Source: Phoronis australis | Taxonomy: Eukaryota > Animalia > Phoronida | Reading direction: 5' to 3' | NCBI GenBank assembly: GCA_002633005.1 | Contig: NMRA01000476.1 | Location: 274,592-338,591, forward strand | Length of the DNA: 64,000 nt | Shown here: in pieces, positions 1 through 64,000 of the stretch | Layout of the letters: each line of letters starts with the position of its first letter | How positions within the stretch are numbered: the stretch's first letter is position 1 | Notes under the pieces: model-generated | Database searches by the model: none | The model's input: the letters and a program-made list of their open reading frames with translations, nothing else | What the model was told of the DNA's origin: nothing | Made by a program: the position numbers and the translations under genes

Positions 1-399
1 TAGTAAATTGTTAAGTAAACCGGGAGATGCATCAATACCAATGTCAGTTTCCCACTTATGTTCATGTTTCGTTTTTGTATAACTGGAATATTTGAGAGAC
101 TAACATTAAAAGACATTACCGGGGATCCTGTCTTCAAACAAATTGCCTTGAGACTATAAAACAAAGTGAAAGGTGGAGAAAAGTCATGCCTAATAAACAA
201 GGATTGATGAGACATAAATAATACGTCAATATCTAAGAAATTACAAACATTAGTAATGCCTTATTTAAACCACTGGCTATGAAGTATTACATTCATATCT
301 ATTAATATGTTACTATATACCAGATTGGAATGTAAGAGAAGTCGTGAGTACACAAACACATAATTTGTGCTACATACGTAAAGAGCTCAGACCAAAATA

Positions 400-3300
400 C
401 ATTTTTAAAGTCTTGCACAAGTGCAAAGTAAGAAATTGGAAAAAATAAACTTGTCACTAGGGTAGCACAGCGATAGTCGGACCCGTCCAAGTGTCGTCGT
501 CATCGTCCATTGTCAATTTCAGATAAAAAAAAACTTGCCAACTTTATTAAAGATCCTGCAGAGATATTAGGCGATACAGCCACAGACGCAAAAACTACCA
601 CTATGAGGCGCATTAGTAGTCTGGATCGTCCGAAAATCATCATCAGCATCTTCACACCAGAACTATATATGCCAATTTTCATAATTATCCTGAGAGTCGT
701 TTGGTTGGTTGAGGGGCGGAGGTTCAAAAGAAACTAGAACAGTGATCACTAGATGCCCCTCCCTGCATGTGCAGATCGAATCTCTGAATTTTGACCGGGA
801 GAGAAATTCAGCTGAACGCCAGCTTACAGGTTTATGAATAACAAAAACGTACCTCTGTTAGGTTGAAATAAATAAAAAAATAATAAAAATGTCCTTGAAA
901 ACAACAATTTCCGGGGACTATACCGCTAGTGTGCTGACGGATCCAGCAGGTGTCGAGACAAAGGCGGCCAGACGTAGGAAACTCGGGAGTCACAATCTGA
1001 GATAGCCCACCATATAGCCGCCAAGCTGAAAAGTGCGTATCTTGGAACTAATATATTTGTGTTTATTATAGCCTTCGAGTTATCAAGCAACATCGCTAAG
1101 TTCAGCTGCTCGTGTGGCCGTACAGTTTGATCAATAGTTTACGCTTTTCAACATCATTTTTCGGCTTAGGACTGACATGCCAAAAAAATGACTTATTCTT
1201 GAGCAGCATAACGGCTGTCGGTGCTACACACGCCATGTCAACACCGTTTCCCCATTCTTAGCGGACAATTTCTTGAGCTATACAATAAAGTAAGTTTTAC
1301 TCGACTACGTGTGGTTTGTCGGGTATAATGGCGGCTTGGAAACGCAGACGAAGGTGTGCCAAGAATGCTTTGTTCTGATTGGTCAATTAAGCCGTCCGTC
1401 ATAATCCTGGCGATAGGTCAATTGTGTGGCTAATAAAGAGGGACGGAAGCCAAAAACAGACCCAAATGCACTAAAAATTTTCACTGTGGCGCAAAATACC
1501 ATGAATCCATCCAAAACAGGAAGAGAACGTCATATCGGACTAATAGGAGCCTAGTTTCTAAATTTTATGAAAATCCGTTAGGAACCTCCGATGATACAGA
1601 GGTAAACGTAAACAACATCAACGTGGAGCGTAGAAATGCGCCAACGACATCATCGCAAAGGGTGTGTTTCTATGAGTGTTTTTAGTATCATAAAATGGAC
1701 ATTACAATTGAGAAGGTGGAAAAATCTCTGTAATACAAGACTATTTGACAAATTTCATGAAAATAAGCCAATGAAGTCCCAAGATGTAAAGGCAAACGTA
1801 AAAAATGGAGAGCACAACTATTGTCCGACTCGTCTGAAACGCATCGTCATCTGTTGCCATCTCTACAGGAGCCCGTCAGTCAAATTTTCTAGTGCAAAGA
1901 TCCTTTAAAGGGTTAGGGAGATACAGCTTATAGATGCAAAAAAAAAGCAAAATTGCATTTAAGAAGCGCCAGAATAGTCGAGAACATCTGAAAATCAACG
2001 TCATCCGGGGTCTTCTCATCAGGAACAGAATTGTCAATTTTCATGATCCTTTGAATGATTTGGTAGATAGAGAAAAAGACATAATTTGTGCACAAAAATT
2101 TAAATAGCCAACAGGTTGCGCAGAAACCGTCAAATCTGTCTGAAAATAGGAAGGCGTTGACGCCTCCTTAATAGAAACATATTCTACAAATTCCATGAAC
2201 TACGACGATACAGAGGCCACAAGTGAAAAATACATTTTGTCACTAGGGAGAACAGTAGTATTTGGATCAGTTCGACACTCGTTAGCATTTGTCGTCGGCT
2301 CCATAGGAATACAGCTTCCAAATTTGAATGAAGCTCCTTCAAAGGGTTAAGGAGATTTGACCGCAGATGCAAATGAAAACAAAATCGCCACTAATGGGTG
2401 ACACAGTATTCGTACCCGTCCATAAGTCAACGTCAGTCGTGATCGTCTCATCTGGAAAACACCTGTAAATTTTTATAATGATCCTTTGAGCGGTAACGCA
2501 GATACGGAGGCGGGTGCTAGAAAGTGGCCGCATGGGATAACATCATTGCCTTCTTCTTCAAAACCTATTTGTATATCTTTACCCAATTTCATTAAAATCT
2601 ATTGAGGAACTCCGAAGATACAGAGGCAAACGTAAAAGAAATAAATTTGCCACTAGGGGGTGCAGTGGTATTTGCATCGGTACGAAACACGTTGTCATCT
2701 GTCGTCAGTTGGATAGGAACACACCTGCTAAATTTGAATAAAAGCCTGCAGACGGTTTAGGAGATACAACCAAAGAGTGTATTGTACTACACTCCTTGAT
2801 ACAATCACGGACGCAAAAAAGCAAAACTGTCACTAGGAGTTACCACAGTAGTCGAAATGATCCGAAATCACCGTCATCTGTCCTCTTTGCAGTAGGAACA
2901 TATATGCCAATGTTCACGATCTTCCTTAGGGTGATTTGATTGACAGAGGGGGACGCCAAATAGAGACTCAAAAACAGTGAAAAGGGCCTCTAGATGGCGC
3001 AAAAAACGTGGAATCTATCCAAGCACAGGAAGGCAACTCCATCTCACTACAAGAAACCTATTAGCTAACTTCATAAAAATCCGTTAACGACCTCTGAAAA
3101 TACAGAAGTAAACGTAAAAACACGCTTCACCGGTAGTTTGAAAATTCGATCATGCCGTCCCATCCATAAAAGAAACATACAGGTGTACTTTCAAAATTTC
3201 ATGAACATACATTAAAGAATTTTGGAGATAAAGCAGCGGACGCCGGACGCCCGAAGGACAGACGGGCAGGGATATTGGCATAAATATGTGGGCGCATAAA

Positions 3301-3540
3301 AACTCAAATTGCCTCTAGGAGGTACACTTGTTAGAGATCCGACTAAAATTCGTTCATGCCGTCCCATTCATAAAAGCAACGTATAGTAGCGTCACAATTT
3401 CATGAACATACATCGGAGGTTTTTGGAGATAGAGCAGCGTACGACAGAAGATGGAGGCTGGACACTCGGATGCCGGACGAATTGCCTAGCGGACGGACAG
3501 GCATGACGGCGTAATGTAAATAATTATGTGAGCGCATAAC
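400..3540 (+). mobile_element. Degenerate mosaic of HINE-like monomers with two tandem 3' ends (interrupted about 790-1430)
   Basis: Monomers homologous to 22666-24214 (e.g. TTGCCACTAGGGGGTG at ~2648), GGAC-type microsatellite remnants, terminal GGGCGCAT (~3297) and GAGCGCAT (~3538). Boundaries approximate. Confidence 0.6.
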
Positions 3541-6127
3541 AAAAGGCATCAACGGCATACTTTAGAGTAGTACTCTAAGTTGCCGAAGGACACACTCTAC
3601 CTGTAGTTGGCTGAAACAATTTCTCGTGCTATGTCACTTTAATTGTTTAAAAGCAAAGCGAGTCTGTCGCTTCCTGGTTTACATGAGAAGCACCAGTCTT
3701 TTCCTTGGTCGACGACAGGTATGAGTTTAAGAGTCTGGCTGACGAGAAGCCTCTTTCAGTTGAGGCGGTGGTAACTGATTGTTAAACGAAGTCGTACCAC
3801 ACTTGGCATCCTCCTGGCAACTGGCAACTCTTGCATGATGGTCACCAAAGTGTGAGTACTAGTTACCTTTGTTGATCTTGCAAACTGCAGGTTGGCTTTT
3901 GCCATATCAACAACATCAGGGAGAAGAAAGATCTTTCTCATAATTGTTTCTGATTACTGACGTCAACTATTTCAATGTCGTCTGCTGATCATTTTTTACG
4001 TAAAATTTAGCAAAAAGAAACGCGTGAAGATAGGAAAACAACAGTATCAATGACATGATCAATTTTTTTTTTTATTTCAATTGTTCAGGATGGAGATTTT
4101 CAAGAAATCTGATACAGTTTTTAATATCATGTCATTTTTGTCTTAATTTTATGTTTTTCATGAAAATCGCAAAAGTCCTGTCTTAATTGACCTTCAAGCA
4201 AAAGCGAAAACTAGTAAAATAACAATATTTTGTTGAATAAAACATTTAAATTAACTAGGCATTTCATATAGGATTAGCCATTACTGAGTTAAGATGGTCC
4301 AAAGTTAGATATATTTGGACATTTTTCTAGGCTCCGATACATCTTTAAAATGGATTTTTACACTTTTGAGATTTTAGACCATGTTTAATAATTTTATAAC
4401 ACAAAATCTAACTATTCAAGCATTTATTTTGGGAAATAATTTAGGAGTTTTGAATTTTAAAAAAATATTTTTTGGTTTCTCGCCAAGTGATGTCATCAGT
4501 GGAAGACGTTGATCAGTTGACAGTATATTTGCAATGACGGATAGTAGTGATTTTGAAAATTATGAAGAATTAGAAGGCAAGCTTGACGAGTTATGGAGAT
4601 GGGGGTAAAGACGGCATTGATTTCATTTCTTCCAATGCCGAGTGCATGCGTTTGTCAGGAACCATCATATCTAATTATAGTGATGCTAACTGGATTTTAT
4701 TTCTGGTGAATGATTCTCGTTTCTGTCTTGTCTGTTCCAAAATTATGAAAGCTATGTGCCGTTCGGATTCGTCATTTCGGTCCAATGTCCGACTTCAGCC
4801 CTGCGCCGGCTGCGGTCGTGAGCTCAATCTACATGAGTACAGTGTTCGAGCTTCAGCAAATAAATGCGCTGGCCCGCCGGGACAGTTACTTGAATATGAG
4901 ACCACATTCGTATAGGGCTTATTCCACTGTTGTGATGTAAACACAAGATCTCTATTTAGAGAGTTTGAGAGAACCAAAATTAAATTCCTAAAAACAGAAT
5001 AGAGTCGTCTCTTCAATGAAATATGCATAGGGCTTATATGTGAGTTTACTGGCCCGGCCACGGTCACTGGCCCCGAGCCACCGTGTATTTCGAACGCTGC
5101 ATGCGTGGCATCTACATCCCATTTTCTTCTATTGGGTATAGACGTATATTTGGATAGCATGCATTCTCACAAAATCTTGAACAAGAATAGACTGATGTAC
5201 GGTGGCCCAAGAAGACATCGCGCGTTTGTTTTTTAACTATCTCAGGATCTCGAGATCCCCGAATAATTTTCCTCAGTGTGTCGCTGTACGTATAACAGTG
5301 TTCTGGCGCGTCGCATTGGAACACCATCTTTATTGCCAACAGAAAGAATGGTTCGCACAGTTTTTCGTTTCACCACTAAGCTAGTGACACATTTGTGGTG
5401 CATGAATCTATAATCATGTTGTTGGTCTGGCATCGATATTTGTCCATCTATGAAACCAATCACATCATCAATGTCTGAATAATGTTACGACGAGCGAGCC
5501 CTAGTCTTGACAAACAAACTCCGAAGGAGTCTAACGCTTATAATGATACCAAAGCGATACGCCAATTTCCATCAAACCATGGAACACTCGGTGTTGATCA
5601 TTCACTGCTCCACTATAGTCAGTTTTCTATTTTATCACTAAGTGTGCGATTCATGTTTTTAGATTGATACAGATGGATCAAAACGCACAAGCAAGTTAGA
5701 TATCACAATTAATGTTTCCTTTCAGTTTCGTTACATTGTCTTTTGCAAATTTCAGGCCGTAAAAGAGACACCTACTGGCAAGTAGGTACCTATGAGTCTG
5801 AGCTTAGCTCCCTAAGTGGGAAGGTATTGTTTTTTTTAAACACATATTGCTTTATGAACGTATAAAAAGAAAGCATACTTAGCGACTATAAATAGGAAAA
5901 TATTACATGTTTATTCAGAGAAATTAACTCTTTGACGACTGCTTTCATTCAAAAGTCAGATGATCGAAATATCGTTTCGAATTCCTTTTCAAGAGTTTAA
6001 AAGTAACAAATCGACAAATCACACAGGTCAAAGAAAGGAACCATGACTACAGGCCAACCCGCATTATTTACGTGACTATAACCTCAATAACCTTAGTGTA
6101 AGAAATTAAAAGTACAGTATTCATTTC

Positions 6128-6210
6128 TATGTATGTATGTATGTATGTACGTATGTATGTATGTATGTATGTACGTACGTACGTACGTACGTATGTATGT
6201 ATGTATGTAT
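6128..6210. repeat. (TATG)n/(TACG)n microsatellite
   Basis: Direct reading. Confidence 0.95.
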
Positions 6211-7480
6211 ATGTTCATAAGAAGCCAACACGGTTATAGTTGAATTCTGTTTTTTGAGCAACCGTGGAGGGCTGTCTGTCGTTACTTAACGTCGACTTCT
6301 TCTGTATTTCAAAGGACGGAAACGCACACACGTCTACAAGCATGCATATCACTGAATCCACCAATCCACAATCGAAGTGGACAGTGGATAAAAAACATAC
6401 TGTATTTGACGAACACTTTCAATTCCAAATCTGAAAACGACTGCTCCTTTATCCTATTGTTCTAGCAAGCAATATCAGATAACAAACTTTAACAAATCCC
6501 TGTAATTAACATGCAGCTGAAACAAGATTTATATATTCGTGCAATCATTAGCAAATCTTTGTTTCTCCGGTTTCCCGTTTTTTTTTGTTTTTGTATTAAT
6601 TTTCCGCTTGTTTTTAGTAAAAGGACCACATTCACTACGTTCTCAGAAATTTGAGCCCCCTATATTTTAGGCTGGGTGTTAGCATGCAAAGCCCGCCACG
6701 CCGGCATTACAGGCGTTCTGTCGTTCAGTAACTTTTCCAGATGAGGCCGGGTGATGAACGTGCGATAACATCTGGCTTTTGTTAACTGCCCAGCTCAGTC
6801 TATTGTCCCGTATGATAACAAGGAGGCCAATTATCTCCCAGGCTTCAGTGGAAACGCTAACCGAACGCGTATTGAACACAGTCAAACCCAGTGCGCTGGT
6901 ATCCGTTTGGACAGAATAGATTGTCTTAACTTCTGTTGTAGTTGAGCGATTTTGGTGATTCAAAAACGGAACATGATCCGAATTTGACGAGGAATTTAGA
7001 AATGGTGTTGGTTTAAGCTCAAACATGTTATAACTTAGCTTTCATTTTTATCAGCCCAGCTCAGTCAGTCCAATATATTGGTTCCTAAGTCAGTCAGGCC
7101 CTCCAACCATAAATGCCAGAATGGAGTTAATCAGTTGTGTGAGATACTGACTACGGGGGTAAACTTCCCAACTTGTTGTTGGGCTATAGAATCGAACAAG
7201 TTGGGAGCAACGGGATGTCGCCGTCGTGGACTGAAATGTTGGGCCCGCGGCCTTTATCCTAGATCCGCCACAGGGAGTTTAAAGAATGAACCAAAAAAGA
7301 CCATCTAAAATTAACTTGGGGACACTAGAAAGAACTTGAATAAATTATAATTGTTTCAAATTAGCAATTTCACGCATACCACGCAAAAAAATCCACACGT
7401 AGAGATTGTACCATAAAGCATCTGAGCAATGAAGACCACATATTCATCCGCTAGGATCGCTACTAGACCTAGAGACCGTT

Positions 7481-7582
7481 CTCGCTGGTTCACTGCGTGC
7501 CGTGTTCAATGAGCTATATACAATTTATCTCATTGGCCGTGTTAGCTAGCTACCAACTAGCGGCACGCAGGGAACCAGCGAC
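7481..7582. mobile_element. 102-bp MITE with 21-bp inverted repeats and a 9-bp target duplication upstream of NME5
   Basis: IR 7482-7502 / 7561-7581 (1 mismatch); GAGACCGTT at 7472-7480 and 7583-7591. Confidence 0.6.
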
Positions 7583-7766
7583 GAGACCGTTCATAGAAAA
7601 TACAGACTGGAATTAGAAATATACGTAGTATCTTATATTCATAAGTGATTGTACAACTAATAAAACTATAGTAAAAATATTTTGAAGTATGAGACAGTCC
7701 AATTTTTTGTTGGATATCGAAGAACTTTAGAAATTTTATTCGCGTTTTCTATTTTCACTGCTTTGA

Positions 7767-7793
7767 CGACCCCTAGCAACACAAACGGAAGTG
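7767..7793 (+). promoter_or_regulatory. RFX X-box-like half site (CCCTAGCAAC) and ETS-like CGGAAGTG just upstream of the NME5 ATG
   Basis: Motifs lie 60-90 bp upstream of the start codon. NME5 is a motile-cilia gene, a class typically regulated by RFX/FOXJ1. Function is inferred. Confidence 0.4.
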
Positions 7794-7853
7794 AGACAAG
7801 TGCAGAATACGTCGTTTTGTGATCATTGGGAGTTTCAACGACAATCTTGAAAA

Positions 7854-10465
7854 ATGACGGGTGAAACCGAAGAAACTATTTCAATGGAAGCTCCGTGTAT
7901 ATATGTTGAAAGAACTTTGGCTATTTTGAAGCCGGATACTGTGCACAAAAGTGAAGAAATCGAGGACATAATTTTGAGATCTGGTTTCACAATTCTGCAG
8001 GTAATTTTTGTCCTTCGACTACGTTGTCTATGTTGTCTTGGGGTTGCACATTGTGATATAGTACATACAGTATGGTCGTCGGAGCTACGGTTGGTGCCAG
8101 TTAATTCTTTAATTGTTCAATTTGATTTTCCAATGTTTATGAAAATGTTACAGGTTCGTCAGGTACTGTCTCTAACTTGGCAGTAGTCAATATAAACAGT
8201 GATCACCGTCTCTGGCTGGCCCACTAGAAACGGTGGAGCACTTGAACACTTGTAGGATCTTCATACGCCGGAAGCTTTTTCGGCGAATTATGCCTCATAC
8301 TGACTAAAACGTCAAGTCACATTGTTATAAATACCTTTTAGGCATAGAAGGACACCAGGAGGCTGTTGATGTATTTAATTCCTTCCAACTCGAAGAAATA
8401 ATCATGTTGTCAAACTTTTTCTTTGAGCAGTCCCTCATTCAGTTCCCAAAATCAGAACTCGGCATTTTTAAGATTGCGCACGGCAGGTTGTATGACGTCA
8501 TATCCCTGGTGTGTGCAGTGTCAGATAAATGACAAGGTTCCACTGTAACCTCTGTTTAATATAAGAACTCGACAAGTACAACATATGAAGCTCTTATAAT
8601 TACAGAAGCGCCGTGTCCATCTCACACCTGAACAAGCCAGTGACTTCTATGTAGAACATTATGGCAAGTTGTTCTTTCCCAGCCTTGTTGCCTACATGAG
8701 TAGCGGCCCCATCCTGAGCCTAGTTCTCGCTAGGGAAAAGGCCATCTCTTACTGGAGGGAGTTGATTGGACCGACAAATACATTGAAGGCCAAACAAACA
8801 CATCCTGACAGGTGAGGCAATGTTGTGTCCATGTAATTACTGTTAAATTCAATTACTTGAGGGCTCCATGAATAGTGAAAACTGATGGGTTTACCCTCAT
8901 TGTACTACCAAAATAAATTGTATAAATAAATAGATGAAGTGTAAGTTACTTGATGAAAATCATGAAATAGTCAATGACTGCTAAAAAATCTTGAGATGTT
9001 CATTTTTAACAGGTCATGGCTGCTATCTTTAAACCTTTGTTGATTTAATGGACAACTTTCAACAACATATTCGGTTTAATTTGCACTATGAGTCACAAAT
9101 GTCAGTTCAAATTATCTTAGCAGTTGTAGCTCAGTAAATCAGTGAATGTATTAAATGTTCTTTTGCTTACAAATGATGATGTTTTTTAATTGTTTGAAAT
9201 TTTTTTTTTGTGTGTGATATTAACATTGTCTTAATGTGAACCGAGATTTGTGTGCGTTGACTTTTCTTGATTATAATTTGGCATGCATTATTCATTGCCC
9301 TGCATGTCTTAGAAATTACTTGTGCATAAAAAAGTCTATCTGGAGTGTAAGCAATTAAGCAATATCAAGTTTGCCATAAAGTTGAACTGTGTAGTATGAA
9401 ATAAAATTGTTTAAGCGCTTTTCCGTAAGCGTTGTCTCAAGCTGTACACATGAAATGAAAATTGAATTAAAATTGCAAATTACTGTACAAGTATTATGAT
9501 GTTGCAAAAAGAGGAAGACGGCAAAACCTCATGCTACAACCAAAACACTTTCAAGCGTGTCCTGAAGAAAGTTTGTGGAACATAATGAATTGTATTAGCT
9601 CTTGGTGTGTTCTGTTGAGTGTTTCGAGTTCTGATTTTTTTTTCTGTGTGTTGGGCCCTCAAGTTTGGGATCTTACATCCGGTTATTGTTAGATTAAAAG
9701 GGCCAAAAACTAAATATAAGCTTTCACACCAAATGCTAGTAAGAGTGGTGTGTGACACAAAAGGAGTCCAGTTCAAATATTCTGTGGTAAATGAGAACAC
9801 AGCACTCTGTTAACTTACCGGTTAAAAAACTTTGTATCTTTTCCTCTGTTGCATTTCCGTCTTTTTTCAGTTTGCGGGCTGTTTATGGGACAGATGATCA
9901 AAGAAATGCTCTGCACGGCAGTGACAGTTTTTCATCTGCGGAAAGAGAGATTAGATTCTTTTTCCCTGACAGTAAGTTCTAGTTTTTGAACAACAGTATA
10001 AGTGAATGTGCAGCTTAAGTTTTCATTGCTAATTGAATAACAGTTTTCAACTATGTTGACTATATGGGTGCCAAAATGTAGAACACCACTGCACATAAAT
10101 AAATTTCGACTTCAAAGGCAGCAAAATCAATAATTCAAATTGTATTATATTGGCGAGTTTCAAAATAATTTGCCAAACTGTAGATTTCTGTCTTTTTCTG
10201 GGTAACCAAACTGGGCAACGAAATTGCCGACTTGTTGCATAAGCTTGCTGTACTGAAGGTCTATAACTCTGCACATACAAAAAGACTATAACTGATGAAT
10301 AAGGTGAACAAAACCAGTGCAGGTGGCCTGATGTCATTTGCTTATCAAAAAAACTTGAATAAGGATGTTGTGGAGTTAACTTTTATCAACGTTGCCTCTT
10401 GAAAACCATTGTTGTGCTAGCTTGAATAGATTGTTGGTCATTAGATTATAATATCAAATATGATA

Positions 10466-10505
<40 letters not shown>

Positions 10506-12211
10506 GGAAAACTTTCTTTCTTTACTATAAACATGTCTCATGATTTGTTGGTGCATGACAATGTAGTTCATGTGGTGCACTCAAGTGGATCTGCCACATT
10601 ACAAGCAAGGTAATGCAAGCTTAATTTCTAACCTTGGGTATGACAGGCCCAAAAGGCTTGAATAATGTTGGCTAGTGTGTACCCTGGAGCTTGCTTCATT
10701 CAGTTAGTAAGGTTCATTAAGCACTGAGGCATTTAGTGTTACAGAGGTGATGGTTTTCCAACAATTTCCTTAATAATGGTTTGCAAATCCCAGGTGTGGT
10801 TGAACCAGTAGCTGTGGGCCAAGCTGCACGCGACTATCTAGCCAGACACGTCAATCCAACTCTTCTCAAGGGACTCACAGAGCTGTCTAAACAAAAACCT
10901 CAAGACCCTGTGGTATGTATTCTTCATCTGGCTCCCCCAAATTTTTACTGTTATGTATTTCACCAAGCCATAGCCTAATCACTTTATTCTTCTGTGTTTG
11001 CATTGTTGTTAGTGATGCCTCCTCCCATCTAATGACATAATGTCACATTCATCCTGTGGCCATGACTGTATGCAATAACCTGTCACTGAAGTAAACTCTT
11101 GCAGTCAGCGATAAACAATTACCTCACAGTACTGGCAGGCATGTTTTCAGTGTCACTGTTCAAAGAGTTAAGCAGATTTGAAAATGTTTACACTGATAAA
11201 GCGGACAGTGTTAATTTCCTAGCAATCTGGAAAAAGAACAGCTGGTGCAGATAACACATTACTTTCTAAATAGTAACACCCTTTGGTTATTGGGCACAGA
11301 ATAATTTGAGGCTTATATTATCTATTCTGTATGTTGTAAGTTGAACATGTGTGCTTATTGGCCCAGTGCTGCCACCTACTTTCACTTGAGCATGTTGGTG
11401 AGTCATCAGGCTCCTTTTTTTGGGTGTGGAGACTAACCCAAATCCCGTGAAGCTATTTCTCAGTAGGACCCAGGTGACTCCACAACGATGCGAGAAAATT
11501 GCGAGTTCTTACAGAAGTTTAGAAGAACTGTAATTTTAACATCACATTCTTCACCATTCTCACCAGTCTGGCATCTGCTTACAGCCATCTAAGACTAATT
11601 TTATGAAAATGTCACCTTTAGAGGCTTGTGATATGCTTTCTCCTTAAATTTTGTAAAAAAAAAGAAACATAAAAGTTCCATTTCGTCAGGTTTACTTAAA
11701 TAGAAACACAAATCTAAAGGGGCATTTCACTCTTAAATTGATCTCATTATTTTTTCCTTGCTGTGATACGATGCTATTTCCACTGTCATCAAGAACATCA
11801 AAACCATCAGCGACTCAAGAAAGTGCTTCAGAGTTTATTGGGGTTAGCCAACCCTAACATCATGAATGCGAAAGCATGCACACATCGCCTGGTGTTGGTG
11901 CAAGTATAATTCTACCACATGAAGTAATATTAAGAGACTGATTTCCCTGAAATAGCTTAACAGGACGAAACGCAGCTTTAAAGCCAACATCCAGGTTTCC
12001 CAGTTGTACACTACCCAATTTGTTTACATCCAAGCAAGTGAACTGTAAGAGCAGTTAGTGTGATGCTTTGTCACCCAACACATATCTCCCCATTTGCGAC
12101 ATTGTATTGTATCTTGTCTCTTTCCAGGTGTGGTTAGCAGATTTCCTTCTTGAGAACAACCCCAATAAGCCGAGAGTGAAAGATAACTACACGGTACAGG
12201 AACCAAACTAA
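7854..12211 (+). CDS. NME5: Nucleoside diphosphate kinase homolog 5 (NDK domain + C-terminal Dpy-30 domain), 5 coding exons, 218 aa
   Basis: Exons 7854-8000, 8606-8811, 9871-9971, 10794-10912, 12128-12211; all GT-AG and phase-compatible (657 nt). Translation includes ERTLAILKPD, YMSSGP, WRELIGP, LRAVYGTDDQRNALHGSDS (phospho-His retained) and Dpy-30-like YLARHVNPTLLKGLTELSKQKPQDPVVWLADFLLENNPNKP. Confidence 0.95.
10464..10500. repeat. (AAT)n microsatellite in NME5 intron 3
   Basis: Direct reading. Confidence 0.9.
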
Positions 12212-12437
12212 GAGATAACACTCCAAGCCTCAATGCATCACTACCATTAAGTTTTGTTTGTATTTAACTATACTCCTTGTACAGTTTAAACCTATTTTTG
12301 AAGAGGAAAAGTCTATAATGGAGATGTTGTACCCTCGTTAAGACTTAATGTTGTAAATATTGCAAATACATGTATATTTATGTCTTTAAATCTGAGTTGC
12401 TTTTTGGTACACAGTATTACATGTGAAACCGTTTCAA

Positions 12438-12443
12438 AATAAA
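12438..12443 (+). terminator. Putative polyadenylation signal (AATAAA) of NME5
   Basis: First AATAAA downstream of the NME5 stop (about 230 nt after 12211). Confidence 0.55.
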
Positions 12444-12475
12444 TAACCAGTGTACTCCAAAAAATTTTGCTCAAC

Positions 12476-12481
12476 TTTATT
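12476..12481 (-). terminator. Putative polyadenylation signal (AATAAA on minus strand) of prosaposin module B
   Basis: TTTATT on + strand about 660 nt downstream of the module B stop (13143). Confidence 0.5.
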
Positions 12482-13142
12482 CTTTAGACCAAATCATGTA
12501 CAAACATATACACATACTTTCATTCAATGTTCTTCAGTTTCAGTAAAATTCATTACGTGGCTTCTCATTTTTTCACTTAATGTCCAAAACATTAGCATTG
12601 TGGAGTCGGAAGTGCCTAACCAAGCAATTGACATCCTAACAATACATTCAATGGTTTCCCCTTTCCTGATTAATACAAACATTACACAATATAAAATGGT
12701 TCATACATTATGAAATCACACCTAGTGATACAAAGATGTAAAATTACGTCACATTCTTTTAGTAACTTAAAACAAAATGGCCGACTTCACAAACTACAGG
12801 GTGTTCCAAAAACGTACCCTCAAAATTTTGAACACTAAAATAAATTCTTAATATTTTTTGAAAAGAAAAGAATTGCGAACTGACTTGTATAGTTAACAAG
12901 ATCACTTTTTAAGAAGACCATCCGACAGGTTTAAATTTACAGACTTATGGATTCGTTTTATAGGTCAACCTGTGTTACTAAAATCATGACAACTTTATAA
13001 TGGTTAAAATTTCTGGTTTCTGAGGCTTTCATGGAAGTCAACAGAGATTATAAAAAACAACATCAGATCTTAAATCTAAACAGAACAGAAATATGAAATA
13101 GCAGAGCAGAATATCAACATGAGGTGTAACAGGATGCACAGC

Positions 13143-16100
13143 TCAATTCCACACGTGGTTTCTGCAGTGTTGTTCAGCCTGAAAACAAAATAACACTACT
13201 TACAACACTGTTGAAACTTTAAATCTGATAAAGTATCTCCAACTTAAAAACATCTTCACAATCAGAATAGTTCCAAACTTGCCAACATCTCCCACAATAA
13301 AAACAGTTTAAACAGGTACTTCTTTGACAACATTTTTTATTTTCACCAAGAGCTTTTTACCTATTTTATCAATATGGGTCAGCAGAAGGATTGTGCATTT
13401 CATTGCAAGATTCAACGCATTCACAAAAAATTTGTGTACTTGCATTTGTTCTACTGTGCTTACCTGACATTTCTTTGCATTTTCCAAACTAGCACACCAG
13501 TAGCGCGGACCATACATGCACTTAGAACCCTTTCCAAGCATGGCTTTCTGAGAATGCTGCATGGAGTTGATCCTAATCCACCCTTTAGGCTGCCCACACA
13601 GCTCAATCATCTACAGGAAAAAAACACAAGTCATGAGTAGAGATTAGTTTATTTGATAATGCACATAACTACAATAATAAATACAGTAATAGGTAAAAGT
13701 TACTAAGAAATTAAAAAATAATGACAAAAAGTTTAAAACGTATATCCATGGTGGTACATACACAAATTAAAAAAATTAAAGAAAACAAAATAATATAGGG
13801 AATAATTGATATATTATAAATAATTATACAGATTATGTTCATGCCTATCACAAAATCAAGACATTTATTTCCCTATGGTTGCAACAACTTGAGTCTCACC
13901 AAACTCGTTCATGGCTATGTTAGAGACACAAACGCTCAATGAAGATTCTGATTTTCAGCCACAGTAAGCAAAGTTCTAAGCAAAAATTCTATAAGTCACC
14001 TTCCTGGTCAATTATTTTCTACTCGTGGTGTTTTGAGTTAAGATGTAACATTTGGATTTGCAAATTTATTGTGACTATGACAAGAGTGAAAGCCAAAGAA
14101 CATACTGTTCCTTTTCTAATGAACACTCATTTTAATACTATGACATACCGAACACAGCTGATTGGATTTCATATCCAGGAATGCTTTCATGATGACGCTG
14201 TAGTAGGTATCGACGTAGTTACTGCAGGTGCTCTGCATGTTGCTGGGTATGAAGGAGCACACCTTCAGAAGTAAGTCCTCCAGTTCACGCTGAGTGGCCG
14301 GCTTGCCTCTCATCATAGACTGCATGTTGACCACAAAGATGTTACAGTAGTCGCAGCTATATGTTTTGGCCTTCACTGAAAGAGAAAAGAAACAATATCA
14401 ATTCAGGATTGACTGAATTAAGCCAATAAACAAAAACTTTCCTGAGGCTGCAATGTTTTGGCATTAAGTGAAGAAGAAAAAGGAACAAGTTGCAACTTGA
14501 TTCAGCACAGAAGTCGAGTTAATGGTGCTATAGGCTGGCTGTGAATGATGCACCTAAACAGGCACCTCCCACTGAACATCTTATAACTCAGAGATTTGAT
14601 ATGACTAAAGATTAAGGGCTGTTCCAGTAAAATCCGTGTGGGAGGGGGGGGACGGCAGTAGAAATAAAAATTCATGGGTGGTGGTCTTCAGAAAAAAACT
14701 CAAATTATGGGTGGTCGTTCCTGTAATAAGTGATGCATTAAAAATGGGTGGTATTTTTTGACCTGTTAATGTTGATAGGTTGGTTACTTCAGCCCTAAAA
14801 ACTCAAAAATAAATGCAATTGTCCAGATACAAAAAAGCCCATATTGCCAGTGAACAGAGTGCAATATGTTCACTAAGCCATTAATCAAGTCATGGGCAAC
14901 TCGATTTGAGCCAACTGTTTGTCTGCAGTCCTATTGAATTGAAAAGTTATGCAACACTGAACTGGTGTTAACACATATAAGAAAATTGATGATTTTTAAA
15001 TAAAAAGTATGAGGAGTAAGATAAACAAGTTCCAATATTCACTTGACATAGAAGTATAGAAGAGTTCGTNGCAACTTGATTCAGCACAGAAGTCGAGTTA
15101 ATGGTGCTATAGGCTGGCTGTGAATGATGCGCCTAAACAGGCACCTCCCACTGAACATCTTATAACTCAGAGATTTGATATGACTAAAGATTATAAAAAA
15201 GGAAGGGGCAATAATTTTGTAAAAAGTTTGGCAAAAAACAGGAAAGGAAAAAATCATTATTGTTACTGTAGTAGCTGCCGATGCCATGACTTGAGAAGTG
15301 AGATTCTATTTTGAGTCATGGTTTAAATACCAACTTCTTTCCAACTTGTCATTCGTTGGATATCAGCCTGCACTTTAAAGTAAATTTAGGCACAGAATGT
15401 AACTACTACATTACACATTTCAAATCACATTGAAGGCACTAAAAAGAGATTAGCACACCAGGTAATATTTATTTTAACAAGTTCTTAGTGACGGCATGTC
15501 AAAAATGTAGATTATTTTGTAATTCTAGCACCATTTTTTGCCAATTGAAAACTTTAATTAAATATAAGCAAGTTCTTGATAATCAATTTTAGTACTAGAT
15601 TCTTACTTTTAAAACATCTAACTTTTACGTGCAGTGGGTGTTAGGTTTACACTAAAACTGTTATTCCAATACCAGAAGCAACAAAATTGTAAGGACTACG
15701 CACAAACTCACCTGCTTTGATGGCTACAGCATTACAGAGACCCAGAGTTCGACAGATAAGCTTGGGCTGGAGATCCTGGGATAGTACCTGCAGGATGGCC
15801 TTACCATACCGACTAATGATCTGAGAGCACTCATCCTTGAGGCTGGACGGCACAAGAGTGCACACTTTTTGAAGACCCGTCATGATCTCCGCCTACATTG
15901 AGGTCATAAGGTCAAGATTAGAAATTAATGGTATCCAACAGACACATGTGTAAAAAATATAACATTTCTGTGCCATTGCCCAATCAGATTTCAAATACAA
16001 TTGAGAAATTCATGCACCCATGGTCTACACAAACATGGAAAAATTTACCTTCAAGCAAAATGTTGGGACCGGCATCAGCAGAAAAAGATTTTTCAGAGTG

Positions 16101-19100
16101 AATATTATTGTTCTTAAGAATAGCCAATTTTTGTAAGCAGGCTGGGGAATAAAAGCTGGACAGTCTGGTTATAAGAACTGGAAAACACACTGGAAAAAAA
16201 TCCATCTTGTATGGCCAATAGATGAATGTGAACTCTGTGCCTGTTACAACATTGCAGCTTACAAAAACACTCAAAGTTATCTCTACACAATCACAAACAT
16301 GAATGCACCAATATGATACTTACCTGGGTAGCCTTCTGCCCCAAGTATTTCTCCAGTTCACTCATGGCCAGCTCACACACATCACATTGCAGAGAGGTCC
16401 TCACACTGGGCAGCTGAATGGTGGCTAAACAGAAGAAATAAAATTCTTACACGAAACTGCCTGCATATAACTAATTTTGTGCAAAATAAAGACACCTACC
16501 AGGTGACCTGTGACAGGCGAGGCATTATAGCAGTAAAAACTCTTTTGGAAATAGTTTTAGGAGATGTCTGATGCTCAGTTAACAACACTCAAAGTTTCAC
16601 ATCATTTTTTTAAACAATAAGACAATGGAGCTAGGGAATTTTTATTTTTGTCTACTGAACATACGCCTCATTTTTCCACACAAAGACAAGCAGTTATTCC
16701 CTCCCATCATATCCTTCATATATGTTTGCATTAAATAAACATTGTATTGACTATTTTCAACACACCCAGAGTTATGACTCACCATTACACAGACCAATAG
16801 CAGTGCAAATGGCAGCTGGCTTCACATCCTTGACCAATAGCTTCAGGATCTCATCAGCATACTTATCTATCACATTCTGGCACTCAGATGCTACAGTAGC
16901 TGGTAGCAGTTTACACACTTTATCAAGGGCACTCTTGATTTCTTCCTAAAGAGTGAGGAAAACGTCTCGATTTATAAGACCAAATGCTCCTCCCAAAATT
17001 CCCAAAAACTTCACTTTCAACAAGTAATACTCTGATATACGCCAACTTTCAATCATGGAAAAAACACTAAGAGTTCAAATCAGCGAGATTTGAAGTGAAA
17101 TTTAAATATACTAGTCATAGAACACAGAGATTCATCAAGTTTAAGATAACTTTGAGTCTAAGGCTTATTTCCAAGCTCAGTGTGGCATTCTGCAAACCAA
17201 ATTTATTGTGAGAAAAGCAAGATCTGGAAAATCACACAAGTGAAAAGCAAGTGTTTTGTGAGTACGCTCAGAAGTTTATTAGCCGATCCTAGCAAAATGA
17301 CAGTGTTTGAAGAAATTGGTCAGTGAGTTTGGAATGTTAAATTGTGGGATTTTAAAAATATGAGCACTGCCCCAGAAATTGCTTTCGCATTATATCCAGG
17401 TTCTCATTCACTCCCTAACATAGATTTACTAGTAAGACCGAGCTTAGAGGAGTAGAAGACACCTTTGTGCTATGCTCGATTGTCTGCCAGTAAAGCCAGG
17501 ATTTGAACGCACGTCTCTGAAACTAGAGCTCAAACCACTGAGCCACACCACCTTCTCTAAATGTGAGATTGAATTTATTGTTTCGGTCAAGATTTTTCAA
17601 CGCAAGTGTAAGTTAAAGTTGCGGAGTGTACGGAACTCAGCACTGTTTATACTTGGAGTGTACGGAACTCAGCACTGTTTATACTTGCCTCTGTAGCATT
17701 CTTCGTCAACATGGACTCCAGCTGGGACACCATGTACTCACACATGACACACTGAACAGGAGTAGCGACTTTGAGGGAGGAGACTTTAACCGCGCTTGAT
17801 GTGGCTGAAATCAAAAGAAAGTTCACACTGAACAGCTGTGGATGATAAGCAGCATATGTTATTTTAGAAAAGGCTGTCTGTGATGGGATTCAAATTAGAA
17901 CTTTCTGATATTATGCTGTACGCACTGTTCTCCAAAACACTAGAAGGAATATTTTTAAAATTATCTACTTTAGCATGAGGGCTATCAAGAAATAGGACTT
18001 AAATGATTTTCATGAAAAACTTTTAAAATCCATACAACAAAAATGAAATGATAATTTAGGGAAAGCGTAACAGCATTTTTGAGACCTAACCTTCAACAGT
18101 TTCATCAAATAGAATTGGATCTCGTTATTGACACCATTTTTATGCTGTCAATGTACATTTCATTTTGACACAGTCACATGGCCCAATTCTACAGGATTTC
18201 TATTTTCAGAAAAATAATGTATATTTTACGGAGCTAAAATCTAACAGTTTTGTACATACTTGGCCAATTACGCAGACCTGTTCACTCAGTTCCTACATAT
18301 CCATATGGGTCGAATGATAATTATGTAAACTAAGACTACACAAAGAGAAAGTTACCAGCTTTTCTGCTGGCCAGTCAAGGAAGTGGGACATGTATAAAGC
18401 AAAAGTATGGAATGTTCCTCTCAACAGAGTCGCTGGGTTTTCAAAAACAAAAACATATTCAAAGACTTGTTGAAGAGGGAGGGGCTTAATGTGTTCTACC
18501 TACTAAATGAATGTACATATAAAAACGCCTCGACACTGCCAAAATGATTAACTGTCCAACAGCAGACACAGAAGTCTTCAATTAAAGTCTTACCATTACA
18601 CAAGCCTAGTTTGGTACACACTACCGAAGGCTTCAGCTCTTCCACAAGAAGTTTTACGATGTCATCTGCATACTGTTCAACAAGAGATACACACTCCGTA
18701 GAGACAGTAGATGGGAGATAGCTGCACACAGCTTCAAGGGCCTTTTTGATATCCTCCTGTTGAAATATTTAGTAGAATATTCCAATTATGTAATAAGTAA
18801 TATTTTAATACAAATGACATGTCAAATACATCAACTGCTGTCAAATAAACTCAATAGGGATGGGGGGGCTAATAGGGGGAGGGGGGCTAATTAAATGTGA
18901 ACAACGTGTATGCTGCTTTACTGAATGGCAGGAATCGTCCTATTTTTCTAAACTTTAACTATGGTCTCCTTCACCCTGTGGTGACATGGTTTCCAGGATG
19001 ATACCAGTTTAAGTCAGAAATGCACTCGGATATAATACTTTGCATGTATTATTTTTGGAAGCCAATACATTTTAAGCACATAATAAAAAGAAAACTAACA

Positions 19101-22100
19101 AGTATCCATTTTTGTTGTAACTTTAATATATTACAGGTGTGATTTTGTAGAGATTCATCACTTCACATGCAGTCCGCTGAATGCATTTATTGTCCTGTTA
19201 AAACAAACACGCACAAATCAATGTGATGTTCACTGATGTCAAGCATTATTCTTGTTCAATCACGAACAATCATTTAAATACACGAAGGAGTAGGTATATT
19301 CAAAAGTCATCAATGTCTGACCATCAAATAAGAGACCATTTCATACAGCATGCAGTCTCCAATACCTCTGTAGCATTAGAAGACAACAGGGACTCCATAT
19401 AGTTCATCATATATTCACAAATGGCACAGGTGGGAGAGTCACGGGCCGCTACCATTACTGGAACTTTGCCTGATACTCCTATAAAGTGTAAGTAGGTTAG
19501 AGGTTAAAAAACATCAAATACCTTCAGTCATTTCTGAGATGTGTCCCAAAGTTAGCCAAATTCAGACATTTTCCAGTGTTACTTACAACATTAGCACCAC
19601 ACTCCCCAATGACTGTCAGTCCTAGACAAGATTTAAATGGTACAGTTGAGGAGCTAATTCATACCAGTATCAATTCTGTGTACTGAGATACGAAAAACAT
19701 TGGAGAATAGACAGCACATAACAGGCATAAAAGGATCAATTTTTTGAAAGGAAATAGAAAATCTAATACTAGTACAAGCGATTGAGGAGGCAGTGTGGCC
19801 TAGTGTGATAGGTGCCTACTTTCTTTACTCAAGGTTGTGGCTTCCCGTCCCACTGGGCCATACGGATAGACCCTTGAGTCAGGTTTCTAGCTCCTCAGTT
19901 CTGTTTTAACAATATAAAGCACAAAAATGATGTCAGGTGATCCGTGCAATGGGCACACATGCACGTCCTGCCCACATCTGGTACATCTGTTCAGTTAGCA
20001 GTGATGACAAACCAGTAATGAGGGCAGATGCCAGTTACTGGAGCTCACAGCTTGTAAACAAACAGGAGTATATAAAGCAAAAGACAAGTTTGAAAACCAT
20101 GAATATTACACCAAAGGAAATTGGTCCCACTGACTGACACAATAACGAGTTCGACACAGTGAGTGAGAATCACTTAGATGAGTGGATGAAGCAACTCCAT
20201 TATTGAGAGATTTTGATTAGTATGAAGACGAAGAGCTCAGGTGTCATCGACAATATTCAGATGAATGCATTTTGCCTGGTACGTATTGAACAACATGAGG
20301 TTGCTATACAGTCACCACTAATTATCTGACTGCATCGTTTTTCTTGAGTGAGAGATCACGTGACCAATTTTATGCTCACATTTTAGAGCTAATTAAACAT
20401 TATAATGCAGTCTGAATGTGATTAAGTCATAAACTTTGACATATTGTGACATCAAAGAGCATGCAAATACTAGTTTAATGAACTCCAAATAGCTGCTATA
20501 AAATCGGTCTTACAACATTCCCTACCAAGACAGGATTCTACTATTTTCAAAACCATATAAGGACATCAAAACCATAAGTGACTTAAAAAACGCTTCAAAA
20601 TATTTTGGAGATTGACCAACCCTAAAATTGCAAATTTGAAAACGGCGCATGAATGCGTTGCCTGTGACTTGAGTAGCTGGCTCATTCCGAAACAATTTGG
20701 GATCAGACAAGGGTCTGTTTTTAAATCTTAAAAATGCTTTGGTTAAGAGTTTAACATTGACAACTAAGTAACCAGCAGCAAAATACCTACTTCACTGAAA
20801 ATTGGTTCCAATTTGTACTAAGATGGAAAATGATTCATGGGTTTAGAAAAGTGGAGATTTTTTGCTGATAAAGCTAAAAATAGATTAAATTAGAATTCAT
20901 GTGAGGCAGCTAATAGAGGTGGCGCTTTCTAGGATGTTCTACCACTTGTTCCACTATTACTGACATATTGTAAACCACAGAAGACAGTCATAGCTATAAA
21001 AATTCCAATAAAACATACATGTATTGAAAGTTTCTTATGATTGTTGCCTAACTGATTATACATTACGAAGCTGAGGAACAAAACGTTAAAAAATCTTGGC
21101 AACTTACGAGCTGAGCAAAGACCAAGCGCAGTGCAGACAACCTGCGGGCTGACTTCACGCACCAGAAGTGCAATGACAGCAGGTCCATAGTTTTTGACAA
21201 AGTCTTCGCATTCTTTTGATATCGTCGATGGCAACAGGCTGCACACCTTATCAAGAGCAGCTATTATCTCTGTCTGCAAAAGCAAGAGTTCGTTATTCAA
21301 AACAACAGGTCAGATAAACTGTATGTATAAGCAAAATCGCAAATAAACAGCAGTTTCACTGGATTTCATAAAAAGCAACTGGAAATGTTAAACATTTGAT
21401 AAGAAAACACTGCAATACATACTACAAGAATAGTTTTTTAAGTTTAACTCCAATCCCTCCCTCTTACAATATGAGGAAAAAGTTCGTCTAGTATACCTCT
21501 GTTGAATTCTTGCCAACAAGTTTCTCTAGTTCGTCTGCTACAAATTCACAAACACTGCATTCAACACTGCCTTGGACCTTTGGTGTCTTCAAAATCTTTA
21601 CAAGTTGGCCTCCAACTGCCACAGGTTTTGAATCTGTTACCACAGCAGAACACAAACCGATGGCTTTGCAGATAGCTGGCGGGTCCTAAACAAAATTACG
21701 CAAAGTTCGAATTTGAATACAGTTCTTATTGTGACGAGCTACAAGTTCATAATGTCCTGGGTAATAATTGCAAATGTGACCTTTTATATCCGTCAACCGA
21801 ATTTGAATAGATAACAAACAATAAGTGGTCATTAGTGAACACTGATAAAAATTGTATAAAAATATTTTAAAATCATGATTTCTTGCTCATATCACACTAC
21901 ATATTTTACTTGAATGTAGGACATTTTCTAGTTCCGAGAGAACAAGCACACATGTTTTGTTCATCAAATTCGAATTCTTGATGATAAATCAAAATTGAAC
22001 AAAAGCATATTCTCTCATCTGTAAAGCACTTGCACTAAGAAGTTGACAAAAACATTATAACAATTCTGGATACCATGTGAATGTCACTCGCTGTATTCTC

Positions 22101-25100
22101 TCTCTGTTTCCCATATTTACAATCTAAAGGAGCTCAACAACCTGTGGAGAAGCCTTGCAATGATAACCATATTACATGAAGCAAACCAATCACTCAAATA
22201 TTTTCTTCCCAGTGTGAAATTTTTCCATGGCCTTAAAAAATTTCAGATTAGCCAAATTTTAGACAGGATTAAAATACACTGACAACAAAGACAAAATGCT
22301 TTAATGGCATTAAATACGAAGTTATTATCTCTACAAATATTTTGCCTACAATTACATAAATCCTAACACAAAATCATACAGCAGCCAATTTACACTTTTT
22401 CATTGCACAAACTAAAAAAGAAATCACTTACAATGCCATAAACCAGTAACTCAAATATGTGCTTGCCTTCAGTCGTAATCAGGTCGTTACACTGAAAGTA
22501 CAGAAAAGTAAGTTGGCGATAATGGTTGTTATTTTACAAAACAGTTGGTAATGGTGGAAAACCCCAAAATGAATATATAATAGAGATATATTTCAGCTTG
22601 ATTTTCAAGAATGCTCCATAAGTGAGCATGTAAACAACACGTGTGCACCGAAAATTTCAAGAATCACAAGAGCAATGCAGAGCGTTGAAATGCGCCCACA
22701 ATTGCAACGTATACGGTATCCTTCTAGGGTTGTTTATTGGTACCATAAAGTGGCCAGTAGAGGGCATATATGTAGTATGTTGTACTTTGCAAAATGGAAA
22801 GGCATGGTCATTGTCTCCTCAATAGGCTAGGTTTCAAAATGTGAGTGATCTTCATAATACAAGCACATCCTATGCATCAGTTGCTTAAAGCACCACAGAA
22901 ACATAGAATTAAAAACAAATTTACCAACATACGAGATTAGCACAGCATTAGAATGCCAGAAACAAATTTCTACTTGGAACTTTTCCTTCACAGTCACGAA
23001 GTAACACAAAGTATACACCTGAAGACCTATGAAAATACAGAGGTCAATGTAAAATACTAAAATTGCCACTAGAGGCAAATACTAAAATTGCCACTAGAGG
23101 CATACCGGTAATCAGAATCATCCTAAAGTCGTCATCGTCCGTTGTCAACATCACATAAATACACTTGCTAAATTTAGTAAAGATCCTGCAAACGGTTTGG
23201 GAGATACAGCCATGGGCGCAAAAAAACAAAACTGCCACTAGGAGGCGCCACAGTAGTCCAAATCGTCTGAAAATCATTGTCAGCTGTCTTCCTTATAGTA
23301 AGCACATACACGCCAATTTTCACAATCATCCTTTGAGCGGTTTGGTTGATAGAGGGGTGGACGCAAAAATACAGACTCGAAAACAGTAAAAATGGCCACT
23401 AGGTGGCGCAAACTACGTCGAATCCATCTGAAAACAGTAGGATAGCGTCATCTCACTAATAGGTGCCTACATACCAAATTTCATGAAAATCCGTTCAATA
23501 CTTTTGAAGATACAAAGGTAAGCGTAAAAAACTAAAATTGCCACTAGGGGGCACACCGGTAGTCGGATCCGACCAAAAGTCGTCATCTTCCGTTGTTAAC
23601 ATCATATAAATATACTTACACAATTTGTAAAGATCCTGCGAACGGTTTAGGAGATACAGCCATAGGCGCAAAAAAACAAAACTGCCACTAGGAGGCGCCA
23701 CAGTAGTCGAAATCGTCGGAAAATCATCGTCAACCATCCTCTACATAGTAAGCATATACATGCCAATTTTCACAATCATCCTTTGAGCGGTTTGGTTGAT
23801 AGAGGGGTGGACGCACAAAAACACACTCGAAAACACTAAAAATGGCCACTAGGTGGCGCAAACTATGTCGAATTCATCTGAAAACGGGAGGATAGCGTCA
23901 TCTCACTAATAGGTGCCTACATACCAAATTTCATGAAAATCCGATCAGGACTTTTGAAGATACAAAGGTAAGCGTAAAAATGTAAAATTGCCACTAGGGG
24001 GCACACCGGTAGTCGGATCCGTCCGAACGTTCGCACATGCCGTCCCATTCATGAATGGAACATATGTGCAAAATTTCATGAACATATGTCAAAGGGATTT
24101 GGAGATAGAGCAGCGGACGCCGGACGCCAGACGGACGCCGCCCGTACGGACGGACGGACGGACGGACGGAGATGACGGCATAATGCGTCCACATATAAAT
24201 ATGTGGGCGCATAATAATCAATTTTGCAATGTATGAAAGTTTGCCTCAATAATAGCCAGAACAGTAGTAAATTTCGGAAATATACACAGTATGTATAAAC
24301 AAAACTAAGACGTTAAAAAGAAAAAATAATTTAACTGCCACAGAAATTTAAAGCGAACCAGTATATCTATATCAAATAACAACATTTGAAAACTTTAACT
24401 TTACACAAAAACCTTCACAATGTTGCAACATATGTAGCAAACTGTTACTCACTGCAGTAGCTAGAGAGCCAAGTTTGGAACACAGGTTATCTTCAAGAAA
24501 CTTCTCAACTTCAGCCTAGGACAAGGATGACAATAAAACTTACAAAAGTAATAATAAAGAAAATGAAAGGTATAACTCTAGTATGTCCTTTAGACCAACT
24601 GCTTTAAAGTGCAGGACAACCCATAAAACAATCAGACAAAGTACCATTTCTGTGTAATGATGACAGGTTTCGATAACAATGAAAACGTCTGGCTATGACT
24701 CATCATGACGGTTAAATTCTACAGGAAGACTCACATAGTATCATGGCAACTGCATGGAAATGTGGGATTGGACATTACTGATCTCTAAAGGATGAGTGGG
24801 CAATTTCCCTTTTGTTTAAACAATAAAAGTGTTCTTTTCAAAAAGTCAAACACATCCCAATACGTCACATGTTGAAGATGTACCTCCAGCCAAGTCTCCG
24901 ATAGTAGCACTAATCTTGCAGTTGCTTAACTTTCCACCTGACCTACACATTTATATTGCCAGTTAGTAAGGCGATAGTCTGATTATCCCCACTCATGACA
25001 GGAAATTATGGTCATTTTGTCTCATGATTTTGACATGTACCATACAAATATATGGCACGAAGCGATTGGATGAAGATTACACTTCGTAATTCAAATACCA

Positions 25101-25348
25101 CTTGATCAAGAGATTTGGATAGAAATTTCATTGACAGAACTTTTGATTGCTCAAAACCAAAGCATGTGATGCCAAGATCTTCACCTCTAAGCAATAAAAA
25201 ATCCCAAGAATCGGGAACAATATACTACAACATAAATATGAGGTTGCAAAAATACACTTACTTGTGTGGTATTCAAAGAGATACTAATTTTGAGGGCAGC
25301 AAGAACTTCTTGACACAATGAACAAAGTGCACTACTCTTGACATTGGG
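13143..25348 (-). CDS. PSAP: Prosaposin 3' module B: 6 SapB + C-terminal SapA + stop (14 exons, 1812 nt); with the shared block gives an 867-aa, 8-SapB protein
   Basis: Exons 25262-25348, 24453-24515, 22432-22491, 21497-21685, 21108-21273, 19366-19478, 18594-18756, 17689-17804 (GC donor), 16783-16945, 16324-16424, 15712-15892, 14149-14375, 13464-13610, 13143-13178 (AEQHCRNHVWN-stop). Open frame throughout; begins at a phase-0 acceptor with no ATG or signal peptide of its own. Confidence 0.88.
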
Positions 25349-28300
25349 CTGAAAGAGAAATTAAACTTCAAGTTATGTTTGATCACCTTCACTCCACAAA
25401 TTTATCACTAGGTGTGTGCATGTGCAAATGTGCGTGTGTAATATTTTTCTACTTAGAAATGAGACCAGACAAATCATATTAGCACATTAATTAATTCATC
25501 AATTCTTTGGCATCAGTTTGAAACAATTATTGGAAGTGCACGAACTGGCAACTCTTGAAAAAATTGAACGAAAATCGATAATAATGATGAATGATCACCA
25601 CAGAAATGAAACACTAAAACTTGGTAAAATTAATGAAACACAATGATTATGATGATGGTGATGACGAAGAAAAGTGGCGATACTCTTGCCTTCCATCACA
25701 AAAAATTGATTTAGACCACCTACCATGATGAAATTGGTATCAAATTGACCTATAGTGAAATTGGATGTGATTTCAGGGCTTCAAAAATAACTGACGGGTA
25801 CTTAGTCCTCAATAGTAGTGCCAAACATGGACTAGCGTAATAACAAACTGTCTGTTTTTTAGATAAGCCAGAAATCACTTATCACCCGAGTAAGAAACAA
25901 CTTGAGAGCAATTGTATAGTTGCAAAGAGTCTAAATCGTAGCGTAGGTTTATGGATGCATTAAGAAACATAGCAATGAAGAATCAGTCAATAAAACGCGA
26001 GAAGTCAGAAAACTTCGAATGACGGTGAGTCATAGTAAAAATGAATGGCACATTTCAGATAACAGAGGACAAGATCTATCTAAAGACAAAGCTTTAGAAA
26101 GATGCCTCAAAGCCTCCATTGGAGCTAATGGCTTCGCACAGTGAAAACTCAAAAAAGTATTGCTTCAGTGCTATAGATTTTAACCAAAGCAACAGGACTC
26201 GAACCACTGATGCAACACATGCTATGAGTAAATTTCATGTCATTCCAATAAAAAATCAACTTCTAGCAGGCAAACAAAGAAACTAAAGTGAAACATAAAT
26301 GACAGAAGAGCAGACTTGGCAAATTAGTAATATATATATAACATATTAACAACACCAATCAGCATTCATTGTTTAAAAACAGCTTCATGTTAAAACTGAT
26401 ATGAAAAATAAAAAACATGCTTAGCATAACTGGGCCATCTTTAAAAAGTAAAGGGAATACTTTAAACAGCTGAATTTTTGAAATAGCAACTCCCAACAAA
26501 TGACATAAGTACACCTCTTCAAGGAGCAAGGTTGCCATACAACATAAAAATTTCATCTTACATGTCAATTTCATTTCGTGTATAAAAAGACCTATTAAGC
26601 TTTTGTACATACAGTGCCATTTGCTTTTCCATATAAAAATACCATGTAAGGAACCGTTATTTTTAGTTGTTCAAGATCTAGTACAAAAAACTATTTGTAC
26701 AAAAGTTCCATAGTTGAAAACAAACTCATAAGTCTGTGACAAGCCACTAAATAATGAAAACCTTCAAGCTGCAGTATAACACTTTTGTTTCTTTGTAACA
26801 CGTCAGTTTTCACTTTTTCACATAACTGACCTAGAGTTTACAATTGTTAAAAAATGACTGATACAAAGAGAATGACTAACCGACTAACATTAGTAATGCC
26901 ATTTCTGAGCTTAGTTTAAAGAACTAATACATTAGACATTAGAGTTATGCAAGGATGACACGACTCTAAAAGAATGCAAACTTTCAAGACTCAAGAAGCA
27001 TGTCACCTGTCAGTGCGACCGTAAATGACAAATGTTTGATAATATATTAAGAAGATACTAAACCATGTTCTAATGATTTCAACCATTCCTCATTCTGTCA
27101 CCTGCTAATGCATCATTGGTGTCAACCTTCCAAATTAAAGGCAGGAATCAATTAAAAACTCATACTCCCTATGTCACACATTGGACATTATGGTCCTTGT
27201 TGGGTGGTCTTTTCCTAGTTGCTTTGTAATTTGCTAAAGGCATAAGTCACGCTTGACCTTTAACAGACTTGAATGTTTTCAAATTTTCCTCCAAACTTTA
27301 GGGTTCTTGGGGGTTACAGAGCATATTTTGTTTCAGATAACTGGATGAAGGTATCTGTAAATAGGGCAAACAAGTTTGATATCTGTTTAAGTCTTTCAAA
27401 TCAAACCAGGCTGCATACTAAAATACTATAAACAGTGTTCAATTTGGAGACAGTGTTATTGTCTTCAGTGCCATCAAAAATGACATGATTGATCACTTCC
27501 TTCATTTCTTGGAATAGTATTAAAACGCTTCAGTGAAATTTCTAGTATCATTTGAATGTATAAATACACATCTGGTTTTTTGGAGTAATGTCATTAACTT
27601 ATGCTCAAATCAGGACATCTCACCCACAGGTGGCATAATAAATAAGATGTAAAATGTATCAATTTTCGAAAAAAGCAAGGTTTAGTATTTCTTCATCATT
27701 TTAAGTAAAGCCACCAGTCTGACCTCTTGGTACATTTCAGACATGCACACAATTACTTAGGATATGTTAAACAACTTAACCGGTTGAAAGTCGATTCCCT
27801 AGGACAAGACAGCTCTCAGAATGATAAGTTGTCCACACACGGGGTAGACCAAATAACAAGAACACTTGGTAGTTAATAATATGGTTTATTTCAGATACAC
27901 AGTACAGCAAAATAAACAGAAATAGAAATAAGTATATTCGAAATATATGTACTTTAATCAACTTCTTTTAGTTTCCATTGCTATGTTTATTATACTGAAA
28001 ACATTTTATTCTAAGCACAGGAACTGATCTCTCTACTCGGGACTTAACTTGAAAACTGACCAATTGAAAGCCAAGGTTCAAGAAAATGAACAAATTTGTA
28101 CTTGAATTAGATCAGGAACCCTAAAGAAATGAACACGAACACAAAATAGTGATATGATGAACACAGAGTTAAAACATGAAAGCACAAAGCATTAAAATGC
28201 GCCCAAAATTGCACTGCGGATGGTATGGTTCTAGTGGTGTTTTGTATCATAAAAATGGCCACTAGGTGGCACAGAATATGTGTAACCGTCTGAAAATGGA

Positions 28301-31300
28301 AAGGCGTTGCACTCTCCCTACCAGAAACTCGTTTGCTTAAATTCATGATATTTTGTCAAGGACCAAACTAGTTGAATGAAAAAAAATGTGGTAGTTTGAT
28401 CAGCCCAAAAGAAATAGCCTTCTGTTGTCACATTTGTCGAATTTCACAGAGATAATGAGGGGGTTTCAGAGATACAGCAACAGATGCAAAGCGCATTGCC
28501 ACTAGGAGGATCAACAAAACTCGGACCTACTTAAAAATCAACGTCAACCATGGTCTTCTCAGCATGTACAGATCAGCTAATTTTCATAATGGAAGCTTGA
28601 ATGCAGGAAAGATGATAATATGCAACCACCTATATTTGTATACGCAGGCGCATAAAAATGGAATGTCATTTTCATCAAAAGTTGCTTAGTTTAATTTAAG
28701 TAAAATATCAGTAGTTCTTCTTGGTAAGTCTTATGTTAGCTGTTTCACCAAACATGCCTTTGACAATGTTTCACAGCCTGTAAAGAGAGAAAAACAGAAT
28801 AAAGATACTGACATGTAGTTAACCAGATACTATTATTACCAGACAAATCTCAATACATTTTCATTAAGGGGTAGCTAGCAATTACATGTGCGGCTGAAAG
28901 AACAATAAACAGTACTGAAAGTAATGATAGCAAAAACGTCAGACAGTCAATTGCCAGTCCACATTTTCTAAGCACACTGATCAAAATAATTCAGTCAATT
29001 AGATGTCATGGACGTGCAGATAAACAGCTCATCAAATAGAACACCAAAATGAGACAAATGCATATACCTAACTACAGAAGCCGATATTTACATAGTGTTT
29101 GACGACAGTGGCACTGACAAGGACTCACTACAGATCTCAATGTAACACCGTACAAAATCGACAAATCACAGAAAAATTTTCAAGGTGTCAAACTATGAAT
29201 CTACCTGGCACTTCTGAGCATTCTCTACTGAAGCACACCAGTACACTGGACCCATGGAGCACTTATTAGCTTCAGAGGCTGAACACAAGCCAAGAACCTA
29301 GTGACAGTGAGACAACGGTCAACTTTCATTACTTGGCTAACCAACAAGTTCATAATTGCATGACCAAACAATCATTACTTTTCCAAATATCTCCACTTTA
29401 TCTTAAATCTAAATATATCGTTTAAAAACTGAAATTGTTCATGCCTTTCCATTTATTTATTATCATCATCATCATGTACAAAACACTGAATGGTAATTTT
29501 TTAAAAAGATAAGACTGAACTCAGTGACATTGGGCATATTATTCTGCATCAGGTTAATTGCTGAAGGAATCGATGACATAGCACTACTCTGAGACACATT
29601 TTGCGGTACTAAGACGTAAGCCAGTTTCAATTTAAATGTCTTAAAATGACAAGTATCATCAATTTTCTTTGTTGGTGAAATTAAAATTCAAGACTATACC
29701 TGAAGCAACTATACATACCTGACAAACTTGGTCAGCTGGCACCTCCAAGAACTGATCGATTAACTGTTCCCCGTACTGTTGAATTAGACTCTGACACTTG
29801 GGCTGTTCATCCACCGGCACAAAGTTGCACACTTGTTCAATTGTTTTGATCACCTCCTCCTTTGTGGTATTGTCAGACAGTTGTGTGTCGAGAAACTGTA
29901 CTACAACTTCACACATTTGACATAATGGACCATCTTTTGGCTTCACTGTGAATAGATTTTACTGGTAAAGGTAAATACAACACCAGATGCTTATGACAAC
30001 AATTAACCATCATCTTTATAATTATAACAGTTGACACACACTGTGATGACTGCAAGCTTTAAGACGTTACTTCAGTAATCAACAACATCTTTCAGATATT
30101 CCAAGTTGATCACAATTTCATTAGCCACAAGAAGTTATTGTGAACCTACATCGCATAAACTGGCTTTGGGGACACAGCTTAACAGCTTTACACGATGACT
30201 TGGGATCAAATTTGTTGAGCAGTGCCTCTATAATGTTCGGTCCGTAGGCTTCAACAAACTGTTTGCATGTTCCGTTCACCGTTGGCGGCAGGGCAGCACA
30301 CACTTGTTGCAGGGCTTTGAGCATTTCACCCTGAAATAGATATAAGGACTCAAAATATGACAATGACAAAAATTGGATAAATTTTAACTATGGCAATATT
30401 GATGAGTGACAAGATGAATAAATTCATTACACTGAAATTTTTATAAACTATTCTTCGTTTCAAACAAAAGAAATTTGATAACTACAACATTGCTCTAAAA
30501 CTTATGACGAGATATTTTGCCTAACTATACTTTATAATAGAAGAATGTAAGATAACAATAAACATCCTACCGCGAATAAGACTTAATATATCTAGAAATT
30601 AAAACACTCATATTCCTATAGTGATATTCTTAAACTAGTAGATTTTTAGAAGAGCCCACAAATTTTTAGAAAGCATTGTACACAAATATAAATTACAATT
30701 TAGAATCTTGCTTTTAAAAAAATTACCATGACAGTGGTAGAAAATTCACTAACTATGTAAGACTAACCTTGGTTGCATTGGATGACAGTCTACCCTTTAG
30801 TTCACTGACAACAAATTCACATAACACACACTGTACAGGCACTTCTAAGTTTTGACTCCGTTGAATCGCTGAAACAATCATTATATGGTTTGCAAATCAA
30901 ATTGCATCCACGGCAACACATAGAATAGAAAACTAAGAACTGCACTACCATTAACACTTGACTTGAAGATGTTATGAACTTACCTTCAGCCAAAAGTATC
31001 AACTTCGATTTAAACCATTTACATTACAAAACTGGTCTCAATTTTTTCCTTTCCAAGAATAGATATAGGAGACATATTTTACGACAATTCTCATTTATTT
31101 TCAAGATTTCCTATCAAGCTTTCCTCCTAACACTTTTTCTGTGCAGATAACAGAGATTTTGTTAAGTGTCAGCCATCGGAGAGTCCGATTTATCTTCAGA
31201 ATACACAGTTGATTTTGCTTTGGACCAACCATTTGCCAAATTGATTTATGGGAATAGCGTGGACAGAATTTAATCGATGTGCCCTCGTTTGATGTGAACT

Positions 31301-34300
31301 TGACAATTCAAGACGATGAACCACTCCCTTCAGAAGTTATTCATTTCCTCATCACTGATCAAGTTGGGCAAAGTTTGATTGCCGTATTTCTATTTTTTCA
31401 AAATATCCTGACATTTCAGGACAAATGTCCAGGACCAAGAGAAAACAACGAATTCTCTGAGCTCAGTTCCAACTTTCAACATCCCACCACACCAAAGTGT
31501 AAATCTGACCACGAGGATCTCAAAGAATTTATCAAAAACATTGTAAAAAACAACTGTTTTAGATATCCATCCAAATTACAAGAGTAGAAGGCAGGTGGCA
31601 CTGCACATTATCAAACACACAATCTATCGCCATCTAGCAATGAAAAATGTTTTGTTATCACTTTCCATTCAAATTAACACAGCAAACTTACATGTGCGAG
31701 GAAGGGTGGAGTTGCACAATTGAATGAATGTGCACACTTTCTTTGGGTCTATTCTGGCAACCAGTGCAGAAATTATATTAGGAGCATACTGGCTGACAAG
31801 TTGTTTGCATGCGTCTGTAAGGGTTGAAGGCAACTGACTGCAGACTTGATCCAGGGCATCAATAATTTCTTGCTAGAATTAATATTATGAACCAATTAAA
31901 TATGACACCATCACAATGCACAAATGCCATAAGCAGGATAACACTGAAACTGTAAGGGTACATACATCACAGAGTCCTCATTACACAATGTTAGCAATGC
32001 CATGTGACCACCAAATTTGTCCCGTTTTATTAAAACCAGTCCAGAATAGTTTGCACCGCTGGTAGCATTAATACAAGCACAGAAAGCTTTGACAATGAAT
32101 ACTGTAATGTTGTAAAATATTACTGACAAAAAATGCTGACATCATTTGTTGATAAGTAATAACACGAAAATCAATTTCTTTGAAAAGAAACTATTTTCCA
32201 CAAATATTTCTGATGTCTTTGTACTTAAAAGCAACAGCAAACTACATTACGTCTCAAAATGCCACAAAAGTAAATACAAGAGCAACGCGGAGCGTTGAAA
32301 TGTGCCCACAAATGCACCGCAAATGATGTTGATTTCTATCATGAAAATGGCCACTACATGGCGAAAAATATGTTGAATCTATCCGAAAATGGGAACATGT
32401 CATAGCTTCTCTAATAGAAAGCCATTTACAAAATTTCATAAAAATCCATCAAGGAATTTCACAGAAACAGAAGAAAACGGAAAAAAATGAAATTGCCACT
32501 AGGGGGCAGAGCGTTCGTCATATCAGTCTGAAAGTCGTCTGTTGTCAACTTCATATAAAAACATTTGGTAAATTTAATAAAGATCCTGCAGTGGGTTTAG
32601 GAGATAGAACTCTGGGCGTAAAAAGAAAAAAACTGCCACCAGGAAACCCCACAGTAGTCAAAGTCATTGGAAAATCATCGTCAACTGTCCTCTTCACACT
32701 AACAACATATGTGCCAATTTTCACAATAATCCTTAGATTGGTTTGGTTGACAGAGGGGCGCACATCCAAAAAGACTCTAAAACAGTACAAATGGACACTA
32801 GGTGGGGCAAAATAATACAAATCCATTCGAAAAGTAAAGAATAGTGTCACTTCACTAATTGATGCTTATGTGCCAAATTTCATAAAAATCAGTTGAGGAC
32901 CTTTGAAGATAGAAAGGCAAACGTAAAAAATAAATTGCCACTGGAAGGCACACCGGTAGTCCAATCCGTCCGAAAGCCGTCATTGTTCGTCAACTTCATA
33001 TAAATACAATTGCTAAATTTAGTAAAGATCCTGCAGAGCATTTAGGAGATACAGCCATAGGTGCATAAACAAACAAAATTGCCACTAGGAGGTGCCACAG
33101 AAGTCGAAGTTGTAGGAAAATCATTGTCAGCCGTCCTCCTCATAGTGAGAACCTTTATGCCAATTTTCATAATCATTCTTAGAGTGGTTTGGTTGATAGA
33201 GGAGCGGACAGCAGAAAACAATAAAAGTGATTACTAGCTGGTGCAAAATACCTTGAATCCACCTCAAAATGATAGGTTGGCGTCATCTCTCTGATAGATG
33301 CCTACATTCCAAATTTTATGAAATTCCGTTGAGGATCTTCGAAGATACAAAGGTAAGAGCAAAAAGCTAGAATTGCCACTAGGGGGCACACCAGTATTCG
33401 GATATGTCCGAAATTGGTCATCAGCTGTTGCCAGCTTCATAGGAACACATCTGCCAAATGTCATTCAGATCCTGTGAGGGGTTTAGAAGATACAGCTGTG
33501 GACGCCGGACACCGGATGACGGACGCCAAGACAGAGACGACGGCAATATGCACACACATATTCATATGAGCATAAAATCATTTAGAAAAAGTCCAAAAAA
33601 AATCAAAGTTAATAAATAAAAATTAGCAACAGTGCATCTTCCTCTCGACAAAATAATTAAATTCTGATCAGTCCTTGGTGTGGTGAGATACTCTATTTAA
33701 AAAAGCCAACAGTTTTCAAAGAGGACACTGCATGTGGCTTTAATGCAAACAAGTCTAGAAAATCACATAAATCATACCTCAGTAGCATTGGAAGAAAGCT
33801 TATCATCTAGAGTCTTGACAACAAATTCACACAAAGCACACTGTGGAGTGTCCTTCACTCTTCTACTTTTGGAGACTGAAAAATTTCAACAAAGTCAACT
33901 TTCATGCAACTTACATTCAAAGTAATCACTAACAGAGTTATCATGCACAAGATTCATGCAAAATCAAAAGTTACTTTCACAATTCATAACACAACAATGC
34001 CTTTGCTTTGAAATAGAACTGCCAGTAAAATTGAGAATTTTACAAAAATGCGAGAACAAAATTTCATTCATTGTTTTGATGACCCAAACCCGAGTTTGAC
34101 ACATAAGATTTCTATGGCTGATAACGGCAGTGTTAGTGTGACTGGCATGTCTGTATGTGACAAAAAGAAAGTAAAAATAAACATTAGCAACTGATCAACA
34201 GCCAATTGAAACTGATGACAGGAATCACAATTTATAGATTCCGTGCCAAGGATGCTTTTGATTGTGCTGTTCAAGGACTTTTATTAAAGTAGGTTGAAGT

Positions 34301-37300
34301 TATAGTTTAGTATAAAGTACATAGCTTACCTGATGCAAAACCATCTTGGGTACACAACTGGAGAGATGTACACACCTTCTTAGGATCTAGACCATTGGCT
34401 AAAGTGACAATGATGGTTGGACCATAAGTGTCAATCAACTCTTTGCATACACTCGACACAGTTGAGGGCAANTAAAAATTAGCAACAGTGCATCTTCCTC
34501 TCGACAAAATAATTAAATTCTGATCAGTCCTTGGTGTTATATGTGTGGTGAGATACTCTATTTAAGCCAACAGTTTTCAAAGAGGACACTGCATGTGGCT
34601 TTAATGCAAACAAGTCTAGAAAATCATATAAATCATACCTCAGTAGCATTGGAAGAAAGCTTATCATCTAGAGTCTTGACAACAAATTCACACAAAGCAC
34701 ACTGTGGAGTGTCCTTCACTCTTCTACTTTTGGGGACTGAAAAATTTCAACAAAGTCAACTTTCATGCAACTTACATTCAAAGTAATCACTAACAGAGTT
34801 ATCATGCACAAGATTCATGCAAAATCAAAAGTTACTTTCACAATTCATAACACAACAATGCCTTTGCTTTGAAATAGAACTGCCAGTAAAATTGAGAATT
34901 TTACAAAAATGCGAGAACAAAATTTCATTCATTGTTTTGATGACCCAAACCCGAGTTTGACACATAAGATTTCTATGGCTGATAACGGCAGTGTTAGTGT
35001 GACTGGCATGTCTGTATGTGACAAAAAGAAAGTAAAAATAAACATTAGCAACTGATCAACAGCCAATTGAAACTGATGACAGGAATCACAATTTATAGAT
35101 TCCGTGCCAAGGATGCTTTTGATTGTGCTGTTCAAGGACTTTTATTAAAGTAGGTTGAAGTTATAGTTTAGTATAAAGTACATAGCTTACCTGATGCAAA
35201 ACCATCTTGGGTACACAACTGGAGAGATGTACACACCTTCTTAGGATCTAGACCATTGGCTAAAGTGACAATGATGGTTGGACCATAAGTGTCAATCAAC
35301 TCTTTGCATACACTCGACACAGTTGAGGGCAACAGGGTGCAAACCTGTTCAACAGCATTGATAATTTCTTGCTGTAAAAAATAGAATTCTGTTTTATATC
35401 TCAGACATGCACTTACAACTCTAATATTTTACTTATCTCATGTGCTTCTCTTCAACAACGTCATTAAAACTTAAAGTGAAAAACAAAGAGTAGAACAGAA
35501 AATTCAAGACTAAAGAAAAAAATGGGCACTGAACATGCAACAGCAGGTTAACAAGTTAACCTCAAATAAAACATACCTGAGTGGCATTGGAGGCAAGCGT
35601 CTTATCCAACTGCGACATCACAAATTCACAGATGAGACACTGAGGGGTATTCTTGACATCTGTTTTCATAGATGTGCGAACTAACTTCACCACAGCTGGT
35701 CTGATATTGAAGGCAGGCATCATACCTCTCAGGCCTTCAGAACACAGACCAATGGCTTTGCACACAGTAGGAGGATCCTGTGGGAATTGAATCAAGTTGA
35801 CAACATCAGACCACCTTGTTGAACAGCGTACAGTTAAGTCATGCAGTTTGTAAAACAGAAGCCAAACAGGCAGATTCATCACTCGAACAGCAACCAGACA
35901 GTTAAAAACTCTACAAGAATTACAAATTTGTCCTTGTCAAACCTGAAATCATTATCCAAATCACTGAACCTGTCCGTTACATCAAACAAGACTCAAAAGC
36001 AAAAACATATATGTCAATTCAATAAAGTCACAACTGAGAACAAAGTTTTCAGTTCAAGTGGATTTGTATTGTATCAATCATGAATTGGTGGCAGTGCAAA
36101 TAACGTGGAAATTAAACGCTGGGCACTCAGGACCACCGTGAATAACTGTGTAATGATTATCTGAAAAGACTTAAACAATGTTCTTCACTTACTATAAAAC
36201 CTGTTTTAATGTTTAAGTGTGAAACTTGATTAACTCAAACCTGGCTTATCACTAAGTGCACGAAAGAACTCTTTAATATCAATTGCTCACATGTCTACAT
36301 CAACACAAGATGGCGCCACTTACCAGCTCGTTAGCCAAAAGCTCAAACAAAACAGGACCAAACTGCTTAACACCATCCTTGCACTGTAATGTCAATATTT
36401 ACATTTTACACAAAAATTATAATGAAACAAAACTACACTTTCATTACTTAAGATGTAGACGGACGAAATATAACTGCAGCCATACTTGACCAATGTATGG
36501 TTATGGTTTTTCTTTTTTTGAAATACTGTATTCGCAGTAATAACCGCCCATGCCCCTATAGGCGCCCCCCCACGTGTTTTCAGACTTTGCTGAAATAAGC
36601 GCCCAGTCCGTGAACGTGTAAATGCGAACAATGACGTACCTACAGTCCTAAAACTCGGCTACAGTAACGTCTTCAATTTATCAAAAAAAAATTTTTGCAC
36701 GGGTCTTCTAGACCACCAGCGGCACTGCTACGTTTGTATTTAGCCGTGACTATACACTTCAAAGTAACGCAGCGCTTCAAAAAGAATGCAACAACGTTGC
36801 TACTCTCGCGACGACTGTGTCCCACTATGGTCTGACCTTTCAGTACAGACACATCGACGGTCTCATGAATAAAAATAACTCAGTGTTAAACGCACGTGGC
36901 CAGGAAGCGCGCGCTACATATATGAACCTGTCATCAAAGACATTAGTTGGGAACTATCCATTCATGAAACAGGTAGCATAGCATCGGTAAGAAATGAATA
37001 TTGGCACTAATTTCCGACAATTTCTAATACCATAAAACAAGTTTGCATTATTTTTGAGATGGATTGTTTGATTAACCATAATTGGTGTTTTTAAGCCGAA
37101 TATCTGATAAAATGACAACTGACAGTGAATACTTACACACCCTTACACCGAAAAATAACTGTCAGATAGTTACGTACACATCCAGCTACACAGCGACTAA
37201 TATGGGCATTACCGAGACAAATGTCAAACGTTTTTAGCACGAGACCGGCAAGTGCTGAATGAAACACGCTCTGGTTTAGGCCTACTGCTTGTGCAAATTT

Positions 37301-40300
37301 CTTTAAACACAATGTACATCTAGCTCGTTAGATTGCGTGGCTCTGGCCAAAAGACGGTCTCTGCTTTGGCAAATGAACTGTGGTGACACGCACACGCTCG
37401 CTTACTCACAAACGTAGACAAACTTAAAAACAAACGTCATGTGACAGCAACATGGGTGTTTGTCCAGACATTTTTCTCGCCGTGTTGCCGATCATACATG
37501 TAGATGGCACGATGTTGCACAGATTTGTACTTAAACCTGCCGTTAATCCAGACTCCACGGGAACTTAAAAAAAATCTTAGGGACGCTACTTAGAAAACTT
37601 AATAAAGATTTCAGGTAATTTGCTTCTTGAGTCGAAACTATTTTCATTCAGTCATTGACGTCGCCATATCGAAGACGGCGATTTCAAGGCAGTCAGTCGG
37701 CGAGTTTTCGCCCTGGAATTTCAGCACAATTTTCTGTAAAATGAACGTAATGTAGCAGCAAAGTTTGATAGCAATGCACCACAGTTTTGTTGAAAGTCTT
37801 TCATAGATTACAGATACGTCACAGAGTGTAAATTTGATGAATCTTAGCTTCCCGTTTTGGAGACCGGGTTTCAACCACCCTGGGTTATAATAAGCGCCCC
37901 CCTGAACCGAACTTTTTTAAGCGCCCTGGGCGGTTATTACACAATCACTCAAAATGTGCCAATATATGCCATGTGAAACGTTATCGGATTACCTGGACTA
38001 TAAGGCCATGGGCTTACAGTAAAGCAGAGATTTATACTCAGTATAATGCCATGGCCTTATAGTCATTTGCATTCCGGCCTGAGCAAAAGTGTTTTTGTTG
38101 TATTTGTTACATATTAATGTTGAATGCTTTTTGAAAAACAATATTTTATGACCTTGGGCATTACTTGGTATTTTGGTGATGACTGACTGGCAAAAAATGA
38201 CAACCGGTACTGTATCCCAAATCATGGTACGACCTTATTCTTGCATATATGGCCTTGGCCTTTTATTCTAGATCATTTGCATTTGAGGTGTTCTCAACAG
38301 CATATTAACATTTAAGGCAATGGCTTTATACGGTATTGCAAGTAATAGGGTATGCTCTTTAGATAAAGAGATGTATTCAGGCAGTTGCAGTATTTGTCTG
38401 TGAGTGCTGAATTTTGTCCTACTACAGATGAGTCTATAGTCACATTTTGCAGTGATTTTTGTTTGTTACAAACAAATGTGTGCTCTTAACAAAGCTACAA
38501 CTGTAGAAGTGTTCTTAAATACAAAATACCACAAAATGAATGACATAAAATGTCAAGTGGACTTTAAAACAGGTTTCTGAATACTAACAAACCCAACTTA
38601 CCGATGCTGCCAAAGAACCCAGCCTTTCACATAACTCTTTGTCAAGAAATTCTTCAACCTCTTCCTAAACAAATACAAAATTTGCACTCTTAATGATCAG
38701 GGAGGGAAAGCAATATGTCCTTAACAGTTTCTTTTAAGTATCCAGTAGATATGGCCTGCAGACATTATTATAATTTTTAATTTCTTTCAAATAACGTATT
38801 GCTTACTAAAATGCATTGGAGCAGCATTTTTCCATTACTGTGTTAAAATTATAGTTAAATCATACAATAGAACAAAATGTTTATTCAAACTGCCAGCCAA
38901 AAAGCCAAAAATAGTTTTAACAGGTTCAGACACATAACAACTGTGAAAAAGACTGTCAATAAACGTAGCACAACTGTATGCTGATATAAAGCACACTCAA
39001 ATGTAATGTCATTTCCTGCTCACAGAACCACGCTCGATAGTAAAAGTAGTCATTCTATCACACATCACACAACCACTGCAAAACAAAGCATTTGATGTTT
39101 TAAAGGTTTTACACAACCCACATCAGTTTATGTAGCAATGTGGATGAACATCAAGCAAGACCTCTGAGTCCAAAGTATACAGTAGTGCAGTGTTCAACGT
39201 AGCAAGCAACAATTACAATTCTATCACGTGAAACAGTGTTCAGTGAGACAGTACAGTGCACATAGCAAAGTGAAAGGGTGCACACTAAAACATTGCAAAG
39301 TGAATATATTGCAAAGCGAAATACTGCAAAGTGAAATATTACCAGTAGTGAAATGGGCAAAAGTTTGGGAAAAATGCAAGCAGCACAGGATTGCAAAAAT
39401 AAATAAACAGCATGCAGAGGTCTCATAAATAAAAGATCTCAATCAAGTAGCCTTACAGATGTCCTCAGACTTAAAGTGCTGACAAAATATTTTAGTAATG
39501 GATAAAAACTCCAAAATGTCTCCAAATAAATGGAATTGTAAACATTCCATTTCCTACTATTGGTATACTTTGCCAATAACTCTGTGCATCACTTTTTTAC
39601 GAGGCGAAAAAAGGTAAAAGGTGTCACCTGGTTGACACCTAGGCAGAAATTCAATACTAAAGAACGGCCCAAATGTCATATTCCATGTCCTTTTACAAAT
39701 TAAAAAGAAAAATAGGAGGTTAAAATGAAAACGCAAGAAACATAAAAAGACCAGAAAATAAACAAGAAACATGCATTCCCACTTTTTGATTCTAAGGATT
39801 TCGTAGTTAGCAAGATAGCTTGTTAGTACAAAATCATCCCTCCATTCCAAGGATTTAGTAGTTAGCAAGATAGCTTGTTAGTACATCATTCTTCCATTCT
39901 AAGGAATTAGTAGTTAGCAAGATAGCTTGTTAGTACAAAATCATCCTTCCATTCCTCATTCTTACCTTGCTAAGGTGAAAAGACGTCGAGGATCCTCAGC
40001 CAAAATCGGAGTAATTCACGTCAAATGAAACCAGTTCGCAGTCCAAAATCTCACAATCAACGCTTGCATTAGATATTGTGCAAATTATTCACATATTACA
40101 TACTTTGCAAAATCAGCAAAGGGCAGACAATATGACTGGATGTGGAGTTTAGCACCTTACTTGACACTACTTGAGCATTGCTATAAAGTAGCAAATCCTG
40201 CAACGGCAAACTGGCGTGGGGAACAAGCAGAGTGGCTTCAGTGAAAGTGTGTGTTCCATGTGCATTTCAGGTGTGGCTAATTAACCAAGTAAGAACCAGG

Positions 40301-43300
40301 GTTCAATTATGGGCAGTGCTTGGCGGGGAACTTTTATCGGTTACCTGTGTCTTGTTGGCTCTGACGAGATTTTGGGCAATACCCATTGCCTCTTTACAAA
40401 TGTCACAAACAGCGCTATCGGACACCTGACACAATGAGTTTGGATGATAACATGCAGAAAGGTCCAAAGATGAATGCTATCTAAAAATTATACAGGTCTT
40501 TGAACATAAGGTGTAATTTTGATATCTTGAACTTATCTGGTCCTCTACATAGAACAGTCAAAAGACTAATGGAGTTACTATAGCTAAGACATGTGAAATA
40601 ATCATTGAGTAATCTTGACTGTGCAAAAAATGCACATATAGTTCTTTCCAATATTAGTATTTAGACACTACTTCCTACCTTCTGAGCAGCTTTGTACAGT
40701 TTTGTCTTGGTCAGTTTCATAGCGATGAGAATGGATCGATCACCACCACAGAATCCCATGGCTTGGCAGATCTTACTAGGATCCTGAAGAAACAAGGACA
40801 GCTTAAGTTAGAGATGTAACATGTAATGTGATCATGCAGTTTAATGGCAAGTTAATGAGAACAACATTACAAGCAACAGAGTGTGTCATAAGCATAAAAC
40901 TACTTTATGCTCCTGTGCATTCCGCAAGGACTCCTTGGCACAAATGTGTACAATCAAATCTCATAAAACATTCAAGTGCACTGTTCACATGTTTGCTAAT
41001 GGTACAAGAAGAGCACAGTCTTGGTAAAAATTGAAATGTAACTCCAACCGATTAAACTGTACATGTAAGAGATACCCAGCAGATACCACCCAGACAAGTA
41101 TAGCTAATTTTGACAATGAACGTTTCTGTCTGAACGAAATCAGGATACACAACATATACGTCTCTTGATCAAACAAGGAAGAGGCCCACAAACATGGATA
41201 ACACTGAACTGATTCAATATTTCACCAACAATAGCTGCAGTTGTTTGACGTACCACTTCAGATGAGATAAGTTGCACAACAGCGTCTGCGTAGTTTTCCA
41301 CCAACTGCTTGCACTCAGGCTCTAAGTTTCCCAGTTGAGAGCAGACGTTCTGTTCAATGAGGCTGATGATTTGTTGCTACAAACAGAGCAGTCACAAAAG
41401 GATTTACTGACTGTAACCTCAAGAATCAAACTACAGGCTAGTGAGAAAAAGGGTTACCAAAACAATGAAAACCATGCACTAGTTTGCAATGAAAACCAAT
41501 TGAACACAAGACATTATAGTGTGACACCAACAAATTCATATCAAAAGCACTTTTTACAGAAAATCTTTCCTTTTAAATAGATAGAATTTTTTATTCATCA
41601 AATAACCACAGTTCAACTATCTTGCATGAAAAGGCGGATTCATTCAACTTGGTGACGAATAAAAGCAAAAATCATGAACTACTGAGACATCAACATTCAA
41701 TAGTTCACATTATGTCTTGATGATTAAATAATAAACCACACGCTGTCACCTTGCATCAATCGGAACACATCGGGCATTTTCCTAGCCCCAAATTAAATTA
41801 TCCCCAGGCGTATTTAACAACTGTGCATTTACAAACTTCAATCAGATCAGAAAGTTATGTGACTGTCAAAATGGAGATTGCAGCCAAATGCACCTTGAAA
41901 AACATGAAATAACAGTACATCAGGAGGCAGACCAAATATTGAGAATGACATTGTGTACGTCTTTTGAAATCTGTTGAGTGGATAGCAATGACAAGTTAGT
42001 TTTTTTATCAAATTCCTTGGCTATTCTGATTGAAGTTCACACATATGCAAATATGAAACACTTCCAAGGTATAATTTCAAACTATGAAAATCCCCAAAGT
42101 GTTCTAGATACTTGTAATGTTATCAATAGTACCTTAGTGGAGTTGCTTGTGATCATGGCCTTCACATCACCAAAGAACTTGGTGCAATCAGCACACACCG
42201 TTGCATTACCCAGTTTCTACAAGCAATTTAACAAATGATGAGAAACAAAAAGCACATTCTCAATTACAAAACAGCCTTCCATTGACAGTCAGTCACACAA
42301 GGAAGTATACATATCCACTCAAGTGCAAGTATCATTTTCTGGCAAAAAAATAGAAAAGTTATCCTCTCCATTATTATCTTGTTAAATTTATCCACACATA
42401 TCAATAGCTAGAATACAACAATTAACACACTTCCCAGAGAAGAGCTCAAAGGTTGACAGTCTCATCACTTTTCACATATTATTTAAAGGTTGATAGTCTC
42501 ATCACTGTTCACTTATTATTTAAAGGTTGATAGTTTCATCACTTTTCATATATTATTTAAAGGTTGATAGTTTCATCACAGTTCAAATATTATTTAAAGG
42601 TTGATAGTTTCATCACTTTTCACATATTATTTAAAGGTTGATAGTTTCATCACTTTTCATATATTATTTAAAGGTTGATAGTTTCATCACTGTTCAAATA
42701 TTATTTAAAGGTTGATAGTTTCATCACTTTTCACATATTATTTAAAGGTTGATAGTTTCATCACTTTTCATATATTATTTAAAGGTTGATAGTTTCATCA
42801 CTGTTCACATATTATTTAAAGGTTGATAGTCTCATCACTTTTCAACCCACACACCATTGGGATCCTCTTCTTGGCCACTTGCTTGTCGGGATGATGCACA
42901 GTATCTGAGAAACCAGACTTGCAAATACCCATAGCCTCACACACGGCCACAGGGTCCTGCAAAAATCCAGTTACTTAATAAGCAAACAGCTTTCATTCAA
43001 CACAAATACAATGAAATGCAACTCATAGACAAGGAAAACTACATACACATTCCATTTACATCTAATGCAATCATCTAGGTTTAATCAGAGAAACTCAAAC
43101 ATCAATGAAAGGTTGTTTCACAACATATGGCCATTTAAACACAAATGTTTTGAAAAGTTGAGAGTGACACATCAAAGTTGAGAGTGACACATCAAAGTTG
43201 AGAGTGGTACATCAAAATAAATCAGGTTCATGCTCTAAGTTTTATTTGTGTCCGCCAATTCCTAGGCTTAAGACTAAGAAAAATCTACTGTCATAGGTAA

Positions 43301-46300
43301 GGGAACGTAAATTCTCCGCAGACAGGCATTTACAAACACACGTGTGCTTTCTAACGAACTAGAACTTTTTAAGTGCGTAATTGTGGGAAATGAGGAAAGT
43401 AAGCTGACTGAATATGAAAAATCATTTTATGACATATGCATTTATATAATGTACGTACATAATGTATGTAATGCACATATGCACATATGTACATGATATG
43501 TATGTACAGACGTGTATGTAATGTACATAAAGTACATGTATTGAGTATTTACTGTACTTGGCCAGCACATTCTCTGAGACAAAAAAATTGTTGAACACGA
43601 CACGTGTCAGCATATGACATGAAAATACATAACGTGTATCTATGAATGTATGTAAATGCGCACAAGTAACTTCTTGTCACACATTCCATAAACATCCTAT
43701 TGGTCATTTCTATCATACAATATGCTGTCATGAATTTTTGTTTTGTTTAAAAATATGAAGTAAATATGCTACTGATTACACTGACGATTACTTAAGATAG
43801 CTTCTTATCCATAATGAAATAAGAACTTACCAGATGAGCTTTGATCATTTTAATAATCTCTGCTTCATAGTGGTCAATCACCTCATTACACTACAAAAAT
43901 GAATACCAAAGACATAAGTTTCTATACAACTGAACATCTTCAATCACAAGAAATTAGCATATGCTTGAAAAAACACAAGAATGACACACAAGTTGACAAG
44001 TGATATGATTAATATTTGTTATGTCATAAATTCATAAATTCAGCAGGAAAACTTCAACTTGGAAATTGAAATGTAAAGACAGAAAGAAGAAGTTCACGTT
44101 TTTAATTCAATAGGAAACTTTCATAATTACATTCACTATTACAGTACATTCCTTGACGACCAGTTAGTTTCTTATTTGTTTCAAAATCACTCGTCGTCCA
44201 AAAAGGATTTTTACTACATGCACTTACTTTGTCCCTAAGAAACTTCTCAGGGATGAGTGAGCAAGCCTTAGTGAAATAGGAATGGATCTCACCCTGGAAA
44301 GAAACATCAATATGTAACAGACGACAACATACTAGATAATATGTAGCAGACTACAACATATGAGATAATGTAGACTTGACCTTTAAACCTTCAAGACCTT
44401 TTAACAATTTTTAAGACCNGTCGGATCCGTCCGAAAGTTCGCACATGCCGTCCCATTCACGAATGGAACATATGTGCCAAATTTCATGAACATATGTCAA
44501 AGGGTTTTGGAGATAGAGCAGCGGACGCCGGACGCCAGACGCCGGACAGACGCCGCCCGTACGGACGGAGATGACGGCATAATGCGTCCACATATAAATA
44601 TGTGGGCGCATAATGAGAGGTTGTTTCACAACACATGGCCATTTAAACACAAATGTTTTGAAAAGTTGAGAGTGACACATCAAAGTTGAGAGTGGTACAT
44701 CAAAAAAATTAAGGTTCATGCTCTAAGTTTTATTTGTGTCAGCCAATTCCTAGGCTTAAGACTAAGAAAAATCTACTGTCATAGGTAAGGGAACGTAAAT
44801 TCTCCACACACAGGCATTTACAAACACACGTGTGCTTTCTAATGAACTAGAACTTTTTAAGTGCATAATTGTGGGAAATGAGGAAAGTAAGCTGACTGAA
44901 TGTGAAAAATCATTTTATAACATATGCATTTATATAATGTACGTACATAATGTATGCAATGCACGTATGTACATATGTAGATGTATGTATGTATGTATAT
45001 GATATGTATAAACAGACGTGTATGTAATGTATATAAAGTACATGTATTGAGTATTTACTGTACTTGGGCAGCACATTTTCTGAGACAAAAAATTGTTGAA
45101 CACTACACGTGTCAGCATATGTATGTATGAAAATACATAACGTGTATCTATGAATGTATATGAATGCGCACAAGTAACTTCTTGTCACACATTCCATAAA
45201 CGCCCTACTGGCCATTTCTATCATACAATTATGCTGTCGTGAATTTTTGTTTTGTTTAAAAATATGAAGTAAATATGCTACTGATTACACTGACGATTAC
45301 TTAGGATAGCTTCTTATCCATAATGAAATAAGAACTTACCAGATGAGCTTTGATCATTTTAATAATCTCTGCTTCATAGTGGTCAACCACCTCATTACAC
45401 TACAAAAATGAATACCAAAGACATAAGTTTCTATACAACTGAACATCTTCAATCACAAGAAATTAGCATATGCTTGAAAAAACACAAGAATGACACACAA
45501 GTTGACAAGGGATATGATTAATATTTGTTATGTCATAAATTCGTAAATTCAGCAGGAAAACTTCAACTTGGAAATTGAAATGTAAAGACAGAAAGAAGAA
45601 GTTCACGTTTTTAATTCAATAGGAAACTTTCATAATTACATTCACTATTACAGTACATTCCTTGACGATCAGTTAGTTTCTTATTTTTTTCAAAATCACT
45701 CGTCGTCCAAAAAGGATTTTTACTATATGCACTTACTTTGTCCCTAAGAAACTTCTCAGGGATGAGTGAGCAAGCCTTAGTGAAATAGGAATGGATCTCA
45801 CCCTGGAAAGAAACATCAATATGTAACAGACGACAACATACTAGATAATATGTAGCAGACTACAACATATGAGATAATGTAGACTTGACCTTTAAACCTT
45901 CAAGACCTTTTAACAATTTTTAAGACCTTTTGCAAGACTTAATTTGTAACTTCGTCAAGTCAAGACAAACTTCTCATTTAAAAGCCTTTGCAAGAATGGT
46001 CTGGGTTAATGAGCTGTTGCAGACAAAAAATGAAGTTTAAAAGCAAGCACATCTTGAAACATTTCATGACAAATTCAATTTTAATTTCTAAGAACAAAAC
46101 CCACATGAAATGAAAAGTGATAATAAAAGACAAGTTAGTATATTCAGGTAACAAGCACAATGTATGTGTCGAGTAAAGTTTTATAGCCATAATTAGATGT
46201 ATTAAGGTGGCCAATGGTTATTTACTAGCATGGAAGCCATACACTGACACAAATAAGAGGATGGGCTTATCTATTTGAGTATTTAAGTTCTTAAACTTGA

Positions 46301-49300
46301 GTATCAGACTATGACTTTATAGATGATCAGAAGTGAAATAATGAATCTTTAATGTCGGGGTCCACGTGTATAAAGTTTGTACATACTAATGTGAACTGTG
46401 GTCCGGTGACCTCTTATGTTCAATGAAAGTTAAAGTAACAAAATGACTAATGCAAAATTGTTTTGACTGCAACCGATATCAAAATCTTCCAGACGGCATA
46501 ATGTAAACATGTTTCTCCTGTTGAACATCTTGATACTCATTAATGTTTTTTATTTAAAAAGCAAACAATATGAGAAGATGTGCACAAGATACAAAAACAG
46601 TAGAAATGCATAAATTCTTTTAGTTTCTCGAACACATTTTCCCCACACCTTCCTACAGTTTTGGTCAGCGATTTACCGGCTATGTGACTATACTTGTCCT
46701 GAGGTGTACTTTGTTCACCCACCATCATTTGAAAGTACAATGTCTGCAGGGCAGCCACCTTTGACCAAACAATTTTATCTAAATCTGTTGACACATTTAC
46801 AACAACTCTACCTCACATGACTTTCAGGAAAGATCAAATGTACAAGGTCATTAAGACTCTGGCATGATTATGCCTTGTTCAGAGTTGGCTACCAACTACT
46901 ATCACCATGATTCTTTGACAGTACACACCAATTTCCAGGGTTCTGCACCATCAAAGTTACTCATGCAGATTAACAAAAGACAATAAACATTACGATCAAA
47001 CTACCAGGCAAAAAATATTACCAAAATTATGCAGTGCATAACAAACATATTTCAAACAGGTGTATTTGGAGATCATTTCATACATTTAAAGTTATAGCTG
47101 CCCTCCGTGGAATACCATGTAGAACATGCTGGTGTACAGTGATACAGTGAGGGGAATCCTACTTATAACTGTGGTTCTCTGCATGATAATAACAAAACAA
47201 CTCTGAGTGTAAATAATCATAAAGCCATGAGGATATTTTTCATACAAGACTATTATTGCAAATGGCAAATTACTAGTAGTCTCACTGACAACCTCAATCT
47301 GTAGATTTAACTGCTGAGTGATTATGCCTAATTCTAAATCCTACAAAAAACATTCAAACTGTTTCCAGAGTTCAATACGGTGATTCCACAACATTCATTA
47401 CAAGATTCATCATTCAGTTGCTTTTTAACTGATGAGCGATTCAGTAACAATAAAACTTTGACAGGAAATCACTTAAAGCATTCTATTCATAATTTGACAG
47501 CGTCTCTACAGCAAAAATGCAACACTTCCGACCTATTCTGCATAAAAAAATTCCAAGTTCTATATCTATACATCTTTTTGAGATTGTGAACATTCTATGA
47601 CACACCTATTCATGAATGGGTTATAAAGCAACACTTGTATTACAAATGTCACACATGTTAAAATAAGAAAATTCTAAGTATACTTGTAATAAACTACAAA
47701 AATATGGATTTCATGGTTTTACAGCTCTGGTCAAAGCCAAAGCCAGCAACTTCAAAAAGTCCAACAATAACAACTTCAAAAAGTCTATTCCGTCCAACAA
47801 TAATAACTTCAAAGTCTATCCCATCCAACAATAATAACTTCAAAAAGTCTATCCCGTCCACCAATAATCTAAAATCAACATTTTTCGGCCGCAAAATGAT
47901 ATCCCTTAAAATCATTCCCAAAATATAAATTAAATCAACAAAGACAAAAATGAAACGGTTTTATGAAATGTCATTTTCTCAAACATGCATACAGAAACCC
48001 TCAATAATAGTGGTTTTTGACAATCTGTTCTCCAAACCACTATTGGGTCATAAAATATAACTTTACCCACCTCCGTTTCATTGCTGAGAAGCAGTGTCTT
48101 CACTTGACTTATGACACCTTGACAGAAGTCGCACACGGCATCATTATCACTCTGAAAAATGAGGACAGTTAAAGATATCAAGAATAAATCTCTTGAAGCA
48201 AAGTACTTTGTAAGCAGATCAGAAGTCAGCAACAGAAGCCAAGTGCTATCAAACACACAGGAACTTCTTAGAAGCATCACTCATTAACAAAATACACATC
48301 TGGTTTATCTGGTGCAATGACAACATTTGCCTCAAACAAAAATTATACATTTTTTCAAAATATTTGCCGAACTTCTTAAGCTTCACATATAGGCACACAG
48401 GAGAGACTATTCGTTGTGTATGTGCAAATCTTACTTTTATTCATTCCAAATATTTTGATTAACATGCATGATGTTAAACCGATGTTTAACATCTGCAACA
48501 TTTGCAACTGACAAGCCAAGCTTCACTCATGCACTCTTTTCAAAAATTAGCAATTTCAGTTTGATGCTCAAATTCAAAAGATACCTTCACGACCCTCTGA
48601 TGGGCCCAGATAGTACTAATACAATGGTCGACAGCTCCGCATTTTTTGGCCGTAGCGATACTTTTACACCAGTAGGATGGTCCATACGAACATTCTAACA
48701 GTGGAGAGGCTGAGGCTGAAAACACATTAAATATAATCCCATGAACACAAAACTCAACTACAATAGCATACAGGACAATTTCAAACTTGAGCTTAATGAA
48801 GTTCAACACAGTTTGCCAAGAACCTATGAAGCAGTTGTTTTACGACAGTGACTAATTTACAAAACATCTGAATATAATTTATTTATTTCAAATATCTGTA
48901 TTACTCTGTTTGAAACATATTCTAATTTTGGATTGAGTCATGGCATTAAATAACTTCAAATTTCAAACACATTAACAGTCAAATCCAAATATAGACTAGA
49001 CATTAGGTATAACTTAGTTCAAACGGAAATTTTGAATTTACTTAAGAAGGAACTTTGTCATACATTACTGACATCAACTTATTTCTGAACCCCAACAACA
49101 GAACATAAATGCCATCTAGTGAAATTTGAGATGTAATCCTAAACTTGATATTGGCAACTAAAATGTATAGTTGAAGTTGTTAAAGCATATAACTGACATT
49201 GTGAAATGAAATTTATGTTTTCAAGACGTTTTCAAGCACCAATTAATTATAAAATATTGACGTTGTGTCCATACTTTCTTTCATAGTTTTTTTACTGGGG

Positions 49301-51977
49301 CTTTATTGGAAAGACCAAAAAATAATGTACCAACAACTCCATAGAATTCTTTAATGAATTCATCCTTGAGCACTAAAGATACGCAATATTTTTCACAAGA
49401 TCTATATAACTTCTGCTGGTAAAGTAATTCAAGCTCATTCTTAAATAATTAACAGTCACGAGGATTGGGGTATAGTGACATTTTATAGCTCAACATTAAA
49501 TTGATGATACATGGACAAATGGCACCATCATACAAGAGCAATTTTTCGATCAGCTGACAAGAAACGAACCATAGTGTCAATGACTTTGCACATTTCTCAA
49601 TTCAACAAGGTAACATCGTCATAAGCCCAAGCAATTATACCACCCATATCTGGTGGTCTTGTGACAGTGTCCATAATTACAGGTCTCCTATAGACTGACT
49701 TTACAACAATAACAAGTTGGTTTGGTATTGTGAAATGATAGGTACATGTCAACAACAAGTGGTTATGCAATTTCAGGGTCTATGGAAGAAAAACACACAG
49801 TGGTACCTAGCCAGCCAGCTAGCTGTATGAAGACTATCGTCAATATACAGCTAAGTACCACTGTGTGTTTTTCTTCCATAGGCCCCGAAATTGTACACAG
49901 TCAGGGTAGTTCTGCTAGTCACCTCACCGTGAAACTTGCCTCAACATGTAGAGCTAAAGACTGGACGGGGTGCATGCAAAATCTGGGAGTCAACCAACAC
50001 TCACCTTGCCCGTTACAACCATTCAGTGAAAAACAATTCAACAAACATCATTTTCTTGCATCATTCTCGACCTTTTGTAACACTGAAAAGCATGTTGTTG
50101 TTTTGAAAACAGTACGCACGTGTCACGCGCATGCACCATTTCCTAAATTTTTGAGACAACTTCGCAACAGTAAAATTTGTTCTGAAATTCGGTTTTTCAG
50201 TATCAAAATTCTAAACACTTGTAACTAAATGAAACCACTTAAGATAATTTGTTGAGACATCTAGGCAACTTCGTGGAAGAAGTAGTTGATTGAAGAATGG
50301 GCAAAAAAAGAAACTGGCCAATAGGTGATACAATATTTCATGGCGCCGAAAGCCGTCGCTAATGATCTCTACAACTTTAGCAGCTGAATAACAGTAGAAT
50401 GCCATTTTTTCCAACGCCATTAAATAATTTAGTTTGCTCAAGGAAGACTGTAGTTTTTAATGACACTAATTTTGTGTCAGATTTTATCTTACCACTTTTT
50501 TACCCACATCGGGGCAAAGCTATATATTTAGTATACAGCTTAGCACCAAGGCTAAGTATAAGCAGCACGTAGCCCCTCGGTTAGCCATTTAGGGGCTACA
50601 ACACTTCCATTCGCTTTCTGTACACATTTCGTTACAATACACGTTTTATAAATGGGCGGTAACCCAAATCCGGTCACCGATTCTGAGTTTTCACCTCGTC
50701 AAAAATATATTCTACACTCAAAACTATCACTTCAAAATGAGCTTACTTTCTTCAGTGATCCTTTCTGCTTCTACACATATCTTTGATGAAGCATATCTAC
50801 TAGAATTAAGGTGACTTTGGAGAAGAATTCCACCTCCACTTTTTGGTCACCGTTAACTTTTTGACCCCGCACGCAATAACCACAGAGTATGTCAACTGAA
50901 TGCTAGCGCGAGACTGAGTGAAGCGCAAGACACTAGCGTGTGACACTTGCAAAATAGCATGAGAAGGTAACAGGTGAAATTTGTAAGATTTGGGTCCCTT
51001 GGACTTTTTATTCGTCAATATGTGTGATTTCACGTAATTTCCTCAAAATGACACCCGGTAAAAGAAACTCGAGCAAACTGTGACAGATTTTCATCAATTT
51101 GTTCAAATTATCTTGACTGAATCGCTTTCAGACTTATGGTATGAGTTATTTATAATTCCATGTGCATATATGCATGATTCATTTTGATTTTTATTTCCTG
51201 TATTTTGAAATGAGTAACATTTTGTGGGGATGGACTATCGCCCCTGTATGACTGCGGCATCCAGGGCGATGTAATTTGCCTAAGTGAAGCCACAGGCATC
51301 CTCAGCTTCTGATCGTCCCCAATACACTACATATAATACTACAAGGTATGACACTCCCGACTAGAAATTTCACGGGTGCTTCACTTCAGCCCTCCATAGC
51401 TAACTGCCAGTTTGTTGCGTAAAGTCACAATGTCGATAACACCATCCATCCGTAATTCATCAGTAATTTCTGTACCGTCCTTGACCTCGAGCTGTCCAAG
51501 ATGGAAGTGTGTTTGGGCTTTTTGTGAACATTTTTGTTCATTGACTGCGAAATACTTACGAAGTCGCCGGAACAGGACACCGTGAATGGTATTGCCAGGT
51601 ATTGGAATGGAAGAAAGAACAACTGCCAATGGTTTGTTGAAACCTTGTTTTGTGTAAATTTATTGAGTTTTATGTTAGCTATGGAGGGCTGAAGGGAAGC
51701 ACCCGTGAAATTTCTAGTCGGGAGTGTCATACCTTGTATTATGAAATGTAGTGTATTGGAGACGATCAGAAGCTGAGGACGCCTATTAGTCAGTATTAGT
51801 GAAGCCTGAGGCTGAAAGACTCATTCTGTGAGGCTGGAGATTAGACGCTGTGCCTGTACGAGCGAACAATTCACTGAGCCAGAACGTCTATAGAACTATT
51901 CAACCTCCTAGAAACCTCATTAATAGTTTCCACTTACCAAAAGCCAAGAGACAAGACAAGAGAAGGAGCTTCATCAT
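13143..51977 (-). CDS. PSAP: Prosaposin-like multi-saposin precursor locus (signal peptide, 3 SapA, 13 SapB domains in total; 35 coding exons)
   Basis: Repeated six-cysteine SapB pattern (CxxC...NxT...C...C...YG...C..LGLC) and SapA motifs (CSYGPSYWC, CSMGPVYWC, CMYGPRYWC). All exons are phase-compatible; see the three segments below. Confidence 0.93.
14615..15069. mobile_element. Left part of an insertion (possibly PIF/Harbinger-type MITE) present in only one of two overlapping copies
   Basis: 14492-14614 matches 15071-15193 (one substitution). The first copy continues TTA|AGGGCTGTTCC..., the second TTA|TAAAAA. Truncated by N at 15070. Confidence 0.45.
17380..17555 (-). mobile_element. tRNA-derived SINE remnant
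   Basis: A-box TGGCTCAGTGG (17535-17545) and B-box GTTCAAATCC (17499-17508) on the minus strand, no cloverleaf. 3' boundary approximate. Confidence 0.45.
17623..17686. repeat. Perfect 32-bp tandem duplication abutting a GC splice donor
   Basis: GGAGTGTACGGAACTCAGCACTGTTTATACTT at 17623-17654 and 17655-17686. Confidence 0.95.
19786..19900 (+). mobile_element. Degenerate tRNA-derived SINE head
   Basis: GGAGGCAGTGTGGCCTAGTG A-box-like start followed by a CCCTTGAG segment; B-box degenerate. Confidence 0.3.
22666..24214 (+). mobile_element. Non-autonomous Helentron/DINE-1-like (HINE) element, apparently full length, with internal ~150-bp tandem monomers
   Basis: Sub-terminal inverted repeat ATGCGCCCACA (22690-22700) / TGTGGGCGCAT (24202-24212), terminal palindrome 24183-24212, (GGAC)n microsatellite ~24146-24170, short hairpin at the other end, 450-bp higher-order internal repeat, no ORF. 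Confidence 0.75.
27885..28010 (-). terminator. Cluster of candidate polyadenylation signals for module A
   Basis: TTTATT on + strand at 28005-28010, 27986-27991 and 27885-27890, 0.7-0.9 kb downstream of the module A stop. The AT-rich background makes these weak evidence. Confidence 0.35.
28174..28655 (+). mobile_element. Internally deleted HINE-like copy just downstream of the module A stop
   Basis: AAATGCGCCC start motif, TGGCCACTAGGTGGC monomer, GGCGCATAA end. Confidence 0.55.
28745..40425 (-). CDS. PSAP: Prosaposin 3' module A: 5 SapB + C-terminal SapA + stop (12 exons, 1500 nt); with the shared block gives a 763-aa, 7-SapB protein
   Basis: Exons 40345-40425, 38602-38664, 36324-36383, 35577-35777, 35191-35371, 33778-33875 (duplicate 34639-34736), 31692-31872, 30768-30868, 30150-30330, 29719-29945, 29205-29297, 28745-28777 (AVKHCQRHVW-stop). 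Open frame throughout. Confidence 0.88.
32276..33575 (+). mobile_element. Second, more diverged copy of the HINE-like family
   Basis: Starts ACAAGAGCAACGCGGAGCGTTGAAATGTGCCCACA; same internal monomers (GCCACTAGG...) and a degenerate terminal palindrome. Confidence 0.7.
33617..35332. other. Uncollapsed haplotype overlap around N34472 (33617-34471 vs 34473-35332)
   Basis: Near-identical copies with a few SNPs/indels, joined at a single N; the first copy ends mid-exon. Confidence 0.85.
36526..37940. mobile_element. TIR element (pogo/Tigger-like non-autonomous) in a module A intron; right end possibly interrupted and extending to ~38333
   Basis: TA|CTGTATTCGCAGTAATAACCGCCCA at left; TGGGCGGTTATTAC at 37927-37940; ATACGG|TA at ~38328-38335 may be the displaced tip. 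Confidence 0.55.
39790..39955. repeat. ~55-bp tandem repeat, 3 copies
   Basis: Repeated TAGTTAGCAAGATAGCTTGTTAGTACA core. Confidence 0.85.
40679..51977 (-). CDS. PSAP: Prosaposin shared 5' block: signal peptide, N-terminal SapA, SapB1, SapB2 (9 exons, 792 nt, 264 aa)
   Basis: Exons 51938-51977 (MMKLLLLSCLLAF, 40 nt, GTAAGT donor, phase 1), 48585-48715 (ASASPLLECSYGPSYWC...), 48071-48151, 45737-45802 (duplicate 44228-44293), 45340-45399 (duplicate 43831-43890), 42855-42956, 42133-42216, 41254-41376, 40679-40783. The block ends in phase 0. Confidence 0.9.
42448..42844. repeat. 37-bp minisatellite, about 10.7 copies
   Basis: Unit AAAGGTTGATAGTTTCATCACTTTTCACATATTATTT; ends about 10 bp from the donor of exon 42855-42956. 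Confidence 0.95.
43104..45927. other. Uncollapsed haplotype overlap around N44419 (43104-44418 vs 44612-45927)
   Basis: Near-identical copies duplicating two small prosaposin exons (one I/V difference); a HINE end is present only in the second copy. Confidence 0.85.
44420..44612 (+). mobile_element. End fragment of a HINE-like element next to an assembly N
   Basis: Near-identical to 24012-24212, including the terminal palindrome; truncated by N at 44419. Confidence 0.75.
47747..47875. repeat. Degenerate ~30-bp tandem repeat, about 4 copies
   Basis: Repeated AACTTCAAAAAGTCTATyCCrTCCAACAATAA. Confidence 0.75.
49770..50460. repeat. Dispersed repeat, with a related copy at ~55190-55565, starting with a ~43-bp inverted-repeat hairpin
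   Basis: CTGTATGAAGACyATCGTCAA and GAAACTGGCCAATAG...CAATATTTCATGGCGCCG blocks are shared by both copies; IR at ~49770-49812 / ~49850-49892. Confidence 0.6.
51292..51797. mobile_element. Foldback MITE with ~110-bp inverted arms in prosaposin intron 1
   Basis: Arms ~51294-51403 and ~51674-51784 are reverse complements; 9-bp direct repeat AGTGAAGCC at 51283-51291 and 51798-51806 (Mutator-like TSD, ends slightly asymmetric). Confidence 0.7.
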
Positions 51978-52017
51978 CCGTCGTACAGCTACTTTGAGAC
52001 TCTTGTGTGAACTCAAC

Positions 52018-52337
52018 TCATGTGACCGGTTTGTAAACAAGTCAGACTATAAAGTCCAAAGCTTGAATTAGAGAAAAGATTAATAATCAGAGTTACTATT
52101 ATCTTGCTAATATTCTAATGTTTTCAAGATAGTGATGTATTTTATATTAAAAACATATTTTTGGATTGCTTTTTTTCTTAGCAAAAATAAAACATTGTAT
52201 TTAAAAGTTTTGCGGAAATTATTATTTTAACAAAGCATGAATGTGAAGTCATGTGACTGTTAATTTACTTTCAGAGTTTCTTCGCCGAGTTACACTTTTA
52301 GTGCAAACCAAGATGGAAGCTCCCTGTTTTCACGTGA
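52018..52337. promoter_or_regulatory. Prosaposin promoter region with MITF/TFEB-type (M-box/CLEAR) E-boxes
   Basis: TCATGTGAC 52018-52026, GTCATGTGAC 52248-52257 and TCACGTGA 52330-52337, within 360 bp upstream of the prosaposin ATG (51977). Confidence 0.55.
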
Positions 52338-52453
52338 AGAACGTCCAGTGTTAACCCGAAGTTGTGCTTTTGAAGATCTGTTTGTCGGTAAATGGCTGCT
52401 TGCTACTTCTTATGTTTTGTCCCAGTTTTTTCTGGTTATGCTCAGACCGCAAC

Positions 52454-52995
52454 TGTAGTAATATCCGAGATTACCCGACCCGGGCATCGAACCAGCAACC
52501 CCATAAAAACCGGCAAGCGTGCTAACCGTTCAGCTAATAGGCAATTGCCCGTTAGCGAGTACCTAACAGAGGCTCATATATGATTCACCGGAAGCACATC
52601 TACAACATTCCTCCCTTTCCTACGGAACGGGCACGCCACCAGAAAGGTGGAACACCAGGATGTCTCCCATATGTAGGTCATCATCGTCCCTTCGTACTTT
52701 TACCACCACAACACACAGGTGAACACAAGGTAGTCTGACTCTCATACACAGGTCCTTGACTCCTGCAACCTTTCATGCGCGCCTTCCTCAGGTCCGCGGG
52801 TACTAGTTGGCAGTGCTTCATCGGTAGATCATTCGTTTGACAATTACGCCATTTGTAGTAATAGCGACACGGAGATAGAACCAGCAACCCCATAAAACCG
52901 GCAAGCATGCTAACCATTCAGCTAATAAGCAATTGCCCGTTGGCGAGTAGCTAACAGAGGCTCCTATATGATTCACCGGAAGCACATCTACAACA
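52454..52995 (-). mobile_element. TRIM (non-autonomous LTR retrotransposon in miniature), copy A
   Basis: TG...CA LTRs 52854-52995 (5') and 52454-52607 (3'), PBS-like TGGCGTAATTGTCA at 52838-52851, polypurine tract at 52608-52621, no ORF. Confidence 0.85.
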
Positions 52996-53413
52996 ATTGC
53001 TAAAGGGTAGTAGTGTAGGCGCACACTGTACAAGTCGAGCGCTCCCATCAGCCGCTCACTGTTATTAGGGAGGGCAATCAAAAAGTAGGTCACGGTGCTC
53101 CATATCTGCCTCTGTGTAAAACCCACGTCGGTAAATTACCCGATTTCAGACTTAAAGTTAACTATTAGACAATTTTGTGTTATAAATCGTTACCTTGGTC
53201 TTTATTTGTAAGTTTATAATCTTTTTGACACAAATTAGAATTATCGCTGATAAATCATTTTTGTAAGCTTTTAGTGCACGATTTTCCGCATTGCTATCAA
53301 CTTTCGAAAAAGTGCCTCTTGTTCCTCCAATCCAAAAAAGCACTATACTCTCGATTACAAACATGTCGGACGGGATGTAGTTTAGATAGAGTACATGCAC
53401 ACTTCCTCATGTT

Positions 53414-53942
53414 TGTTGTAGATGTGCTTCCGGTGAATCATATGAGCCTCTGTTAGCTACTCGCTAACGAGCAATTGCCTATTAGCTGAATGGTTAGCAT
53501 GCTTGTCGGTTTTATGGGGGTTGCTGGTTCGAATCCCAGGTCGGGTATTCTCGGCTATTACTACAAATGGCATAGTCGGCAAACGGATGATCTACCGATG
53601 AAGCTCTGCCAACTAGTACCCGCGGACCTCGGGACGGCGCGCATGGAAGGTTCCAGGAGTCAAGGACCTGTATGAGAGGCTACCTTGTGTTCACCTGTGT
53701 TGTGGTAAAAATACCAAGGGACGTTGATGACCTGTATGCGAGATATCCGGGTGTTCACCTTCCTGGTGGCGTGCCCGTTCCGTAGGCAAGGGGGGAATGT
53801 TGTAGATGTGCTTCCGGTGAATCATATGAGCCTCTGTTAGCTAACGGGCAATTGCCTATTAGCTGAATGGTTTGCACGCTTGCCAGTTTGATGGTGGTCG
53901 CTGGTTCGATTCCCGGGTCGGGTAATCTCGGCTATTACTACA
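53414..53942 (+). mobile_element. TRIM copy B with tRNA-like A/B boxes in its LTRs (Helenus/TRIMp3-like)
   Basis: LTRs 53414-53565 and 53798-53942 (TG...CA), PBS TGGCATAGTCGGCA 53568-53581, PPT AAGGGGGGAA 53788-53797, A-box TAGCTGAATGG 53483-53493, B-box GGTTCGAATCC 53526-53536. Confidence 0.88.
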
Positions 53943-56900
53943 AGTTCTTTTCTCGAAGTCAGGACCAAGTTTTCATGGCGAGTTTTGGATTGTCTGGACA
54001 GCCTAATTTTGATCGGTTGGGAAATCGATGTTTTTGAAGTTGCGCAATATGCCCCCCCACCCCAGATTTTTAAATGAACAATTTATCACCCTTTTAATTG
54101 ATAAGTATTTCATTTTCATAAATTCTGTCAAACTGCTGTGCATTGGCACTTTTCAAACAGCAGTGGTTAGTTCACCAAGTCGCCACATGTCAGCGCCACG
54201 AGTGGCTACGTTGAAGTTCAATGGCATTGCAACTTTGCTTTTCAAAATAAAGTTGTTACAAAGAGTTTTGTTGCGTAAATGATGATATTCTTCATGTTAA
54301 GAATGATTTGTTTTCCCAAATGGTCTTTTGTCTACTTTCTGATGTTTTTTTGCCATGATACAATCTAATAGTACATGGGTGGCGCCGCAGCACTGAAAAA
54401 AGTGGGGACTATATTGCCTCCTCCACCCCCCTATCAGGCTATGATGTGCTGCCCATGTAGTAGTACTCATGAGCAGATCCAGGATTTTTAGTTAGGAGGG
54501 GGGGGGGCAGGGCAGAGTATTAGGCAGGATTTTATCCGTGAGATATTTGCACCCTCAAGCTGCCAAATGAAATCTGGGAGAATTTTAGGGGGGCCATGAG
54601 CTGGCCCTCTTGCCCCCCCAAATCCACCAATCTTATCTTGTGGTATGATGTGAAATTTCCTCCTAGCTCAGGTGTATTTATTTCTAAGCTGATGTGCTGT
54701 CTTTGCTCTATTCCTTTTAAGCTGTGTAATCCATTGTTTTCATCAAACATGTCATGGGGTTGATGCTCCTGTTCCATGTATGTAAACAACACACTTAAAC
54801 AGTAATATCTATGTAGAAATTGATCCAAATTGTATATAATACATACCACCATGTTTGTCTCAATGAGACGAATTGTTTGATATGCAACACATATATATTT
54901 TTTTATTTTTTACAAAATTATGTAAAAAGGCAGATATTTTACACATAATCGTCTCGTTTCAATGACCATTTTCTCGGTAACCGCTCACCCAATTTTTATG
55001 GTTTTTGCACCATTTCATTTCTCACACCAAGGGCTTTTCAAAAATGTATGACACTTGAGCATTGTAAAAAAATTAAAAGACGTACTCCCTACTGTTATGT
55101 ACTATAATATATAGTATCGCGCCTCTTATTGACATCATCCGCTTGCCGTTATGTATTATAATATATAGAAGGTTACCCTGTGAGTTTACTGTATGAAGAC
55201 CATCGTCAAAATGCAGCTAGGTACCACTGATTGTGTGTTGAGCGCCGATAGATGTCCGAATAGCACGCAACCTGGGTAGTTCTACTCATCATGTTCGGTT
55301 TGCTGGTATCAAAATTCTATTAAAAAACTTATGATGTGAAACCAGTTCCAATAATTTTTGTGATGTGTACATAATCTCATGAAAGAATAACTGTTGATTG
55401 AAGAATCAGGAAGAAAAGAAACTGGCCAATAGATGCCGCAATATTTCATGGCGCCGGAAACAAAGGATTGCACCACAATTTTAGCAGCAGAATAACATAA
55501 GAAAGCCATTTTTTTCAACACCGGTAAATGATTTAGTTTACTGAAGGAAGCGCATAGTTTTTAATGGGAGCAAAAACAAGCACGGGTGCGTGTTATTGCA
55601 ATTGAGGTGTGGAGCTCACTGTATCGAGGTAACTCTTGTTGTTGTTTGTTGAAACATCTCCGACTGAGGATTTTTTTTTCTATTTTACATTTGTAACGGC
55701 CAGTAAAGCCTGTGCCAATTTGCTACCAAGTACGCACTGCTTTCATATGTCCAGGTAGTCACACAGCAATTGCTCACTCCAGGCTGGTACTTTGCATCAG
55801 TTTCACGATATGGCGATAAAGATAAGAATTTGCTGATTTAGAAATTTTTTTCCTCTAATTTATTACCTAAACGGGTACTGTTGCTGAAATTTGACGTACC
55901 CTCGCGATGAGTCAGGGCTGACGCAGTAACTGTTGGCTGCAGGATATGCGCGTACTTCACAAACTTATGATAATGCATTAAATACCATTCATCATGTGCA
56001 AAGAACAGGTAAAATTTGGACAATAAATAATCAAGTTTTTAAAAAAAGAACCAAACTGAGAATCAAAAACAACCAAATAAAGTAACAATGCATTTAAGCT
56101 CACGGTGATGTCAATACGTTTTCAAGGACACTGTGACTGTCATTCAGGAATCCTTCATGAACTGATGCACAGGAACTCAGGTCACGGAAATAGATGGGAA
56201 TAGTCAATGATTTTCTGATCTCGGCTGAGCTACAATATTGTGCTCTAAAAGGCTTTTAGTTTGATAACAGAAAGGATGTGAACATTATGCCATGTTACAT
56301 ATTACTTAATTTGGTATGTATTTTTAAGTTGTTGGACTAGATTGCCCTTTGAGATAAGGATTTCTCAAACCTTTTTCGCAAAAATTGGCCGTTTCTACAA
56401 TATTTACATATATGTCTAGCAAAATACGTTATCTTCATTCTCATGGAACCTCACGAGTAGTGAGAAAAAGATTCAGCAGTACCATGTTGGAACCGCACAG
56501 CTGTGTGGAAATTAATTTACTACTTATTTGAAATCATTGAAAACGAATGCTCCGAGTCGCCGCACGCTTCTGTGACTTTTTGAACAGAGATAAATCCTCA
56601 TTTGATAGGTAACTTGACATTTCGCTGTCTTGACCTCATGCTCACAACTCGCGTTAACCACCGACTCTATTCCTGTTGCCCATTTTGTACTTGGTTTCCT
56701 ATCAGTCTCTCGACACATGGTGTGTATAACAATGATTTGTTGACCTATTTTTAAGTAGGTCAACAGTATATCCTGCCTTGGCTGGAGACAGTCACAAAAT
56801 TAAAACGTTTTAGTGAGGATGAAGTTAATTACACACTGCAAATTTAGTTGTCATTGCAAGTGAATGTTGAAATAGCAAACATTGTTAAGGCACGTATAGG

Positions 56901-57953
56901 ATATATTGACCAAAAGCAATTAGTGTTCACCGAAAAATTAACATTTGTCAACATCAATACCAAAACCTCCAGATTTTCCTAATTCAATCTACAACATTCA
57001 TGACAAAGTGCATCTGCCAACTATCTCCATTCATGTCAACCAATGCACATGCTGGTTAGGCTGCTTACATCATTGCCAGTGAACGCTTTCATCGACTGAA
57101 AACTGCAACATAAGATGCAGAGTCCACGGCAACACAGAGAGACTCGTGATGGTAATTTGCTATCGTCACAAGCTGACCACAGTACGACCTGATGTGATGA
57201 GATCATTAGATTATGGTTGATTCTGGTCTGTAAATCGACTCATTTTGAGACCGCCTTTTAAATTAGTTATTTAGTCATATATATGTGCTTCTGTGGTTGT
57301 ACTTGATTAGGAGGAATGGCAAGAAATTCGAGGGCTCCAGTGCCTGATTGCATGAAACAGTCCCAAATAGGGACTCAACTAAGTTCCCTAAATCTACTGC
57401 GTGCTTGTTGGCTTATGTAGATTCACTGATCATCCTTTTTATGGGCTTTGAGTCTGATAACTAAGTCAGTTTGTGACTTTGATATACATCGCGAGTGAAG
57501 TCTACATTGAATGATCAGTATTATTGAAAATAAGTAGGGATCTTTTCATGTAATGTCCCTAATTTAATTACTAATTGCCTAATTATTTTGACTTAATTAA
57601 GGACTCAATTTATAGTTATTTTGTTAGAAAATGTCATTGGTCAAAGAGGAGCTCATACTAATGATGAAATGATAGAAAAATACTACATCTGTGAGTAAAG
57701 AATGAAACAAATTCGCAAAAGATTTAAGGAACTTAGTTGAGTCTCTATATGGGACTGCTTTATGCAACAGGGCACCGGAAACGTTTGCCTATTTTGCTTT
57801 TACCCAACCAGCGTGCAAGCTTGCTAACCATGCAGTTGATAGCGAGTGGTTAACAGAAGTTCACGGGAAATATGTCTACATCAGTGGTTACCCCAAGGCA
57901 TTTGGTCACTTGTGATATGTGTTACAAATTAATAAATATTTTTCTCTATAGCC

Positions 57954-60900
57954 ATGGAGGAATCTGCCCCCAAAAAGCAGCATCGCCAGCCCCACAGTGG
58001 GCCAAAGGCAGAAAAGAAAAAGGCAAAGACTCAACATAACCAGGAGCTTACAGACAGACAGCGGAATCCAAAAGCCTTCTCTTATCACTCTGTAAACAAA
58101 GTTGCAAAGGCTGTCCGCAGGTACTGACACTCTAGCAGAGATTTATTTTTATTTTGTGCAGATGTACTTTATCATGTTACCTGTGAATAAAACATGGCAT
58201 TGTTTCATTCTACATTTTCTCGCAAAATAAGTTTGAGGCTAACACTTGTTGCTTTAAGAAATCACACAATCATGTTATGTCTGTACGGTAAAGTCGCGTG
58301 ATTTTCGGACGGCCCGCCATTTTCGACCAAGAATAAATATTTCCGAAATGAGTTTTTCATGGTCCACGAAATTCGTACAAGGTCCAAAAACTGTTTTTCA
58401 ATGATCCTCGAATTTCGGACAATGTCATAAACGTCGGATTTTTGTCCCGCGACTTTCGGACAAGGAAAATTTTAGAAACGCTAATTTAGGATCGACGCAA
58501 CTCCCGTGTCACTAAAGCGTTCAACGGATGATTACTACTCGATAAGGCTTGAATCTGAGAATTGGGGTAACGGGCTTTGTAATTTTTACCTTGTCTTGAC
58601 GATGTCATGACCGTTACTCGATTGTCTTGCGTTTAGCTTGAGTTTGGCGCTTTAGCTATGAAAAAAGTCACCGAGTCTCGCATGACGAAAATTTCTGATG
58701 AAAATACAAATGGGAAATACACGGAAGGCTGCAGTTTTTCGTTGTAGCGTAACATGTGCTCTGGTTTAATTAGACCGTGTTGTTCAACTTCCGACTGTGA
58801 CATTGAACTTGCACGCCTCAACTTGCGTGTTTACGAAGCGTTTTTATTTTTAAAACGTCCTGGCCTTTGCAAATGCCCTTGTTAGTGGCTAAAATCTCCC
58901 GACGACGTGTCTGGATTTTATTCTTGACGTGATGAGAAATATTTTTTGTTTAGGCCCCCATACACAATAGGTCACAGCTAAGTATGTCCGTAGGATATCG
59001 CGCGTTCAAAGTAGTGTAGATAGTGAACAGCAGCAGCCGAATGAGACGGAGCCAAAGTAAAACTGGTTAAAAATCAAACATAGCGCAAGGCCCAGCACTC
59101 AGAAAGGGGCGCGGCGCACACGCAATTGTTACAGAGACATTGCATCCCTGTCCTATGTTGTGTAAGTGCCGGTGTGCTATAACACATATCAAAAACTAAT
59201 GTACATCCACGTAACCACGTTTCACTACCCTTACAAATTGTCTGTTGCTCTCTGATAAGCATCGCAGATGCAAGAATCTCGCTAAAGAAGATAGTGTGAT
59301 CGTGTGCTTCGTTTGCAATGCCTCACCATACGTCTCGACGTCTTAAGTCTAGCGTGTTCGTGAGATTCTCACCCTTGCGCCCCCGATCGCAGACTAGGGT
59401 AGAGTTCAGTAGCTGTCTTGGGAAATACAAAAATCTAGCCAAAATCACGCTTTCAATTAAAAAACACAATACATCACGTAATTTCATGAATTCGTGCTTT
59501 TTAGCGAAGTTCTAGCGTTACGAGCTTAACCCCAGATGTAAACCTAAAAAGATTTAACTTGCGGCGACCCAATTTTGCTTGCTCATCCACTGGTCTGTGT
59601 ACTTGTGGTCTTGTTAATTCACATCCTAGCTGTACCGTCTGAGGTACAACACCCTGAACTCCATGGTGTCCCGAGATTAAGATGAATCCCGACAAGGACA
59701 CCGGGACCCTGTGGCACTCTCTGTCTGCGGCGACTAAGAAAATCCTCCACCAATCATTTCGAAAAATGACAAGTCAGTTGAATCAGATTTGGTAGTCGTT
59801 GCTTCTTGTGGTCCTAGGGGTAGGCTAACAAGAATACAGGACCTGGAGTCCGATGCAACGGGCCTGGAACCTGATAGGTGTTTCCGACCGGAGTTCCATA
59901 TCTACTTTCCACAGGACCTTGTCTTCATGTCTATGTTACCGCCTTCAGTTGATAGTTTTGAGACAAAAAAGAAACGTGATCTTAAACTACAGACCATGTT
60001 TTTTGTATTACTTAATATAGTTTTAGAGGCATTTCAGCTGTAAGTGTGTTTAATTGTGTTGACTGTTACATTGCTAATTATTATTGTTCTATTTTTACCC
60101 GAGGTGATGCCTTACTTGCAGCAAGGGTAAATAATTTTGGGAAGTATTACTAGCGATTTCCGTATATAAGTTGGGGAAACCAAACGTCTTATGTAAAAAT
60201 ACACCAGGGCCTATACTCAGCAATGCCGAATACACGAACACAGTATAAATACTGTAGCTCACCCTAATTATATCCTAGTGGGAATAGCATTATTTTTAGA
60301 TTTCAAGCATGCATTTTTATTCTCAGATATGCATCCCAGGTATATTTTAGGGAAAAATTTAAGATACGCAAATTGGCCATATATTCTCCTGGACTTATAT
60401 ACGGAAATCTACGGTGGATCTTCTTAAACCTGTCAACCATGAAAATTTCATTGAGACAGTTTTGTTCTACTAACATGTTCAACTAACATTCCGTTCATGC
60501 AAGTCGGTCAGTACGTTCGCATTTAAGGCGTTATTGCAACAGGTAAGTGTTGTTTTGATTTTTGTTTGGTGTTTCCATATTTTATTTTGTTATGTATTCC
60601 TGTCTTCAGATAGTCACTGTTATTCTTCAACAACATTTCTGTACTTATAATGAGACTTCAGTAAACTCGCGACTGTTCATACTTTAAATGTTAGCAGAAG
60701 TGTGTAATGTCCATCAGCAGAGACCTGTGGGAAGAACTATTTTCCGTAACTGTAGCAAATATATGACGAAATGAAATGAAAACGGTCGACATAGATGAAT
60801 TGTAATTGGTTAAATATACATTAAGAAAGAAAATTAAGTATATAAATAGTAGAATGGTACTTGAATTGCCTGGTTTACGTCCTTCATGAGTTCACCTGTC

Positions 60901-63900
60901 CCAAATTGAGTGCTTTCGTTTTTCTTTTCAGGTCGTCACTAGTCGATTCTTCTAACAGTCGTGATCTGCCCAGTATCCTATTGTATCAACGTGCGCAACA
61001 ACGGTCTTGGCAGGGGGTTGCACCTAGTAGACTCCCTTAGAATTAGTGGCGCAAAATCGACATTGGTGTGCAACAGGAGGCCGAGGGGGGGGTGGCGGCG
61101 TAAATTAGTAGTGACTGACGGAGACTGAGCTGCGCGAAATTGGTGACGACCGTGGACGGCGCTAAACTGGTGACGACCAGAAGAAACGGCCCTGTTATCT
61201 TCCACGCAGATTACCAGAAAATGTTAACGATTATCAGTTTCATTTCATCCACAAAAAGATTTCACAAGTCAGAGTTTTCACTGTGGTTAAAAACGTAAGC
61301 GAACCCAGATGTGTTAGGTCACCTCAGTTGCATGAAGACGCGCCAGTGTATCACTGAGTTAACATCGGGCGTTTCAAAGGCTGTGGATGAGAAAGGTTTT
61401 AATTGAAAAAAAAACGGTTGGGTGAATTTGATGTTGGTAGCATTTGAAATTGCATTTGCTTTCTAGACAACGCCCTTATATATACAATATGTTAGTTAAT
61501 CGTGTCTTCAGCCGCGCAGCACTGTACTAGTCGACGCATTCCCATCGTTTGCCGCAGTAGGCCTAAACATGTAGAACGACAGCGCTTCTTCAACAATTCA
61601 GACGACTACCAGGACGACAAATGGGGATCACAAGTCGATGAGAAACTACTCGTTTTATTATCATGATTGTCTTTGTTATCTATTTTGGGTAATTGTTCAA
61701 TCGAAGTTTTCATGTTGAAACTGAGCTTTCAGTTAATATGGAAATAAATGTGTCAGAGTTAACTTGCGTTTCGGTTTGTAACCAGCAGACAATGCATGGA
61801 TACGTTTAACAAACATAAATATATGCTATGTTCTTGTCATTGTTCGTCACTTTCTTCATTGAACTCGTTCCCACATCCATTACTGTTACGTTTAATGCAA
61901 AATTCGTTAAAATTGAGAAAGCGCATGTTTTGATGGTCGGGAACCCTCTTTGTGCGCCGAATACGCAATTCCAGCATTTTATTGGGAAACCATGCGTTCA
62001 CAGCGCAAACTCGACATTTTTGTTATTGAGAAAACGCATTTTTACAAAAGAGAATCGGTTGTCTAACGTTTCATGTGCGTCAACAACGCAAACCAGACCC
62101 ACTCATTGAAAAGCCCATATTTGTCACCAGGAAGACTCTTCGCAACGCAGCCCGATATTTCAAGTGGGATAGCGCAGTTTTGAAAAGATTCCGTCACTTG
62201 CGGAGAACGGTTTTTGAGCATCGGCAATGCAAGCCGAATATTTCATATTGAGAAAGCACATCTTTGAAAAGAAGAACCAACACTTGTTGGGAACGGTCTT
62301 TGTGCGTCGACGGCGCACATTTCTTATTGGGAAAGCCAGATTTTCAAAAATTAATCGCTCAGACCATTTGAGTCTCATTTACCTGCAATTATACTGCTAT
62401 CAAATGACCGAGCCAGCATTGTTGATACTACGACCGCTCATCGAAATAATGTACACCCACGAAATTCGGACACTAGCGGAAACCCAAATTTGGAGGTCCG
62501 CCAAATTCGGACACCACAAAATGATATTTCGCGAGATTCGTCCAAGAATGAATTTTTTCTATTGGAATTAATTTTCAGTGTCCGAAAATCACGCGACTTT
62601 ACCGTATTTATCCAGATAGCATGCATAATCATATTTTTAATTTCTTATACCTATTACTGTATTTATTATTGTTCCTATGTATACTATCAAATAAACTAAT
62701 TATAACATTTTTAATCCCTAGAAAGAGGAATGCGTTCTGGCTACTGAATATGTATTCCGAGCATTTGTCATTACTGTGCTTTTGTGTTAGCAGTGAAAAC
62801 ATTAATCTGTGTCTTAGTTTATATTTTGAACCTTAGTTGGCTTTTCTGTCATCCATGTTCTCTTTGAGTAATCCTATAATTATTATAAGTTTGTTTGCAT
62901 GCTTGTGTTTATTTGGGATGTTTTCTTATAACCTAATAACGGCTAGTACGTTTGCATGGTTACTTTCAATGGTAAACCATTTACTTACTGTTCTTGCTTA
63001 TGAAGATGCATCGGTAACTGTTATTGTCTAAATGTAATATGTTTGTTTATTTCAGGACTTTGGACATACAAGTGAAAAAGCAACACATACCTGTTGTGGA
63101 CAGAACTCCTGTAGAACCTCCGCCCATTGTAGTCGTTGTTGTTGGCCCTCCTAAAGTGGGCAAGACCACGTTGATAAACTGTCTGATCAAGAACTTCACT
63201 CGTCAGAAACTGACCACCATACAAGGCCCTGTGACCATTGTATCAGGTATGCTTGTGAATATGGCACAGCTTAGATATTGAGGATATTCAACTGACCGTG
63301 GTCAGAATGTTAAACGAGAACTAAGTTACATAGAGGAAAATTTGCCTCCGTTGAGATTAATTGTATTGTCCATCTATAATGAATTCTTTCTTGTACTTTG
63401 ACTTAAAATCTTAGTACACTTTGACAGAAGTGCCTCTCTGGTGCAGAGTTCGTTGAAAACGATATGTCATTAATTCATTTGGTAGATCATTGCTAAGATG
63501 CGATCTGCACACAAGGAGTATTTTTAGACAATACGAGCAATGCAGAAAGAAGTTATCTAGCAATCAATGTGGTATTGTTTTTAACGAACTCTGCATCAGT
63601 TTGACTTCTTAAGATATCTGTGAATGTCCATTAATTGATAATTTGCAATGACCATTTTGACTACTGCTATTTTGCATTTCAAAATTTATTTATTTATCCA
63701 ATGGCGTCCTGTTATGCAGGTAAAAAGAAACGGTTGACAATTATAGAGTGCAACAATGACATCAATTGTATGATTGACCTGGCTAAGATCGCCGATCTGG
63801 TTCTGTTGCTCGTCGACGCCAGCTTCGGCTTTGAGATGGAGACTTTTGAATTTCTCAACATCTGCCAAGTGCACGGATTTCCCAAGATAATGGGAGTGCT

Positions 63901-63988
63901 GACCCACCTGGACATGTTTAGGAATACTAAGGTCCTCAGGAAGACTAAAAAGAAATTGAAACATCGGTTCTGGACTGAGATTTATCAG
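57954..63988 (+). CDS. BMS1: Ribosome biogenesis GTPase BMS1, first three coding exons (gene continues beyond the window)
   Basis: Exons 57954-58120 (MEESAPKKQHRQPHSGPKAEKKK...RNPKAF), 63056-63246 (HIPVVDRTPVEPPPIVVVVVGPPKVGKTTLI, P-loop), 63720-63988 (IDLAKIADLVLLLVDASFGFEMETFEFLNICQVHGFPKIMGVLTHLD...KHRFWTEIYQ). GT-AG and phases are consistent. An acceptor AG at 57950-57951 implies an upstream non-coding exon. Confidence 0.95.
58286..62604. mobile_element. 4.3-kb TIR element with TA target duplication (Tc1/mariner-pogo-type, non-autonomous) in a BMS1 intron
   Basis: Perfect 25-bp TIRs CGGTAAAGTCGCGTGATTTTCGGAC (58286-58310, 62580-62604) flanked by TA on both sides, sub-terminal AAATTCGGAC-like repeats, no long ORF. 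Confidence 0.85.
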
Positions 63989-64000
63989 GTGGGTGACCCT

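Follow-up and report, generated by a model that had tools for sequence, protein, structure and literature searches.

Gene organisation

The window analysed here, a stretch of 64,000 nucleotides from the phoronid Phoronis australis, contains on its minus strand a set of prosaposin-like 5' exons followed by two 3' cassettes, A and B. The shared 5' part consists of nine minus-strand exons encoding 264 amino acids, which comprise a signal peptide, a SapA domain and two SapB domains. The signal-peptide exon (51938..51977), recognised from the sequence and by a scan, carries its ATG at 51977 and a phase-1 donor, and encodes 13 residues of hydrophobic character (hydropathy of 3.06 over an 8-residue window in our own scan). 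Exons 2-9 (40679..48715), carrying the N-terminal SapA, SapB1 and SapB2, were defined from sequence, Pfam and RNA joints. The nine exons lie at 51977-51938, 48715-48585, 48151-48071, 45802-45737, 45399-45340, 42956-42855, 42216-42133, 41376-41254 and 40783-40679; the last of these, with its donor in phase 0, is the branch point.

An intron of 253 nt (40426..40678) separates the branch point from cassette A (28745..40425), which has 12 exons (81/63/60/201/181/98/181/101/181/227/93/33 nt) encoding 499 amino acids with five SapB domains, a C-terminal SapA and a stop. Cassette B (13143..25348) has 14 exons (87/63/60/189/166/113/163/116/163/101/181/227/147/36 nt) encoding 603 amino acids with six SapB domains, a C-terminal SapA and a stop. 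Both cassettes are intact, each with its own stop and poly(A) signal, and their exons follow one phase pattern with an extra two-exon unit in B. All 34 acceptors in the gene are AG and 32 of the 33 donors are GT, the sole GC donor belonging to the B exon 17804-17689. Joined to the shared part, A gives a predicted precursor of 763 and B one of 867 amino acids. The exon model, rebuilt from the window, thus agrees with the original prediction in its two intact paralogous cassettes, their exon-for-exon homology (B being one two-exon unit longer) and both precursor lengths.

The original prediction had also proposed a single signal-peptide exon, with none ahead of B. A tblastn search with the shared part found no second N-terminal exon set between the cassettes, and a scan of 27880-25349 for an ATG, a hydrophobic stretch and a donor gave no match; the same scan recovers the true signal exon. 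Both proposals are upheld.

Pfam recognises SapA and SapB in all eight exons tested; the SapA model PF02199 exceeds its cut-off in the shared exon as well as at the ends of A and B. Six cysteines are present in each of the 13 SapB domains, including all six in the 11 cassette domains, and 11 of the 13 have the N-x-S/T glycosylation site that is usually conserved in such domains; it is missing from the last two of B. The predicted precursors are likely to have two saposins in common and to differ in the other six (B) or five (A). By analogy with vertebrate PSAP, the isoforms would differ in their C-terminal SapA tails and in the saposins that they yield in the lysosome; these would be processed there into activators of lipid hydrolases, as in PSAP and Sap-r.

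Three Ns occur in this part of the window (15070, 34472 and 44419), each flanked by 94-98% identical direct duplicates. The duplicates have the appearance of haplotype overlaps where scaffolds were joined, and through them three exons are spuriously repeated in full and a fourth in part. There are no Ns between 34471 and 15071. A repeat is present near 27.1-27.2 kb, in the spacer between the cassettes.

RNA evidence for splicing

RNA evidence was drawn from four runs, namely X2, X3 and X4, which are raw reads from one study, and X1, which consists of contigs from another. The joint 40679->25348, with canonical ends, links the last shared exon to cassette B, skipping 15,330 nt and 12 exons, and is present in all four runs: by 89 reads (40 starts) in X2, 81 (40) in X3, 497 (92) in X4 and one contig of depth 710 in X1. 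The predicted skip over about 15 kb and 12 exons is thereby borne out. In X2, X3 and X4, respectively, the shared joint 42133->41376 has 163, 109 and 450 reads and the shared joint 41254->40783 has 125, 145 and 475; loose read ends agree with the shared exon 42956-42855. Within cassette B, the joints 25262->24515 and 24453->22491 are found, with loose ends in agreement with the exon at 21685 (coverage above 22400). Five joints of cassette A (34639->31872, 31692->30868, 30150->29945, 29719->29297 and 29205->28777) have 19-59 reads in X2, 9-67 in X3 and 3-10 in X4, and X1 contains both cassettes, at a depth of 81 (A) versus 710 (B).

The shared exon is likely to be joined to A through 40679->40425, as suggested by read arithmetic, depth and geometry; we count this join as inferred because it was absent, together with the next five A joints, among the best 15 of 389 joints. 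Expression of the 5' half of A is deduced from the same depth, arithmetic and geometry. No A-to-B hybrid joint was seen among the best 15 of 389 joints. B-bound reads leaving the shared exon amount to 0.62 (X2), 0.64 (X3) and 1.07 (X4) of the shared joints, and the A share is 0.32, 0.33 and 0.01, respectively, so that across the three raw-read runs the shared-exon reads not bound for B shrink in step with the A share. The difference of X2 and X3 combined from X4 has p=1.5e-5, against p=0.59, 0.49 and 0.19 for three control joint pairs.

The 3' UTR of cassette A (27885..28744), defined by RNA depth and by AATAAA at 28010, 27991 and 27890, ends where it had been predicted to, near 27.9 kb: an X1 contig stops at 27888, and over 26402-27068 the sense-strand depth is down to about 1-2. 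For cassette B, the 3' UTR (12476..13142) is placed from the sequence by AATAAA at 12481, and X1 contig 5, judging by its length only, would fit this end. The species is polymorphic, X1 differing at 14 of 889 UTR letters.

Divergence and origin of the cassettes

The proteins of A and B are 38% identical and, over 346 codons, pS is 0.77 (saturated) and pN 0.37, in keeping with the strong divergence noted earlier. We infer an ancient tandem duplication, covering the 3' part of the gene, as the source of the two cassettes. A and B group at 74% in a tree of the first two cassette domains and do not group in a tree of the C-terminal block, and a tree of the 13 domains has no starred branch; the trees gave neither a date for the duplication nor a placement.

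Candidate switch elements

The first acceptor of A had been described as weak and that of B as strong. The former is indeed lower in pyrimidine, but only mildly weak (61% versus 72%), and nine of the gene's 34 acceptors are no stronger; mean pyrimidine content at acceptors is 66% in A and 75% in B (p=0.023). A minus-strand TGCATG (40451..40456), a candidate RBFOX motif by sequence, lies at -31 relative to the first acceptor of A. Such motifs occur within 100 nt of four of the 12 acceptors in A and of none of the 14 in B (Fisher p=0.033; binomial p=0.002 against background), in a test chosen after the motif was noticed and with an A-over-B contrast also in three other hexamers and the reverse in five. 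In calcitonin/CGRP, Fox proteins repress the proximal terminal choice, exon 4, through UGCAUG at -34, which blocks the branch point (PMC2777236); there a single proximal terminal exon is concerned and here a duplicated cassette.

A pairing search at both first acceptors had been proposed earlier. Towards B, a candidate docking element (40530..40554) is predicted to pair with a candidate selector element (25447..25475, about 100-127 nt upstream of the first acceptor of B) in a 24-bp duplex of -26.8 kcal/mol, both on the minus strand; near the A acceptor the predicted pairing is weaker (-15.4 kcal/mol, a value without a control). The duplex ranks first among 33 donor regions, first among 25 acceptor regions and third among 77 windows; of 565 donor-acceptor pairs, 16 (counting its own) reach at least this strength (p about 0.03). 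The core of the selector is partly engaged in local structure, and Rfam gave no matches. Many 3' clusters are reported to be without docking-selector pairing (PMC6191721). The motif at -31 and the 24-bp duplex are suggestive leads, with p about 0.03 each.

Proposed mechanism and alternative explanations

The locus is best explained, with good confidence, as one prosaposin gene in which a splice over 15.3 kb links the shared 5' exons to the distal cassette B, and in which the proximal cassette A is probably joined to them as well. If the first acceptor of A were used, splicing would commit to A and the transcript would end at its poly(A) site near 27.9 kb; if that acceptor were repressed, the shared donor would wait while the polymerase passed this site, and would then join B. 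The switch is likely to be such repression, by analogy with C. elegans unc-60, and the 253-nt intron would likely be the regulated intron, as intron 1A is in that gene (PMC3469465). The leading candidate for the repressor, put forward tentatively, is an RBFOX-family protein, which might act on the UGCAUG at -31 and also on sites found at three later acceptors of A. Somewhat more doubtfully, the predicted long-range duplex may bring the shared donor near the B acceptor and so help repression. It is equally speculative that a tissue-specific RBFOX switch, aided by a 15-kb RNA bridge, exchanges two saposin arsenals, each ancient and complete, together with their sorting tails, under a single promoter. 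General lysosomal lipid breakdown would fall to one isoform, while the other, whose saposins would include a cationic and a very acidic one, would be specialised, for example for secretion, digestion or antimicrobial defence. A conserved housekeeping gene would then have attained subfunctionalisation of the kind seen between paralogues with no second promoter, 12 exons and a poly(A) site being skipped as a unit.

The architecture could be real and the difference between runs due to genotype (a cis variant at the A acceptor or poly(A) site) or to cell mixture. The polymorphism of the species (14 of 889 UTR letters in X1) leaves room for this, and with three raw-read runs from one study, under coded sample labels, regulation cannot be told apart from differences between individuals; we nevertheless consider it unlikely, as the A share changes roughly 30-fold (0.32 and 0.33 versus 0.01), X1, from another study, has both cassettes (depth 81 versus 710), and both have stayed intact through synonymous saturation. 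That cassette A is transcribed separately, from its own start or with another leader, only B being prosaposin, would accord with the absence of 40679->40425 among the best 15 of 389 joints. It is very improbable, however, given that the 253 nt available hold no signal exon, that B-bound reads fall short in just those runs in which A is abundant, and that A and B agree in the phase and the domain position of their starts.

Separate pre-mRNAs are joined by trans-splicing in Drosophila mod(mdg4) and lola. Were the shared exons to reach B in this way, no donor would need to stay unused over the length of 12 exons and a poly(A) site, and cis and trans products look alike in junction reads. There is only a slight chance of this: the shared exons and B are collinear on one strand, the analysis revealed no promoter-like first exon for B, and low sense-strand depth persists through the spacer, as read-through would give, being highest at 25735-26401 in the B-rich X4 (5.9 versus 1.8 and 1.6), an excess that X4 does not show in the next bin. 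A collapse or misjoining of two whole genes with near-identical 5' halves would be in line with the three haplotype-overlap artefacts, the repeat near 27.1-27.2 kb and the whole-gene near-duplicates (consecutive accessions) of Tubulanus. Yet no N lies between 34471 and 15071, the spacer is crossed by sense-strand reads, and near-identical 5' halves beside 38%-identical 3' halves are hard to reconcile without continuing gene conversion, which makes such an error just as remote.

Comparison with known systems and significance

On the reading preferred here, one gene likely makes two saposin sets, in amounts differing between samples, and partial duplication with alternative splicing would replace whole-gene duplication in a conserved lysosomal gene, the dual layout having been retained long enough for synonymous sites to saturate. 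The locus offers a clean natural test for a long-standing question, namely what keeps a donor from being spliced, and hybrid products from forming, during transcription of 12 good exons and a working poly(A) site. An A share of about 33% versus 1% and two short candidate elements make the switch testable, and two saposin sets in one animal allow lipid and hydrolase specificity to be compared. Similar cases may escape notice, since gene prediction programs would probably break such a locus up or cut it short.

At the IgM/IgD locus, read-through and alternative polyadenylation allow one shared 5' exon to be spliced to one or the other of two paralogous constant regions, each with several exons. 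This layout resembles that of Phoronis, but belongs to an immune receptor locus of jawed vertebrates and an unrelated protein. In Drosophila PGRP-LC, CG42235 and pipe, a common 5' exon is joined to one of several tandemly duplicated multi-exon 3' cassettes, the choice being coupled to alternative polyadenylation and controlled by docking-selector pairings; pipe spans 12-17 kb, and there are up to 10 cassettes, of 2-4 exons in pipe and 5-8 in CG42235 (PMC6191721). Unlike the cases described there, the Phoronis gene has a pair of cassettes with 12 and 14 exons and five to six whole domains apiece, and its pairing is a prediction from one genome. In unc-60A/B, one shared start serves two separate exon series, and what becomes of the whole transcript depends on whether the first proximal intron is repressed, the distal form skipping the whole proximal series under the regulators ASD-2 and SUP-12 (PMC3469465). 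As reported there, one exon is shared and a series has four exons, whereas here 264 residues are shared, 12 exons are skipped over 15.3 kb and the candidate regulator is given by an RBFOX motif.

The splicing of vertebrate PSAP involves a 9-nt exon. In human PSAP, a sequence for lysosomal targeting lies close to the C-terminus (PMC12864279), and Drosophila Sap-r has eight SapB domains and two transcripts differing by an in-frame truncation (PMC5319729). The signal peptide and tandem six-cysteine saposin domains are common to both and to the Phoronis gene, but neither Sap-r nor vertebrate PSAP is known to swap the 3' two-thirds or the C-terminal tail, as the Phoronis gene would.

No prosaposin with alternative 3' cassettes was found in literature searches or among 218 homologues. 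The earlier statement was that no such case was known for prosaposin. As a class, tandem multi-exon 3' cassettes are well established (PMC6191721, PMC3469465), so that the layout is, on these searches, new for prosaposin and not new in kind; its cassettes have more exons than those of the genes compared above. Among the 218 proteins of at least 250 amino acids, there was no pair with a near-identical N-terminus and a different C-terminus, although clustering at 50%/90% can hide such pairs. Twelve flagged pairs, mosquito or octopus orthologues with at most 56% of N-terminal words in common, were rejected, as was a Tubulanus pair whose N-termini differ (82% over residues 1-260) and which represents two genes. 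An internal SapA was not found by pattern among 150 listed homologues. Word-based searches with single exons kept none of two and none of eight candidates, and a HMMER search found distant relatives only, the best single alignments to the three parts being about 39% identical. Seven to eight SapB domains are ordinary for invertebrates, and many of the homologues found here have more.

Organisation of the prosaposin locus

The gene model rebuilt from the minus-strand reading between 52800 and 11001 comprises nine shared exons (51977 to 40679), encoding a signal peptide, a SapA and two SapB domains (264 residues, ending in phase 0), and two 3' cassettes, namely cassette A with 12 exons (40425-28745; five SapB, SapA and stop; 499 aa) and cassette B with 14 exons (25348-13143; six SapB, SapA and stop; 603 aa). 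The first exon of each cassette begins in phase 0 and at an equivalent position ahead of a SapB domain. Splice sites are canonical across the gene, bar one GC donor in a GC-AG intron at 17689-17688 within cassette B, and Pfam confirmed the domains in all eight exons tested. Neither a second N-terminus nor a second signal exon was found between A and B, in agreement with the original prediction of a single N-terminus with two intact 3' modules, and the predicted precursors have the lengths it had proposed (763 aa via A, 867 aa via B).

Three Ns each lie between direct duplicates of 94-98% identity (43104-45927, 33614-35332 and 14489-15193; 1337, 867 and 126 bp), which are likely haplotype overlaps, both haplotypes having been assembled in tandem, and the exon copies near 44296-43831 and 34470-33778 are spurious products of these duplicates. 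An extra repeat may be hidden in A since the N at 34472 falls inside it. A family of repeats that contain tandem units recurs (22660-24220, 32270-33610, ~28180-28550, 44420-44614, 440-3540) in the introns of A as well as of B and, apparently, the 3' UTR of A, with very deep RNA coverage drawn from elsewhere in the genome. An intronic tandem array of ~37-bp units (42448-42845) lies just after a shared exon.

Divergence of the cassettes

A and B have one common phase pattern, with one extra two-exon unit in B. As identity is 38% (469 aligned positions) and a dN/dS-type comparison over 346 codons gives a saturated pS of 0.77 and a pN of 0.37, the duplication is judged to be old and both copies to be under constraint. 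Four of the six differences listed in the A coding exons for X1, a set of contigs assembled in another study, are silent. The shared SapB1 (48151-42855) is spread over four exons (81/66/60/...), and the first domains of A (40425-35577; 81/63/60) and B (25348-21497; 87/63/60) have the same split, which by exon layout represents the trace of an older internal duplication.

Expression of both cassettes

Four public RNA runs, X1 and the raw reads X2, X3 and X4 of a single study, were aligned to 22400-42399. First mates in X2-X4 lie on the plus strand over exons, as expected for minus-strand RNA in a usual stranded library. The predicted splice from the shared exon into B, 40679->25348, has canonical ends, leaves out 15,330 nt and is present in 89, 81 and 497 reads (40, 40 and 92 starts) of X2, X3 and X4, respectively, and in an X1 contig at depth 710. 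Further into B, the two joints that come next are supported by 127/129/641 and 124/116/557 reads (X2/X3/X4), and the fourth B exon is matched by loose read ends. The X1 contig measures 3183 nt, of which 780 nt precede the joint and 2403 nt follow it in B; these lengths would fit almost the whole of the 792-nt shared coding part and the 1812 nt of B coding sequence with ~590 nt of UTR.

Cassette A is also expressed, five joints in its 3' half having 19-59 (X2), 9-67 (X3) and 3-10 (X4) reads, and an X1 contig over A (depth 81) terminates at 27888, at an AATAAA, where a 3' end near ~27.9 kb had been anticipated. Joint counts were taken from the best 15 of 389 joints, and the proximal 40679->40425 falls outside those 15. 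The indirect case for this splice is strong: B-bound reads amount to 0.62, 0.64 and 1.07 of the shared joints in X2, X3 and X4, against A shares of 0.32, 0.33 and 0.01 (calculated from four A joints, without a fifth that fits two places), the X2+X3 versus X4 contrast (p=1.5e-5) is accompanied by three flat control joint pairs (p=0.59, 0.49, 0.19), and 253 nt separate the shared donor from the first exon of A. The locus is real, expressed and differently used between samples; we infer the proximal splice itself, the exclusivity of A and B, and splicing in cis.

Possible control of the splicing choice

Production of B would require the 40679 donor to stay free during transcription of A and its poly(A) site. 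In unc-60, repression of the first proximal intron keeps the donor free (PMC3469465); by this logic the first intron of A would be repressed, and by analogy such repression is the most likely mechanism here. The A acceptors are weaker than those of B on average (mean pyrimidine content 66% in A versus 75% in B, p=0.023), but the first A acceptor, described as poor in the original prediction, is unexceptional. TGCATG stands at -31 from this acceptor, a position near that of the element (-34) by which Fox proteins repress calcitonin exon 4 (PMC2777236). Of the 12 A acceptors, 4 (each within the first six exons) have TGCATG at a distance of 100 nt or less, versus none of 14 in B (p=0.033; 0.002 versus background), in a post hoc test whose A/B contrast recurs in three other hexamers. 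RBFOX repression of A is possible, if somewhat less likely than not.

A search for RNA-RNA pairing, as envisaged in the original prediction, yielded a predicted 24-bp duplex between the donor's intron and the region of the B acceptor (40554-40530/25475-25447, -26.8 kcal/mol), which persists on co-folding with flanks. No other donor region among 33 pairs better with that acceptor, and no other acceptor region among 25 pairs better with that intron. The duplex ranks third among 77 windows, 1 of 40 shuffles equals it, and equal strength is reached in 16 of the 565 donor-acceptor pairs; the pairing is suggestive, not established, and a functional role is somewhat less likely than not.

Predicted proteins and comparison with other systems

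The cassette domains vary in charge and glycosylation sites: in A, one domain is cationic (+3, two N-sites) and another strongly acidic (-10); the last two of B are neutral without the conserved N-site, and A and B each end in a SapA region of their own. Human PSAP carries a lysosomal targeting sequence near the C-terminus (PMC12864279). Because of these features, the A and B products may plausibly differ in lipid partners or sorting.

Genes with tandem duplicated multi-exon 3' cassettes form a class already described, and the present layout falls within it. IgM/IgD is an analogue in having a shared exon and alternative 3' regions. No prosaposin precedent for alternative 3' cassettes was found in a literature search or among 218 homologues, both incomplete; this known kind of architecture, in an unusually large form, is new for the prosaposin family as far as found. 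A count of seven or eight SapB domains is not unusual, eight being reported for Drosophila Sap-r (PMC5319729) and more than eight occurring in many homologues among the matches listed. The best-scoring named relatives among these matches are marine invertebrates (<40% identity), and the trees lacked resolution. Two prosaposin-like genes of Tubulanus polymorphus (homologues P0049, P0072, P0151) carry consecutive accessions; one of them has a three-fold internal repeat and lacks a C-terminal SapA. P0001, P0003 and P0006 are saposin polyproteins of 2800-3200 aa with ~28-31 SapB.

Neighbouring genes

On the plus strand at 8600-10975, NDK exons precede a Dpy-30 exon, an arrangement known from NME5-type genes. 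This set of exons lies tail to tail with the 3' end of cassette B. An exon at 63018-63278, also on the plus strand, matches the P-loop of GTPases (PF01926, E 7.5e-5).
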